DNA from: Chiloscyllium plagiosum
Taxonomy: Eukaryota
Assembly: GCF_004010195.1 (NCBI RefSeq)
Contig: NC_057753.1
Coordinates: 2,459,285 to 2,519,284, forward strand
DNA length: 60,000 bases
Reading direction: 5' to 3'
Of this stretch, positions 1-60,000 are shown piece after piece (position 1 is the stretch's first letter; the number at the start of each line of letters is the position of its first letter). The translations under genes were made by a program, and so were the position numbers. Below the pieces are notes generated by a model. That model saw nothing but the letters and a program-made list of their open reading frames with translations, was not told where the DNA came from and searched no databases.

Positions 1-368
1 TATTTCAGGCAAAAACAGGAAAAAAGAGGCATCTGTCACAGATACAGGGCAGAGAAGTTAATACTTACTTTTTCTGTGTGTTGACAGTTCGAAATTTATT
101 TTCAAGCAATCTCACGTGAGTGGTCCAAGGAACTAGGTACGCCGAGGAACTGAAAAGAAAAAAAACAATTAATAGTGAGAGATTTGTGTTGAAGAAATTA
201 ATGCAGAACTATTGTAGGATGCTTGAAACCAAACATTCGGTATTCTATTCTAAATATTCTGAAGGATTGAGCAGCCATGGAGGTAGATAATACGTTTGTG
301 ATGATCCTCCAGCGTTCTGTCGATTCCGAAGTGGATCTTAAAGATTTCTTTACACAGAGAGCAATAGG

Positions 369-735
369 GGCGTAGAACGCACCACCTTCAAAGGTAGTAG
401 ACTCGTCAACTTTAAGGGTATTTAAATGGTCATTGGATGAACTTACGCCTGAAAATGGAATAGTGGAGGATAGATGGGCGTCAGCTTGTTTCTGTAGGTT
501 GGCAGAACATAGAACATAGAACATAAAAAAAATATAGCGCAGTACAGGCCCTTTGGCCCTCGATGTTGCGCCGATCCAAGCCCACCTAACCTAAACTAGC
601 CCACTATCCTCCATATGTCTATCCAATGCCCGTTTAAATGCGCATAAAGAGGGAGGGTCCACCACTGCTACTGGCAGGGCATCGATGGCCGAAGGGTCTG
701 CACAGCATGGTAATTTTCTACGTTCTATGTTTTCT
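369..735. mobile_element. CR1 LINE 3' end (+) interrupted at ~506-682 by a minus-strand 3' end of a related CR1
   Basis: Plus-strand tail ...ggttggcagaacat / cgatggccgaagggtctg...ttctacgttctatg is split by a reversed tail (agaacatagaacata...caggccctttggccctcgatgttgcgccg); ORF 591..797 contains CR1 C-terminal-like 'VVDPPSLCAFKRALDRHM'. Confidence 0.7.
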
Positions 736-1299
736 GATTGCAAATGCCATCCTATTATATGGGAATCTGTCAATCCTAAACGAACAGTTGGGATCATATT
801 TTATTCTGATGATAATGGTCATGTTGTTGTCATCTGGTCTCTTGATCTCTACTTTGCAGAGGCTGAATATCTACGATCAGACCCTTCCTTCTATCCCCAA
901 GAAGCATGACTCTGAATCAAGCACTTGGTTCCAGAACTGTCATTAATCTAATTAGGTCAGAGTCGCTAGATAAGTCTGCACTTAATGACTACCAATTGTC
1001 ACTCTTGAAACGATTCAGTTTGAGGTTGTCATGCAATGCCATTATGCGATGAGTTCCAAGATATTCATTCAATGACACTCATGGCACAAAGACAAAATTT
1101 CACGCTAAGACAAAGAGTGCTTGGAACAAGAAATTGCATTTGATGGTACTCCCAATTACTTTTCATGCTTGTTCTTCTCGATGGTAGTAGTTGTGTATTT
1201 AAAAGATGCTGTTTAAAGAACATTGCTTAATTTCTGCAGGTCATCATATATTTGCTGCATATGTATTAAATATTACGGTGACGGAGCATCGGTAGTGAA

Positions 1300-2760
1300 G
1301 AGAAATGATATTGTGCATGTGCTGCCAATCAAATGGGCTGCTTTTTCTTGGGTGGAGTCAAGCTTCCTGAGTGTTGTCGAAGTTAGAGAGCTGAGAAATA
1401 TTTCATCACAATCCTGACTTTGCCTTGCAGATAGTGGACAGCATTTAGGGAGTCAGGATTTAATTTACAGCCCGTTTATGTTCAGTGCAGTTCATTTCCT
1501 AGACAATGATAATCCCCCAGGAAGTTAACAATGAATGATTCAGTGCCTATAATGCCAGTGAATGTAAAACAATGATGGTCAGATTCTCTTTTTTGTTGGA
1601 GATAGCCATTGCTTAGCTCTTGCATGGTACAAATATCGCTTACCTCAATTCAACCAAATCTGGATAATGCTCAATTTGACGTGTATTTGGACAGGAACCA
1701 CGAGGAATCGTCAATGGTGCTGAGTATTGTGGAATCACCTTTGAACATTCCCCATGCCTCTGGAACGTATGATGGAGGGAATGTCATTGACAAAGCATCT
1801 GAAGGTTTTTGGTTTGAAGACAATGCCCGAAGGAACTCTGGCAGAGATCTCCAAGAGCTGGCATTACTGGCCTCCATCAACCATAACTACATTCCTTTTG
1901 CTAGAAATGAGTTCAGCAAAAATACAGTTTTCACGGATTCCTAAAGCTTCTGGTTTTGCTCTGGTACCTTCAAATTACACTCGGTGAAATTGGCCTTGAT
2001 GACAATAGTGGCGTATTTCACCTGCGCTCTGAAATTCAACACGTTTGTCCATGTTAGTAACAAGGGTATAACGAGGTTAGGAGCTGAGCAGCCTTAGCGG
2101 AGACGAATGTGCATCATTAAGCATGGTAATGCTGAGCAAGTCTTGCTTGATAGCACTGTTGATGCAAACTTCCATCACTTTACGAACACTCAAGACAAAA
2201 CTGATGGGTGATAATTTATTGGATTGGATTTTCCAATTTATTGTGTGCATAATATACTGGGGCAATTTTGTACATTATCGAGCCAATGTCTGTGCTGGAA
2301 CTGCACTTAACAGTGTGTCTTGAAAATACGGTAAGGGATGTAGGGAGTTGCTTGAGCACAAACCATCACAAGTTAATGCAGGAATATTTTCAGAGCCCAT
2401 GGAATTTGTCATATCTGGAGACGAATCGTTTCTTTATGACACATAGAGTAAACCGAATTGAATGACGACTGGCATCTGTGATGCAAGGCAGCACTAGAGG
2501 AGGCTGCAATGGATCATGCACTTGGCACTTTTGTTGAGAAAGTTTTGCAAATCCTTCAAACTTACGTTTTGCTCCCGGGTGGAAAATTGAACGAGGATAG
2601 GTGTGAGACGTCTCCTTCACTACTGAGTTATTTAATTTTCCAGTACCATTTGTGACAATAACGAAGCACTCCAGAACTTCAATTTGATGCACTGATTATG
2701 GAATCGCTTGACTCTCTTTTATTTTTTTGCCGATTGCTGTTTGGCAGGCAAATAATCATG
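1300..2760 (-). mobile_element. Old, degenerate CR1-clade LINE, reverse transcriptase region
   Basis: Minus strand gives RT-like 'PISFVLSVRKVMEVCINSAIKQDLLS..MLNDA' (ORF 2077..2265) and remnants of the LDIKAAFDRV and KKLDTIQDKAA blocks; homologous copy at 41560-43010. Confidence 0.75.
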
Positions 2761-2770
2761 TTCGCACATT

Positions 2771-3090
2771 TATTTTCCCTGCAGTGACGGAGTCCAGAAT
2801 TAGAGGGTATAGGTTTAGGCATGGAGAGGGAAGATATAAGAGAGACCTAAGGGGCAACCTTTTCATACAGAGGATTTTACGTGTTTGGAATGAGCTGAAG
2901 AGGAAGTGGTGGGGCTAGCACAATTGCAACATTTAAAAGGCATTTGGATGGGCATATGAGTAGGAAAGGTTTGGAGGGATATGGCCAGGCAGTCTGGTCG
3001 GATTAGTTTGAGTTGGGATATCTGGTCGGCGTGGACAAGTTGGACTGAGGGTCTGTCTCTGTGTTGTACATCTCTATGACGCCATGTCTC
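2771..3090 (+). mobile_element. CR1 LINE 3' fragment
   Basis: 'ESRIRGYRFRHGEGRYKRDLRGNLFIQRILRVWNEL' followed by the 3' UTR ending tgtacatctctatgac. Confidence 0.85.
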
Positions 3091-3719
3091 TACTGCTGTT
3101 GAGTGTTCGCAGCACCTCTATCTTGAGTTTCTAAATCTAATCAAAATCTCTTACATTTAGCACGATAGTAGTGCCTGATAGAATGATAAACAGTATTCTC
3201 AGGGCGATGGAAACTTGAGCTACGGATCAGATGATACAGCATTTTTTTTAAAAATGGACTTTGTCTTCACAAGGATTGTATGGTAACCAATCCTACTGAT
3301 ACTGCTATGAAACAGAATCATCCGTCCTGAGGCTGAGGTGGTGTATTTATTTCTCTCTTGATGGTTTCCTCATCGTTGGTCTGGTCGGGCAGCAATATCC
3401 ATTAGGCCTCAGCTGACCTGGGCAATAGTGCTGCTGGCGAGACATTGTTGTTGGTTGTGATTAAAATCCCTCAACCAGATAACATTTCGTGCCCTTTCTG
3501 CCCTCACAGCTTCCTCCAGTATTGTTTGAGATGTATGAGGATTGATTCATATGTTTGACAAATTGGGGCACAAATGCATGGAACTCTCCTGTCCACCGTA
3601 GATGTATTGGGATGAGGCTTTTCAAGTAGAAACTGATTTTAGGGTGAGAGATATGATCTGCATGGATTGATACTTCAATCAGATGGACCATATCCTGTTT
3701 TCTGTGCATTCTCCTGAGA

Positions 3720-5955
3720 ATCTGTGGTCACGACCGATGGCATATTTCCTGATGGGTGCCCAGGTCAAATATGTCTCAGTTCGAGTCTGCAGGATTCTTA
3801 AGGAGGGGAGCTTGGGGAGAGCAGCCAGAAGTTGTGGTACACATTGGTATCAATGACATTGGCAGGGAAAAGAAGGAAAAACTGAAGAGCGAATGTAGGG
3901 AGTTCGGCTAGAAGTTAGAAAGTAGGGTGAGCAGAGCAGTGATTTCAGGATTGCTGCTGTTGTCACGGGGAAGTGAGACTCAGAATAGATACCGAGCGCA
4001 TTTGAACACTTGGCTGCAGGGCTGATATAGGAGACAAGGCTTCAGAAAAAGTTGAGTATTGGGATATCTTCTGGGGAAGGGAGACCTTTAAATGAAGGAT
4101 AGCTGTACATGAATGAGAGAGCCACCAAAATCCTGGGCAGAAGGTTTGCTAGATCCCTTTAGTGGGGGGAGCTGAGCGAGCGATCAGATGATGGAATCGG
4201 TAGAGAATAGCCAAAGACCGCGTGCAAAGAGTCTGTGAGGAGGAATAGGTGCTTGGTAGGACAAAGGTGCTGTCAGTGTGGCGGGGTGAAGTGTATTCAT
4301 TGTAATGCAGGAAGTATCAGGAATAAAAGTGACGAACTTAGAGCATGTATCAATATTTGGAACAATGATGTTCTGGCAACTATGGAGATTTGGATATTAC
4401 CGAGGCAGGAATGGTTGTTGGATGTTCCAGGATTTGCATGTTTCAAATGGAATGAGGAGGAGCTATAAGAGTTTGGCAAGTGGCATTGCTAATCAGGGAT
4501 AGTATCACAGCTGTGGAAAGGGAAGTCGTCAAGGATAGTTTGTCCACAGAGTCAGTCTTAGTGGAAGTCATAAATAGGAAATAAACAGTCAGTTTATTCG
4601 AAGTTTTCTCCAGAACCCCCATAAGCAACAGTGTCACGGAAGAGTACATTGTGAGGCAGAGTTTTGAAAGGTGCAGACGCAATAAGATTGTTGTCATGGT
4701 GACTTTCACTTCCCTAATATCGATTGGATCCTTCTTAATAACCATATTTTGGATAGAGAATTTTTTATCTGGCATGTACAGGAAAGGTTGCTGATTAAAT
4801 ATCTAGAACGGCCGACTAGAGGGGAGGCCGTATTGAACTTGGGGCTTGGCAGCAACCAAGTGACAGATCTTATGTTGGGAGAGCATTTTGGTAAAAGTGA
4901 TCAGAAGTCCCTGATTTTTACTATATTCATGTAGAGTGATCGGAGCAGACGGTCGGGGGAAGTATTTAGTTGGGAGGAGCGGGAATTGTAATGCTTTAGG
5001 AACTGTGATGCCTTAATTGGTAACAGTTGTTCTCAGGGAAATGCATGACAGAAATGTTGAGTTTGTTTCGGCAACACTTGCTGGTAATGCTGGACAGGTT
5101 TGTTCTGTTGAGGCATGGAAGGGATGGTGACAAGGGATGTGGTACATTTAGTCAAGATGAAGACTGAAGCTTACTTAAGGTTGAGAAGGCAAAGGTCAGA
5201 CACGACTTTAGAGAGTGACAAGGTAGCCAGGAAGGAACTACAGAATGGGCTTAGGAGAGCTAGAAGGTGGCATGAAAAAGCTTTAGCGGGTAGGGATAAG
5301 GAAAACACTGCACTTCTACACTTACGTGAGCGACAGGATGGGAGGACAGATCAGGGAGAGTAAAGGGAAGTTGTGCCGAGAGTCGGAAGAGGTAGGGGAG
5401 ATCCTTAATGACTACTTTGCTTCAGTATTCATGAGTGAGTGAGAGAGAACTTGACTTTTCTAAGGACAGCTTGAAACAGACTGACATGTTCGAACAACTT
5501 GATGTTAAGAAGTAGGATGTACTGTAAAATTTCAAAAACGTAAGGTTGGATTTAGTAGTGGTTAATGAACCCAGCCAGGTGTTAGATTTGGAGTTAAGTG
5601 AGCATTTTGGTGATAGTGACCACAATTATGTTTCCTTTCGCGATGGAATATATACACAACAAGGTAAGGGTTATAGCTGGGGGTAAGGCAGTTATGATGC
5701 GATTAGGCAAGATTTTGGATGCATAGGATGGGGAAGACACCTGCAGGGGATGGCCACAATTGAAAAGTGGAGCTTATTCAAGGAACAACTAATGTTTGTC
5801 CTTGATTGGTATGCACCTGTGAGGCAGGGAGTAAGTGGCTGAGCGAGGGAGCCATGGTTTACTGAACAAGTTGAATATATTGTCAAGAAGAAGAAGACAG
5901 ATGTTAGGATGAGGCGTGAAGGCTGTTATGGCGATTGAGAGTTACAACTTAGCCA
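3720..5955 (+). mobile_element. CR1 LINE 5' part (ORF1 SGNH-esterase remnant, ORF2 APE endonuclease) plus a second endonuclease-region fragment from ~5545
   Basis: 'QPEVVVHIGINDIGRE' near 3822-3870; 'KCIHCNAGSIRNKSDELRACINIWNNDVLA' (ORF 4235); 'RPTRGEAVLNLGLG...GEHFGKSD' (ORF 4749); the EHFGDSDH block recurs at ~5600. Many stops and frameshifts. Confidence 0.85.
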
Positions 5956-6210
5956 GGTTCATATTACAAATGCACAAAGTTTTTGTTTGTCTGTATATAG
6001 AATGCAATAAATACAAGATACTGTAATCCACGCTGTCATTTTCTCAGGTCAGTTTTGCATTTTTAACTTTGTCCAATAAATGGCCACGACACAATTGCAT
6101 ATGAAAGCGATTCTTAACCGAGCGTAGCTATGAAGGATGGCATAAATTACGGCACAACAAATGTTCTGTCTTACAAGAATCTGATTGGAAACTAAATCAC
6201 AGCAATGCAG
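5956..6210 (-). pseudogene. Antisense remnant of GPR139-like exon 2 (TM3-ECL2), unit 1
   Basis: ORF 6049..6312 ends 'ICCAVIYAILHSYARLRIAFICNCVVAIYWTKLK', aligning with 'ICSLHSALTYAS..VWLTVTFTFDRFVAISCQKL' of the intact gene. Confidence 0.65.
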
Positions 6211-7294
6211 CAATTGCACTTCCTGAACCATCTGAGCTGGAGAATTCCACACATTCACAAGTATTTCTTTAAAACAAATCTCAACTGAAATCTGAAAGAG
6301 CTGAAGAAACACAGCCGGAAACTTTTACTGCATGTATAGTATGAGACGAAAACTTTTTTGTGTCGACTCTGATTTTGTTTTTCTGAGTTTGGGAAACAGT
6401 TGCCGTGCCAGACAGCCTTTTGCTAGCCACGAGCTGAAATACAGGGAAGTTGTGTAATACGAGTGCAATCCTTGTCCAGGATATCGTTAACTGTGAGGGA
6501 GTGTCGTTTCCACGATATCATATGAATATGGTTGTGCTGAAATCTAGTTATCCGGCATGCCAGATGGCTGGAATGAATCTGGTGACATTAGTAATTGAGG
6601 CAGGTCAATCTAAAGATCTGAATCCAGTGTAAAATTTAGCTGAACAACAGTTAAAAAAAATCACTCACCTAACACGCTAAACATAAAACAGTCAGCAACT
6701 GACGTGAGGGAGCAGTACTGGATGTGATCATGCTGAATGCAACTATCGACATAATACATAACAAAACCACGTGTGCGAGAATGCAAAACCATGCACATTT
6801 TTATACAGGGTAGAAGTCTCCTTAACTAGGTTTGGCTACAATATCTAAACTGACTCATACAGTAAAAATGATTTTCCACATCACAGAGAGTTAGAATCGC
6901 AGCTGACTCGTCATTGCACCTGAAACACATGTATAAGGAGTGAGGTTGCACTGATTGAAGTTCTTCTGAAAAAATTACATTTTTGAGCATATTGTGTCAT
7001 GAAAAACGATGTTTTGTCTGTGCTCTCACGGACTGCTCCTTTCATTTATGTGAAGGCACACAAATTGGTTGTTATGTAATCTCTTGGTTTTCCACGTTAT
7101 TATCATATGAACGCTCATGAAAGCAAAATTTCTTTTCCATCGAACAAAATCTAGCAAGCGCAGATGCACATGCACCAATCTTATTGTTCAATTAACTTTT
7201 TTTAGAACTCGAATTAGCTCCCTGCTACGTGGCATTCAGTATAATTGCCCAAATCTTCAGTCAATTACAGAATGTGCCCAGAGCTTTCGCTGAA

Positions 7295-9340
7295 ATCCAC
7301 TGAATACCAAAGGGTCTACTGTTTTCCATCTGGTTAAAAAACACACAACACCATTTTGTAGTCCAGCAGTTTTAATTAGAAACACTAGCTTCAGAGGGCT
7401 GCTCCGTCATGAGGTGGTTGTGGAGTACACGATTGTAAGACACAGAATTTATAGCAAAGGTTTACAGTGTGATGCAGCTGAAATTATACATTGAAAATTA
7501 CCTTAATTGTTTGTTAAGTCTCTCATCTATTAGAATTAACATGTTAGTTTCACTTCTTCTATATGTAAATCGCAAAACATTTAAATAAAAAATTACATTC
7601 TCAAGTGAACTTTAACAATTTGCATCAGTCCAGGTAATGTAATGGATGTTAGTGCCTCTGTGTGCTGCTATCTGTGACATAATGTTCAGACTGATTCTAA
7701 TTTTTAAAAAAAATGAATTAACAGAATCTTACATGGATTCATGGAGTTTTTGAGCAAAGTACAATGTAACTTTCCAAATGCAAATTCAACCCAAAATGTT
7801 ATATGTGTATGTATGCGTGTAGGTATGCATGTGTGCATGTGTGTTGGGGGTGGGGGAGGGGGGGGAGTGGAGAGTGTTGTGCGTTGGTGGTGGGGTTGCA
7901 AGTGTCTGTGAGACAGAGTGCATGTGTGTGTCAGTGCAAAGGGATCTAAGTCTGTGAGAGGATGCATATGTGAGTGTGTGTGTGTCTGTAAGAGTGTGTG
8001 GGGGTCTGAGGGAGTGTATGGAGTGTCTGCATGTATGTGTGTGTGTAGGAGTGTCTGTATGTGTGTGCATAGTACAATAGGGTCACCTGTAGTGTGACAT
8101 GAACGCAGGACCCGGTTGAGGTGATCCGTATGGGTACCAAGCTTAGCTATCAGTCTCTGCTCAACCACGTTTCGCTGCTGCTTGTCCCGAAGTTCGCCTC
8201 GGAGGATGGCAACCCGAAGTCCGAGGTCGAATGTCCCAGATTGCTGAAGTGTTCCCCAACTGGGAGGGAACACTCTGTATGTTGATTGTCTGCCCATTCA
8301 TTCATTGCCTTAGCCTCTGCTCAGTTTCACTAATGTACCATGCAATGGACATTCGACCACTGAATTTCGAGTGACAATCCTCCAAGGCAGACATCGGGAC
8401 AGGCAGCAGCGAACAGTGGTCGAACAGAGGCTAGTAGCTAAGTTCGGTACCCATAGGGATGGCCTCAACTGGGAACTTGGTTTCATGTCACACTACAGGG
8501 TGACCCAATTGCACTATATACACACATGTAGACACTCCTAGACACACACACACGGGCATCGTATATACATACACACACACATACGCACCCATACAAAGAC
8601 ACAAAACACACTTTTACACACATAACCACTCCCACAGACACACACACTCCTACAGACACATGCACTCATACATGTCTCACAGACTTAGACCCCTTTACAC
8701 TCACACACATATACAGTCTGTCTCACCGACACTCGTAACCCCACATCCCATCCCCCCCACCCCACCCCCACACACACCTGTATACGTAAGTGGAGTGAAT
8801 TCCTACTTGCAAAGTTACATTGTAATTTGCGCAAAAACTGCGTGAATCCATGTAAGATTCTGTAAAATTCATTTTTAGATTGAAATCAATCTAAACATTA
8901 TGGCACAGACAGCAGCACACAGAGATCCTAATATCCAATAAATTATTTGGACTGACATCAAATCGTAAAGTTCACTTGAGAATGTAATTTTTTTAAAAAA
9001 CCGTTTTTTGATTTACATACGAAACAAGTGAAATTAATATGGTGATTCTCATAGATGAGAGACTTAACAAACAATCAAGATATTTTTAAATGCATAATTT
9101 CAGCTACATCACACTGCAAACTTTTGCTATAAATTCTGTGTCTCACAGACGTGTACTCCACAACCACCATATGAAGGAAAAGCGCTCCGACCGCTGGTGC
9201 TTCCAATTAAAATGTTGGAGGATAACTTGGTGTTGTGTGACTTTTTTTTAAAAAAGCTTTGTACACCGCAGTCCAACACCAGCATCTCCAATTCACGTTT
9301 TTCATTTAATGTCCTTTCCTTGCAATTATTTGGATTCCAG
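7295..9340 (+). pseudogene. GPR139-like pseudogene A, exon 1, split by a Penelope-like insertion (halves ~7295-7329 and ~9297-9340)
   Basis: gaaATCcacTGAataccaaagggtctactgttttccat matches intact gaaATGcacggaataccaaaggctctgctgttttccat; the second half ...cttgcaattatttggattccag|cttaagt matches cttgcaattatcgggattcctg|gttaagt. Start codon and GT donor are lost. Confidence 0.8.
7330..9296. mobile_element. Penelope-like element (GIY-YIG 3' end + 3' UTR) as a ~0.9 kb-arm inverted repeat
   Basis: ~7335-8236 is the reverse complement of ~8346-9247; minus strand reads 'WYISETEQRLRQ*MNG' and 'LRVAILRGELRDKQQRNVVEQRLIAKLGT'; each arm has a TG/CA-rich tract; imperfect TSD gttttccat (7321) / gtttttcat (9297). 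Confidence 0.85.
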
Positions 9341-10212
9341 CTTAAGTATTCGACTTACACTTCACTGCATCATTTGTACCATTTTGCGAACAGTGCATCT
9401 CCTTTTCCCTCGCATGACATGCATTAGCTCTCTTCACATTAGATCGTCTTTGGTCTAATTCGTCTGAGCTACCCTCTTATACAGTATCATTTCCAACCTT
9501 AGCAGAATTAATTAATCAAATAAATGAAACATCTACGGAATAGTGACATAGTTTCACAGTATGAGTGCCATATTTTTTTCCGTGAATAGTTTTTGCCAAA
9601 CTACTTTATCAATGTACATTTCTTGTGGTGCAATTATGATTTCACCCCATTTCCGTTATACTCTCCTGCGACAGTACTATGCCATTCTGTTATTTCTGTT
9701 TCCTTCATCAACTACTGACGACTTACCATGCATATATGTTTCGATTTTTATTCTCATTTTTTTGTATGAAGTGCGAAGACATTCCTGTTGTATTATTGCC
9801 AATATTATTCCTTGTCAGGTAATGCAAAGGTATTATAGTGAGAAGTACGGTTACTGAGACATTGACACTTGCTGTTGTTGAATCTTTGTCCGTTATCACA
9901 GTGCAAATGGAGTCCCATTACATTGTTGATGGTGTTACAGTATGTGATTTATCTTACTCTTATTATTGTAAACATACCACTTTCTTGCATGGCTGACAAA
10001 TTTAAGTGGGCGATAAGCATGCGATGTGTTGTTGTCAGCGTATTGTGTGTAAACTTCCACACTATTATCAGTGTCGATGAGGAATTGTTGTGACATTCAC
10101 TTTTTGATTTCATGATTTTGTTTAGAAGTATCAATTGATAGCGAGGTTGAAGTACTGAAGAAATCCTTGCGGTTTTCATGTGTCAGTTTCCTGAACATGC
10201 ACTAATTGACAT

Positions 10213-10922
10213 CTCCTCCACTTCCCACACCTCCGCCCTTGAATCCCGCCCCTCCAATCGCCACCAGGACAGAACCCCACTGGTCCTCACCTTCCACCCC
10301 ACCAACCTCCGGATACATCGTATCATCCTCCGTCATTTCTGCCACCTCCAGACAGACCCCACCACCAGGGATATATTTCCCTCTCCACCCCTATCTGCAT
10401 TCAGGAGAGACCACTCCCTCCGCGACTCCCTCGTCAGGTCCGCACCCCCCACCAACCCAACCTCCACTCTCTGCACCTTCCCCTGCAACCGCAAGAAGTG
10501 CAAAACTTGTGCCTACACCTCCCCCCTCCCCTCCCTCCAAGGCCCCAATGGATCCTTCCATATCCATCGCAAATTCACCTGCACCTCCACACACATCATT
10601 TACTGTATCCGCTGCACCCGATGTGGTCTCCTCTACATTGGGGACCCCACCTTATCTCAGTCCCAACCCTCGGATTCAGAACAGCCCTCTTGTCCTGCAA
10701 CTTCTTCCCGACCACTCCGCCCCCAGCCCCTCGCCAGCCTATCACCCTCACCCTCACGTCCTTCCACCTATAGTATTCCCAGCGCCCCTCCCCCAAATTC
10801 CCTTCCTCCCACCTTTAATCTCAGTCCGCTTGGCACACCAGCCTCATTCCTGAAGGAGGGCTTGTGCCCGAATCGTCGATTCTCCTGCTCCTCGGATGCT
10901 GCCTGGCCTGCTGTCGTTTCAA
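10213..10922 (+). mobile_element. Truncated Penelope-like element (linker + N-terminal GIY-YIG), in the intron of pseudogene A
   Basis: ORF 10178..11008 has 'PLVLTFHP...SAFRRDHSLRDSLVRS...PCNRKKCKTC...FTCTSTHIIYCIRCTRCGLLYIG' then jumps to the 3' UTR; TSD cactaattgacat (10200) / cactatttgacat (10923). Confidence 0.9.
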
Positions 10923-11783
10923 CACTATTTGACATGAGTATAGTTTCAGTCATAAATGCTCGGAAGCTCTTACCACGTCACTACGAAATCGAAACTATCA
11001 ACAGATGACAGACCACGCTACTTTTATTCTCAGTCCCTGAAACTCAACACTTGAATTCAATTATCTCCTTTCTTATCATCCGCTGCTAATGGTGCTAAAC
11101 AATTTTTGCGAATCAGATTTTCTCCTCCTTCACAATCTGACTTCTTTCTACCTTCAGAAAGAAGTTTTTCGAAGTTGACCCAGAAACTATATCTGATAGT
11201 CTCTCTTAAATGTTCGGTGTAATACTTCAATTTCAATTATCAACTACTGGATCAAGTTAATGAACTGTTACATAGATTGCAGACGAGCACTGATGAAATG
11301 ATTTCATGCCTGGATTCAATAGGAGGTTATTTCTCTGAACCAGAACTCCTCATCTGCTAGTTCCAATGGTTAAAGGATAGATGCATTTTACTGTACGCAT
11401 CAGAGCTCTGAATTATCAATACCTCCTACAAGCATTCAATGTATTTTATCCCTGCATTGTGCACTGCGATTTTGGTTGTGTTTTCACTTTCCTCTGTTTA
11501 AGAATAATTGTAATGGAGTTGTATTACACGGTCTCAACAGTGATTAATTCTTAATCACATTGATTCAGAGGAAAATTATATTTGATAATTTTTAGGATGC
11601 AAATTCTTTCCTCGATATTACTTTGTCGATTAGACTTTACTTACTTATTCAATCCTACTGCATTGCCATATCATGTTTGCAAATTCATGGAGATTTTGTT
11701 TAGATCGCATTCGAATCTGTCTCTCTCCATTTCTCTCCAGCTATGGCATATGATTTCACTCTTTATCGCCCTCAAATTTGCAG

Positions 11784-12417
11784 CTAATGTGGTTGTGATT
11801 GAGATCCTGTCTCGAAGAACATGCGGTCTCTCTGACTGTATCACTTATTACTTGGTGGCAGGGCAGCAGCAGACCTCCTGGTCCTAGTTACTGCCGTCTT
11901 ATTAAATTGGATTGCTGGGATTTATTTTCCTTTCCATCACTCCACTGTGCAGTTTACATTTTGCCTTGGGTTATGCATCTATGGACATTTTTGACTGGTT
12001 GACAATTACTTTTACCTTTTACCTTTGCTCAATGCTCTGATGGTCAGGCATGTACTAGCAGCTAATAAAGCCCGCAGGAGACTTTCAACTCAGAACTATG
12101 GAGAGAACCAGAGTGATCCAGAGGTAGAGTAGCACAGAAAGTCTATTGTTTTACTTTTTGCCATTTAATGCAGTTTCATCGTACTCGATTTACTATTCAT
12201 GTTAATGGTTGTCTCTGTCCGAATTGACAATGTTACATATTTCTCAGATTCTGATTCTCGTGAAACTATTTTTGCACTTGAGGAATATGTACTTATGCTT
12301 AATATTCTGGGTTCCTGCGTCAATGTATTCATTCAGGCCAAATTCAGAGCAGAATTAGTAAATGGGGTGAAATATCCATTGAGATTATAATGTAAGTCAC
12401 TCAAAATGTGACAATAG
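11784..12417 (+). pseudogene. GPR139-like pseudogene A, exon 2
   Basis: Acceptor ttgcag|ctaatgtggttgtg (ANVVVIEILSRRTCGLSDCITYYLV); frameshift near 11860, deletion from TM3 to the end of TM5 near 12025, in-frame stops; ends 'SCVNVFIQAKFRAELVNGVKYPLRL'. Confidence 0.9.
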
Positions 12418-12810
12418 TACACATAGTTGCATAACATTGATACAGACTCTTCGATACAAGTCATCCATTCCCACCAAGTTTCCCAAATTAAGCCAGTCCC
12501 ATTTGCGTTCATTTGTTCCACATCCATCTGAATATTTTCGATAAATGCACCTGTCCATTTGTCTTTTAAATGTTTTAAAAGTGGCTGCGTCACAGAAGCC
12601 CATTCCACGTACGAAAATACCCTCTGTGTGAAAACAAAACTGCACCTCAGGTCCCTTTTAAGCTTTTACCTTCTCACTTTAAGAATATGCCCTTCAGGTT
12701 TGCGCTCTCCTACCAAAGGGAAAAGATCTTCACTATACAAATTATCAGTGCCCTTTATGAATTGATAAACGTCTACAAATGATTTCTCAACTTACAGAGC
12801 TCCAGTGAAA
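12418..12810 (-). mobile_element. CR1 LINE 3' fragment just downstream of pseudogene A
   Basis: Reversed CR1 tail (caagtttcccaaattaagccagtcccatttg); 'TFKTFKRQMDRCI' on the minus strand; same insertion at 51030-51435. Confidence 0.75.
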
Positions 12811-14929
12811 AATGTACACACGAGATACATGAGAGCGCTAGTGTAACATCCCATCTTTGCCTTTTGCTTTCACGTGCACATAAAAGGTCAATTAAAATTT
12901 AAGTTCCAACTTCAAGAAAGCTAGACATATTGGTAATGCAATGCATTTTTCACCCATTCAAGAAATAACAATTCACTTGAAAACTGGGCAACATCATTTT
13001 AAAATAAGAATCAAAGGTGCTGCTGGAGGGAAGAAAAAACATTATTTATCAACACAACAGGAAAAATCTGCATCAGATGTCTGTGATACCTAGACGTCTC
13101 TTCTTCACGTTCACATCGCAAATGGCTCCTCATCTAAGAAATTGATTTTCTCAACTCGATTAGTGAATGACCTCAGTGAATTTTCTGGCAGCATTCTTGG
13201 CTGTGTAGTCATACGTGCTTTCGAATAAACACTCATAATGCTTACGATCAGTATATAGTGATATCAAATAATCAACCTCATGATGGTATACAAATTGATA
13301 CCATTCTCCCTATTTTGTCGGTACTGACGCTCCGAGTGGCTGTTATGATGTTGTGACGTTTTCTTACCATTTTTCCCTAAACCTGCATTATTGCATTTAA
13401 ATAATCATCAATTACCCACATTATTCTCTTGATCGATGATCCTTCGTTCAGACTTCCATAGAGTGCATTCCAGAACTCGACTACTTGCTGTGTAATAAAG
13501 CGTACTTTCATCGACATCATTTGCTTTGTTTGCAAGTTCCCCTTAATCTTTGTCCTTCCATTTTCAACCTTTACAAAAGTGGTTAGAGTTCATTCCTATC
13601 TCACTGCCTGTACCCTCCCATGATTTTGTAAACACCTATTATATCTTCTTTCAAACTTGTCCTCTCCAAGAAAATTGTACCAATTTGTCCAATCTCACTT
13701 CACAACTAAATCTCTTCCTCCCTGCAAACATTTCCAAAAATGTCTGCGGAATTCTCTGTAATGCGTTTCCATCCTCATTTCATGACTTCCTCTGTGCGGA
13801 GTACTTCAGCTGAGGGCTATCTACTGTATTGAAAATATCCAACATTATCTCCTTTCACTTGCAATTTGTGGCAAGGTTAATTAACACCAATGTAACTGTA
13901 TAGTAAATGACTAGTAAATATAAGTATCAAGCCATTTTTCACTTCATTGAATCTATGAAGACATTTTTTTAAAAAATCTCCCCTAAGACTGTTGTGTGTT
14001 TGTGATCGCTTCTTACTTCTGTATCTGTTTCTCAGTCATTCAGTGCAATTGCACAGGAAGTAGCAATAGAACCAAAGTGGGCTGCATATTCTTGTCCCTT
14101 TACCTTACTGCAATTAAATTTTCTTTCTGTGGTGACCAGCGGAAGAGTGAAGTGAAAACAGGTGTTCTGGGAGAATTGGTGTTGCTGATGACTAGTGCCC
14201 GATTGCCAACTTGACATCTGCAAGCTGCCCTTTGGATTTGAATAGTTGTTAGTTTGACCATTAGATGAACACCCCTTTTGTTCTCTCTTTTGTGGAAGGA
14301 AGTAGAATAACAGATTAACATTTTATTAATTCATCAATATTTATTTCTTAATTTACAGCAAATTGAGCAAAATAAATTCTCATCCTGTATTTCATTGCAA
14401 TTTTAGGAATTTGTCATACTCAATTTGATAACTACTGCCTCAGCCACCTTTTATTCCTCATCGATAACGCCAGCATTACGGCCAAAAGTATTGTGACTCT
14501 TCATAAAGATAGCTTTTAAAACGTGTGCTATTTAAATCACCAAGACGAAGAGGCGAAAGATGGATACCGGAAAACGCAATTTCAGAGTTTTTGTTGCATC
14601 AAGACCTTCCTACCAATGGACTTGCCCGCGATTTTGGACACAGTTTTTTGTCTTATCTGACGTCAAGTATTTTGAAATGATTACAACTTCAATGTTTTTT
14701 CAATCCTGATTGCTGGTCCTTCACTTGAAACTATTTGAATTGGAAGAGCCTGACTTAAAAGTTAGCATCGACAACTGCAATTAGGCATCATCAATACAAT
14801 CACTCCGAAACAATGATATCAGCAGGTCCAGCAAAGATAATAAATGGAGTCTTGTTCTTTATTGTTGTTCTTGACCCCTCTCCTGAGCATTATCATTTGG
14901 GATTTTGTAGGGATGGAGTAGATGACTGA

Positions 14930-15115
14930 ATGATATTAATCAGCGGACAGTTAATCCTGAGAGCCAGGTCCTGTTCTGGCAACCTGGGTTTAAATAAAAG
15001 TAGATGTTGGAATTTGAAATCAACAAATAAAACAAAATCTGGAATTAAAAGCCGAATGATGGCAGTGAAATGTATTGTGAATTGTAAGAAAAAAACCCGT
15101 CAATTTCACTACTAT
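14930..15115 (+). mobile_element. Degenerate tRNA-derived SINE 5' fragment
   Basis: cctgggtttaaat (eroded B box) then tggaatttgaaatcaa...aatctggaattaaaag; same family as the minus-strand copy at 35265-35540. Confidence 0.5.
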
Positions 15116-15799
15116 CACCGCTGAAAGGACCTCAACTCATCTATTTTCTACTTTATCCATGTTAACGTAATTAACTCAACTTCTGATCATGTAACTTCGT
15201 CATATTACAACGGCGAATCATCTCTTGAAATGCCACATTATCTTCCCGAGACGGGCACCATGACAACACTTGTATTAAAGTAATCGAAGTTTTATTAGTT
15301 TAATGAGATCGTAATCATGATTTAAATGCAATCGCATTGAGTTAGCAACTAAAAAGAAAGTAGGAAAGGAAGAAAACTTCAGAGATAAATGTATGTAAGT
15401 AAATTACCACAAAGTATTTGTCATCGCAAGGTCATTCTATCGTGTCTTTATAACAGTTTTGCCCTTGGATTCTGAAATTCCGATCATAGTGCCAATGATG
15501 TTGTGTTGAGTTGATGCCACTTATGTTGTTAGTGAATAATCATCGTGCAAATTTGGACTTGATTTGCCACTGGCAAAATAGTAATGGGAGAAATTTCATA
15601 AGTGATACATTATTTCAGACCATTGATCTATCGAATGAATTATAATTGAGTTCATTCCAATCATTTATTGAAAGTACATCATGACCAATGCGTATTGAAG
15701 CAATATTATATTTGCTGTTTAAAGGCTGATTGCTTTCTGATTGTCACTGAATGAACAGGATGCTTCTGTTCTCAGCTGATAATAAATTGATGACTCCCA

Positions 15800-18750
15800 G
15801 AACATAGAACAGTACAGCTCAGTACAGGCCCTTCGGACTTCGATATTGTCCCGAAGTTTTAGTCTACTCTAAGATCAGAACATTACTGCTCACCGAGCTC
15901 CACGCTGAGTACATTCCGTCGACTAACACGGTGTGTCTTTTATGCGCCAGCCAATTCTGTATCCAGACAGACCAATTTGTCTGTATCACATGCCTTCTTA
16001 CTTTCTGAATGAGCCTTGCATGGGAAAATATTTCAAATGCCTTGCTAAGATTCATGTTCATCACATGCACTGGTTTAGAACCATAAAATCCCTACGGGGT
16101 GGAAACAGATTCTTCGGCCCTACAAGTCTACACCATTCCTCTGAAGAATAAAAAACCTAGACTTATTCCTCGACCCTCTTATACTACATTAATATCTGAC
16201 TAATGGAACTAACCTACGCACCTCTAAACACTATGGGCAATATAGCGTGGCCAATTAAAGTAACATTCACACCTGTGGATTGTGGGAGGTTATCCATGCA
16301 GCCATGGGGAGACTATGCAAACTTCACACAGTCATCCGAGGATGGAATCGAATCGCGGTACAAGCTGCTGTGAGGCAGCAGTGATTATCACTGAGCCACT
16401 GTACCACCACAATCTACCTTCAGCAACGTGTTTTGACACACTCTCAAAGAATTCAATAAATTTTTGAGGTTTGATCTATCCATCACAAAGCCATGTTGAC
16501 TATCTCTAATCAAATTATAAATTACTAAGTATGCATAAATCCTGTCTCCCAGAATCCTGTCCAATACTTTGTCCACCACTGACGTAAAACTGATTAGCCT
16601 GTAATTTCCAGGGCTATCCCTATTCACTTTCCTGAGCAAGGGGATGACATTTCCTAGCCTCGAATCATCTGGAGATACACAAGTGGACAGTGAGGATGCA
16701 CAGACCATCGCCAAAGTTACAGCAAGCTCTTCCCTCGCTTTCTATAGTAATCTAGTTTATATCCTATCTGACCCATGGAATTTATCTATCCTTCCATTTT
16801 GCAAAATTTTCAGCGCATCCTCCTTCCTAATATCAAGCTGATCCAGTTTAACATTCTCTTTCACGCTATCCTCAGAGACGTAAAGGTGCCCCTTAGTAGT
16901 GAATACTAAAGCAAAATATTCATTAAGGACCTCCGAAATTAACTCTGACTCCAGTCACATGTTTCCTCCATTGTCCCTGATCGGCCCAACACTCATTCTG
17001 CCCGTCATGTTCTTCCTCACGTAAGTGTAGAATGGCTTAGGGTTTTCCTTAATCCTACCGCCTAAAGCTTTTCTTAATGCCCCCCCCCCACCTCTAGCTC
17101 TCCTAAGTACATTCTTCAGTTCCTTCCTGACTACCTTGTCTTCCTCTAAAACCATGTCTGATCCTTGCCTTCCCAACCTTATGAAAGCTTCATTTTATTT
17201 CGCTTAACTAGATGTTCCACATCACTGGTCACGCAAGGTTCTTTCAACCTGCTATCCTTTCCTTACCTTAGTGGGGCAAACGTGTCCAGCACTATCAGCA
17301 TGTCTTTCCTCCAAAACTCCGACATTCCTGTCGTGCATTTCCCTGAGAAAATCTGTTCCCAATTTGGGCGCCCGTATTTCTGCCTAATAGCACTGTAATT
17401 TCCCCTCCCCTAGTTAAATCTGGCCCATACCTTCTGCTCTCACCCTTTTCCATAAGTTTAGTAAAGGTCAGGGAGTTATCATCACTCTCACCAAACGTCT
17501 CTCCCACTGAGAGATCTGACAGAGGGCACGGTTCATTGCCAAGCACCAAAGCCAATATGTCCTCCTCTCTAGTTGGCCAGTCTGCATATTGCTTCAGGAG
17601 CACTACCTGGGCACAAATGACATAAGCTGCTATATCCAAACTGTTTGAACTAAATAGGTTCCAATCCACATTAGGAAATTAAAGTCAGGATAACAAGTAT
17701 GTTACACCTGCATCTTTTCAAAATCTGTCTCTCAATCTGCTCCTCCATGTCTCTGTTGCTATTGGTGCAGCAGTGGAGTGGGGTGGTGGTGGTGGGGGAG
17801 GTGCTGTTGAAAACTCACAATAAACTGACTGCTCTTTTCCTCTTTCTGACCTTCTGACCTCCACCCAAATAGACTCTATAGACAAACCTTCCTAGATGAT
17901 CTCCCTTCATGCAGCTGTGACACTATCCCTGATTAGCAATACCACACCTCCACCTCATTTACCTCCGACTCCTTTTCCTTTTGAAACATCTGAGCCCTGG
18001 AACATCCAACAATCATTTCCGGCCCTGTGATATCCAAGTCTCCGTCATGGCCAGAAAATTATTGTTCCATATATTGATCCATGCTCTGAGTTCGCCACCC
18101 TTATTCCTGATACATCTTGCATTAAAGTTGACACCCTTCACCCAATCTCACTGTCTTCTCCTTTGCCCTATTAAGATACTACTCCTCCTCACAGACTCTT
18201 TGAACGTTGTATCTGGCTGTTCACTACCTACTCCATCATCTGATCCGTCGCTCAGTTTGCCACACCCCTAACAATCCAAATTAAACCATCCCAAAGAGAT
18301 CTCGCAAACTCCTCGCCCAGGATATTGATGCGCTTCCAGTTCAAGTGCCACCCGCCCCTCTTGTACACAGACCAGCTTTCCCAGAAGAAATCTCAATAAT
18401 CCACACATCTGAAGCCCTTCCAACCCTGTAGCCATATGTTTATCTGCACTGGCTCTCTGTTCTGAGCCTCAGTCGTGTCTGGCATCAGTAGCAATCCTGA
18501 GATTACCTTTCTGCTCGCCCTGACTTCGAAGTTCCAACCTAACTCCTTTCACTGTCTTTTCAGTTCCTGCCCACGTTCGTAACTATGTCATTGGTACCGA
18601 AGTGTACGACAAAGTCTGGCTGGTCTCCCTCCCCCTTAAGAATGCTGTACCCTTGATCTGAACCATTCCTGATCCTTGCACCCAGGAGGCAACATGTCAT
18701 CCAGGAGTCTCGCTTGCGACCACAGAATCTCCTGTCTGTTCCTGACTGTG
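15800..18750 (-). mobile_element. Internally deleted CR1 LINE (ORF1 esterase, endonuclease, RT start, 3' tail)
   Basis: 'NVIPLLRKVNRDSPGNYRLISFTSVVDKVL...LIRDSQHGF' (16388..16714), 'NLSKAFEIFSHARLIQKV' (15864..16070), 'PTREEDILALVLGNEP' (17295..17669); tail agaacatagaacag at 15800; absent from the equivalent site in unit 3 (~40880-40930). Confidence 0.9.
16075..16410 (-). mobile_element. HE1-type (V-SINE) SINE nested in the CR1 RT region
   Basis: ctatgggcaatatagcgtggccaatt...tgtgggagg...tgcaaacttcacacagtc...ctgtgaggcagcagtg...actgagccac, homologous to 53627-53938. Confidence 0.85.
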
Positions 18751-21038
18751 GTATTTTTTTTTGTTACTTTCACAAGTAATTGCCTCAGGTAGACTGTGTC
18801 TTTGCTGCTTCACCACAAGGATGAAACCACATAAACAGGTCATCGCTCACATTGTTTATAACACTTACATGTTCCAGGTAGAATCAGGACAAAAGAGGCC
18901 TGTGTCATCGATACTCGTCAGAAAAGCTCAATAATTATTTTGTGTGTGCCTTCACAGATTAAAAATTTGATGCAAAAAACCTCAGTATAAGTGGTTCAAT
19001 AAAATAGGAACGCTGAAGAAATGAAAAGTAGAATGAGTAGTAGTGAGGAATTTGTGTTGAAGAAAATGGAATTGCAGGATGACAAATGCTTGAAACACAA
19101 TATTCTGCATTCTATCCTAATTAATCTAAAGGAAGAATGGAGCTATGGAGGTATATAGTATACTGGTGATGATCTTCTAAAATTCTGTAGATTCTGAAGT
19201 GGTCTTTGAAGTTTGCGAAATCCAGAATGCCATCCTATTATGTAAGGACATAAGCAGAAGGAAAGTGGGAGTAACAGATCCGTTCGCCTTGCATCACCCA
19301 TTTGGAGAATGTTTGTTTCTGCTGATTACGGTGATGTTGTTGTCATCTGATGTGTTGATCTCAACCTTGCAGAGGTTGAATGTCTACGATCAGAATTTTC
19401 CTTCTCTCTGCCATGAGGCATTACTGTGCAATGAGAATTTGTCAGTAATCTATGAATATACTGTATGTTTGTGTATATGTATGCATGTATATGTGTATAC
19501 ATGCATTTATGTGCGTCACTATCTGTTTAGACATTTTTCTTTATTCATTCCTGTGATATGGGAGGTGCTAGATGAGTCAGCATTTAATGACCACCATTTG
19601 TCATCCTTGCGAAAGTGGTAATGGTGAGTTGCCTTTTGTACATTTACCGTGATGGTGCCTCATTTTATGTATGTCTACTGTTTTTACTGTCATCCGGTTG
19701 TCCACTGTTTGTTGAACATCCCCTGTCTTGATGGCTTTAATAGAGATGGAGATATATGTCGATCAATGAGATTTAAGTTTGCATTGCAGTACAATTCTGC
19801 TTGTGTTGAGGTCGCAGAACGCATCAGTCTTGAGTTGCTAAATCTATTCAAACTCTGTCCCATTGAGCATGGCAATAGTGCCAGAAGTGAAGATAAACAG
19901 TATTCTCAGCGTGAAGGCATGAGACTTTCGCCACCAGGACTGCGTGGTAGTTATTCTTAGTGAATCCTCCATGGACAGATGCATCTGTCGCTGGAAGATT
20001 GGTGAGGCTGAGTAGAAGTAAATATTTCTCTCTTGTCTCCGTCGCCATTGGCCTGGACAAGCAGCTAACCTGGCACTACTGCTTCTAGCGGTTGTGATCG
20101 ATTTTCCCCAGACTACATTCCGTGCCCTTTCCAACCTTAAAGGTTACTCCAAGAATTGTTTAACACACATGAGCATTGATTCATGCGTTTGTCAAATTGG
20201 GACCTCAATGTATGGAACTGTCCTTTCCAATGTAGATTATCCCACTGTCTTGGGCTTACACGTTTCAAGTCGACATTTATTTTAGCGTGATGGATATGAT
20301 CTGCTTTGGTTGATATTCCAATCAGTCTGGATCATATCACACGGATCAACATAAATCTGAAATTGAACAGGCAGGATGTGACCATTCTGAAAAGGAAAAT
20401 CTATAGTGAATGTTAAAATGTACAGGATAATTTAGTATTCAATGTATTCGTTCAAAATTTATCATAACCATATAAACATTCATTGAGCTTCACTACTTCA
20501 CAGGAAACTGGAAATGCCAACAATGAATATTGTGACAAAGAACTGATGAACTGCACATTGAATATAATCATAACTTAACGCTGCCTGTCTACATTAAAAT
20601 CGCATGCTTTATTAAAGTGGTTTTGCAGTTGCAGGTACACTGAGCGCCATAACTCATTTTATTTTTGTGATCACATGATCAGAGCAATGATCAAGGGCCA
20701 GATCAGGGCACCATTTTTTGAAGGAATCAGACAGTCGTGACTGAGCTTCTCAGTGAAAAGCATTGTTTTAAGCTTTGGTCAATAACTAGGGAATTCCGGT
20801 TCTGAAGAAGAAAGGCAACTGGGATCATAGAATTGTCTGTTGATAACTAGCACCACAATCTTGTTAGATCCCAGCAGGTACTATGGATAAGTCTATTTCA
20901 TTAAGTCATAAAAAACAGTAGAGAAAAATCTACACAACCCTGTTTGTTCCAGCAAATATAAATAAAGTAGACTACCAAGCCAGTAACAATTTATCTTCAG
21001 CCCAGTAGTGCAAAATGGGCAAAGGACTTCTGGCAGAA

Positions 21039-21108
21039 ACACATGCAATACACAAAGCTATGGTGTTTGCCATTTACTATCTGGTACCTGCAAGCATTGG
21101 AATTCCAG
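21039..21108 (+). pseudogene. Orphan GPR139-like exon-1 cassette, unit 2
   Basis: 70 nt reading THAIHKAMVFAIYYLVPASIGIP+G; canonical ATG replaced by ACA (an in-frame ATG lies at 21015); donor reads AT instead of GT; positional homolog of 44215. Confidence 0.7.
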
Positions 21109-21785
21109 ATACAATATTGCAGTTAGTTCATAACTAAGTGAATGTTTCATCTAACGAGGCAATGAGCAAATTTTAACAGAAAAACTTCTCCACGTTCCAG
21201 ACATAATTTCGTCAATTTACTTTTCCCCTTTCTTGCAACAGTACGTTCAGTATAACCCTGTTTTTCTTCTGTTTTGCACTGCTAGCCTGTTCTGATTTTC
21301 ATTCAGTAGTATAAAAAAAACTAAAATATTATTAAAATTCAATTTATTATATTTACTGACGTAGTTCTGCAGTATCATCTAATGGTTCTCACATTCAGAA
21401 TTATTACTTTTCCAATATGCTAGTTTCTTCATATTCTTTGCAGGTTAGTCATATTTTAAATTGAATAATCCTTCCTTGAAAGTTAACATTTTGATATTTA
21501 ATTTACAACATTTCATAATGTGACCACGGTTGTGCCTTGCTATTATTCTTGATATGAATTGCACTTGCCTCTATCCCCTTAGCAGATAATTTTACAAAGG
21601 AATGAGACACTGCCAGCACCAGAAATGCAGGCTTGCAGTCATGAAATTGAGTATCAATCTAACTTTGTCACTGTATTCACATTTCCGTCATCTACACAAA
21701 GTCTGCTTGATCAATTCGGCTTAGTGTGCTGAATTATTGGCGAGTTCCGTTTGTTTTTATTAAGTTAAATCAAATGAATTGGAGG

Positions 21786-22985
21786 CATAGAGTCATACAG
21801 CATGGAAACATATCCTACGGTGCAACCAGTCCATAATGACCATAATCCCAAACTAAAATACTCGAATCTGCCTGCATTGGTCAATTTCCTTGTCAGCATT
21901 CAAGTACTTATCACAATGTCTTTTCAACGTTGCAACTGTACTTGCATTCACCACTTCCTCTGGAAGTTCACACCACACAGAATCAACCTCTGTATAAAAA
22001 AAGTTGCTTCTCATGTCTTCTTTACATATTTCGCCTCTCATTGTATAAATATGCTCCCTAGTCTTGAAAGCCCCTACCCGAGGTAAAAAAACAACACACG
22101 CAGTTCATCTTATCTGTACACTCCATTATCTTTTATAATCGGAGACCACATCTCAACGTCCAACACGCCACTGAACATGTCCTGGACTATCCAGCCCCTC
22201 TAGATAAGTTAATCCCTCTAATTCCAGCAACATCTTGGTACATCTCTTCAGAATCCTCTCCAGTTTAATAATATCCTTCTTAATACCTGGTGTACAGAAC
22301 TGGCCGCAGTGCTCCATGAAAAGGCCTCACTAACGTTCTGTCCACCCTGAACAAAACGTCCTCATTCAAATATTCAAAGGTCTGAGTAATCAAGGTAAGC
22401 ATGTTAAATGCCTTCTTATCCACCGTGTCGAAATGTGATGCAAACTTCAAAGAGTTATGTATCTAAACTCTTCCGTGTCTCTCTTCTGCCAGGGTCATCC
22501 CTTTAATGCTACAGGTCTTGTCTTTGCTTGTTTTACATGATGTAATACATCGTACTTTTTCAAATACAGTCCATCTGCCACTCTTCGGATCAATCACCCA
22601 CTTGGTCAAGATGTTTTGTAATCTTACATAAACTTCACTTCGAACTGGACCACCAATCTTGTTGACATCCATAAACTTAACCAGCCTGCTTTCTATATTC
22701 TCATTAAGATCTTTTATGGAAATGACGAACTAAAGTGGATCCAGCATTAATCCCTCTGGAACACCGCTGGTCACAGGGCGCTAGTTCGAAAAACAATCTT
22801 CCAACAACATTCAATGTCACTGCTGTTAAGTAAATTTTGAACCAATTGGCAAGCGCACCCTGAAACCCATGGGGTCCACCTTAACTAATTATTGGAGAAT
22901 GTGGAACCATCTGAGAGGCTTTACTGAAATCCAAGTAAACAAAGTCTATTGCATTGTCGTCGTCAATTTTCTTGGTTATTTCCTC
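21786..22985 (-). mobile_element. CR1 LINE 3' ~1.2 kb
   Basis: Tail catagagtcatacagcatggaaaca; 'KEDMRSNFFYTEVDSVWCELPEEVVNAS..TLKRHCDKYL'; RT remnants to ~22980. Confidence 0.85.
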
Positions 22986-24379
22986 GCATACTGAAAATTT
23001 ACTGCCATCTGAGTTTGTATTTCTGGATTGTTTGTTTTATTATTTCTGACAATCCTTCGTCCACAAAACATCCAGCAGGTATTAAACATGCAGATGTATC
23101 TCCTCAAGTTACTTGGTAGATTCTCAGAAACTTTCTAAGTTTCCCTTATTTTCCTTTCTCTAGATATGGGATGACACTATCTAATTGCCTCAGCATTTCT
23201 GTTAGCTAGTCGAAAGTGAATGTTCTAACTTGTAGAAAATTAAATCTGAGAACTGTCCAGCTCCTTCCATCTCACTGTCATCATATCTAATATTTTTCTC
23301 GCATCTTAACATCCGACAGATTTGGTTTTCCTTTTACTCTATCTTACGAAAATAAACCTTTTCTGCACGTGTGTGTGACATCACTAATTCTTTTTCCGAT
23401 AATCTGACGTACTTATTATATAATTTACTTCACTAACTGCTCAACCAACTGCACATAGATCATTTAAATTCTTTTCCATGTATATAGCTATTAATGACAA
23501 CAGTGTCAACCCTTCATCTGAAACTAGTCGTTGAGTGGTTATTTGCACATTTTTTTTGTCAATGAGAACGTTGAATGTTCGGCTGCTATTCTGTATACTA
23601 ATAACAGTCTTCTCAGAAGCATTGACATGTAATCTAACATTGAGACTTCATTTTGGTCATTCAATAAGCTTTTTCTTTAGAAAATTACAAGGCCCACGAA
23701 TCTCATGATTAAAAATCTATTTGAATGCGCAACATGGAATAGATTCATTTGGAGACTCTCAGGTACAAATTTAAAAAAAAATAATTCCTCTACTGGTCCT
23801 TGGTATTCATGACATTTGGCCTTATTTGTGGCTTTGGCGGTCTGATGGTCCCACTTTGAAGTCCTATGTTTCTGAATGATCGTCCGTGATTTCAAAGATT
23901 TTATGCACAAAATGTCTTCAACGAACGAAGGACGAAGAACATTACCGCACAGGAATAGGTCCTCCAAGCCTGTGCCGATCCAGATCCTCAATTCTAAACC
24001 TTTCCCCGATTTTCCAAGATCGCTATCCTGCTGCTGCCTGCACATTCATGTATCTGTCGAAATATATCTTAAATGACACTGTCGTGCCCGACTGGAATAT
24101 TATTTCCTGGAATAATATGTCCCAGATCTAATCAAATCTCCTTAGTAGTCTACATGAGTTTAAAAAAAAACAGTACTAATGTTTCTTATGCTGTGCTATT
24201 TGTAATAATCTTTGACGGAATATCTTCTGGCAATTGAGTTAGCATGTCCATAATGGTAAGGCAATAGTGATGTCCTGCTTTTGTTTCTGACACTCACCTG
24301 AAACAACCTACTAACACTCAATCGAATTGTTAATCAAAAACTACAATGGGTACACCAGGGTGAATCATGCATGTAATAA

Positions 24380-24625
24380 AAATATACGAAGCTTTTTCTC
24401 CACATATGCTGTACAAGAAAAGGCAAGCTCCTGTTACACAGCTGTAATTTTGTATTCAGGGCAATATCGTAATTTTACATCGGACAACAAATGGCCACAA
24501 TGCAATCAAAGTGAAATCAATTGTTAAATCAGCAAAGTTGTCAAATCTGTCATCGATTATAGCAGAGAAAATACGACATCAGACAGGAAAGTCGACAGAA
24601 AGTAAATCACAGCAATACAACTGTT
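24380..24625 (-). pseudogene. Antisense remnant of GPR139-like exon 2, unit 2
   Basis: Reverse complement ttaacaattgatttcactttgattgcattgtggccatttgttgtcc...cgatattgccctgaa matches ttaacagtcacttttacctttgaccgatttgtggccatttcatgcc...cgatattgcactgag. Confidence 0.65.
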
Positions 24626-25619
24626 GCACTTCCTGAATCTCGGGAGTTTGAAACTTCAAAGATTGATAAGTCTCTCTTTAAACCAAAAACCTGAATTGAA
24701 ATCTGAAAGAGCTGAAAAACACAGCCAGAAACTTTGGCAGCATGTATAGACTGAGTAGCAAGTTAATGTTTCGAGTGCGATTATGTTCTTCGATTTTTGT
24801 AAACGGTTTTCATGCCAGGTAGCTTTTTTGTTAGGAACTAACTGAAATAAAGAGGAATCGTGTCTTATTCAGGCTATTGGCCATAGTGAGGGAGTGCCCT
24901 TTCCAAGTGTGCATATGAATACAGCTTTGCTGTAGTCTAGTTATCTGAGACATCAGCTGGTGGAATGATTCTGTTGACATATGCAATTGAGGTAGGTTAA
25001 TGAAGACGTGGGTGCATAATATAACCTCGCTAAGTACAAACAGTGCCATTAAATTCACACACACAACTAGAAAAAAAGTCAGCAATAAGTGTGAGTGTGC
25101 AGTACTTAACGTGATAATACTGCAGATAACACTGAGTACTGCAACTATTCACATCATAGTTCACAGAACCCACGTGAACTAATATGCAAATACACATGCT
25201 CTGTTGTAAACAGAATATAACTCAACTACGTCTGTCTACAGTATATCGACAGTCCAACATAATAAAATTGATGTACTGTCTCAGACAGATTTAGCATTGT
25301 ACCTGACCAGTCATTGCACCAGTAAGATATTTATCAACAGTGAGATTGCACTTACTTGTTTTTTTTTCTGAAAACAATTATATTTTTGATCGTATTTTGT
25401 CATGAAACACAATGTTTTGTCTCGGCATTCATAGTCTGCTCCTGATATATTTGAGAAGACATACAATTTGGTTAATATGTAATTTTTTGGTTTTTCACTT
25501 TATTATTTTGTCAAACCTCATGAAAGGAAAAAAGGACCCTTTCTTTTCCACCGAACAAAATCGAGCAGGCACCAGATGTGCTAATCTTATTGTTCAAAGA
25601 ATTTTAAAATCGCAAGCAG

Positions 25620-25654
25620 CTAATTAGTCCCCTGGTATCTCGAATTAGCTATAA
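25620..25654 (+). promoter_or_regulatory. Candidate proximal promoter: homeodomain site CTAATTAG, O/E-like TCCCCTGGTA, TATAA
   Basis: Motifs lie 50-90 nt upstream of the ATG at 25706; TATAA is also present at the same place in units 1 and 3. Short motifs, no expression data. Confidence 0.3.
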
Positions 25655-25705
25655 GTACCGTTAATCTTCTGTGAATTACGGAATGCACTAAGAGCTTCAG
25701 CAGAA

Positions 25706-25775
25706 ATGCACGGAATACCAAAGGCTCTGCTGTTTTCCATTTACTATCCCATTCTTGCAATTATCGGGATTCCTG
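25706..25775 (+). CDS. GPR139/GPR142-like class A GPCR, coding exon 1 (MHGIPKALLFSIYYPILAIIGIP)
   Basis: ATG at 25706, 70 nt open, ends CCT G|GTTAAGT (phase-1 donor); joins in frame to exon 2 to rebuild the TM1 'GIPAN' motif. Confidence 0.85.
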
Positions 25776-27535
25776 GTTAAGTATTGGATTGATTTACTAA
25801 TTCTGTTAATCATCGTGAACTGCATCATTTGTACCATTTTAAAAGTGCATCCTCTTTTATCTCTTATGATTTGCATTATCTTTCTGTACAGTAGATTGTC
25901 TTAGCTGCAACTCTTCTAAACTATCCTCCAATTCAAAATCATTTCCGACCTTAACAGCTATTAATTTATCATTTCGATGAAACCATCGACAAATGGCGAC
26001 ATAATTTCTCATTGCCAGTGGTATAATTTTCATCTTGATTGTTACTGCGTGACCATTTTATCAGTATATTATTTCACCCCGTTCAGTTATACTCATTTGT
26101 GACAGCACCATGCCATTGTATTATTTATATTTTCTTCATTGACCCAAATCCTCATGTATATACGTTTCAATTTTTATTCTCACTGTCTTTGTATGAAGCT
26201 TTCCTCTCATTGTCACAACGCAAAGATATTCCGATTTTTAATTGTCAATGTTATTCTGGTCAGGTAATGTAAAGGTATTATAGCGTAAAAGTTTGATTAC
26301 TGAGACATTGGCACTGTTGTTGGTGGCGAATCTTTTATTCACTATCATAGTGTAACTAGAGTCCCACTACATTATTGATGATGGTACTGTATGGGATGTC
26401 TCTTACTGTTATCACTTTAATAATATCACTTTCTTGCGTGACTGACACAATCCATGTCGGCAATGAAAAAAGTCTTCTCAGCGTGTGATGTTGTTGTATT
26501 GTTAGTGTCTTGTATGGAAAGTTCCAGAACGTCATCATAGTGTTGATGAGGAATTATTGCGCTATTCACATTTTGAACTCGTGATGTTATGAAGGATAAT
26601 AACTTGGAACTATGGTTGAAAGTTTGGAGCATTCTTTGCTCAATTTGATGTATCAGTCTACTATACAGGATATTAAGCACAGCCATGGTTTCCCATACAA
26701 ACACCAAGAAGCTCTTGTCATGTGACTATTAAATTGAAACTATCCAGAAATGACAGACCACGATGCGTTTTTCTCAGCCTGTAAAAGTCAATGCTTGAAC
26801 CCAAATCTGCACTTTCTGATGAGCCTCTGCTGATGATGCCGAACTGATAGCATATGTGACAATGTGTTATATTCTTTCCAGCACTATTTTATCCAATGTG
26901 AGTGACAAAACATGATTGGGAGCATTTCTTAAATGTAAGACGTAATTTATTTTTATTTCAAGTATCAACCATTGCATAAGGTTATTCAATTATGATATGG
27001 ATTGCAGGCTAGCACTAATGAAGTGATTTCATGCCTGAACTCAGTCGAAGGGTCTTTCTCAGAATCAGAACTCTTCCTCTACTAGTTCCAATGCTGTAAA
27101 AGAACATACATTTTGCTGTAAACTTAAGAGGTCTGAATTATCAATGCTCCGACCAGCGTCCAACTCAGGTTATCCCCGCAGTGTAGACTGAAATTTTGGC
27201 TGCGTGCTCACCTTCCTCGCTTTCAGAATAATTGTAAGCAAGTCGGCCTATAAGTTCACCAACAGTGATTAGTTGTGCAATGAATCACATTGAATCACAG
27301 TGAGATATGAGATTTTTACATTTTAGTTTCTCAGCCTATGATTAAGCACCTTCATATTTCCAGTAATTCTTTCTCAATTAGACTTTAATTGTTTATTCAA
27401 TACGACTGCAATGCTATTTTGCGTTTTGAAATCCACAGCGTTTCTGCTTTGATCTCATTAGAATCTTTCTCTCTTCATGTCTTTCTCTCTTATGAAAAAC
27501 GATCTCACTCTCTCTCTCCTCCTCTTTTATTGCAG

Positions 27536-28452
27536 CTAACTTGGTCGTGATTGTGATCCTGTTGCGAAAAACATGCGGACTCTCTGGCTGTGTTACTTAT
27601 TACCTGGTGTCAATGGCAGCAACCGATCTACTGGTCTTAGTCACTGCTGTCCTCTTAAATCGGATTGCTGGGAATTATTTTCCAACAAGTTTCCTTTTCA
27701 TCACACCAATATGTAGTTTGCATTCTGCCTTAACTTATGCATCCATAGTCAATTCTGTCTGGTTAACAGTCACTTTTACCTTTGACCGATTTGTGGCCAT
27801 TTCATGCCAGAAGCTGAACAGACGATATTGCACTGAGAGGGTGGCAGCATGGGTTATTGGAATCGTGTCCACGCTAAGTTGTATTAAAAATATCTTCATA
27901 TATTTTGAATATGAACCCCTGTATATAATTAAGAATATACCGTGGTTCTGCAAAACAAAATTAACATTTTACACTTCACCTGCGTGGTGTGCATATGACT
28001 GGTTGTGGATCATTGTAACTCCCTGTCTCCCATTCATTTTGATTGTACTGCTCAATGGTCTGACCGTCAGGCATGTCCTAGCAGCCAATAGAGCCCGCAA
28101 GAGAGTTTCGACTCAGAACAGTGAACAGAATCAGAGAGACCCAGAGTTGGAGAAGCGGAAGAAGTCTATTGTTTTACTTTTTGCCATCTCGTGCAATTTC
28201 ATCCTACTCAATTTACTAGTTATGATATCAACCCTTTATATCCGAATTAACAATATTACTTATTTCTTCATTTCTGATTCCGGTGTGTCAACGTTCCTTC
28301 TCGAGGAATATGGGTACATGCTTCAGCTCCTGAGTTCCTGTGTGAATGTGTTCATTTATGCCGGAGTGCAGTCTAAATTCAGAGCAGAATTAATAAATCA
28401 GATGAAATATCCATTGAGGTTATTATGTAAGTCACTCAAACTGTGGCAATAG
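27536..28452 (+). CDS. GPR139/GPR142-like class A GPCR, coding exon 2 (spliced product 328 aa)
   Basis: Polypyrimidine tract + ttgcag|CT AAC TTG; uninterrupted ORF with TM2 'YYLVSMAATDLLVL', TM3 'C..FTFDRFVAISC', ECL2 'PWFC', TM5 'TPCLPFILIVLLN', TM6 'KSIVLLFAIS', TM7 'SSCVNVFIY', helix 8 'KFRAEL'. Confidence 0.92.
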
Positions 28453-28649
28453 AATACACAGCCAAGGTGCGTTTGTAAGTGAAGAAACAAACTATTTATC
28501 AACCCATTAGGAGCTTGTATCAGTAACTTATGATATCCCTGTCTGTGTTTCCTGCCTATATACAAATTATATGTAGCCCCTCTTCCAATAGATTACATTT
28601 CTAAATTCGATGAACGATTATTCTCAGTGACTTCATTTTTAATTGTCCA

Positions 28650-28805
28650 TCGAGTTTAGGGATATGTATGTTCGGTGCATTAGTCATGGGTAAATGCAGA
28701 GTACTAGGCGAGGGGAATGATTTTGTGAGGGATACTCTTCGGAGGTTCGGTGTGGACCGAAGGCAGGTTTCTGCACTGTTAGAATGTTTGATTCTAAGAA
28801 TTCTC
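28650..28805 (+). mobile_element. HE1-type SINE 3' fragment
   Basis: ggtgcattagtcatgggtaaatgcagagt...gatactcttcggaggttcggtgtggac...tttctgcactgttaga. Confidence 0.65.
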
Positions 28806-28819
28806 TAAGCCGTGTCTTC

Positions 28820-29545
28820 ACACCGCTGGAGGGGGATCTTTTCAAACTCCCTTCGCTCTCCTCCATGTTAATGCTGTTTGAGCTCCCGCAAAGCACGGGT
28901 TTATATTTTATATTTACACTCACAGAAAACGTCCTGTATGAATCCAGCACTTTATTTCCCCCTCCAATCCATGGAAACGGCGCTTTGTGAGACTCGAGCT
29001 TTGGATTTGCTACAATACTTCCTGTTGGGAGATTGGCTGAAACTGCTAACTTTATGAAGCATTTGAGCTCAATCACATCCTTGCCATTCAAATACTAATT
29101 TTACACGAAGGGTGGTTTATGCGTGGAATGAACTTCCTGAGAAAGTGTTGGATGCGGGTAAAATGAAAAGACATTTGTTTAAGTACATGAAGAGGAACGG
29201 TTTGGAGGGATACAGCTCATGGGCAAGCAAGAAAGACAATTTTAATTTGGGATTATGCTTGATATGGACTGGTTGGACAGAATGTCTGTTTCCATGTTAT
29301 ATTACACGATGCCAGGTTCATAGTTCCTTGAAATTGGAGTCACAGATGAACAGGATAATGAAAATGTTTTGCATTCTTGCCTTTATTGGTCACTGAATTG
29401 AGTACTGGAGTTGGGAGGTCCTCTTGTGGCTGTCCAGGACATTTAACAGCCACTTTTAGAGTATTGCATGTCTTTTCTGGCACTAATGATCCCACTCTGC
29501 CACAGCATACACCAGAAAGAGTAATTAAACTTGACTGGGACACAG
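28820..29545 (+). repeat. Diverged direct duplicate of ~36950-37690 (unique sequence + CR1 pieces)
   Basis: Shared order: cccttcRctctc...tttgagctc...cactcaYagaaaac...tatgaatccaRcac...ccttgccattcaaatRctaattttacac...cctgagaaagtg...taattaaa..gactgggacac. Confidence 0.75.
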
Positions 29546-29604
29546 ATTAAAATCATAAAATCGCTGCAGTGCAGAAAGAGGCCATTTGACCCATTGAATG
29601 TATT

Positions 29605-30160
29605 CAGCATAGGAGTTTGGAGGTCATGTTGCAGCTGTAAAGGTCATTGGTCAGTCCACTTTTGAATATATTTCTTGGAAGGGTGCAGAAAAGATTGATA
29701 AGGATGTCACCAGTGTTGGAGAGTTTGTCATATACGGAGAGGCTGAATAGATGGGGCTGTTTTGCCTGGAGCGTCGGAGGCTGAGGGATGACCTTAGAGG
29801 TTTATAAAATCAAGAGGAGCATGCGACAGGTAAATAGATTAGGTCTTTTCCCCATGGTGGGCGTGCCCAAAACTAGAGGGCAGAGGGTTACGGTGAGAGG
29901 GGAAAGATTTAAAAGGGACCTGAAGGGCAACATTTTCACGCAGGTTAGTGGGGCATGTATAGGATGAGCTGCCAGACGAAGCAGCTGGTACAATTACATT
30001 TAAAAGGCATCTGAACGGGTGTGTGAATAGGAAGAGCCTGGAGGGGTGAGGGCCACGTTCTGGCAAATGGAGGAAGATTTATATAGGATACCTTGTCAAC
30101 ATGGATGTATTGGATCAACAAGTATATTTCAGTGCTGTATATCTCTATGTCTATTTGATG
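29605..30160 (+). mobile_element. CR1 LINE 3' fragment
   Basis: ttggaagggtgcagaaaagatt...gaggctgaatag...aaaactagagggca...atttaaaagggacctgaagggcaac...tgtatatctctatg. Confidence 0.8.
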
Positions 30161-30924
30161 ACAGGTGTTTTATTTCCATTGATGTAAGTATTGTTATAAG
30201 TAATAGTGAGGTGCAAGAAAGGGAGAATTCTTCATGTAGGGCAAAATAACAATCATAGGAGAGCCCTTTTCTGGTTAACTTTGTAATGATCAAACATTAA
30301 CCATAAGTACTGACAACGTATTCATTCCTAATTTTGTTTCACTCTTCTTGTTTTATTCCATGCCATGACTACTCTGTGTCTGGATAGTTGACAGGCTGGG
30401 AGATTGTGGGTTGTGTCTTGATTGACTGAATTCTTGATCTGGATGGTGTAAAAGAGTGTCATAACTTCAGCAGAAATACAGCAGAGCTGAAAACAGACGG
30501 CATCTTACTCTGTGGGAACATGGAGATCAACAGAAGACAGACAACACAGGACCTGAAATCCGAGCCGACACCCGGCCACCATGTTATCAGTGTTTTGATT
30601 TGAAGAGTCAACACTATACCTTTACCTAGCTTCCGATTCGATTTGAGTGCCACGTACCCCTTCGATATTTACGATCCATGTCATCCTGAAGCCATGTCTC
30701 TGTAATGAGTCTCAGAACATAATTATTCTCTTCAATGTGTGCAGTCAATTCAAACACTGCTGTTACAATACAGCACGCATTCAGACACAGTTAAAAGTTC
30801 CAAATGTTGAATCATTTGAATCCAGTTTAGATTGCTGGTACACTTGCTCTCTTCGTCCATTTCTATCATACTCTAATGTTCTGTTTTCAAATCAATAGAT
30901 TTCTCACCTGCCTTCATTTGGAGT

Positions 30925-31395
30925 GACCATGCTAAATCACCCATAGTGTCCTGGGAAGTGCAGGTTAAGTGGGTTAGCCAATGGGAAATGCAGAGTTATA
31001 GCATTCATTGTAATAGAAGCAGGGGGTAGGCCATTTGATCCAACGATCCTGCTCCTCCATTCATCAAGATTTTGGATGATAAATGCATCGCCTCAGCTCC
31101 TTCTACCTGCATTGTCCCAACTACCCTTAATTCGCCTACCATGCAAATTCCCATCCAAAAGTTTGCTGAATGAAGAACATTCCATAGATTCACTGTTCTG
31201 TGGGAAAAGCAGTTTCTGCTCATCTCTGTCCAAACTCTGCTCACCTAATCTTGATGCATTGCCCCTCATCCTAGTCTCACCGACCAGCAGAAACTACGAG
31301 ATCATGTGAGGTTGGTATTGGTGAATGGCACACTCTTAGTAGGGGTCTCTGTGGGCTTGATGGGCCGAATGCCCTGTTTCCACACTCTAGGGCTC
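30925..31395. mobile_element. HE1-type SINE 3' half (+) split by a minus-strand CR1 3' fragment (~31000-31290)
   Basis: gaccatgctaaatcacccatagtgtcc...tgcaggttaagtgggttagcc resumes as gggcttgatgggccgaatgccctgtttccacactctagg; the insert encodes 'RNCFSHRTVNLWNVL'. Confidence 0.7.
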
Positions 31396-31999
31396 CTGGG
31401 ATTTCCCAGTTGTGTGTACCCCAAATCACAGCATCCGGACCCTCCTGCCTTCTGCAAATAGAAATATAATTCGCACCCTTCCATCCCACATGTGTGTTAT
31501 CTGACTGCTTAATCGTTTCTGGTGGTACAGCCAGAAGTTGCCCCTCAGTTCCTGTGTGACGAAGTTGCCCCTCAGTTCCTGCTGTTGCCAGTAGACTTTA
31601 CAATGCTGATGAAACAGCACAATACCTTCAGTCCTGAAAATCGTATGGCTTTTAACAATACCAGTTACTGATCGTCCATTCCTTCGGATGCACAACGTTG
31701 GAAATATAATATTGGAGGCTGAAAGAAATGAACAGTTTAAAATAAAAACCCACCTAGCACTTCGGTATGTTGCTTGCTCAGCACACTTTACTTACTGCCA
31801 GGTAAACTTAAAACAATTTCATTCCCACAGTACAATAATTCTCAACTTCAACGAAAATCCCGATATACTCACTCACTCAGTTGTTGTCCAATAAATGAAA
31901 GATTTAATTGTAACTTCTGCTCCCAGTAAGGGGAAAACATGTTTGAAAGCTTCTCTGAAAGTCCAGTGTTCATAACAGCATTTCTACTTTTACTGGAGA

Positions 32000-33890
32000 T
32001 GATTAGAGTCGCACAGCACGAAAACACCTTTCTTTCCAACTCATCCGCGCTACCACATATCCTAAATTAATCTCGTCTCATTTGTTAGCATTTGGCTCAT
32101 ATCCCTCTCAATCCTTCCTATTCATATAGCCACCCAGATGCCTTTTGATTCATGTAACTGTACCAGCTTCCATCAATATCTCTGGTAGTTCAGACCCACT
32201 GTGTGACGAAGTTGCCCCTCAGTTCCTTTTTAAATCTTTCCCTATTCACACTATCCATGCCCCTTATGGATGTCTATAAGGTCACCCCTCAGCTTCCAAT
32301 TCTCCAGGGAAAAGAGCCACAACCGATTCTGCCTCTCCCTATAACATTAATCCACCAACTCTGGCAACAGCCCTGTTAACATTTTCCGTAATATTTCAAA
32401 GTTTCACAATATCTTCTTATAGCATGGAGATGAGAATTGAATGCGGTCTTCTATAAGTAGCGTAACTGATCACCTGCACAGCCGCAAAATAAGAACCAAA
32501 CTCGTTTACTCATGCACTGACCAATAAAGGCAAGCCTTCTTCAATACCATGCCACCTGAGACTACATTTCCAAGATAATAGATACCTGCACCACAAGTTA
32601 TCTTTGTTCTGCAACACTCGCCTTAACTGTGTAAGCCCTGCCGTGATTTTCTTTGCTAATATGCAACATCTCAAATTTATCAAAATTCAAGTCCACCTGC
32701 AACTCCTCAGTCCATTGGCCTATTACTCCTTCTTATCTGTTCCATTTTATATCGAACTGTATTTCGTCTCTTCTTCTCTAAATTCTGAAAAGCTCCATCA
32801 CACAATCACTCCCTGCACTTTCGCTTCACTGAACCGAAACACTACTGTACCTCAGCCTGAACGTTCAGGTACATGCTGATTAACAGGCTCACACTCGGGG
32901 TGATGTCACTGAGTCATGCAAAATACTGAGCGATCCGGACAGAGTGGACGCAGGGAAAATGTCTCCATTGACAGGAGAGACTAGTACCCGAGGGCGCATC
33001 ATTAGAATAAAGGGAAGACCTTTTATAACGGAGATAAGGTGAATCATCTTCCGTCAGAGAGTGTTCAAGCTATGCAATTCACTGCCACAGAAGGCTGTGA
33101 AGGCCACGTCATTGAGTATGTTAAAGAGTGAGATAGATAATTTCATAAGTCTCAAGGGGCTCAAGGGTTACAGGGAGAATAAGATTGAGAAACGTATCAT
33201 CCAGGACTGAATCGCAGAGCAGACCAGATGGGCTGAATGGCCTAATTTCTGTCTCAATGTCTAATGGTGTCTTGCTGTCCTGGACACCGACTGTGAGAAT
33301 TGAGGGTATGAGTAGGCCATTTGAACTTTCAAGCTTGCACCAGCATTGAACAGATCCTAACTGAATATGATTCTACCTACATCTTGATGGATAGGTTGAG
33401 ACTTTTTTTCACTGGAACATAGGAAGATTAGAGGTTTCCCTATAGAGGTTAAAAAAAACATAAGACCATAAGACTTAGGAGTGGAAGCAAGGCCATGTGG
33501 CCCATCGAGTCGCCTCCAATATTTAATCATAACTGAGGTGCATTTCAACTCCACTGACCCGCACTCTCTCCGTAGCACTTAAGTCCTTGCGAGATCAAGA
33601 ATTTATCAATTTCTGCCTTGAAAACATTTAACGTCCCGGCCTCCACTACCCTCTGTGGCAATGAATTCCACAAGCCCACCACTCTCTGGATGAAGAAATG
33701 TCTCCTCTTTTCCATGTGGCATATAGGTGAAAAGCGGGTGTCCTTTCCCTTGCGTGGGGTTTTCAAGATTATGGAGTAAATTTTGAAAGTGAGAGGAGAA
33801 AGAGATTATAAAGAAACGAGTGTATCATTTTCTTTTTACACAGCGAGTGGTTGGTGTGTACAGATCTGTTTCTGTACTGTATGACTAATT
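32000..33890. mobile_element. Cluster of CR1 3' fragments (minus 32000-32720; plus 32935-33270; minus 33460-33715 within plus pieces)
   Basis: 'RRHFFIQRVVGLWNSLPQRVVEAGTLNVFKAEIDKFL' (33545..33766) and several CR1-type tails. Confidence 0.8.
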
Positions 33891-34154
33891 GTTCTGTACT
33901 GGTCTAAAACCATTTTGTTGCTTTCGCCCATTACCTTCCATTTCTTTGTTGGTCAAAACTCAGACAAAATCAGCCTTGAATATATTCAATGAAACCCCCC
34001 AAACAAAAACAGGAAGATACCCCTACTTCTGAACTCAATTCCTCTTGCTGATACACCATTTGCCTTCTTCATTGGTTGCTGCACTTGTCTGAGATCTGGC
34101 ATTGACTGTTGCAGAAGGATACAGAGGCGCCTTTGTCCTTCCCCACGCTTTGGC

Positions 34155-34265
34155 TCGAACCCAAAACGTCAACTCTGCTGCTTTTTGCATGCTGCTTAAT
34201 CTGCTGTGCTTTTCCAGCACCACACTTTCCGACTCTGGTCCCTCGCATCTGCAGTACTTCTGATC
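34155..34265 (+). mobile_element. Penelope-like 3' terminal remnant
   Basis: cccaaaacgtcaactctgctgct...atgctgcttaatctgctgtgcttttccagc resembles 10867-10920. Confidence 0.55.
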
Positions 34266-34949
34266 TACCTCTCAAACAGATCACCATTTACACAATGCAC
34301 CTCCTTTCATCTTTTGTTTTCACATTGTGGTACTGCATTTGTCGTGCTTCCCAATGGAGACACAGACTTGGGCCAACCTCTCCAGTGTCTGTTCCCTTCC
34401 TGGAGATTCACTCCCTTTCCTTTCAGTAAGCGGCAAGTCAACAATTGAAGCCCAGAATGAAGAAAAAAGATGGAAAATCGGATAAAAAAAAGCAAATGTT
34501 GTACTCACAGATGTTGGACAGGGGAAGGAAATTCCAATCTGGGGTGAAGCTCATTGTTCATTGAGAGAGAGGGGAGCAGCAGCAACTTCAGAAGCTCGCA
34601 GTCCAATTTCCGCATTTAGACAATAAGGGAGCTCTGACCTGTAGAAGGATTAGTCTCCTTCCAGTATTCCAGGGCTCCCCATTGATCCATCAAACGAAAG
34701 GCATGCCTCCTTTCAACGGACAGCGAGGAGGACGAATAGTTTTTGGCTGACACCGGCGAACTTGGGTATTGCTCGCTGACACCGAAGAGAAGACACACTC
34801 TGCCATTTGGAGATGGTGTTACCAGTAGATTTTAAGTGTCCAAATGCCAACACCAGAAAAAAAAGACTGAAGGTAAAATTTTAATTTTCCCTGTTTGTCG
34901 AAGTTTTATTCCTTTTGCATTTTGTTTGGCTGTTCAACTTTTGTTTGTC

Positions 34950-35250
34950 TTTTCCCCAGAGCAGATGAAGTCCAAAACAATAGGACATCGGTTTTCAGGC
35001 AAGAGGGGAAAAATTTAAAAGGTACCTAACGGGCAACGTTTTCAGGCAGAGGATGATGCATGTATGGAAGGAGGTGTGGGAGGTGGAGGCTGGTAAAATT
35101 ACATTTAAATGACATCTGGTTGGGTATTTGAAAAGAAAGAGTTCAGAGGATCATGGGCAAGTACTGGAAAATTGAACTATATTCATTTAAGATATCTGGG
35201 CAGCATGGACGAGTTAAACCAAAGGTTCTGTTTTCATTCTCTTTGATTCT
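34950..35250 (+). mobile_element. CR1 LINE 3' fragment
   Basis: gtccaaaacaataggacatcggttt...atttaaaaggtacctaacgggcaacgttttc...ggaggctggta. Confidence 0.75.
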
Positions 35251-35264
35251 GAAGATATCACTGG

Positions 35265-35540
35265 TTTGGCCAGCATTTATTTCGCGCCCTGTGGGCGGGG
35301 TTGGGGGGGGGTGTGCAGTCAAGTGTCAACCACACAGCCGTCAGTCTGGAGTCACATGTAGGCCAGATGCGATAAAAGATGGTAGCTTCCTTGTCTCAAA
35401 TCAGATGTTTTTTTCGGAAAAAGATTTCATCATTAGATTCTGAACTCTAGATTTCTAACCAAATTCCAGTTCCACCATATGCCGCGGCCGGATTCGAACC
35501 TGGGAGTCCCCAGAGCAGGGTCGATCATGCAGCTGATAAT
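35265..35540 (-). mobile_element. tRNA-derived SINE (family not named)
   Basis: B box GGTTCGAATCC on the minus strand (ggattcgaacc, 35490-35500); body ctggagtcacatgtaggccag; tail ggccagcatttatt. Confidence 0.65.
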
Positions 35541-35584
35541 AGTACGGGGCCATCGCTCCGTTCATCCCCCTGCAATGATAAGGG

Positions 35585-36115
35585 AACTCACTGGTGCCTT
35601 AGCACGTGGGAGGAGCAGAAGAAGCCCTTCACAGACTGAGAGCAGGTGAGTGGGCTGTCCCCGGTGTAGACTTGCTGGATGTTCAGCTGATTTTCCAAGC
35701 AAGCGAACTGCCTTCCGCACTCGAGATAACCTGATGGGCTTCTCTCTCGTTTCGACCTGCTCATGCTTCTGCAAGTTGCCCACTTGACTGACAAATCGTC
35801 TGTCTCCAGTGTGAACTCGCTGGTGCATCAGTAAGTTGCACAGCCAACGGAATCCCTTCCCGCAGACAGAACAGATGAAGAGCCTCTGCCCGGTGTGAAG
35901 GTGTCTGAATTTCCAGCACCAATGGGAAAAGGAACGCTTTCCCACATTCCCCAAATTTCCATGGTTTCCACATATAAGGAGCACTCCTTGTGTTGCTCGA
36001 GGTTTATTGGCCAGCTGAAATGACGAATAGAATGGATACACTGCCTCTCCGCACCTTGAATGGTGAGATTTTGTTTCAAAAAGCTGAGTAAATGGTTGAA
36101 GTCAGCCATTCACAG
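35585..36115 (-). pseudogene. Frameshifted C2H2 zinc-finger gene remnant
   Basis: Across three frames: 'KPWKFGECGKAFLFP..LE', 'HTGQRLFICSVCGKGFRWLCNLLMHQRVHTGDRRF', 'ECGRQF..LNIQQVYTGDSPLTCSQSVKGF..SSHVLRHQ'. Only one finger is fully intact. Confidence 0.85.
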
Positions 36116-36949
36116 TCAGCGCACTGCATCTCTCTGACTGGGGTCTCTCAGGATTCTTCCTGCCACCCCAGGCAGTTCCTGTAGATTGCTAGAGGCCTGC
36201 TGATCACATATCATCCAGGACACTGAAACCAGAAAAAACCTAATGCAGCCAGATAGCCTTAAGAGCATACGGAAAGAAACTTCATTTAGGTGAAAATGAC
36301 CTGGAACAAACTCCCTACAATGGTACTGGAAATGGTGCTGAATCAAGGATATGATAATGAGATGCCAAGGCATCTTGGGAAAAGAAAGCCAGTAGTGTAG
36401 CTGAATGACTTCCTAATGTTCTGTTAAATAATAAAATGCAAGAAATACCGGATTTATCTCCATTAGTATCTTAACAGTTGAAAAGTAATAGCCATGAAGA
36501 TTCTACAACAGCTACTAATATCAGATATATACATATGAAGCAACATACATCTACATTCTATACCAATGTAGTAATCCCTTAAATGTTGCTCAGTTGCCTT
36601 TTAATAGTGAACATGAGAAAAGAAGCAAACGTTTTCTCGGGTACAAACTGTGTGAGCGCAAAATGAGAGAATACGCAATGAAAATACCTTTAGGAGGGAC
36701 AGAACGCATCTGAGAACCTTTGAAGAGTCGGCTCCATCCCTGGAGTTATTCCAGTTGCTACAAGTGATCACTGTTCCGCGCCTCTCTCCCTCCCACGATG
36801 AGGAATGGAAAGGGGAAGACATTGTTTTGATCCCACATGTTGCCCAGAGGGACAGAGTTTCCCTCTGAAAATGACAAGGATACTTCTACGTTGTGATGTG
36901 AAAATGGTGAGTGGGACCGAGAGTGGACCTGCAATGCGCCTGAGGTGCC

Positions 36950-37690
36950 CTGCAGCTGGGGGACGTGGGAGGGGAGGAAATTTTGCGAAGTCCCTTCACT
37001 CTCGTCCAAGTCAATGTGATTTGAGCTCAACCAACGCATTATGTTTCATTACAGCTGCACACTCATAGAAAACCTCCTCCTCTATGAATCCAACACCTTA
37101 CTCTCTCCTCCACTTCACGGAAAAATAAAGCGATTCGTGTGACTCCAGAGTTGCAGTTGCCACCATACCTGCTGCAGGCGGTTTGGTGGAAATATTTTTT
37201 TTCTGAACCATTTCATTCACACTCACCCTTGCCATTCAAATGCTAATTTTACACAAAAGAGGGCTCAAGTGTGGAACGGACATCCTGAGAAAGTGATGGA
37301 TTCGGGTATAATTAAAAGACATTGGGATACATGCATGAATAGGAAATTGGAGGGATGCAGCACAGCAGCAGACAGGAGAGACTCGTTTAATTTATGATTA
37401 TGTTTGGCATGGACTAGTTGGTCTGAAGGAATGGTTACTTTCTGTTGAAACGATCGCAGGTTCATTGTTCCTTGAAAGTGTAATCGCAGGAATACAGGAC
37501 AGTGAATGTGTTTGGTACACTTACTTTCTTGGTCAGTGCATTGAGCAGAGGGGTTGGGAGGTCATGTTGTGGTTGTACACAACATTGATTCGGCCACGTT
37601 TGGAGTATTGTGTGCAATTGTGTTATATATGGTCGCGCACTGACACACGATACAACAGAGATCGTAATTAAAATGGACTGGGACACCAGG
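36950..37690 (+). repeat. Diverged direct duplicate of ~28820-29545
   Basis: See partner; includes CR1 'GWEVMLWLYTTLIRPRLEYCVQ'. Confidence 0.75.
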
Positions 37691-38599
37691 TAGATGAATT
37701 AGTCAAAAAAGAAGAAACAACTCACGAAGGACGACTGAAGGGGAAAAAAGCAGATAAAGCGAAAGCGAAACAGGTCGCAGTACATCAAAGAAAGGATAAA
37801 GAGTTGTGAGAAGTATGGGCAAGGATGGAATCAGAGGAATGTTTCAAGAGACATATTGTGCGAGCATTAATGCAAATCTAAATAGAATTCCCTAAGAGTG
37901 AAGGACACCTGTTATTCTTAACAGATCTGTGCTATATGTTAATCCTCAGGCACTTCAATGTATTGGCGGTCAAAGATCCTCTGAGCAATTATAAATCGTC
38001 AAGCAATGTCGTCCAGTCCAATTTTTTATGGTGCTGGGATAACAAATGCCTGTGGCTATTTCAGCATGTTGTGAAGTTGGCTTCATTAACTACATATGAA
38101 TTTATGACCTGATCTATTCTGAGTAAAAGAAAACACAGTAATGAGCCATAGAACGTGAGATTAAAGCAATCAATTCCAGCCATATGCCTCAGGGGTGAAA
38201 AGTTTCACTCTCCCAGCTATTATCTACATGGGATTCCATTTACAAATTACAGATTTGTTATTTAATGATCTCAGCTATAATTACGCCACGCATCTCAGCA
38301 CGTACACGTCTGACCTTGGTGACATATCTGCGGGCATTTCATTGCATAACATCGCACATCTCACCGCAATTACGTTCTGTACAAACTGGCAAATTCGTTA
38401 GATTCGTTCTTCGTGCTTGTATTCCAAGAGTACTTGTTTCTGGCTGCACTTTGGGCGCCAGTAGCAATTGTTTTTTTCCTGCATATTGTAAAAACATAAA
38501 GATCCAGGTGCCACTGTCAGGGATGTCTGGCATTGAGATTACAGCATTTGTAAGGGGTAGGCTGAACAGCCAGAAGTCATCGTATACACTGGTACTGAT

Positions 38600-40120
38600 T
38601 ACATTGGTGAAAAATGGATCAGGACCAGAAATGTGAATATAGGGAGTTAGTTTGGAAGTTAAAAGTCAGGTTGCACAAAGTAATAATCTCAGGATTGCTA
38701 CTGCTGCCACAGGCAAGTGGTGGGAGTGTGAAGGAACTTTGGATGACAAGACGTGTGAAACATCTAGTCAAGAGGAAGAAGGAAGCTTACTTACGTTTAA
38801 GGCAAGAAGGATGAGACAGGGCTCCAGATGGTTACACATTCGCAAGATAGGAACCGAAGAATGGACTTATAACACTTAGAAGTGGGCATGAAAAGGTCGA
38901 GACGGATATGAAAATGAAAACCCCAAGGTGTTCTGCACCAACATGCGGAACAAGAGGATGATCAGAGTCAGGGTAAGACCAATCAGGGATAGTGGAGGGA
39001 GATTCTACCTGGAGTTGGAGGAAGTCAGAGAGGTCATGAACGAATACTTTGCTTCAGTATTCACGGTGAGACGGACTTTGTCGTTTGTGAGAACATGGTG
39101 AAGCAGAGGCTGATATGCTCAAACAGGTTGATGTTAAGGAGGAGCATGGAAATTTTAAAAGACACGATGATAGATAATTCCCATGGGTTGGATGGGGAGA
39201 CACTCAAGGTTTCTTTGGGAAACGAGGGAAGAAATTGCTGTGCATTTGGCGATGAACTCTGCGGCTTCACATTCCACTGGAACACTGCCAGATGGTTCGA
39301 GGTTGGCAAAAGTCAATCCCTTGTTCAATGAAGGGAACAAGGACAAACCTCGTAATTCTCGACCAGACAGTATTACATCAGTGATTGGCAAATTATTGGA
39401 GAGGATTGTGAGAGAAGGGATTTATGATTATTTGGATAAGTATAACTTGATTAGAGACGGCCAGCATGGCTTTGTGAGTGGAAGTTTATGCCTCACAAGA
39501 CGAACTGAATACTTTCAGGATGTGACCAAATCATTGATGAAATTTGCGCAGTGGAAGTGGTGTTCATGGATTTTACCAAGGTATTTGATAAGGTTCCCCA
39601 TGATAGGATCATTCTGAAAGTAAGTAAGTAGGCATGGAATTTAGGGAAATCTGGCTGTCAGTAAACAGAATTGGCTGGTCCATATAAGACAGAGGTTGGC
39701 AGTAGATGGAAAGTATTCAGCCTGATGCTCGATGACAGTGATGTTCGGAGAGATCTGTTATGGGACATCTGCTCTTTGTCATTTTATAAATGACTTGAAT
39801 GGGGATGTGTCGATGAAACAAAGTTTGGTTGAGCTATGCATAGTGTGGAGGGCTGTTGTATTTTGAAAAGAGGCAGTGACAAGATGCAGAACTGGGCTTT
39901 GAAACGGCAGATGGAGTTTTGCTGGAAAAGTGTGAAGCGATTAATATTGGATGGTTGAGTTTGGATGCAGAATACAGGGTTAAAGGCACGACTCTTGGCA
40001 GTTTGGAGGAACAGAGTGATCCTGCAACACACATTCATAGATGTCACCCAAGTTGATAGGGTTTTTCAGAAGGTGTATGGTGTATTGGCCTTCTTAAGCA
40101 GTGGAATTGAGTAAAAGAGC
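38600..40120 (+). mobile_element. Internally deleted CR1 LINE (ORF1 piece fused to ORF2 RT)
   Basis: 'EYRELVWKLK..KVIISGLL' then 'AKVNPLFNEGNKDKPRNSRPDSITSVIGKLLERIVRE..LIRDGQHGFVSGSLCLT'. Confidence 0.88.
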
Positions 40121-40655
40121 GATACTCTGATGTATTTATGAAGAAGCACATTAATAATATTTAAAGGCAATGAAGAAAACATTTACATCGTATTTAATCA
40201 TAGAGGCAGTTCTCGGGAGACACATTGTCGACTCCTTATTGCTGTGCGACCACGTCTGTCTTCTCGTGGGACATAATATATCCATGATTGGTGATGGTAC
40301 AGAATGCAAAATGCGATTAGCTGTGTCTGACTACGCCAAACAATTGCTTGACCAGAAAGGGATACAGCAATTCCAATTTTGGCACTGGCTGCCAGATGGT
40401 AGGAATGATAACTATGTAAAATAAAACAAGTAATTGCGATCATTCTGAGTTTCTTTGTCTTTCAGAAGAACGTTTTTAAATAGTATTCCATCAAAACACA
40501 AACAACAGCTGACTCGTAATCTCATTTCCTTTCAATATGCATATAATAAGTCTGAACCACAAAGCCATCGAATTAATTCCCTCGAACCTTACATCAGGTA
40601 TACATTTTACCAGGTCTCAACAGACTGCCAAAAGATTACAAATCATCTGATAGAA

Positions 40656-40725
40656 ATGCACAAAGAGCGAACATTTATGGTATTTGCTATTTATTATCTG
40701 GTGCTTGCGGCTATCAGAGTTTCAG
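40656..40725 (+). pseudogene. Orphan GPR139-like exon-1 cassette
   Basis: agaaATG, 70 nt open: MHKERTFMVFAIYYLVLAAIRVS+G, followed by AT instead of GT. Confidence 0.7.
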
Positions 40726-41559
40726 ATAAATTAATGCAGTCATTCAATCACTGTGGAAATCATATGTTAAGTACATCGATTCTACAACTTAACTTCTACT
40801 GACTCCAATGTTTTCTCCCTGTCACTGAGTGAACAGTATGCTTCTGTTCTCAGCTGATTTAAATTGAGGACCTCAGAGTATGGCATTTTTACAAAGAACT
40901 GCATCAGATAGACTGCATTTTTGCTGATTCCCAACATGGATTAAACTCCACAACGAGAAGCATCACTCACATTGCTCGTAACAATTGTGTGATTCCAGCA
41001 TAAACAGTGAAAACACAGGCTTGTGTCACAGATACATTAGAGATAAGCTAAATAATCATTTTGTGTGTGCCTTCATTGATCATATTCGTTTTTTAAAAAA
41101 AAAATCCCCAGAATAAGTCGTTCATTGAACGAAGGACGCTGAGGAAATCAAAAAGAAAATGACCAGAAGTGAGAAATTTGCGTTGAAGAAATTAATGTAA
41201 TTGCAAGATGACAAACGACTCAAAAGCTAACTTTCAGCATGCTATCCTAATTATTCTACAGATTGATAGAGGAGCTATGGATTCAGATCATGTATTGTTC
41301 GTGATCTATCAAAATTCAGTAGATTCTAAATTGGTTCTTGAAAATTGAAAAACAACAATGCAATCCCATTATGTAAGGACACAACTGGAAATAAAAGGGG
41401 AACCTACAGACTTTTAAGTTTTCAATCTCCAGTTGTGAAAATGCTTCAGGCTCTTGATAACTGTGCTGCTGCAGTTTTCTGGTTTGCTATTCTCCACCTT
41501 GCAAAGGCTGAATATCTACGATGGCGCACTGAACATTATTGATAATGTGTATCAATAGT

Positions 41560-43010
41560 GAAGTGATGCCAATCAAGTGGGCTGTTTCGGCCTGGAATGT
41601 GTCAATCTTCTGGAGTGTTCTTGGAGCTAGGCCACCGGGGAAAATTCCAACACACCCCTGACTTTTCCTTCAAGATAGTAAACAGGACTTGTTGAGTCAG
41701 CATTAAAGGTACAGCCCGAACAGGGCCAGTCCAATTCACTTTCTGGACAACAATATTGTCCTAGTAAGTTACCAATGAGGGATTCAGTGATTGCAATGCC
41801 AATGAACGTGCAGGAACGATGGTTAAGTTCTCGTTTTGTTGGAGATAGCCATTGCTTGGCATTTGTTTGCTACAAATATTCCTTGCACATTTCAGCCCAA
41901 ACGTGGAAAACTTTAAGCTTGCTGTGCATTTGAACATGGACCACGTCAATATCTGCGGAATATGTGAATTATGATGCATATTCTGGAATTACTTTGAACA
42001 TTACCCATTTCCTCTGACATTTTAACTGTGTGAGTATCATTGATGAAGCATCTGAAGTATCTTGGATTGAGCAGAGATGTCAGAAATGTCCAGTAGCTGA
42101 GATTACTGACCTCTACCAACTAGAACTATTGCCCTTCTAACAGACATTAGTGCAGCAAAGTACAGCTTTCCCTAATACCTATTCATTCTAATTTTGTTCT
42201 AAGACCTTCAAGGAACACTTGGTGAAATTGGCCTTAACGACAGGGCAGTGAATTTCATCTGAGTGCATGAAATCATACCTTTTGCCCAGCTTTGAGTCAA
42301 GGCTGTCATGAAGTCACGGCCTTAGCGGCCAACACGGAGCCCAAGTGGGCATCCCTGAGCAGGACGTTGCTGAGCTGGAAATGCTTGATAGCACTGTTGA
42401 TGAAACCTTCAATTACCTCACCGATGCCCGAGAGTAGGCAGATCATATTATAATTTTTGGATTGGGTTTGACATTTTATTATGTGCATGACAGACTGGGA
42501 AAACTTTGAACATTGTCAAGGAGATATCGGTGCTTTAGCTGTACTTTTCAATGTGGCAATATGAAAGGTGCAGGGTATTCATAAACTATTGCAGGAATGT
42601 TTTCAGGACCCATAACATTTACATGTCTTGCGTCTACAATCTGTTTAGATTAGATATAAACAGGTTGTAGACCCTGTTCTTTATAACACACGCAGCAAAC
42701 GGAATTGACTGAAGACTTGTATCTGTGTTGTTGGGAAACATTGGAGGAGGCTCGAATGGATCATTCTCTTGGCACTTTTGGATTATATTCTTGCAAATGC
42801 TTCAGCTTTACCTTTTGCTCTGATGTGCTAAACTGAGGATAAGTACTTTTATGAGCTTCCTTCTCTGCCTCCTCAAGTGAGTTGCTGAATTGTCCACCAT
42901 CATCTTTGACAATATGACAGCAGTTCAGTTTTATCCATTGATAAGGAATCACTTATGCCTGTCTTACTCTTCCTACTTATGCTATTTGTCAGACGAATAC
43001 AGCAATTGGT
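41560..43010 (-). mobile_element. Old CR1-clade LINE, paralog of 1300-2760
   Basis: 'ICLLSGIGEVIEGFINSAIKHFQLSNVLLRDAHLG' (42306..42488); colinear with the unit 1 copy. Confidence 0.75.
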
Positions 43011-44214
43011 ACATTTACCATGTTGGTACATCATTCTATGTCTTCTGCTGTTCCTGTATTATCCTTCTACTTTCTCCATTGAACATCTTCTGGCTTGCTG
43101 ACCATAGTAGAGTGGGTCAGTCCTTGAGATTGAAGATGACACTTGAGTACAATTCTGCTGCTTTTGAGGGCTCATAACTCCTGAGCGATGAGTTGCTAGA
43201 TCTAATAAAAATGTGCTCCATTTCGCGTGGTAATGGTGTCACATAGATTTGTGGACTCTATTTCCAATGTGAAAGCGGTACTTGTGTACAGAAGGACAGT
43301 GTGTTAGTCATTCTTATTGATATTGCCGTGCACAGATGCATCTGTGGCCAGCAGACTGGTGAGGATGAGATGAGGTATGTATTCTATTTTGTTAATCCCA
43401 TCAAACTTGCCCTTTTCTATCAGCAGTGTTCGTTTGGGTGATGCATATGGTCTGCTTGGGTTGATACTTGAATAAGTCTGGAACAATGGAGATTGAAATA
43501 CACAACATTGGACCTGAAGAGACAGAAAGTGACCATTCTGAAGAAGAACGTCTATAATGAATATTGAAATGCTGAACAGGACAATTTAGTACCCAATCTG
43601 TCAGTTCAAAATTGATCTGGTTCAAATAGAAAGTAATTGCGCTTCACTGGACTACTTTGTGGGAAACTGGATATGCTAAAAATGAATATTGCGACAAAGA
43701 ACTGATGAAATGCACACTGAATATCATCAAAAATAGTTGGTCTGATTCTAACAAAACTTAATGACAGCTGGCCAAACCAACTTCGCACGTTTTATTAAGT
43801 TCAGTTGACAGTTGCAGGGACACTGGACAATGTAATTCATCTCTTTTAGGCTCAAACGAGCAGAATAATGCTCAACAGACATAACATGGCATCATTTTCT
43901 GAAGAAATTAGAAAATCATAATTGTCCTTCTCAGTGAAAACCAATGTTTTTACCTTACCTCGTCAATTCTGGTTCTAATAAAGAAATGCAACCGGGATCA
44001 CGGTGTAGTCACTTGATATTTAACACTATAATCCTGTTAGCTCCTAGTAGACACCATAAATCACAATTTATTCCATCGTGTCTTAAAGAGCGGTGCAGCA
44101 GCATCTACATTAACTTGTTTGTTAAAATAAATTTAATTGATCTAAACTGACAAGACAGCAAGGAATTTACCTGGAGTCCACTAGTGCAAACTGAGCAAAG
44201 AACTGCTAGCAGAA

Positions 44215-44284
44215 ATGCAAGCAATACTAACAGGTATGGTGTTTGCCATTTTTTATCCCGTCCATACAGCTGTTGGAATTTCAG
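44215..44284 (+). other. Apparently intact GPR139-like exon-1 cassette with no intact partner exon 2 in the window
   Basis: agaaATG, MQAILTGMVFAIFYPVHTAVGIS+G, canonical phase-1 donor G|GTAAAG; 70 nt like the functional exon. Confidence 0.7.
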
Positions 44285-44929
44285 GTAAAGTATGGCAGTT
44301 AGTCCATAACATAGTGAGTGATTCATCAGATGTAGCAATTGCGCCCATTTTGTTAGAAATGCTCTTCCAGTCGTCATTTCTCCCACATCGTTTTCTCTTT
44401 TACTGCTCTAGTATGATTAGTATATAACTAATATTTTATCCAAATATTTCGCAAGAGATCTGTTCTGTGTTTCATTTCATTGTATGAGTGTTAAATATGA
44501 CTTTTTACTTTTACTGACAGAATTCTGCACTAATAATGCTATAGTTCTCCCATTTTGCCAACACGATAGTTTCTCAACGTTATGTACAGTTTAGACGTAT
44601 TTTACATTTACTATTCTTCCTTGGAAGTTAACATTTTGTTATTTAATTTGTAACGTTTCATGATTTGAGCATGGTTCAGTTATGCTATGACTTTTGGTAT
44701 CAATGGCATTTGCCACTATTCCTTCAACAGATGATTTCAGAAAGAAATGCGAAGCTGCCAGTACCAGAAATGAAGACTTGCAATCATGAAATTGAGTATC
44801 AATCTGACTTTGTCACTGCATTCACATTTCTATAATCCTCGCAACGTATGCTTGATAGATTCGGTGTTCGGATCATGCATTATTGGCGACCAACTTGGTT
44901 TTATTAAGTTCAATCAAATGATTTCAAAT

Positions 44930-45770
44930 CAGAGAGTCGTCTAAAAGGAAACAGACCCTTCAGTCCAACAAGTCCAGGTCGACAAAAATTCCAAACTAAA
45001 CTGGTTCCACCTGCCCGCACATGGTCCCATATCCCTCTAAGCCTTTTTTATTCACGTATTTAACTAAATGTATTTTAGACACTTTACTGCATCTGCATCC
45101 ACCACTACCTCTGGAAATTCATTCCACACAAGAACCAGTCTCTGAAAAAAACAATGCCTCTGATATCTGTTTCAGTCTTTTTCCTCTTACCTTAAATCTA
45201 TGACCCTTATTCTTGAAATCCCACCCGAGGGAAAAGACACTCACGAATCACCATATTGTGCCTTTCATTACTTTCTAAATCACACAGAGGCCACCTACCA
45301 ACCTCCTACGGTCCCATGGTAATGTCACAATCTCTCCACCGTATCTTTATAACTCAAATCCTGCATTCCCGGAAAAATCCTGGGAAATTACATCTGAACC
45401 ATCTCTCGCTGAATAATATCCTTCTTATGACAGGGAGACCAGAACTGGACACAGTACTCCAGAAGAGGTCTCACTAACGTTTCCAACACTGCCCAAGGTT
45501 GCACCTTTACACGAGCAGGTTTTGTCTTTGTAGGTTTTCCAAAATGTCCTACATCTCACTTATCCAAATCATCTCTATCTGCTACTCTTCAGCCCATTGA
45601 CCTAAGTAATCAAGATCTCTTTGTAATCTTAAATAACCTTCTTCAATGTTCACTGGACTACCAATCTTAATGTCGTTCACAAATTTACCGAATATGCTTC
45701 CTATACTCTCATTTGATATCATTTATATAAATGAGAAACAAATGTGGACCCAGCATTGTTCCCTATTGTG
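44930..45770 (-). mobile_element. CR1 LINE 3' fragment at the same site as 21786
   Basis: Both follow ttattaagttMaatcaaatga; colinear tails and ORF2 C-terminal remnants. Confidence 0.8.
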
Positions 45771-46339
45771 CATGTTAAATCAATCTTTCTCGACGTATGG
45801 ACCCATAACCTAAAATTGAGGATGCATTTTTATCATTCAATAACTTCTTCCTAATCAAATTAAGTGGACCATTAATATGATGACTTGAAATCTAATTGAA
45901 TTGGCAGAATTCAATTGAATAATTTGGAGAATCTCTGGTTGCAAATGTAAAATCTAACCCCTGTCCTGAACTTTTGGGTATTCGTCACATTATGCCTGAA
46001 ACATGCCTTTGAGACTTTGATGATCCCTCTCCAAAGTTATATGTGCTTGTGTATAATTCATAGTTATTTCAAACATTTTATGCACGAAATGGTCATGAAT
46101 TCCACGAACATTATGTCGCTGATCTGAACATATTTCACCTGCAGTCTATATAAAAAAATATTCTGTTTTAATGTTTCCAATACTGTGCTAATTGTAATCA
46201 TCTTTGAAGGAATATCTTCTGACAATTGTTATCATGATCATAGTGGTAAGGTCTGCTTTTGTTAATGATAATCGCCTGAAACATTCCACTCACACCGGAA
46301 CGAGTTGTAATTCTGAAACAGCAATGGGTAGAAACAGAG

Positions 46340-46590
46340 TAAACGTAATTGTGTATATGGGTCCCTATAAGAAATACAGAAAGTTGTTTTTTTAATATAG
46401 TGTACAACAAAGACAAGGTCTTGTTATACACGTTGCCATTTTCTCTGTGCAATTTTAAATTCTTGCAACAAACGGCAACAAAGCAATCAAACGTGGAAGT
46501 ATTGCTATCAAGAACGGCATAGATTATGGCAGAACAAATACTAAGCAAGAAACTGGATGGGAAGAATAATCACAACAATGCAACGTTTGC
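46340..46590 (-). pseudogene. Antisense remnant of GPR139-like exon 2, unit 3
   Basis: ORF 46198..46548 starts 'LSICSAIIYAVLDSNTSTFDCFVAVCCKNLK'; the DNA match continues through ttgcacagagaaaatggcaacgtg. Confidence 0.7.
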
Positions 46591-47549
46591 ACTTAATGAA
46601 CAGTCGGAGTAGGCGAATTCCACAGATTCACAACTCTCTGTTTAAACCAAACATCTGAAAGAGCTGACAAAACACAGCCAGATATGCTTGCCACATCAGA
46701 TAATCTTTTTTTGTAAACCACGAGCTGAAATACAGGGCATTGTGTATATATGAGAGAGATTTTTGACTCTGATATCCTTTCTTGTGAGTTTGTGTCTTTT
46801 CAACTGGAGCATACACACAAAAGCTATGCTGAAGTCTAGTTATCCGATTTGGCAGATGGCTTGAATGATTTTGGTGAGATATGAATTCTCTGAATTAATA
46901 TAAATTAATCTGAAGATGTGAATGTGGAATATAACTTTACTGAGCAAAAGAAAAATCACTAACCTAACACACATTAAACAGGAAAAAAAAAAGTAGCAAC
47001 GAATGTGAGGGTGCAATACTGGATAAGATCATGCTGAACGCAACAGTGAGTACTGCAGCCATCCACGTCACACATAACAAAACCCATATGGTTGAGTATG
47101 CATATACACATGCGCCTTTGTAGACACAATCTAATTCTGCTTAACGTAATACGTAGTAAAATCGATATACCGAAAGATTGAGCATTATCAGGAGTGAGAT
47201 TGCATGGATTGAAATTTTTCTGAAAAGAATTATATTTTTGAGCATATTGTGTCGTGAAAAACGATGTTTGGTATCGATATTCATCGTCTGCTCCTTATAT
47301 GTTTGACAAAACGCACAATTTGGTTGTTATGTAATATTTTGGTTTTTCACTTTATCACCATGTCAAACCTCATGAAAGCAAATACATTCTAATGCATTTA
47401 ACAAAATCTAGAGGCAGCAGGCGCAGTAATCTTATTGTTGAATTAATTTTAAAAGAATGGCAATCTAATAAGCCCACCAGTACGTGGCCATAGGTATAAT
47501 TATCACGATCTTCAATGAATTACGGAATGCGCTCAGAGCATCAGCAGAA

Positions 47550-47619
47550 TTGCACGGAATACCAAACGGTCTGATGTTTTCCATTTGCTATCCCATTCTT
47601 GCTGTTATCGAGATTTCAG
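47550..47619 (+). pseudogene. GPR139-like pseudogene C, exon 1
   Basis: TTG (not ATG) HGIPNGLMFSICYPILAVIEIS+G; the phase-1 GT donor position reads TA. Confidence 0.8.
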
Positions 47620-48978
47620 TAAAAGTACTGGATTTGATTAGTAACTATGTTAATCGTCGCTGAACTGCAAACTTTGTACCCTTTCATCAACAGTGCATCT
47701 CCTTTTCCCTCTCATTATGTGTATTACCTTTCTTCACGCAAGATTTTCTGCGCTCTAACTGGCCTAAGCTATCCCCCTATATAAAATGTTAACGTCATGA
47801 ACCCATCATTTTGATGAAAACCTCTACCGAATGATGACATCATTTCCCAGTATTAGTAGCATAATTTTCTTCTTGAATTTTGTGGCGTAATCACTTTAGC
47901 AGTGAACATTTCTTGTGATGCCATTATAATTTCACCCCCTTTCAATATATTATCTTGTGTTATTTATATTTTCCTCATTTGCTTCTAACAATTCAACATG
48001 TACATAAGATTAGATTTTTATTTTCATTCTTTTTGTGTGTAACTTTCTTCTTGTTATTATCGTGCAAAGACATTCCTATCGTATGCTTGTCATTGCTGTT
48101 GTTGTCAAGTAATGTAACGGTACTAAAATGTAAATGCACAGTTACTGAGATATTGGCACTGTTGCTGTTGGTGAATTTTTGATCTGTTATCTCAATGTAA
48201 CTGGAGTCCATCTGCGCTACTGGTGATGTCATTGTATGTGTTTCTCCTTATTGGTATCGCTGTATAAATATTGTTTGTTGCATGGCTGTCCCACAATTTA
48301 AGTGGGCGATTAACAAACGGTTCTCAGCGTGTCATGTGTTATTGTCTGCATATTGTGTGTAAAATATCACAAGATTATCACAATGCAAATTAGGAATTAC
48401 TGCGTTATTCACATTTTGAATTCGTGACACTACTAAAAATGATTAACTGATAGTGAGATTGAAATACTGAAGTATGCTTCTCTGAATTTGATGTAACAGT
48501 TTCAGATAAAATGCTGGTAAACTCTTATCATTTAACGAAGAAATTGTGACTATCCATAGATGACAGAGCACGCTGCATTTTCCTCAATCACTAATACTCA
48601 CTTTGAATTCCATTCTCCACTTCCACATGATCCACCACAGGTGGTTCTACTTTGACAATTGTTGACAGTGAGATTTTCTCCTGCTTCCAGCATCTGACAA
48701 TACGTTATATTTTTTCTACTTTCGCAATTTTTCCAGATTGAGAGAGAAATCATAATTGGGAGCATCTCTGAAATGAAACGAGTAACACTTTTATTTCAAA
48801 TATAAACTGCCGGATAAAGTTAATCAATTGTTACACAGATTGCTGGCCAGCATTAATGAAGTGATTTCATACCAGAATTCAGGAGGGGTGTCTTTCTCTG
48901 TGTCAGAATTCTTCATCTGCGAGTTCCAATGGTTAAAGAGAGGATTCGTTTTGTTTTACGCTCAAGATGTCTGAACAA

Positions 48979-49697
48979 TGTTATAAAGATATGAGTGAAC
49001 TTTTCAGAGAACTAAAAGCAGCAGAACTACCGGACACAGCCACCCAATGTTCTCAAGAAGGTATCAGTGTAACACTCAGTCAAAAAACTCGATTATCGTG
49101 TTGCCTGGAGACAAAAACAAATTCCAATTCGGCCAATCAGTTTAAATTATACCCCGTAAAAATATCTAACAATTTCCAATCAAGTTTGAATTAAGTATAA
49201 TGACAACCTTAAAAGCCAATGACACAATCCGATGCTCTGGCTTTTAAGACTGGGGAAAAAATTGAACAGTTGAGAGGAAAGCTGTGAAACCTAGCACGTA
49301 CAAGACTGCTTGAAAAGATCTCTCTTCAACGTACCTTTTCGATCAGTAACCTGTGACGCTGAAATTCCAAACAAGGAGAAGAGAAGATACAGGAAGATCC
49401 GAAGACAAGAACCTACAGCTGCCTTGATTTGCGATAAGAAATGTTGTTTTATAAATCTTGATTGGGAACTTTTTTGTGCTAGTAATGCAGAGGGGAATGT
49501 ATAAGATAGGTTAGAGAACGAAATTGTAAATAGTGGTTAGTTAATTATTCTCTGTTTTACGTTAAGAAATAAAGTTGATCATTTTTACTTTACATAGTTC
49601 TTGGCAACTCGGATTTTTACAGATTACAGCACGGGATAAATCTTTTCAATGTTGCTGGTTTTAAATTAAGCAGGAGAGTTTGCCACGTGTTGTAACA
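48979..49697 (+). mobile_element. Putative solo LTR (719 bp) in the intron of pseudogene C
   Basis: TGTTATAA...TTGTAACA termini, internal AATAAA (~49568), absent from units 1 and 2 (empty site tctgaattatcaat); eroded 4-bp TSD acaa/atta. Strand inferred from the AATAAA only. Confidence 0.75.
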
Positions 49698-50110
49698 ATT
49701 ATCAATACCCCAGACCAGCGTTTAAATTATTTTATGCCTGCAATGTCTATTCAAATGTTGGTTGCATTATCACATTCCTCTGTTTAAGAATAATTATAAT
49801 CAAGTTGACTTACATGTTCCCTAACAGTGACTAGTTTGGCGTCGACACATTGGAATGAATCACATTGATTCAATGAGATATGATATTGGATAATTTAAGT
49901 TTCCCATTCGATGATTATACACCTGCATATTGTTCTGTGATTTATTGATGGATTTAGATTTCTTGCTCATTTAATACTATTGCATTTCCATTTAGTGTTT
50001 TCAAGACCATTGTATTTTCATTTTGATCTCTTTGGAATCTTTCTCTCTGCATTCCGCGCTCTCTATGAAAATTGATTTTACACTCTCTTTGTCTCCCTCC
50101 GTTACTACAG

Positions 50111-51019
50111 CTAATTTGGTCGTGATTCTGATGCTATCCACAGGAACATATGGTCTCTCTGGCTGTCTCGCTTATTACCTGGTTTCAATGGCAGCGACAG
50201 ATCTCCTGATCATATCTACTATTGTCCTCTAAAACTGGATTGCTGGGATTTATTTTCCAGCAACTTTCATTTCCATCACCCCATTGTGCTGTTTACACTC
50301 TGCCTTGATTTATGCATCGATAGACAGGTAGTCTGGTTAACAGTCACTTTTATCTTTGACCAATTTGTGGCCATTTCATGCGTGAAGCTGAAAATACGAT
50401 ATTGCACTGAAATGGTCGCTGCACGGGCTATAGGAGTCGTGTCCACCCTGAGTTGTATAAAAATGCATTCTTATATTTTGTACATGAACCAATGTGCATA
50501 ATTAGCAATGTGCTGCTGTTCTGCAGCGCAAAGTTAATACTTTCCACCTCACCTGTATGGGCTGCATATGACTGGACGCGATCCATTGTAACTCCCTGTC
50601 GCCCATTCATTTAGATTGTACTGCTCAATTCTCTGACCGTCAGACATGTTCTCGCACACAATGGAGCCCGAAGGAGAGTTCGGGTTCAGAGCAATGGACA
50701 GTACCAGAGAGACCCAGAGGTGGAGAAGCGCCGAAAGTCTGCTAGTTTACTTTTTTCCATCTCGTGTAATTCATCCTATTCTATATATTATTTAGGATAA
50801 CAATCCTCTATGTTCGAATTTCCAAAGTTACTTATTTCTCAGGTTCTGATTCCAATGAGTCAACATTCGTTATTGAGGAAAATGGGTTTATTGTTCAGCT
50901 TCTGACTTCCTGCATCAATCTGTTTACTTATGCAGGAGTACAGGATAAAATTCAGAGCAGAATTAAGAAATGGGGAGAAATATCCATTGAGATTCTTACA
51001 TAAGTCTCTCAAACTATGA
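50111..51019 (+). pseudogene. GPR139-like pseudogene C, exon 2 (full length, disabled)
   Basis: Acceptor ctacag|ctaatttggtcgtg; 'ANLVVILMLSTGTYGLSGCLAYYLVSMAATDLLII' then TAA at 50230; DRF changed to DQF; further frameshifts and a TAG near 50610; ends aagtctctcaaactaTGA. Confidence 0.92.
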
Positions 51020-51029
51020 CGATTGGTTC

Positions 51030-51435
51030 ACAAAGTTTGAGAGCAATGAAATTGACTCTATTCATTCCAAGTCATCGACTTCGACCAAGTTTCCCAAACT
51101 AAACCCTTCTCATTTGCCTGCATTTGAGCCATATATATCTAAACCTTTCCTATTCATGTACTAATACATATGTCTTTTAAATGTGGTAACTGCATCTATG
51201 TCTACCACTCCCATTGTCGCTTCGTTTCACATATGTAACAACCTTCTGCCTGATAAATCTGAACTTCGGGTCGCTTTGAAAGATCCCCTTCTCACAGTAA
51301 AAAATATGCCCTTCAGTTTTGAACACTTCCTCCAGATGGAAAAGAGCTTTGCCATTCATCGTATCCTAAACCCTCTTGATTTTATGAACCTCTACAAGAT
51401 CTCCTCTCAACTTACAATGCTGCAGTGAAAGACGT
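51030..51435 (-). mobile_element. CR1 LINE 3' fragment, paralog of 12418-12810
   Basis: caagtttcccaaactaaacccttctcatttgcc...aatatgcccttcagtttt, same position after the stop codon. Confidence 0.75.
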
Positions 51436-53626
51436 CCACACGATTTACATTAAAATATTTCTGAAACCTGCATCCTCACATATTTGACACTTACTTTCAC
51501 GTGCACATAAAAGCCAATTACATTTTAAGGTCAAGCTTCAAGAAAAATAAATAGGCATATTGATTACACTTTATCTTAAACCATTCAAGAAATCAACACA
51601 TTACTTGAAATATAGGCAACATCATGTCACAATAAGAAGGAGAAAGCAAAATTAATTTATTTATCATCACATTAGGAACATTCTGTAACAGTCCTTTGTG
51701 ATATCCTGACGTCTCGTCTCAATGTCCACACTACAGATAGCCCGTTTTCCAAGGAACCACGTTTCTAATTTTGATCAGTGAAAAATCTCAATGATGTTAT
51801 TGTCAGTTGTTGTAGCTGGGTCGTCTAATGAGCGTTCAAGGCGCTGACGATCACTGTGGAGTCAAATCAATTAATCAACCACATGGTATTATCAAAATGA
51901 TACCATTCTGTCCATTGTGCCAGCACTGACACTTCATGTAGGGTTGACTTCGTGCTATTTTCCTAGCGTTTCCCATAAATTCGCCAGTACAGCATTTCAA
52001 TATTCATCTAATGCCCATCGCACTGCCTTGAATAATCTTGCCTCGTCCACTATTCCAGAACATGCATTCCTGTACTTGACTACGAGCTGTGTAATAAAGC
52101 ATATTTTCTTCCATAGCATTTGTTTCATTTGGAAGTTTCATTTAATCTTTGTCCTCGCATTCTCTATCATTTCATAAGTGGGTCGCGTTTATCACTATCT
52201 TTCTGCCCAAACCACATGTGATAATGAAATCGCTTCTTAGATCTCAGTTCAAACATATATTTTTCCAGGGAAATTGTCCCAATTTCTCTAATTTCACATT
52301 TTAACTGAAGATCCTTATCCCTGAAAACATGTTCATGCATGCCTGCAGAATTCTCATCAATTCATTACGGCGTGCCCTCAAATGTCCATAACTGCGCACA
52401 ATACTTCAGCTGAGGTCTTACTTATGTCTTGATAAAGTGCAACATTATCTCGTTTCTCTTGTACTCTGTGGTCGAGTTAATAAAGCCTGAATATCAAGCC
52501 ATTTGTCACTCAATTGAATCCATGCAGAAAATGCTGAAAGACATCTTCCATAAACCAATTGTTTGGTTCTACTCTCTTGTTACTTGCTGTTCCCGTTTCT
52601 CAGTCATTCATTGCAATTTCACAGAAAGTAATAATATATTGAAAGGGAGGGGGATGTAAGTTCTTGTCCTTTAACATTATTGCTACTGAATTTTCATTTT
52701 GCAGGGGACAGGGTGGACGTGAGGTGTAAATACACAGTCTGGGGTGGATTGGTGTCATGGTAATGAATGTCAACATTTGTCAACATTTGTTTCTTAATTA
52801 AAGCCAGAATGAGAAAAAATAAATTATCACTATTTATTCATTGCAATTATAGAAATTTGTCATGTTCAAATCGACAAATACAGCATCTTCAATGTGTCAC
52901 GCATACCACTAAGACCACGGCCAAAAATATAGTGTCTTGCTTCAAAGAGATCATTAATATATATGCAATTAAAAATAACAAAGGTGAATACCTGAAAATG
53001 CAATTCCATACTTTTCTCAAAGGCATTCCTAATATCAGACATTCCCTCAGTTTTGTAACATTCTCTGAAACATTATTTGCCTTTATCCTGCGTCGACGTG
53101 CTTTAAGTCTTTACGACTTTAACTTTTTCAATCTCGATTGTTACTTGAAAGTACTTGAATTGGACGAGCTTGCCATAAAAGGTGCCATGTAGGACTAGAA
53201 TTGGCATCATCACTGCAGTTTTTTCTGAAATGTCGGTACCTGCATTGAATGTAAAGCTTCACTGAAAAGAATACGCCCTACAATACGATGAAGATTAGAA
53301 AACATCTGTAGAGAGAGAATGATAGTAGACTCTTCAATGCTTCTTGCTGCTCTTTTGGAATGGTAACTGTCCTCATCAGTCATACTTTTGCAATGTTAAG
53401 GTGGGCATCATTTGAGGTTGGGTCCAAATGTGGAGGTTTTAAAATGCACCTGTATGTCTTGAGGGATGAGATTGTCACGAAGGCAGCAGCTGAGCAATCT
53501 CACATGGCTAGAGTGGTGGGCTTGTGCCAGGGTGTGGTCAAAAAACTGAAGGGCTGAGAAGTCACAGCAGCGAGACAGTGAGAGAAAGACTCACTGAGTT
53601 CACGTCCGATGAAGACAGAAGACATT

Positions 53627-53938
53627 AGATTAGATTACATTACAGTGTGGAAACAGGCCCTTCGGCCCAACTAGTCCACACCGACCCGCCGAAGCACAAT
53701 CCACCCATACCCCTACATTTACCCCTATACCTAACAGTACGGGCAATTTAGCATGGCCAATTCACCTGACCTGCACATCTTTGGACTGTGGGAGGAAATT
53801 GGAGCACCCAGAGGAAACCCACGCAGACACGAGGAGAACGTGCAAACTCCACACAGTCAGTCGCCTGAGGCGGGAAATGAACCCGGGTCTCTGGCACTGT
53901 GAGGCAACAGTGCTAACCACTGTGCCACCGTGTCGCCC
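53627..53938 (-). mobile_element. Full-length, well-preserved HE1-type (V-SINE) SINE
   Basis: Minus strand begins gggcgacacggTGGCACAGTGGttagcactg (A box), gacccgGGTTCATTTCC (B box), V-domain ctgtgtggagtttgcacgttctcc, CR1-derived tail ending (taatc)n. Confidence 0.92.
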
Positions 53939-54157
53939 GCACATTTGAACAAGTTCAGCCTCCCTCAAAATAAAGTTGGAGACATGTGAACAGATCAATC
54001 CCACCATATGCAGGCACATGAACTCATAGAGCAACAGTGCTAACCACTGTGCCACCGTGCCGCCCGCACATTTGAAGAAGTTCTGCCTCCCTCAAAATAA
54101 AGTTGGAGACATGTGAACAGATCAATCCCACCATATGCAGGCACATGAACTCATAGA
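53904..54157. repeat. 127-bp tandem duplication (53904-54030, 54031-54157)
   Basis: Two copies covering the SINE head and its flank; three mismatches seen. Confidence 0.9.
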
Positions 54158-54610
54158 GTCATAAAACACTGAAACAGACCCTTCAGTCAAATTAATCTGG
54201 GCCGACCAGATATCCCAATCTGACTTAGTCTCATTTGCCATCAGTTGGCCCAAAACGCGCTGAACCCTTCCTGTTCATACACGCATCCAGGTACCTTTTA
54301 AATGCTGTAATTATGCCAACCTCAGCAATTCCCCCTGCAGCTTATTCCATATACATAGCATCCTCTGTGTGAAAAAGTTACACTTCAGCATTTTAAAAAA
54401 AAAAAACTTTCCCCTTTCATCATAAATCATCCCTTCTAGTTTTGGACTCACAGATCCTCAGAAAAAAAAAACCCTTAGCTATTCATGATATCATTGTCCA
54501 TCATGATTTTGTAAACCTCTGTAAGACTGACACTCAGCCGCCCGACGCTCCAAGGGATAAAACATCCCAGCCAATTTAGCCTCTCCTTGGAATCCATATC
54601 CCCCAGTATC
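54152..54610 (-). mobile_element. CR1 LINE 3' fragment
   Basis: catagagtcataaaacactgaaacagacccttcagtc...cttttaaatgctgtaatt...ttctagttttggactc. Confidence 0.8.
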
Positions 54611-56614
54611 AGTTCATCCTTCAAACAGTGCAGTCACGCCTTGAGCCTTCCATTGACTGTCTATTCTCAAGGATTTTGACTGTCTGGAAATAGAGAGGAG
54701 GTATAAATTCCCGCTGTACCGGAAGGAGAATTGTTTAATGATACACATTACACCAATCCTTTTACATTTTGAAGAAGCCAAAAGTGTCTTCACTGCTTAT
54801 GGTCCATAGGATAGATCTTCTGCATTTCCGTATTCAGTGTCTTCTAAGTTTCACAACCTAGGAGATTGGTATTTCTTTTTTTATTTCATTCAAATTTCTC
54901 TCCTGATAACTGACATTTTTTGTAAAGTCCCATCACGTTTCTAAGTCTTGTATAATGTCCAGGGATATGGATTTGTGGGAAAATTCTATGAAACCCAGAT
55001 TATTCTGTTTAGAGAAAAAAAACGAGATATTTCATGGGTCTGTTTATAAGGATTGAGGGATCGCGGGGTTTGGAACATTGAAAGCGACAGTTTCCACTAA
55101 CGGTGAAATGGAATGTGAACAGAACAAATTGTCTCCATTGAGGAGAGTCAGGAATTGAAGAAGTGGAAGATAATTTAAGGAAAAAATAATCTGGTATCTT
55201 TATTTGTATTTATTTGTTTATAACCATTGTATCGTTTGTCACAAATAACTTGCAACTTTACCAGAGTGAATAAGAGGGGGGCCCAGAGTGAATAAGTTTT
55301 TTTATAATACTTGATATCTATCTGAGTCTCGACACATGGTCTCACTTCACACTCTTCCTGATGTAAAGAACGTTCCACCAATTAGGGGATCATGCTTATC
55401 TTAATGACCACATAAATGGGTAAAACCTATCGGAGTCTCCAGACTTTCATATTGTGCTAAATGTCAAGGAAATATCACCCCGAACTTGTCAAGCTTCCTG
55501 CGGTCAAAGCAGCTGAACACAAGGGCAGAAGGTGGATTTTCTTTGCCTGGGGAGAGATAAATAAAGGTCGAGTGCTCATAGTGGTTGGAATGAACAGGAA
55601 CATATCCAGAAGGATTCAGCACAGAAAGGCATAAATCAGCTTGGAGTGCACGTTTAAATTAGTAGTTTGCATGATTGAACACCAATAATAATTGTCTTCG
55701 TCTAAACACGAGGCAATATGATCGGTCCATATATTACAGAATAAATCCTACAGTTGCAACTCATATTTAATGAAAAAGCTAGTCATTAGCATTTGAAACT
55801 GCACAGAGCAACCGAAAAAGTTTTCTAACCCTTTGATTGAATAATTGGAACCTGACAACAGGATTTGAATTTGCACCAACTTTGATGGTAAAATATTAAC
55901 AACTTCTTAAAGCAGATACAAAGTATAACCCACTGCACCTTGCAGTGCCAGCCAACCAATATTTTCGTCAGTCACCCTGCAATGTATGCAATCCCCTTTT
56001 TTTCGGCCTGCTGCAAGTCAACAATACACCATCGATTTCTCCGTCACTCGCGAAGTGCATTTAATTGCATGGCCTGACGTGGAAGCATGAGCACACACGC
56101 CTGCAATAAGAAACAAGCCTAAATCCAATGCAGCAGATTGCACAGCCATGCTACCCGAGCAATTGTTGTATTGTCAACTTTCCCTCCAAGGGCATAATCA
56201 AAGATTATTTTAGCTTGACCATTTCCTCTCATCCTTCATGCTTCCCGTCTAAGAAACACCTTCATTTTAAAAATGTCCATTTTCCAAAGCATGACATGGC
56301 CTTGGCCCTCTTTATGTTTGCATTCCATTCCAGTGATGCAACTATCCGATATATCGATGCTGCATTCAATCAATTATTGCAATGTTACTCAACCATCCTT
56401 TGTGTACCTTTATTCAGATAAGAATCAGCAAACCACTGGGATTCCGCCTTTAACTTTGTTGTCTCTGTCCATTTATCTATCCTTTTTGTGACCCACCATC
56501 TTTATAAATCCAATCAGGTGAAGAAGCACATTGCCATCCGCCCGAGCATGCATTTAAAATTCATTCAAGGCTCAGATCGTAATAATCTGCCCTTTGATTA
56601 ACATATTCTGAGAA

Positions 56615-56940
56615 CAGACCCTACTCCCAAAATATGAACATGGAAATTAAGGTTAAAGTTCTAGTGCACAAGCCGTGGTGTGCAGCACTATCCGAAATGC
56701 TTGTTTTGGATCGGACGCTTTTAAAGAATACAAGAGATTTGAACGTTCTCCTGGCCAATGTTGAACCTTCAACCAATATCACAAGTGCTCCATATCTTTT
56801 CATGATCACGTTACAGGTTGTGACTGCTTATTATGCAAATACACGGACCGCATTTCTGACATTACAACAATGACTAGATGGGAAAAAAAATCACTTTCAA
56901 CTCTCACGGACATTTTAGGCTGTCTAATGTTTGTAAAATT
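56615..56940 (+). mobile_element. Ancient DeuSINE-like (SacSINE1/AmnSINE1-type) remnant
   Basis: tcctggccaatgttgaaccttcaaccaatatcac...gcatttctgacattacaacaatgacta resembles the Deu domain and tail as I recall them; not verified against a library. Confidence 0.55.
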
Positions 56941-57593
56941 CTCGGTGTAGTTGGTTATTACGTTCCACATTCACCACAACGCTCAAAGGCTTCCTTCACA
57001 TTCCAATCAAGTCTCAAATAGGATTGGCTTATGTGACCATCTATCATTTTCTATTTTCCATCAAAATTATTTCCTCCTTCTATTTCGATATGACAATTTA
57101 TTTTGTTCATGTTTTCGATGACACAAAATCTAACTGACATTATCGACAAAAAAAATGAGTGAGGCAGTGAACATTTCCTATCACCAATATTTGCAGAGAT
57201 TGTAACGATTTAAAAAAAAACTTCTAAATCACACATATTTATTTCCCTTACACGAATCAGTCAGAAGTGAGAAACTGTCATTAGAATTGGAAATGCACCT
57301 GTTTAGTACTCACATACCCTGGACCGCAACTGTCACTGCCAGATTACAGCAGCAAAAACAAGTTCCTCCGAACATAACATCAAAGTTGTAAAATAGATAC
57401 TCACGTTATGTATTTGTTTTCTCAAGTAAAACCTATATGCAACATAATGAGCAGTCCATTCATTATCTAAAAAATATTGCAGTTAAAGTCCCAGAGTAGA
57501 AGAGTAAAAACAAACTGAAATAACATTCTCACGAGCAGGTGGTAACTGACAGTTTAATAGACCTGTTCAGAGACGTCAAACTGTAATGCATGT

Positions 57594-57997
57594 TCAAAGT
57601 TTGTGCGAAGATTTGTAGCTCGGGTGCTCGTTGTGGTGGTTCTGTTCGCCGAGCTGGAAGTTTTTGTTGCAAACGTTTCTTCCCCTAGCTAGGCGACATC
57701 ATCAGTGCTTGGGAGCCTCCCGCGAAGCGCTTCTTTGATGTTTCCTCCGGTGTTTATAGTGGTCTGTCCCTGCCGCTTCCGGTTGTCAGTTTCAGCTGTC
57801 TGCTGTAGTGGTTGGGAAATTGGGTCCAGGTCGATGTGTTTGTTGATGGAGTTTCTGGATGAATGTCATGCCTCTAGGAATTCCCTGGCTGTTCTCTGTC
57901 TGGCTTGCCCTATGATAGTAGTTGTCCCAGTCGAATTCATGTTGCTTGTTGAGGAGGCTCCCAAGCACTGATGATGTCGCCTAGCCAGGGGACGAAA
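57594..57997 (-). mobile_element. Short Penelope-like insertion with an inverted terminal piece and 12-bp TSD
   Basis: TSD tgtaatgcatgt at 57582 and 57998; minus strand encodes the GIY-YIG C-terminus 'TTIIGQARQRTAREFLEA*HSSRNSINKHIDLDPI'; ~57953-57997 is an inverted copy of ~57676-57720. Confidence 0.88.
57669..57708 (-). ncRNA. Minimal type I hammerhead ribozyme motif
   Basis: Minus strand GCA-CTGATGA-TGTCGCCTAGCTAGGGGAA-GAAA-C-GTT-TGC: core boxes, palindromic stem III, GCA/TGC stem I; one mismatch at the base of stem II. Confidence 0.65.
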
Positions 57998-58489
57998 TGT
58001 AATGCATGTCCATTGGTTAGTTCCTGTGAAATCCGTACAGAACACCAACAGCCTTGACACCTGGCATGGATCTAACACAAAGATAGCATGAGATAATAGG
58101 TGCAAATTCTTTCAGCAAGATATCGAATTCCATTTCATTGATCTGTTCAATTATGAGCCGAAGTTTTGGAATTTTATCGCTATTTGAATAAAAATAGGAA
58201 GGAATACTTCTGAGCGTTTTTCATGATCGTAGTAACTTTATAGTCACGCTGAGCTTTGCAGGAATAAAAATAAAACATACGTGGGTGCAGGAGTAGGCAA
58301 TTCAGCCCATCTAGCCTATTGTTCCAATTGATACAAACATGTCTGATATTATCTCAGTCTCCACTTTCCAACCGCACTCCATAGCACTTCAAAGGGTACA
58401 ACTTAAAAATCCATCCATATCCTCCTTAACTTAACTCAATGTCTTGCCATCCATTGAACTCTGGAGTCATGAAGATTCACGATCCTTTG

Positions 58490-59207
58490 TGTTACGACAC
58501 GGGGTGACCTTACTGCTTAATTTAAAACCAGCAACACTGAAGAGGTTTATCCCATTTAGTAATCTGAAAAAAAAATCAAATGGCCAAGGACTGTTTAAAG
58601 TAAAAATTAACAATTTTATTTCTTTAAGTGTGACAGAGAATAATTAACTTACCACTATTTCCAATTTCTTCCTCGAGCATATATTTTACCTTTAATACTA
58701 TAATACTAGTCTGATAAAACTCCCAGTTAAGATTTACAAAACAAAACACACATCTTATTTCAACAACAGGCAGCTTTCGTTCTTCTGTTTGGATCTTCCT
58801 GTGTCTTCTTTTATTTTTCTGAGGAATTTCTGTATCACAGTTAAGTGCTCGAAAAGGTACGTCAAAGAAAGCTTTTTTTCCAAGCAGTCTGTTTATTCGC
58901 TGAGCTTGGCAGATCTCCTCTCAATGGTTCAATTTTCCCACATCTTATTCCACCAAAGCATCAGATTGTGTCATTGGTTTTTAAGATTGTCAATATACGA
59001 AATATAAACTGGAATGGCGTTTGATATTTTTCGAGGTATAATTTAAATTGATTGACAGAACTCGATTTTTTTTTTGTCTCCAGGGAATGAACTAATCGAG
59101 TTGTTCGACCAAGTATTACACTGTTGCCTTAATAATAAGATTTGGTGCTGTGTCCGGTATTTCTGCTGCGTTTATATCACTTAAAGTGCACCCACACCGT
59201 CATAAAA
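58490..59207 (-). mobile_element. Putative solo LTR (718 bp), same family as 48979-49697, inserted into a CR1 3' fragment (~58270-59260)
   Basis: Starts tgttacgacac..., reverse complement of the 49.0-49.7 kb element along its length; perfect 4-bp TSD tttg (58486-58489, 59208-59211). Confidence 0.8.
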
Positions 59208-60000
59208 TTTGAAAGAAGTATTCTTTTCCCTCAACTCCGTTTTAAATATTCTACCCTTGTTATAAAATTATGATTATAAGTTTGACTATCACTTGTTCCA
59301 AATAAAATCCGCATCCATTCTTGATCTTTAATGGCGGGAGTTTGTGGTATTGAAACATTTATGTTGCTACTGTTAGAGTTTATTGGCTTTATCCCTAAAG
59401 TAGTGAGAATTATGGCACATGAGCATGAATTTTAAGCGTACACTGCCCCTCGAGAAAAATAGTTTCAAGAAATATCTTGGGCCAGTTTCGACTTGTCACT
59501 TGTTTAATAGCACTTACCATGAATTTATTCGGCATTAGCTCCGTGCTTGCAGCCCCTGATCCAGGTCGTTTTCTGGTGATTGATCGTGGATGAAATGCGA
59601 AAATCATAATAGTTCTAAAATTTGTGTTGTCCGTGACTTTGATTTTCATATGAGGTTGATAGTAGTCAGGAAATCTCTGTAAAGCAATCATTAACAAAAG
59701 CGACCAGGGTTAAAAAAGCATTATAACTTTCAACTGCAAGTATATCACAACTTTACTTCTGCTAATTGTGGACCCAGTAATATCCGAGCATTGAACCAGA
59801 TATATCGAATTAAAGGTTGTTCTGCTCAGAATGATTTATCTCTTAGTGCTAGATACTGTGAATGGCGCCTTCAGTTTAATAATCGTCAAGCTGCGACTGA
59901 TGCAGTTCATTTTGACTGGGTGCTGAGTCCCATGGACAGGAAGTATTCGGACCCTGGTCAACTGACTCGTTTGGTTATTTGTTGCTTGGTGATAAACCTG

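Follow-up and report, generated by a model that had tools for sequence, protein, structure and literature searches.

The window analysed here, a stretch of 60,000 nt from Chiloscyllium plagiosum, contains three collinear repeat units that are 68-71% identical in self-alignment, non-coding DNA included. Each unit carries a copy of the same two-exon receptor gene. The original prediction of one intact gene and two pseudogenes is borne out, as copy 2 is open over both exons and copies 1 and 3 are disabled.

3..14793, plus strand: unit 1, homologous span (blocks collinear with units 2 and 3)
18768..28460, plus strand: unit 2, homologous span (collinear blocks)
25706..25775, plus strand: intact gene (copy 2), exon 1, 70 nt, encoding a short N-terminus and the first half of TM1 (ATG, phase-1 GT donor)
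27536..28452, plus strand: intact gene, exon 2, encoding the remaining 7TM domain and including the stop codon (AG acceptor, open frame)
40887..53212, plus strand: unit 3, homologous span (collinear blocks)

In pairwise self-alignment, all 8 blocks are collinear between units 1 and 2 (4,423 nt, 70.9% identity), all 11 between units 1 and 3 (7,481 nt, 67.9%) and 8 of 9 between units 2 and 3 (8,003 nt, 69.5%). Several inter-unit blocks have E < 1e-90, far outside chance, and the inter-unit spacers have at most one repeat-sized block in common per pair. The 12 coordinates on which a common landmark order in the three units had been proposed all fall inside collinear blocks. The proposed triplication of a ~19-22 kb unit therefore stands as a triplication, but 19-22 kb is only the period of the array and not the homologous length. 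An assembly artefact or a recent duplication can be set aside, because the copies are ~30% diverged and single-copy-depth contigs of other samples track unit 2. Gene conversion between exons is likewise out, with dS values of 0.33-0.45 that do not lie below the flanking K2P distances of 0.34-0.42. Contig depth summed over part of exon 2 is high, a quantity that is not equivalent to copy number. Several insertions, and one remnant in a spacer, are further features of the window:

7336..9247, no strand assigned: self-inverted element (71.5%) inside exon 1 of copy 1 (self-blast; no Pfam match), which a minus-strand motif at 8162 leads us to take as Penelope-like
10160..10942, plus strand: insertion in the intron of copy 1 (collinearity gap; ORF 10151-11008; no Pfam match), presumably a Penelope-like GIY-YIG fragment, judging by its motif
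48977..49697, no strand assigned: 720-nt repeat inserted in the intron of copy 3 (collinearity gap; inverted copy at 58490-59209, 74.7%)
35780..35950 (ends approximate), minus strand: spacer sequence with a single C2H2 motif at 35873, a decayed zinc-finger remnant (ORF without Pfam match)

The intact gene encodes a class A GPCR of 328 amino acids in two exons, the N-terminus of which agrees with full-length relatives; human GPR139 likewise has two exons, its intron falling in TM1. Exon 2 matches Pfam 7tm_1 (65.2 bits, profile positions 2-260), and class A membership is evident from the seven transmembrane segments, D54, DRF at 107-109 and N294/Y298, with which the predicted structure and its Foldseek matches concur. 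The predicted structure (pLDDT 90.3) has a beta-hairpin as ECL2, and C83 and C162 are conserved.

The sister copies are broken in several ways, and further fragments of the family are scattered through the window:

7295..9341 (right end approximate), plus strand: exon 1 of copy 1, lacking start and donor, with a stop at codon 3 and split by an insertion of ~2 kb (exon-1 alignment)
11784..12417, plus strand: exon 2 of copy 1, a pseudogene with four premature stops and deletions of 1, 11, 259 and 12 nt (codon projection)
47550..47619, plus strand: exon 1 of copy 3, without its ATG and with an out-of-register donor (exon-1 alignment)
50111..51019, plus strand: exon 2 of copy 3, a pseudogene with three premature stops and four indels of a single base (codon projection)
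5970..6210, minus strand: antisense exon-2 remnant of an older paralogue, TM3-TM4 region (blastn E 5e-10; family HMM 12.7 bits)
24455..24619, minus strand: antisense exon-2 remnant, unit 2 (blastn E 5.5e-7 and 5.5e-10)
46321..46572, minus strand: antisense exon-2 remnant, unit 3, profile positions 69-162 (HMM 16.4 bits; matched by 75 of 77 family queries)
21039..21108, plus strand: orphan remnant of exon 1 that has neither start nor donor (HMM 12.6 bits; 71% identity to the 44215 region, its counterpart)
40656..40725, plus strand: orphan exon-1 remnant just 5′ of unit 3, ATG kept, donor lost (HMM 13.4 bits)
44215..44284, plus strand: orphan exon 1, ATG and GT donor intact, without a sense-strand exon 2 of its own (HMM 11.3 bits)

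The HMM scores of the antisense remnants compare with a best control score of 7.0. The three antisense remnants had already been noticed, while the orphan first exons at 21039, 40656 and 44215 (11.3-13.4 bits) had been overlooked; the two sets together record earlier rounds of gene death. At least five gene-equivalents are thus present in the window, one of which is intact. An orphan exon 1 and an antisense remnant may represent one gene broken by inversion. An arrangement like that of the protocadherins, with an array of alternative first exons, is unsupported, since the donor is absent in two of the three orphans and the third sits upstream of a broken exon 2.

Taken alone, the triplication is ordinary, and it is the family level that holds the interest. 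A protein search returned 703 matches and, by hand count, 119 of the 120 listed carry the names of 12 shark species. The horn shark accounts for 68 of these 120 (hand count), that is, for at least 68 distinct paralogue clusters, and 49 of the 68 listed lie on one 59.5-Mb contig; in the whale shark, 13 of 17 listed matches lie on one 11.7-Mb contig. Clustering at 50% identity gives 104 clusters with E<=1e-30 and, among 17 that were looked up, 16 belong to sharks or rays. Intact paralogues number in the dozens, across 15 species. The suggestion of an elasmobranch genome with many paralogues is supported, and that of a tandem birth-and-death cluster agrees with the paralogues, pseudogenes and lineage-specific expansion found here. 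The receptor belongs to a very large, apparently undescribed GPCR family of sharks and rays: the expansion is not described in the literature searched (titles and abstract openings, with larger result sets covered in part), and neither ‘GPR139’ nor ‘receptor 139’ occurs in the supplements of the whale-shark paper, one file of which was covered in part.

In a quick tree, built without bootstrap and without true GPR139/GPR142 sequences, the 43 rows of the family fall into a single clade (SH-aLRT 92), the sister of which consists of six amphibian and sturgeon rows (support 90). On this tree without GPR139/142, the family is placed in a wider GPR139/142/‘GPR210’ group. The sister lineage, named ‘probable GPR139’ by NCBI (e.g. 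XP_069092602.1), is 32-33% identical to the closest shark and skate members, but it differs from them in being apparently single-copy, with one cluster per named species (20 amphibian matches and one sturgeon match), and in its near-invariant pocket, with W6.48, P6.50, K6.51 and N7.39 in 20 of 20 amphibians.

The original prediction had described the receptors as GPR139/142-like, and this identity holds in part. GPR139 is the best PDB match of the family profile (E 2e-25, 92.6 bits, the next scoring 77.4) and also of three bony-vertebrate relatives, so that it is the nearest solved human receptor by profile. GPR139 is only third and fourth among the four PDB matches of the single window protein, and its Foldseek rank is 7, in a comparison that does not discriminate class A receptors. 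The phmmer match to GPR139 spans only residues 1-99 of exon 2, and with the same program on different databases the window protein scores 99-121 bits against non-mammalian orphans vs 25 bits against human GPR139. With ~20% identity to the human protein (7vug_R), multiple copies and changed ligand residues, the receptor is, as far as its sequence tells, not a GPR139/142 orthologue. The family shares with GPR139 and GPR142 the class A fold, and its automatic NCBI name comes from GPR139; GPR139 and GPR142 are single-copy and activated by Trp/Phe and by peptides, whereas the shark family is multi-copy with pseudogenes and a hypervariable pocket, has C3.25, and has mostly lost the basic residue at 6.51, P6.50 and N7.39.

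Also related are the orphans GPR210A and GPR210B, the subject of a 2019 paper whose first author we take to be Rinne. They are described there as GPR139/142-related non-mammalian orphans of fishes and coelacanth, and the word ‘shark’ does not occur in the paper (PMC6504862). Of the matches outside sharks, two coelacanth proteins, H3B118 and H3BBB8, rank with the nearest. We presume these to be the GPR210 proteins, as their accession offset equals that from ENSLACP00000015589 (GPR210B) to ...19189 (3,600) under a numbering rule that we take to apply. The shark family lies outside the clades of H3B118 and H3BBB8, and no GPR210A reference protein was identified among the matches. The presumed GPR210 proteins keep R/K at 6.51 (8 of 8) and have a conserved pocket (variability ratio 0.64 in a 6-row group).

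If the binding mode were unchanged, the family would sense free aromatic amino acids as GPR139 and GPR142 do. Two papers tie F109, H187, W241, N271 and R244 of GPR139 to Trp/Phe binding by mutagenesis and structures (PMC5430874, PMC8807744), and the latter describes R/K at 6.51 as critical and in contact with the carboxyl group of Trp/Phe. By the family-profile alignment to GPR139, the intact gene has Y, W, N, Y and V at these five positions, with none identical; at Y91 (3.33), W181 (5.42, 5x43), N249 (6.48) and Y284 (7.39, 7x38), 0 of 4 are identical and one is conservative. The basic 6.51, which is V252 in the intact gene, is retained as R/K in only 11 of 176 shark and ray sequences and lost in 165. 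N7.39 occurs in 2 of the 120 matches listed, and the common residues at the positions of D84, E105 and E108 do not include these acidic ones. Besides the profile match to GPR139, this reading can draw on 3.33, aromatic (Y or F) in 106 of 120 matches, on H5.42 in 47 of 120 and on an aromatic residue, W or Y, that 111 of 120 have at 6.48; R2.62, found in 119 of 120, might speculatively be a relocated carboxylate anchor. Dozens of divergent pockets would nevertheless be needless for a handful of amino acids, and we consider aromatic amino-acid sensing of the GPR139/142 type, as originally proposed, very improbable.

The signalling core is fixed, with D2.50, D3.49, R3.50, N5.58, N7.49 and Y7.53 each present in 120 of 120 top matches. 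The pocket (24 positions) is more variable than the extracellular non-pocket positions (69) in four overlapping sequence sets, with ratios of 1.27-1.82 (p 0.013-0.00015). Among 68 horn-shark paralogues the values are 0.43 vs 0.23 (ratio 1.82, permutation p=0.00015), and among 20 amphibian orthologues, all of which keep the basic 6.51, they are 0.016 vs 0.16 (ratio 0.10); mean identity is matched at 0.78 in both sets, though more divergence is to be expected in a set of paralogues than in one of orthologues. This accords with the earlier suggestion of a pattern typical of sensory or immune repertoires, and high pocket variability is reported as a signature of putative chemosensory class A expansions in one study (PMC11886862).

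Genomic drift could also produce variable pockets: a duplication-prone, repeat-rich region would multiply a modest receptor, most copies would be redundant or decaying, and the pocket would vary under relaxed constraint. The presence of one intact copy among at least five gene-equivalents fits this, as does the state of that copy. Its branch is long (0.20-0.26 vs 0.06-0.11 for its orthologues), its pocket carries the unusual changes D3.37V, R5.42W and Y6.48N, and its branch dN/dS of ~0.4 equals that of pseudogene copy 1 (200 shared codons). Of 166 columns conserved in the family, the intact copy deviates at 23, which equals the maximum among 120; it may therefore itself be decaying, a point against the chemosensory reading given below. 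However, relaxation alone predicts equal rates in the pocket and at neighbouring extracellular positions, the signalling motifs are invariant, and dozens of intact paralogues have been retained across the 15 species. The intact copy, moreover, has no disablement vs at least nine in each sister at similar synonymous distance. Drift is accordingly judged improbable.

A large family with highly variable pockets is therefore a candidate for a missing sensory or immune receptor repertoire. Our main reading, to which we give a probability of roughly 45%, is an old tandem triplication in a birth-and-death GPCR family whose most likely use is chemosensory, with varied peptide-like ligands. The window lies inside a cluster of this elasmobranch-expanded class A family, the ancestor of which was an orphan of jawed vertebrates, apparently single-copy, that amphibians and sturgeon still have (on the tree without GPR139/142). 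During the expansion the signalling core was retained, the basic anchor at 6.51 lost and the orthosteric pocket diversified. Paralogues therefore probably differ in the small ligands that they bind, be these polar, peptide-like or derived from amino acids, each having its own set, and probably signal through a G protein, as the beta-hairpin ECL2, polar pocket and peptide-receptor ancestry suggest. The most likely use would be the detection of external or lumenal cues in sensory cells of the olfactory system, taste, skin or gut.

Tandem clusters, a high pseudogene load, lineage-specific size, a short N-terminus and a variable pocket on a conserved core are all shared with expanded class A sensor repertoires (OR, TAAR, V1R/ORA, T2R, FPR, MRGPR and nematode Srw), and Srw-containing clusters are among the Atlas look-alikes. 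The shark family differs from these repertoires in its two coding exons and in matching 7tm_1 only; no OR, TAAR, V1R, T2R or V2R profile was matched in Pfam at E<=0.001. Unlike the known sensor repertoires, it derives from the GPR139-related peptide-receptor lineage (PMC8557429).

The same family history might instead have served an immune or barrier repertoire (like FPRs or MRGPRs) with which leukocytes or epithelia detect peptides of microbial or damage origin; in some lineages it may have been inherited together with the MHC. A hypervariable pocket on a conserved signalling core suits this equally, and the predicted fold is as close to GPR15 and chemokine receptors as to other class A receptors. 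On chromosome 34 of the sawfish, ten ‘probable GPR139’ genes (NCBI) stand in tandem between B2M/MHC-Ib and more MHC-Ib, COL11A2 and RXRB, with three more beside C4 and TRIM39-like genes (13 in the MHC in total), an arrangement that fits an immune role as well, although it is the automatic name that ties these genes to the shark family. In catshark, the nearest relatives lie on a 133.8-Mb contig whereas the MHC chromosome extends past 163 Mb; this subfamily is therefore not MHC-linked there, and MHC linkage of the window's subfamily is unsupported for the catshark relatives. The mammalian extended MHC also contains odorant-receptor clusters, so that MHC linkage is not decisive between sensory and immune roles. 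An immune or barrier use is a possible but rather unlikely alternative, and the chemosensory use is favoured over it.

Two single-cell runs (one sample, tissue unspecified, ~2% and ~6% read) placed 0 reads on either exon, which is uninformative both ways; all 518 placed reads of run X20 fall in repeat bins and none were placed from run X21. Counting against the chemosensory reading, the catshark paper has no GPCR among the 50 genes most specific to ‘brain & olfactory epithelium’, although single members of large receptor families are usually of low abundance.

The same paper reports very few odorant receptors in cartilaginous fishes, and another speaks of a ‘relative paucity’ of GPCRs in them (PMC8455134). 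This published view is at odds with a class A family that is large, has diversified pockets and goes under the automatic label ‘probable GPR139’, and the family is a concrete candidate for the means by which sharks sample the diversity of chemicals or microbes. A more far-reaching proposal, which we offer tentatively and think unlikely in its entirety, is an elasmobranch chemoreceptor family of tens to more than 100 genes, derived from the GPR139-related peptide-receptor lineage, that would read waterborne peptides and supplement tiny OR/TAAR/V1R repertoires. Some of its clusters would sit within the MHC and might read peptide cues specific to individuals. The near-invariant amphibian orthologue provides a reference for the search for the ancestral ligand.

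The window is one unremarkable part of an orphan GPCR repertoire that expanded in elasmobranchs and that has apparently not been described. Self-alignment bears out the predicted triplication: three units lie collinear on the same strand and share 68-71% identity, including non-coding DNA, and the spacers between them are repeat-rich and bear no relation to one another. The original prediction of a unit of ~19-22 kb holds as a period and not as a homologous length; its count of one intact gene and two pseudogenes was correct, the middle copy being open (328 aa) and copies 1 and 3 disabled.

Homologous units (self-alignment) and exons of the intact gene
3-14793, + strand, unit 1 homologous span
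18768-28460, + strand, unit 2 homologous span
25706-25775, + strand, intact gene exon 1 (70 nt)
27536-28452, + strand, intact gene exon 2 (product with exon 1, 328 aa)
40887-53212, + strand, unit 3 homologous span

The two exons are separated by a 1.76 kb GT-AG intron. Copies 1 and 3 have both lost the start. In exon 1 of copy 1 the donor is gone too, codon 3 is a stop and an insertion of ~2 kb interrupts the exon; elsewhere this copy shows four deletions, with four premature stops. The donor of copy 3 is out of register, and the copy carries four indels of one base each as well as three premature stops. Because the intact copy carries no disablement, against at least nine in each sister copy, the sequences indicate purifying selection over most of its history. 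The same copy breaks with the family consensus in 23 of the 166 conserved columns (including D3.37V and Y6.48N), which equals the highest count among 120 relatives, has W at position 5.42 where both orthologues have R, and shows a branch dN/dS of ~0.4, equal to that of copy 1 (200 shared codons). It would seem either to have been re-tuned or else to be starting to decay. At window position 28003, all matching contigs of two other samples have A, not T, which changes Leu180 to Met, the state of both orthologues; this reflects either allelic variation or a wrong base in the window's assembly. Within 27844-28191 a contig of sequencing run X5 differs at 19 of 348 nt, and summed depth rises over the same stretch, hinting at a close paralogue elsewhere in the genome.

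With K2P between units of 0.34-0.42 in non-coding DNA and dS between exons of 0.33-0.45, the triplication is evidently an old event; a comparison of these two ranges gives no sign of conversion between copies. The three copies cluster together (support 98/82) with a whale-shark protein as sister and an epaulette-shark protein next out (clade 100/100), a topology that suggests a genome of carpet-shark affinity and a triplication near that split, but the joining branch is very short and all three copies are long-branched. A family HMM scan (best score on the reversed-sequence control, 7.0 bits) and blastn located three antisense exon-2 remnants and three orphan first exons. Dead genes were thus already present in the unit when it was duplicated, and the window preserves two or more layers of gene birth and death. 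One orphan first exon (44215-44284) keeps its ATG and GT donor, both gone in the unit-2 counterpart; an antisense exon-2 remnant follows 2 kb downstream, and the orphan exon may be half of a gene split by inversion.

A search with exon 2 matched 703 proteins. Clustered at 50%, 104 representatives reach E<=1e-30. Among the matches listed, horn shark has at least 68 clusters (at least 49 on one 59.5-Mb contig) and whale shark at least 17 (at least 13 on one 11.7-Mb contig), hand counts to be read as lower bounds. The 17 representatives whose taxa were looked up comprised 16 sharks, skates or rays and one unnamed, with no chimaera among them. Paralogues are thus many rather than few, and the predicted likeness to chemosensory or immune receptor families stands: the family evolves in their manner, by repeated duplication and loss and with a diversified pocket.

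Identity as a GPR139/142 orthologue did not survive. In a search with the window protein alone human GPR139 reaches 25 bits, and a structural alignment gives ~20% identity; with the family profile it is the top PDB match (92.6 versus 77.4 bits for the next). Orphans of coelacanth, teleosts, crocodile and salamanders are far closer to the window receptor than human GPR139 is, and two coelacanth matches are presumably GPR210 reference proteins, to judge from the arithmetic of their accessions. A salamander-protein search returned 25 matches, namely 20 amphibian clusters (every one from a different named species), one sturgeon and four elasmobranch proteins. In a 64-row quick tree without true GPR139/142, the 43 family rows (four lacking a taxon label) form one clade (support 92), sister to the amphibian/sturgeon gene (support 90), with two further bony-vertebrate clades and amphioxus outside. 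GPR210A/B are fish and coelacanth orphans beside GPR139/142, described in a paper that does not mention sharks (PMC6504862), and the wider GPR139-related lineage is activated by peptide and aromatic ligands (PMC8557429).

For GPR139 activation F109, H187, W241 and N271 matter (PMC5430874), and a positive charge at 6.51 is critical, contacting the Trp/Phe carboxyl group in docking (PMC8807744). The intact gene differs, with Y, W, N and Y at the sites of F109, H187, W241 and N271, and V at 6.51. Outside the family R/K at 6.51 is found in amphioxus (7/8), GPR210-type (8/8), amphibian (20/20) and sturgeon (1/1) sequences; within it, in only 11 of 176 near-full-length sequences (those of 229 that passed the length filter for pocket analysis). 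GPR139-type amino-acid sensing, with the PDB match on its side and the rarity of this charge against it, is highly improbable.

Signalling motifs are unchanged in all of the best 120 matches (120/120). Across 24 pocket positions (standard class A positions of our own selection), the mean pairwise difference among horn-shark paralogues (n=68) is 0.43, versus 0.23 at 69 extracellular non-pocket positions (p=0.00015); amphibian orthologues (n=20), equal in overall identity (0.78), give 0.016 and 0.16. The trend recurs more weakly in whale-shark paralogues (ratio 1.37) and divergent representatives (1.27). The family has kept its signalling core, lost the ancestral anchor, diversified its pocket and repeatedly duplicated and lost genes. 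Different paralogues would bind different small ligands, polar or peptide-like, and together serve as a repertoire; we favour chemosensation, at slightly below even odds (about 0.45). Drift could account for the duplications and losses, less readily for the pocket, and is an unlikely cause of the expansion. The structure model of the intact receptor (pLDDT 90.3) has a beta-hairpin ECL2, which is typical of peptide receptors. The amphibian/sturgeon orphan GPCR (database proteins P0240 and P0312-P0331; 20 amphibian clusters) has a basic pocket that hardly varies (R2.61, K6.51, K6.55, R7.35), with N replacing D2.50, and is a good deorphanisation target.

Immune or barrier sensing draws on the sawfish MHC chromosome, for which the PMC10751288 supplement lists 13 'probable GPR139' genes. 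Ten lie in tandem over ~295 kb inside the MHC (NC_067438.1:13380248-13675527), between B2M/MHC-Ib on one side and more MHC-Ib, COL11A2 and RXRB on the other, and three further genes adjoin C4 and TRIM39-like genes. They are tied to the window's family by name only; of the three elasmobranch chromosome sheets only the sawfish one has a name column, and the main text of PMC10751288 does not mention GPCRs. Against general MHC linkage, the closest catshark relatives of the window gene lie on a contig of 133.8 Mb, and the chromosome with the MHC in that species is longer than 163 Mb. An immune or barrier role is less likely than chemosensation but likelier than drift.

Databases already contain the family genes, but the name assigned to them automatically is misleading. 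No description of the expansion was found among the matches listed for GPR139/GPR142/GPR210 in sharks or cartilaginous fishes, in literature mostly from non-subscription journals; according to PMC8455134, GPCRs are relatively few in cartilaginous fishes. Between units, 35562-36101 (- strand) is a decayed C2H2 zinc-finger remnant, and in whale-shark database model P0041 C2H2 fingers are joined to a family receptor, which suggests that family clusters adjoin zinc-finger genes. Database models P0132, P0183, P0209 and P0241 join family receptors to hemopexin, sodium-channel, integrin or uromodulin domains, and are probably gene-prediction read-throughs marking places where family genes were inserted next to unrelated loci.

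Copy 1 exon 1 holds an inserted 1.9-kb element (7336-9247) that matches its own reverse complement (71.5%), with what we take, from a motif, to be a Penelope-like endonuclease tail; 10160-10942 is presumably a second Penelope-like fragment. Decayed LINE-like fragments in both orientations occupy 3736-5551, 16431-18701 and 38540-39749, and ORF 39174-39617, which we would liken to a CR1-type reverse-transcriptase piece, has no Pfam match. At 53904-54158, within a repeat, a 127-nt unit occurs as two head-to-tail copies of 97.7% identity, evidently a very recent duplication.
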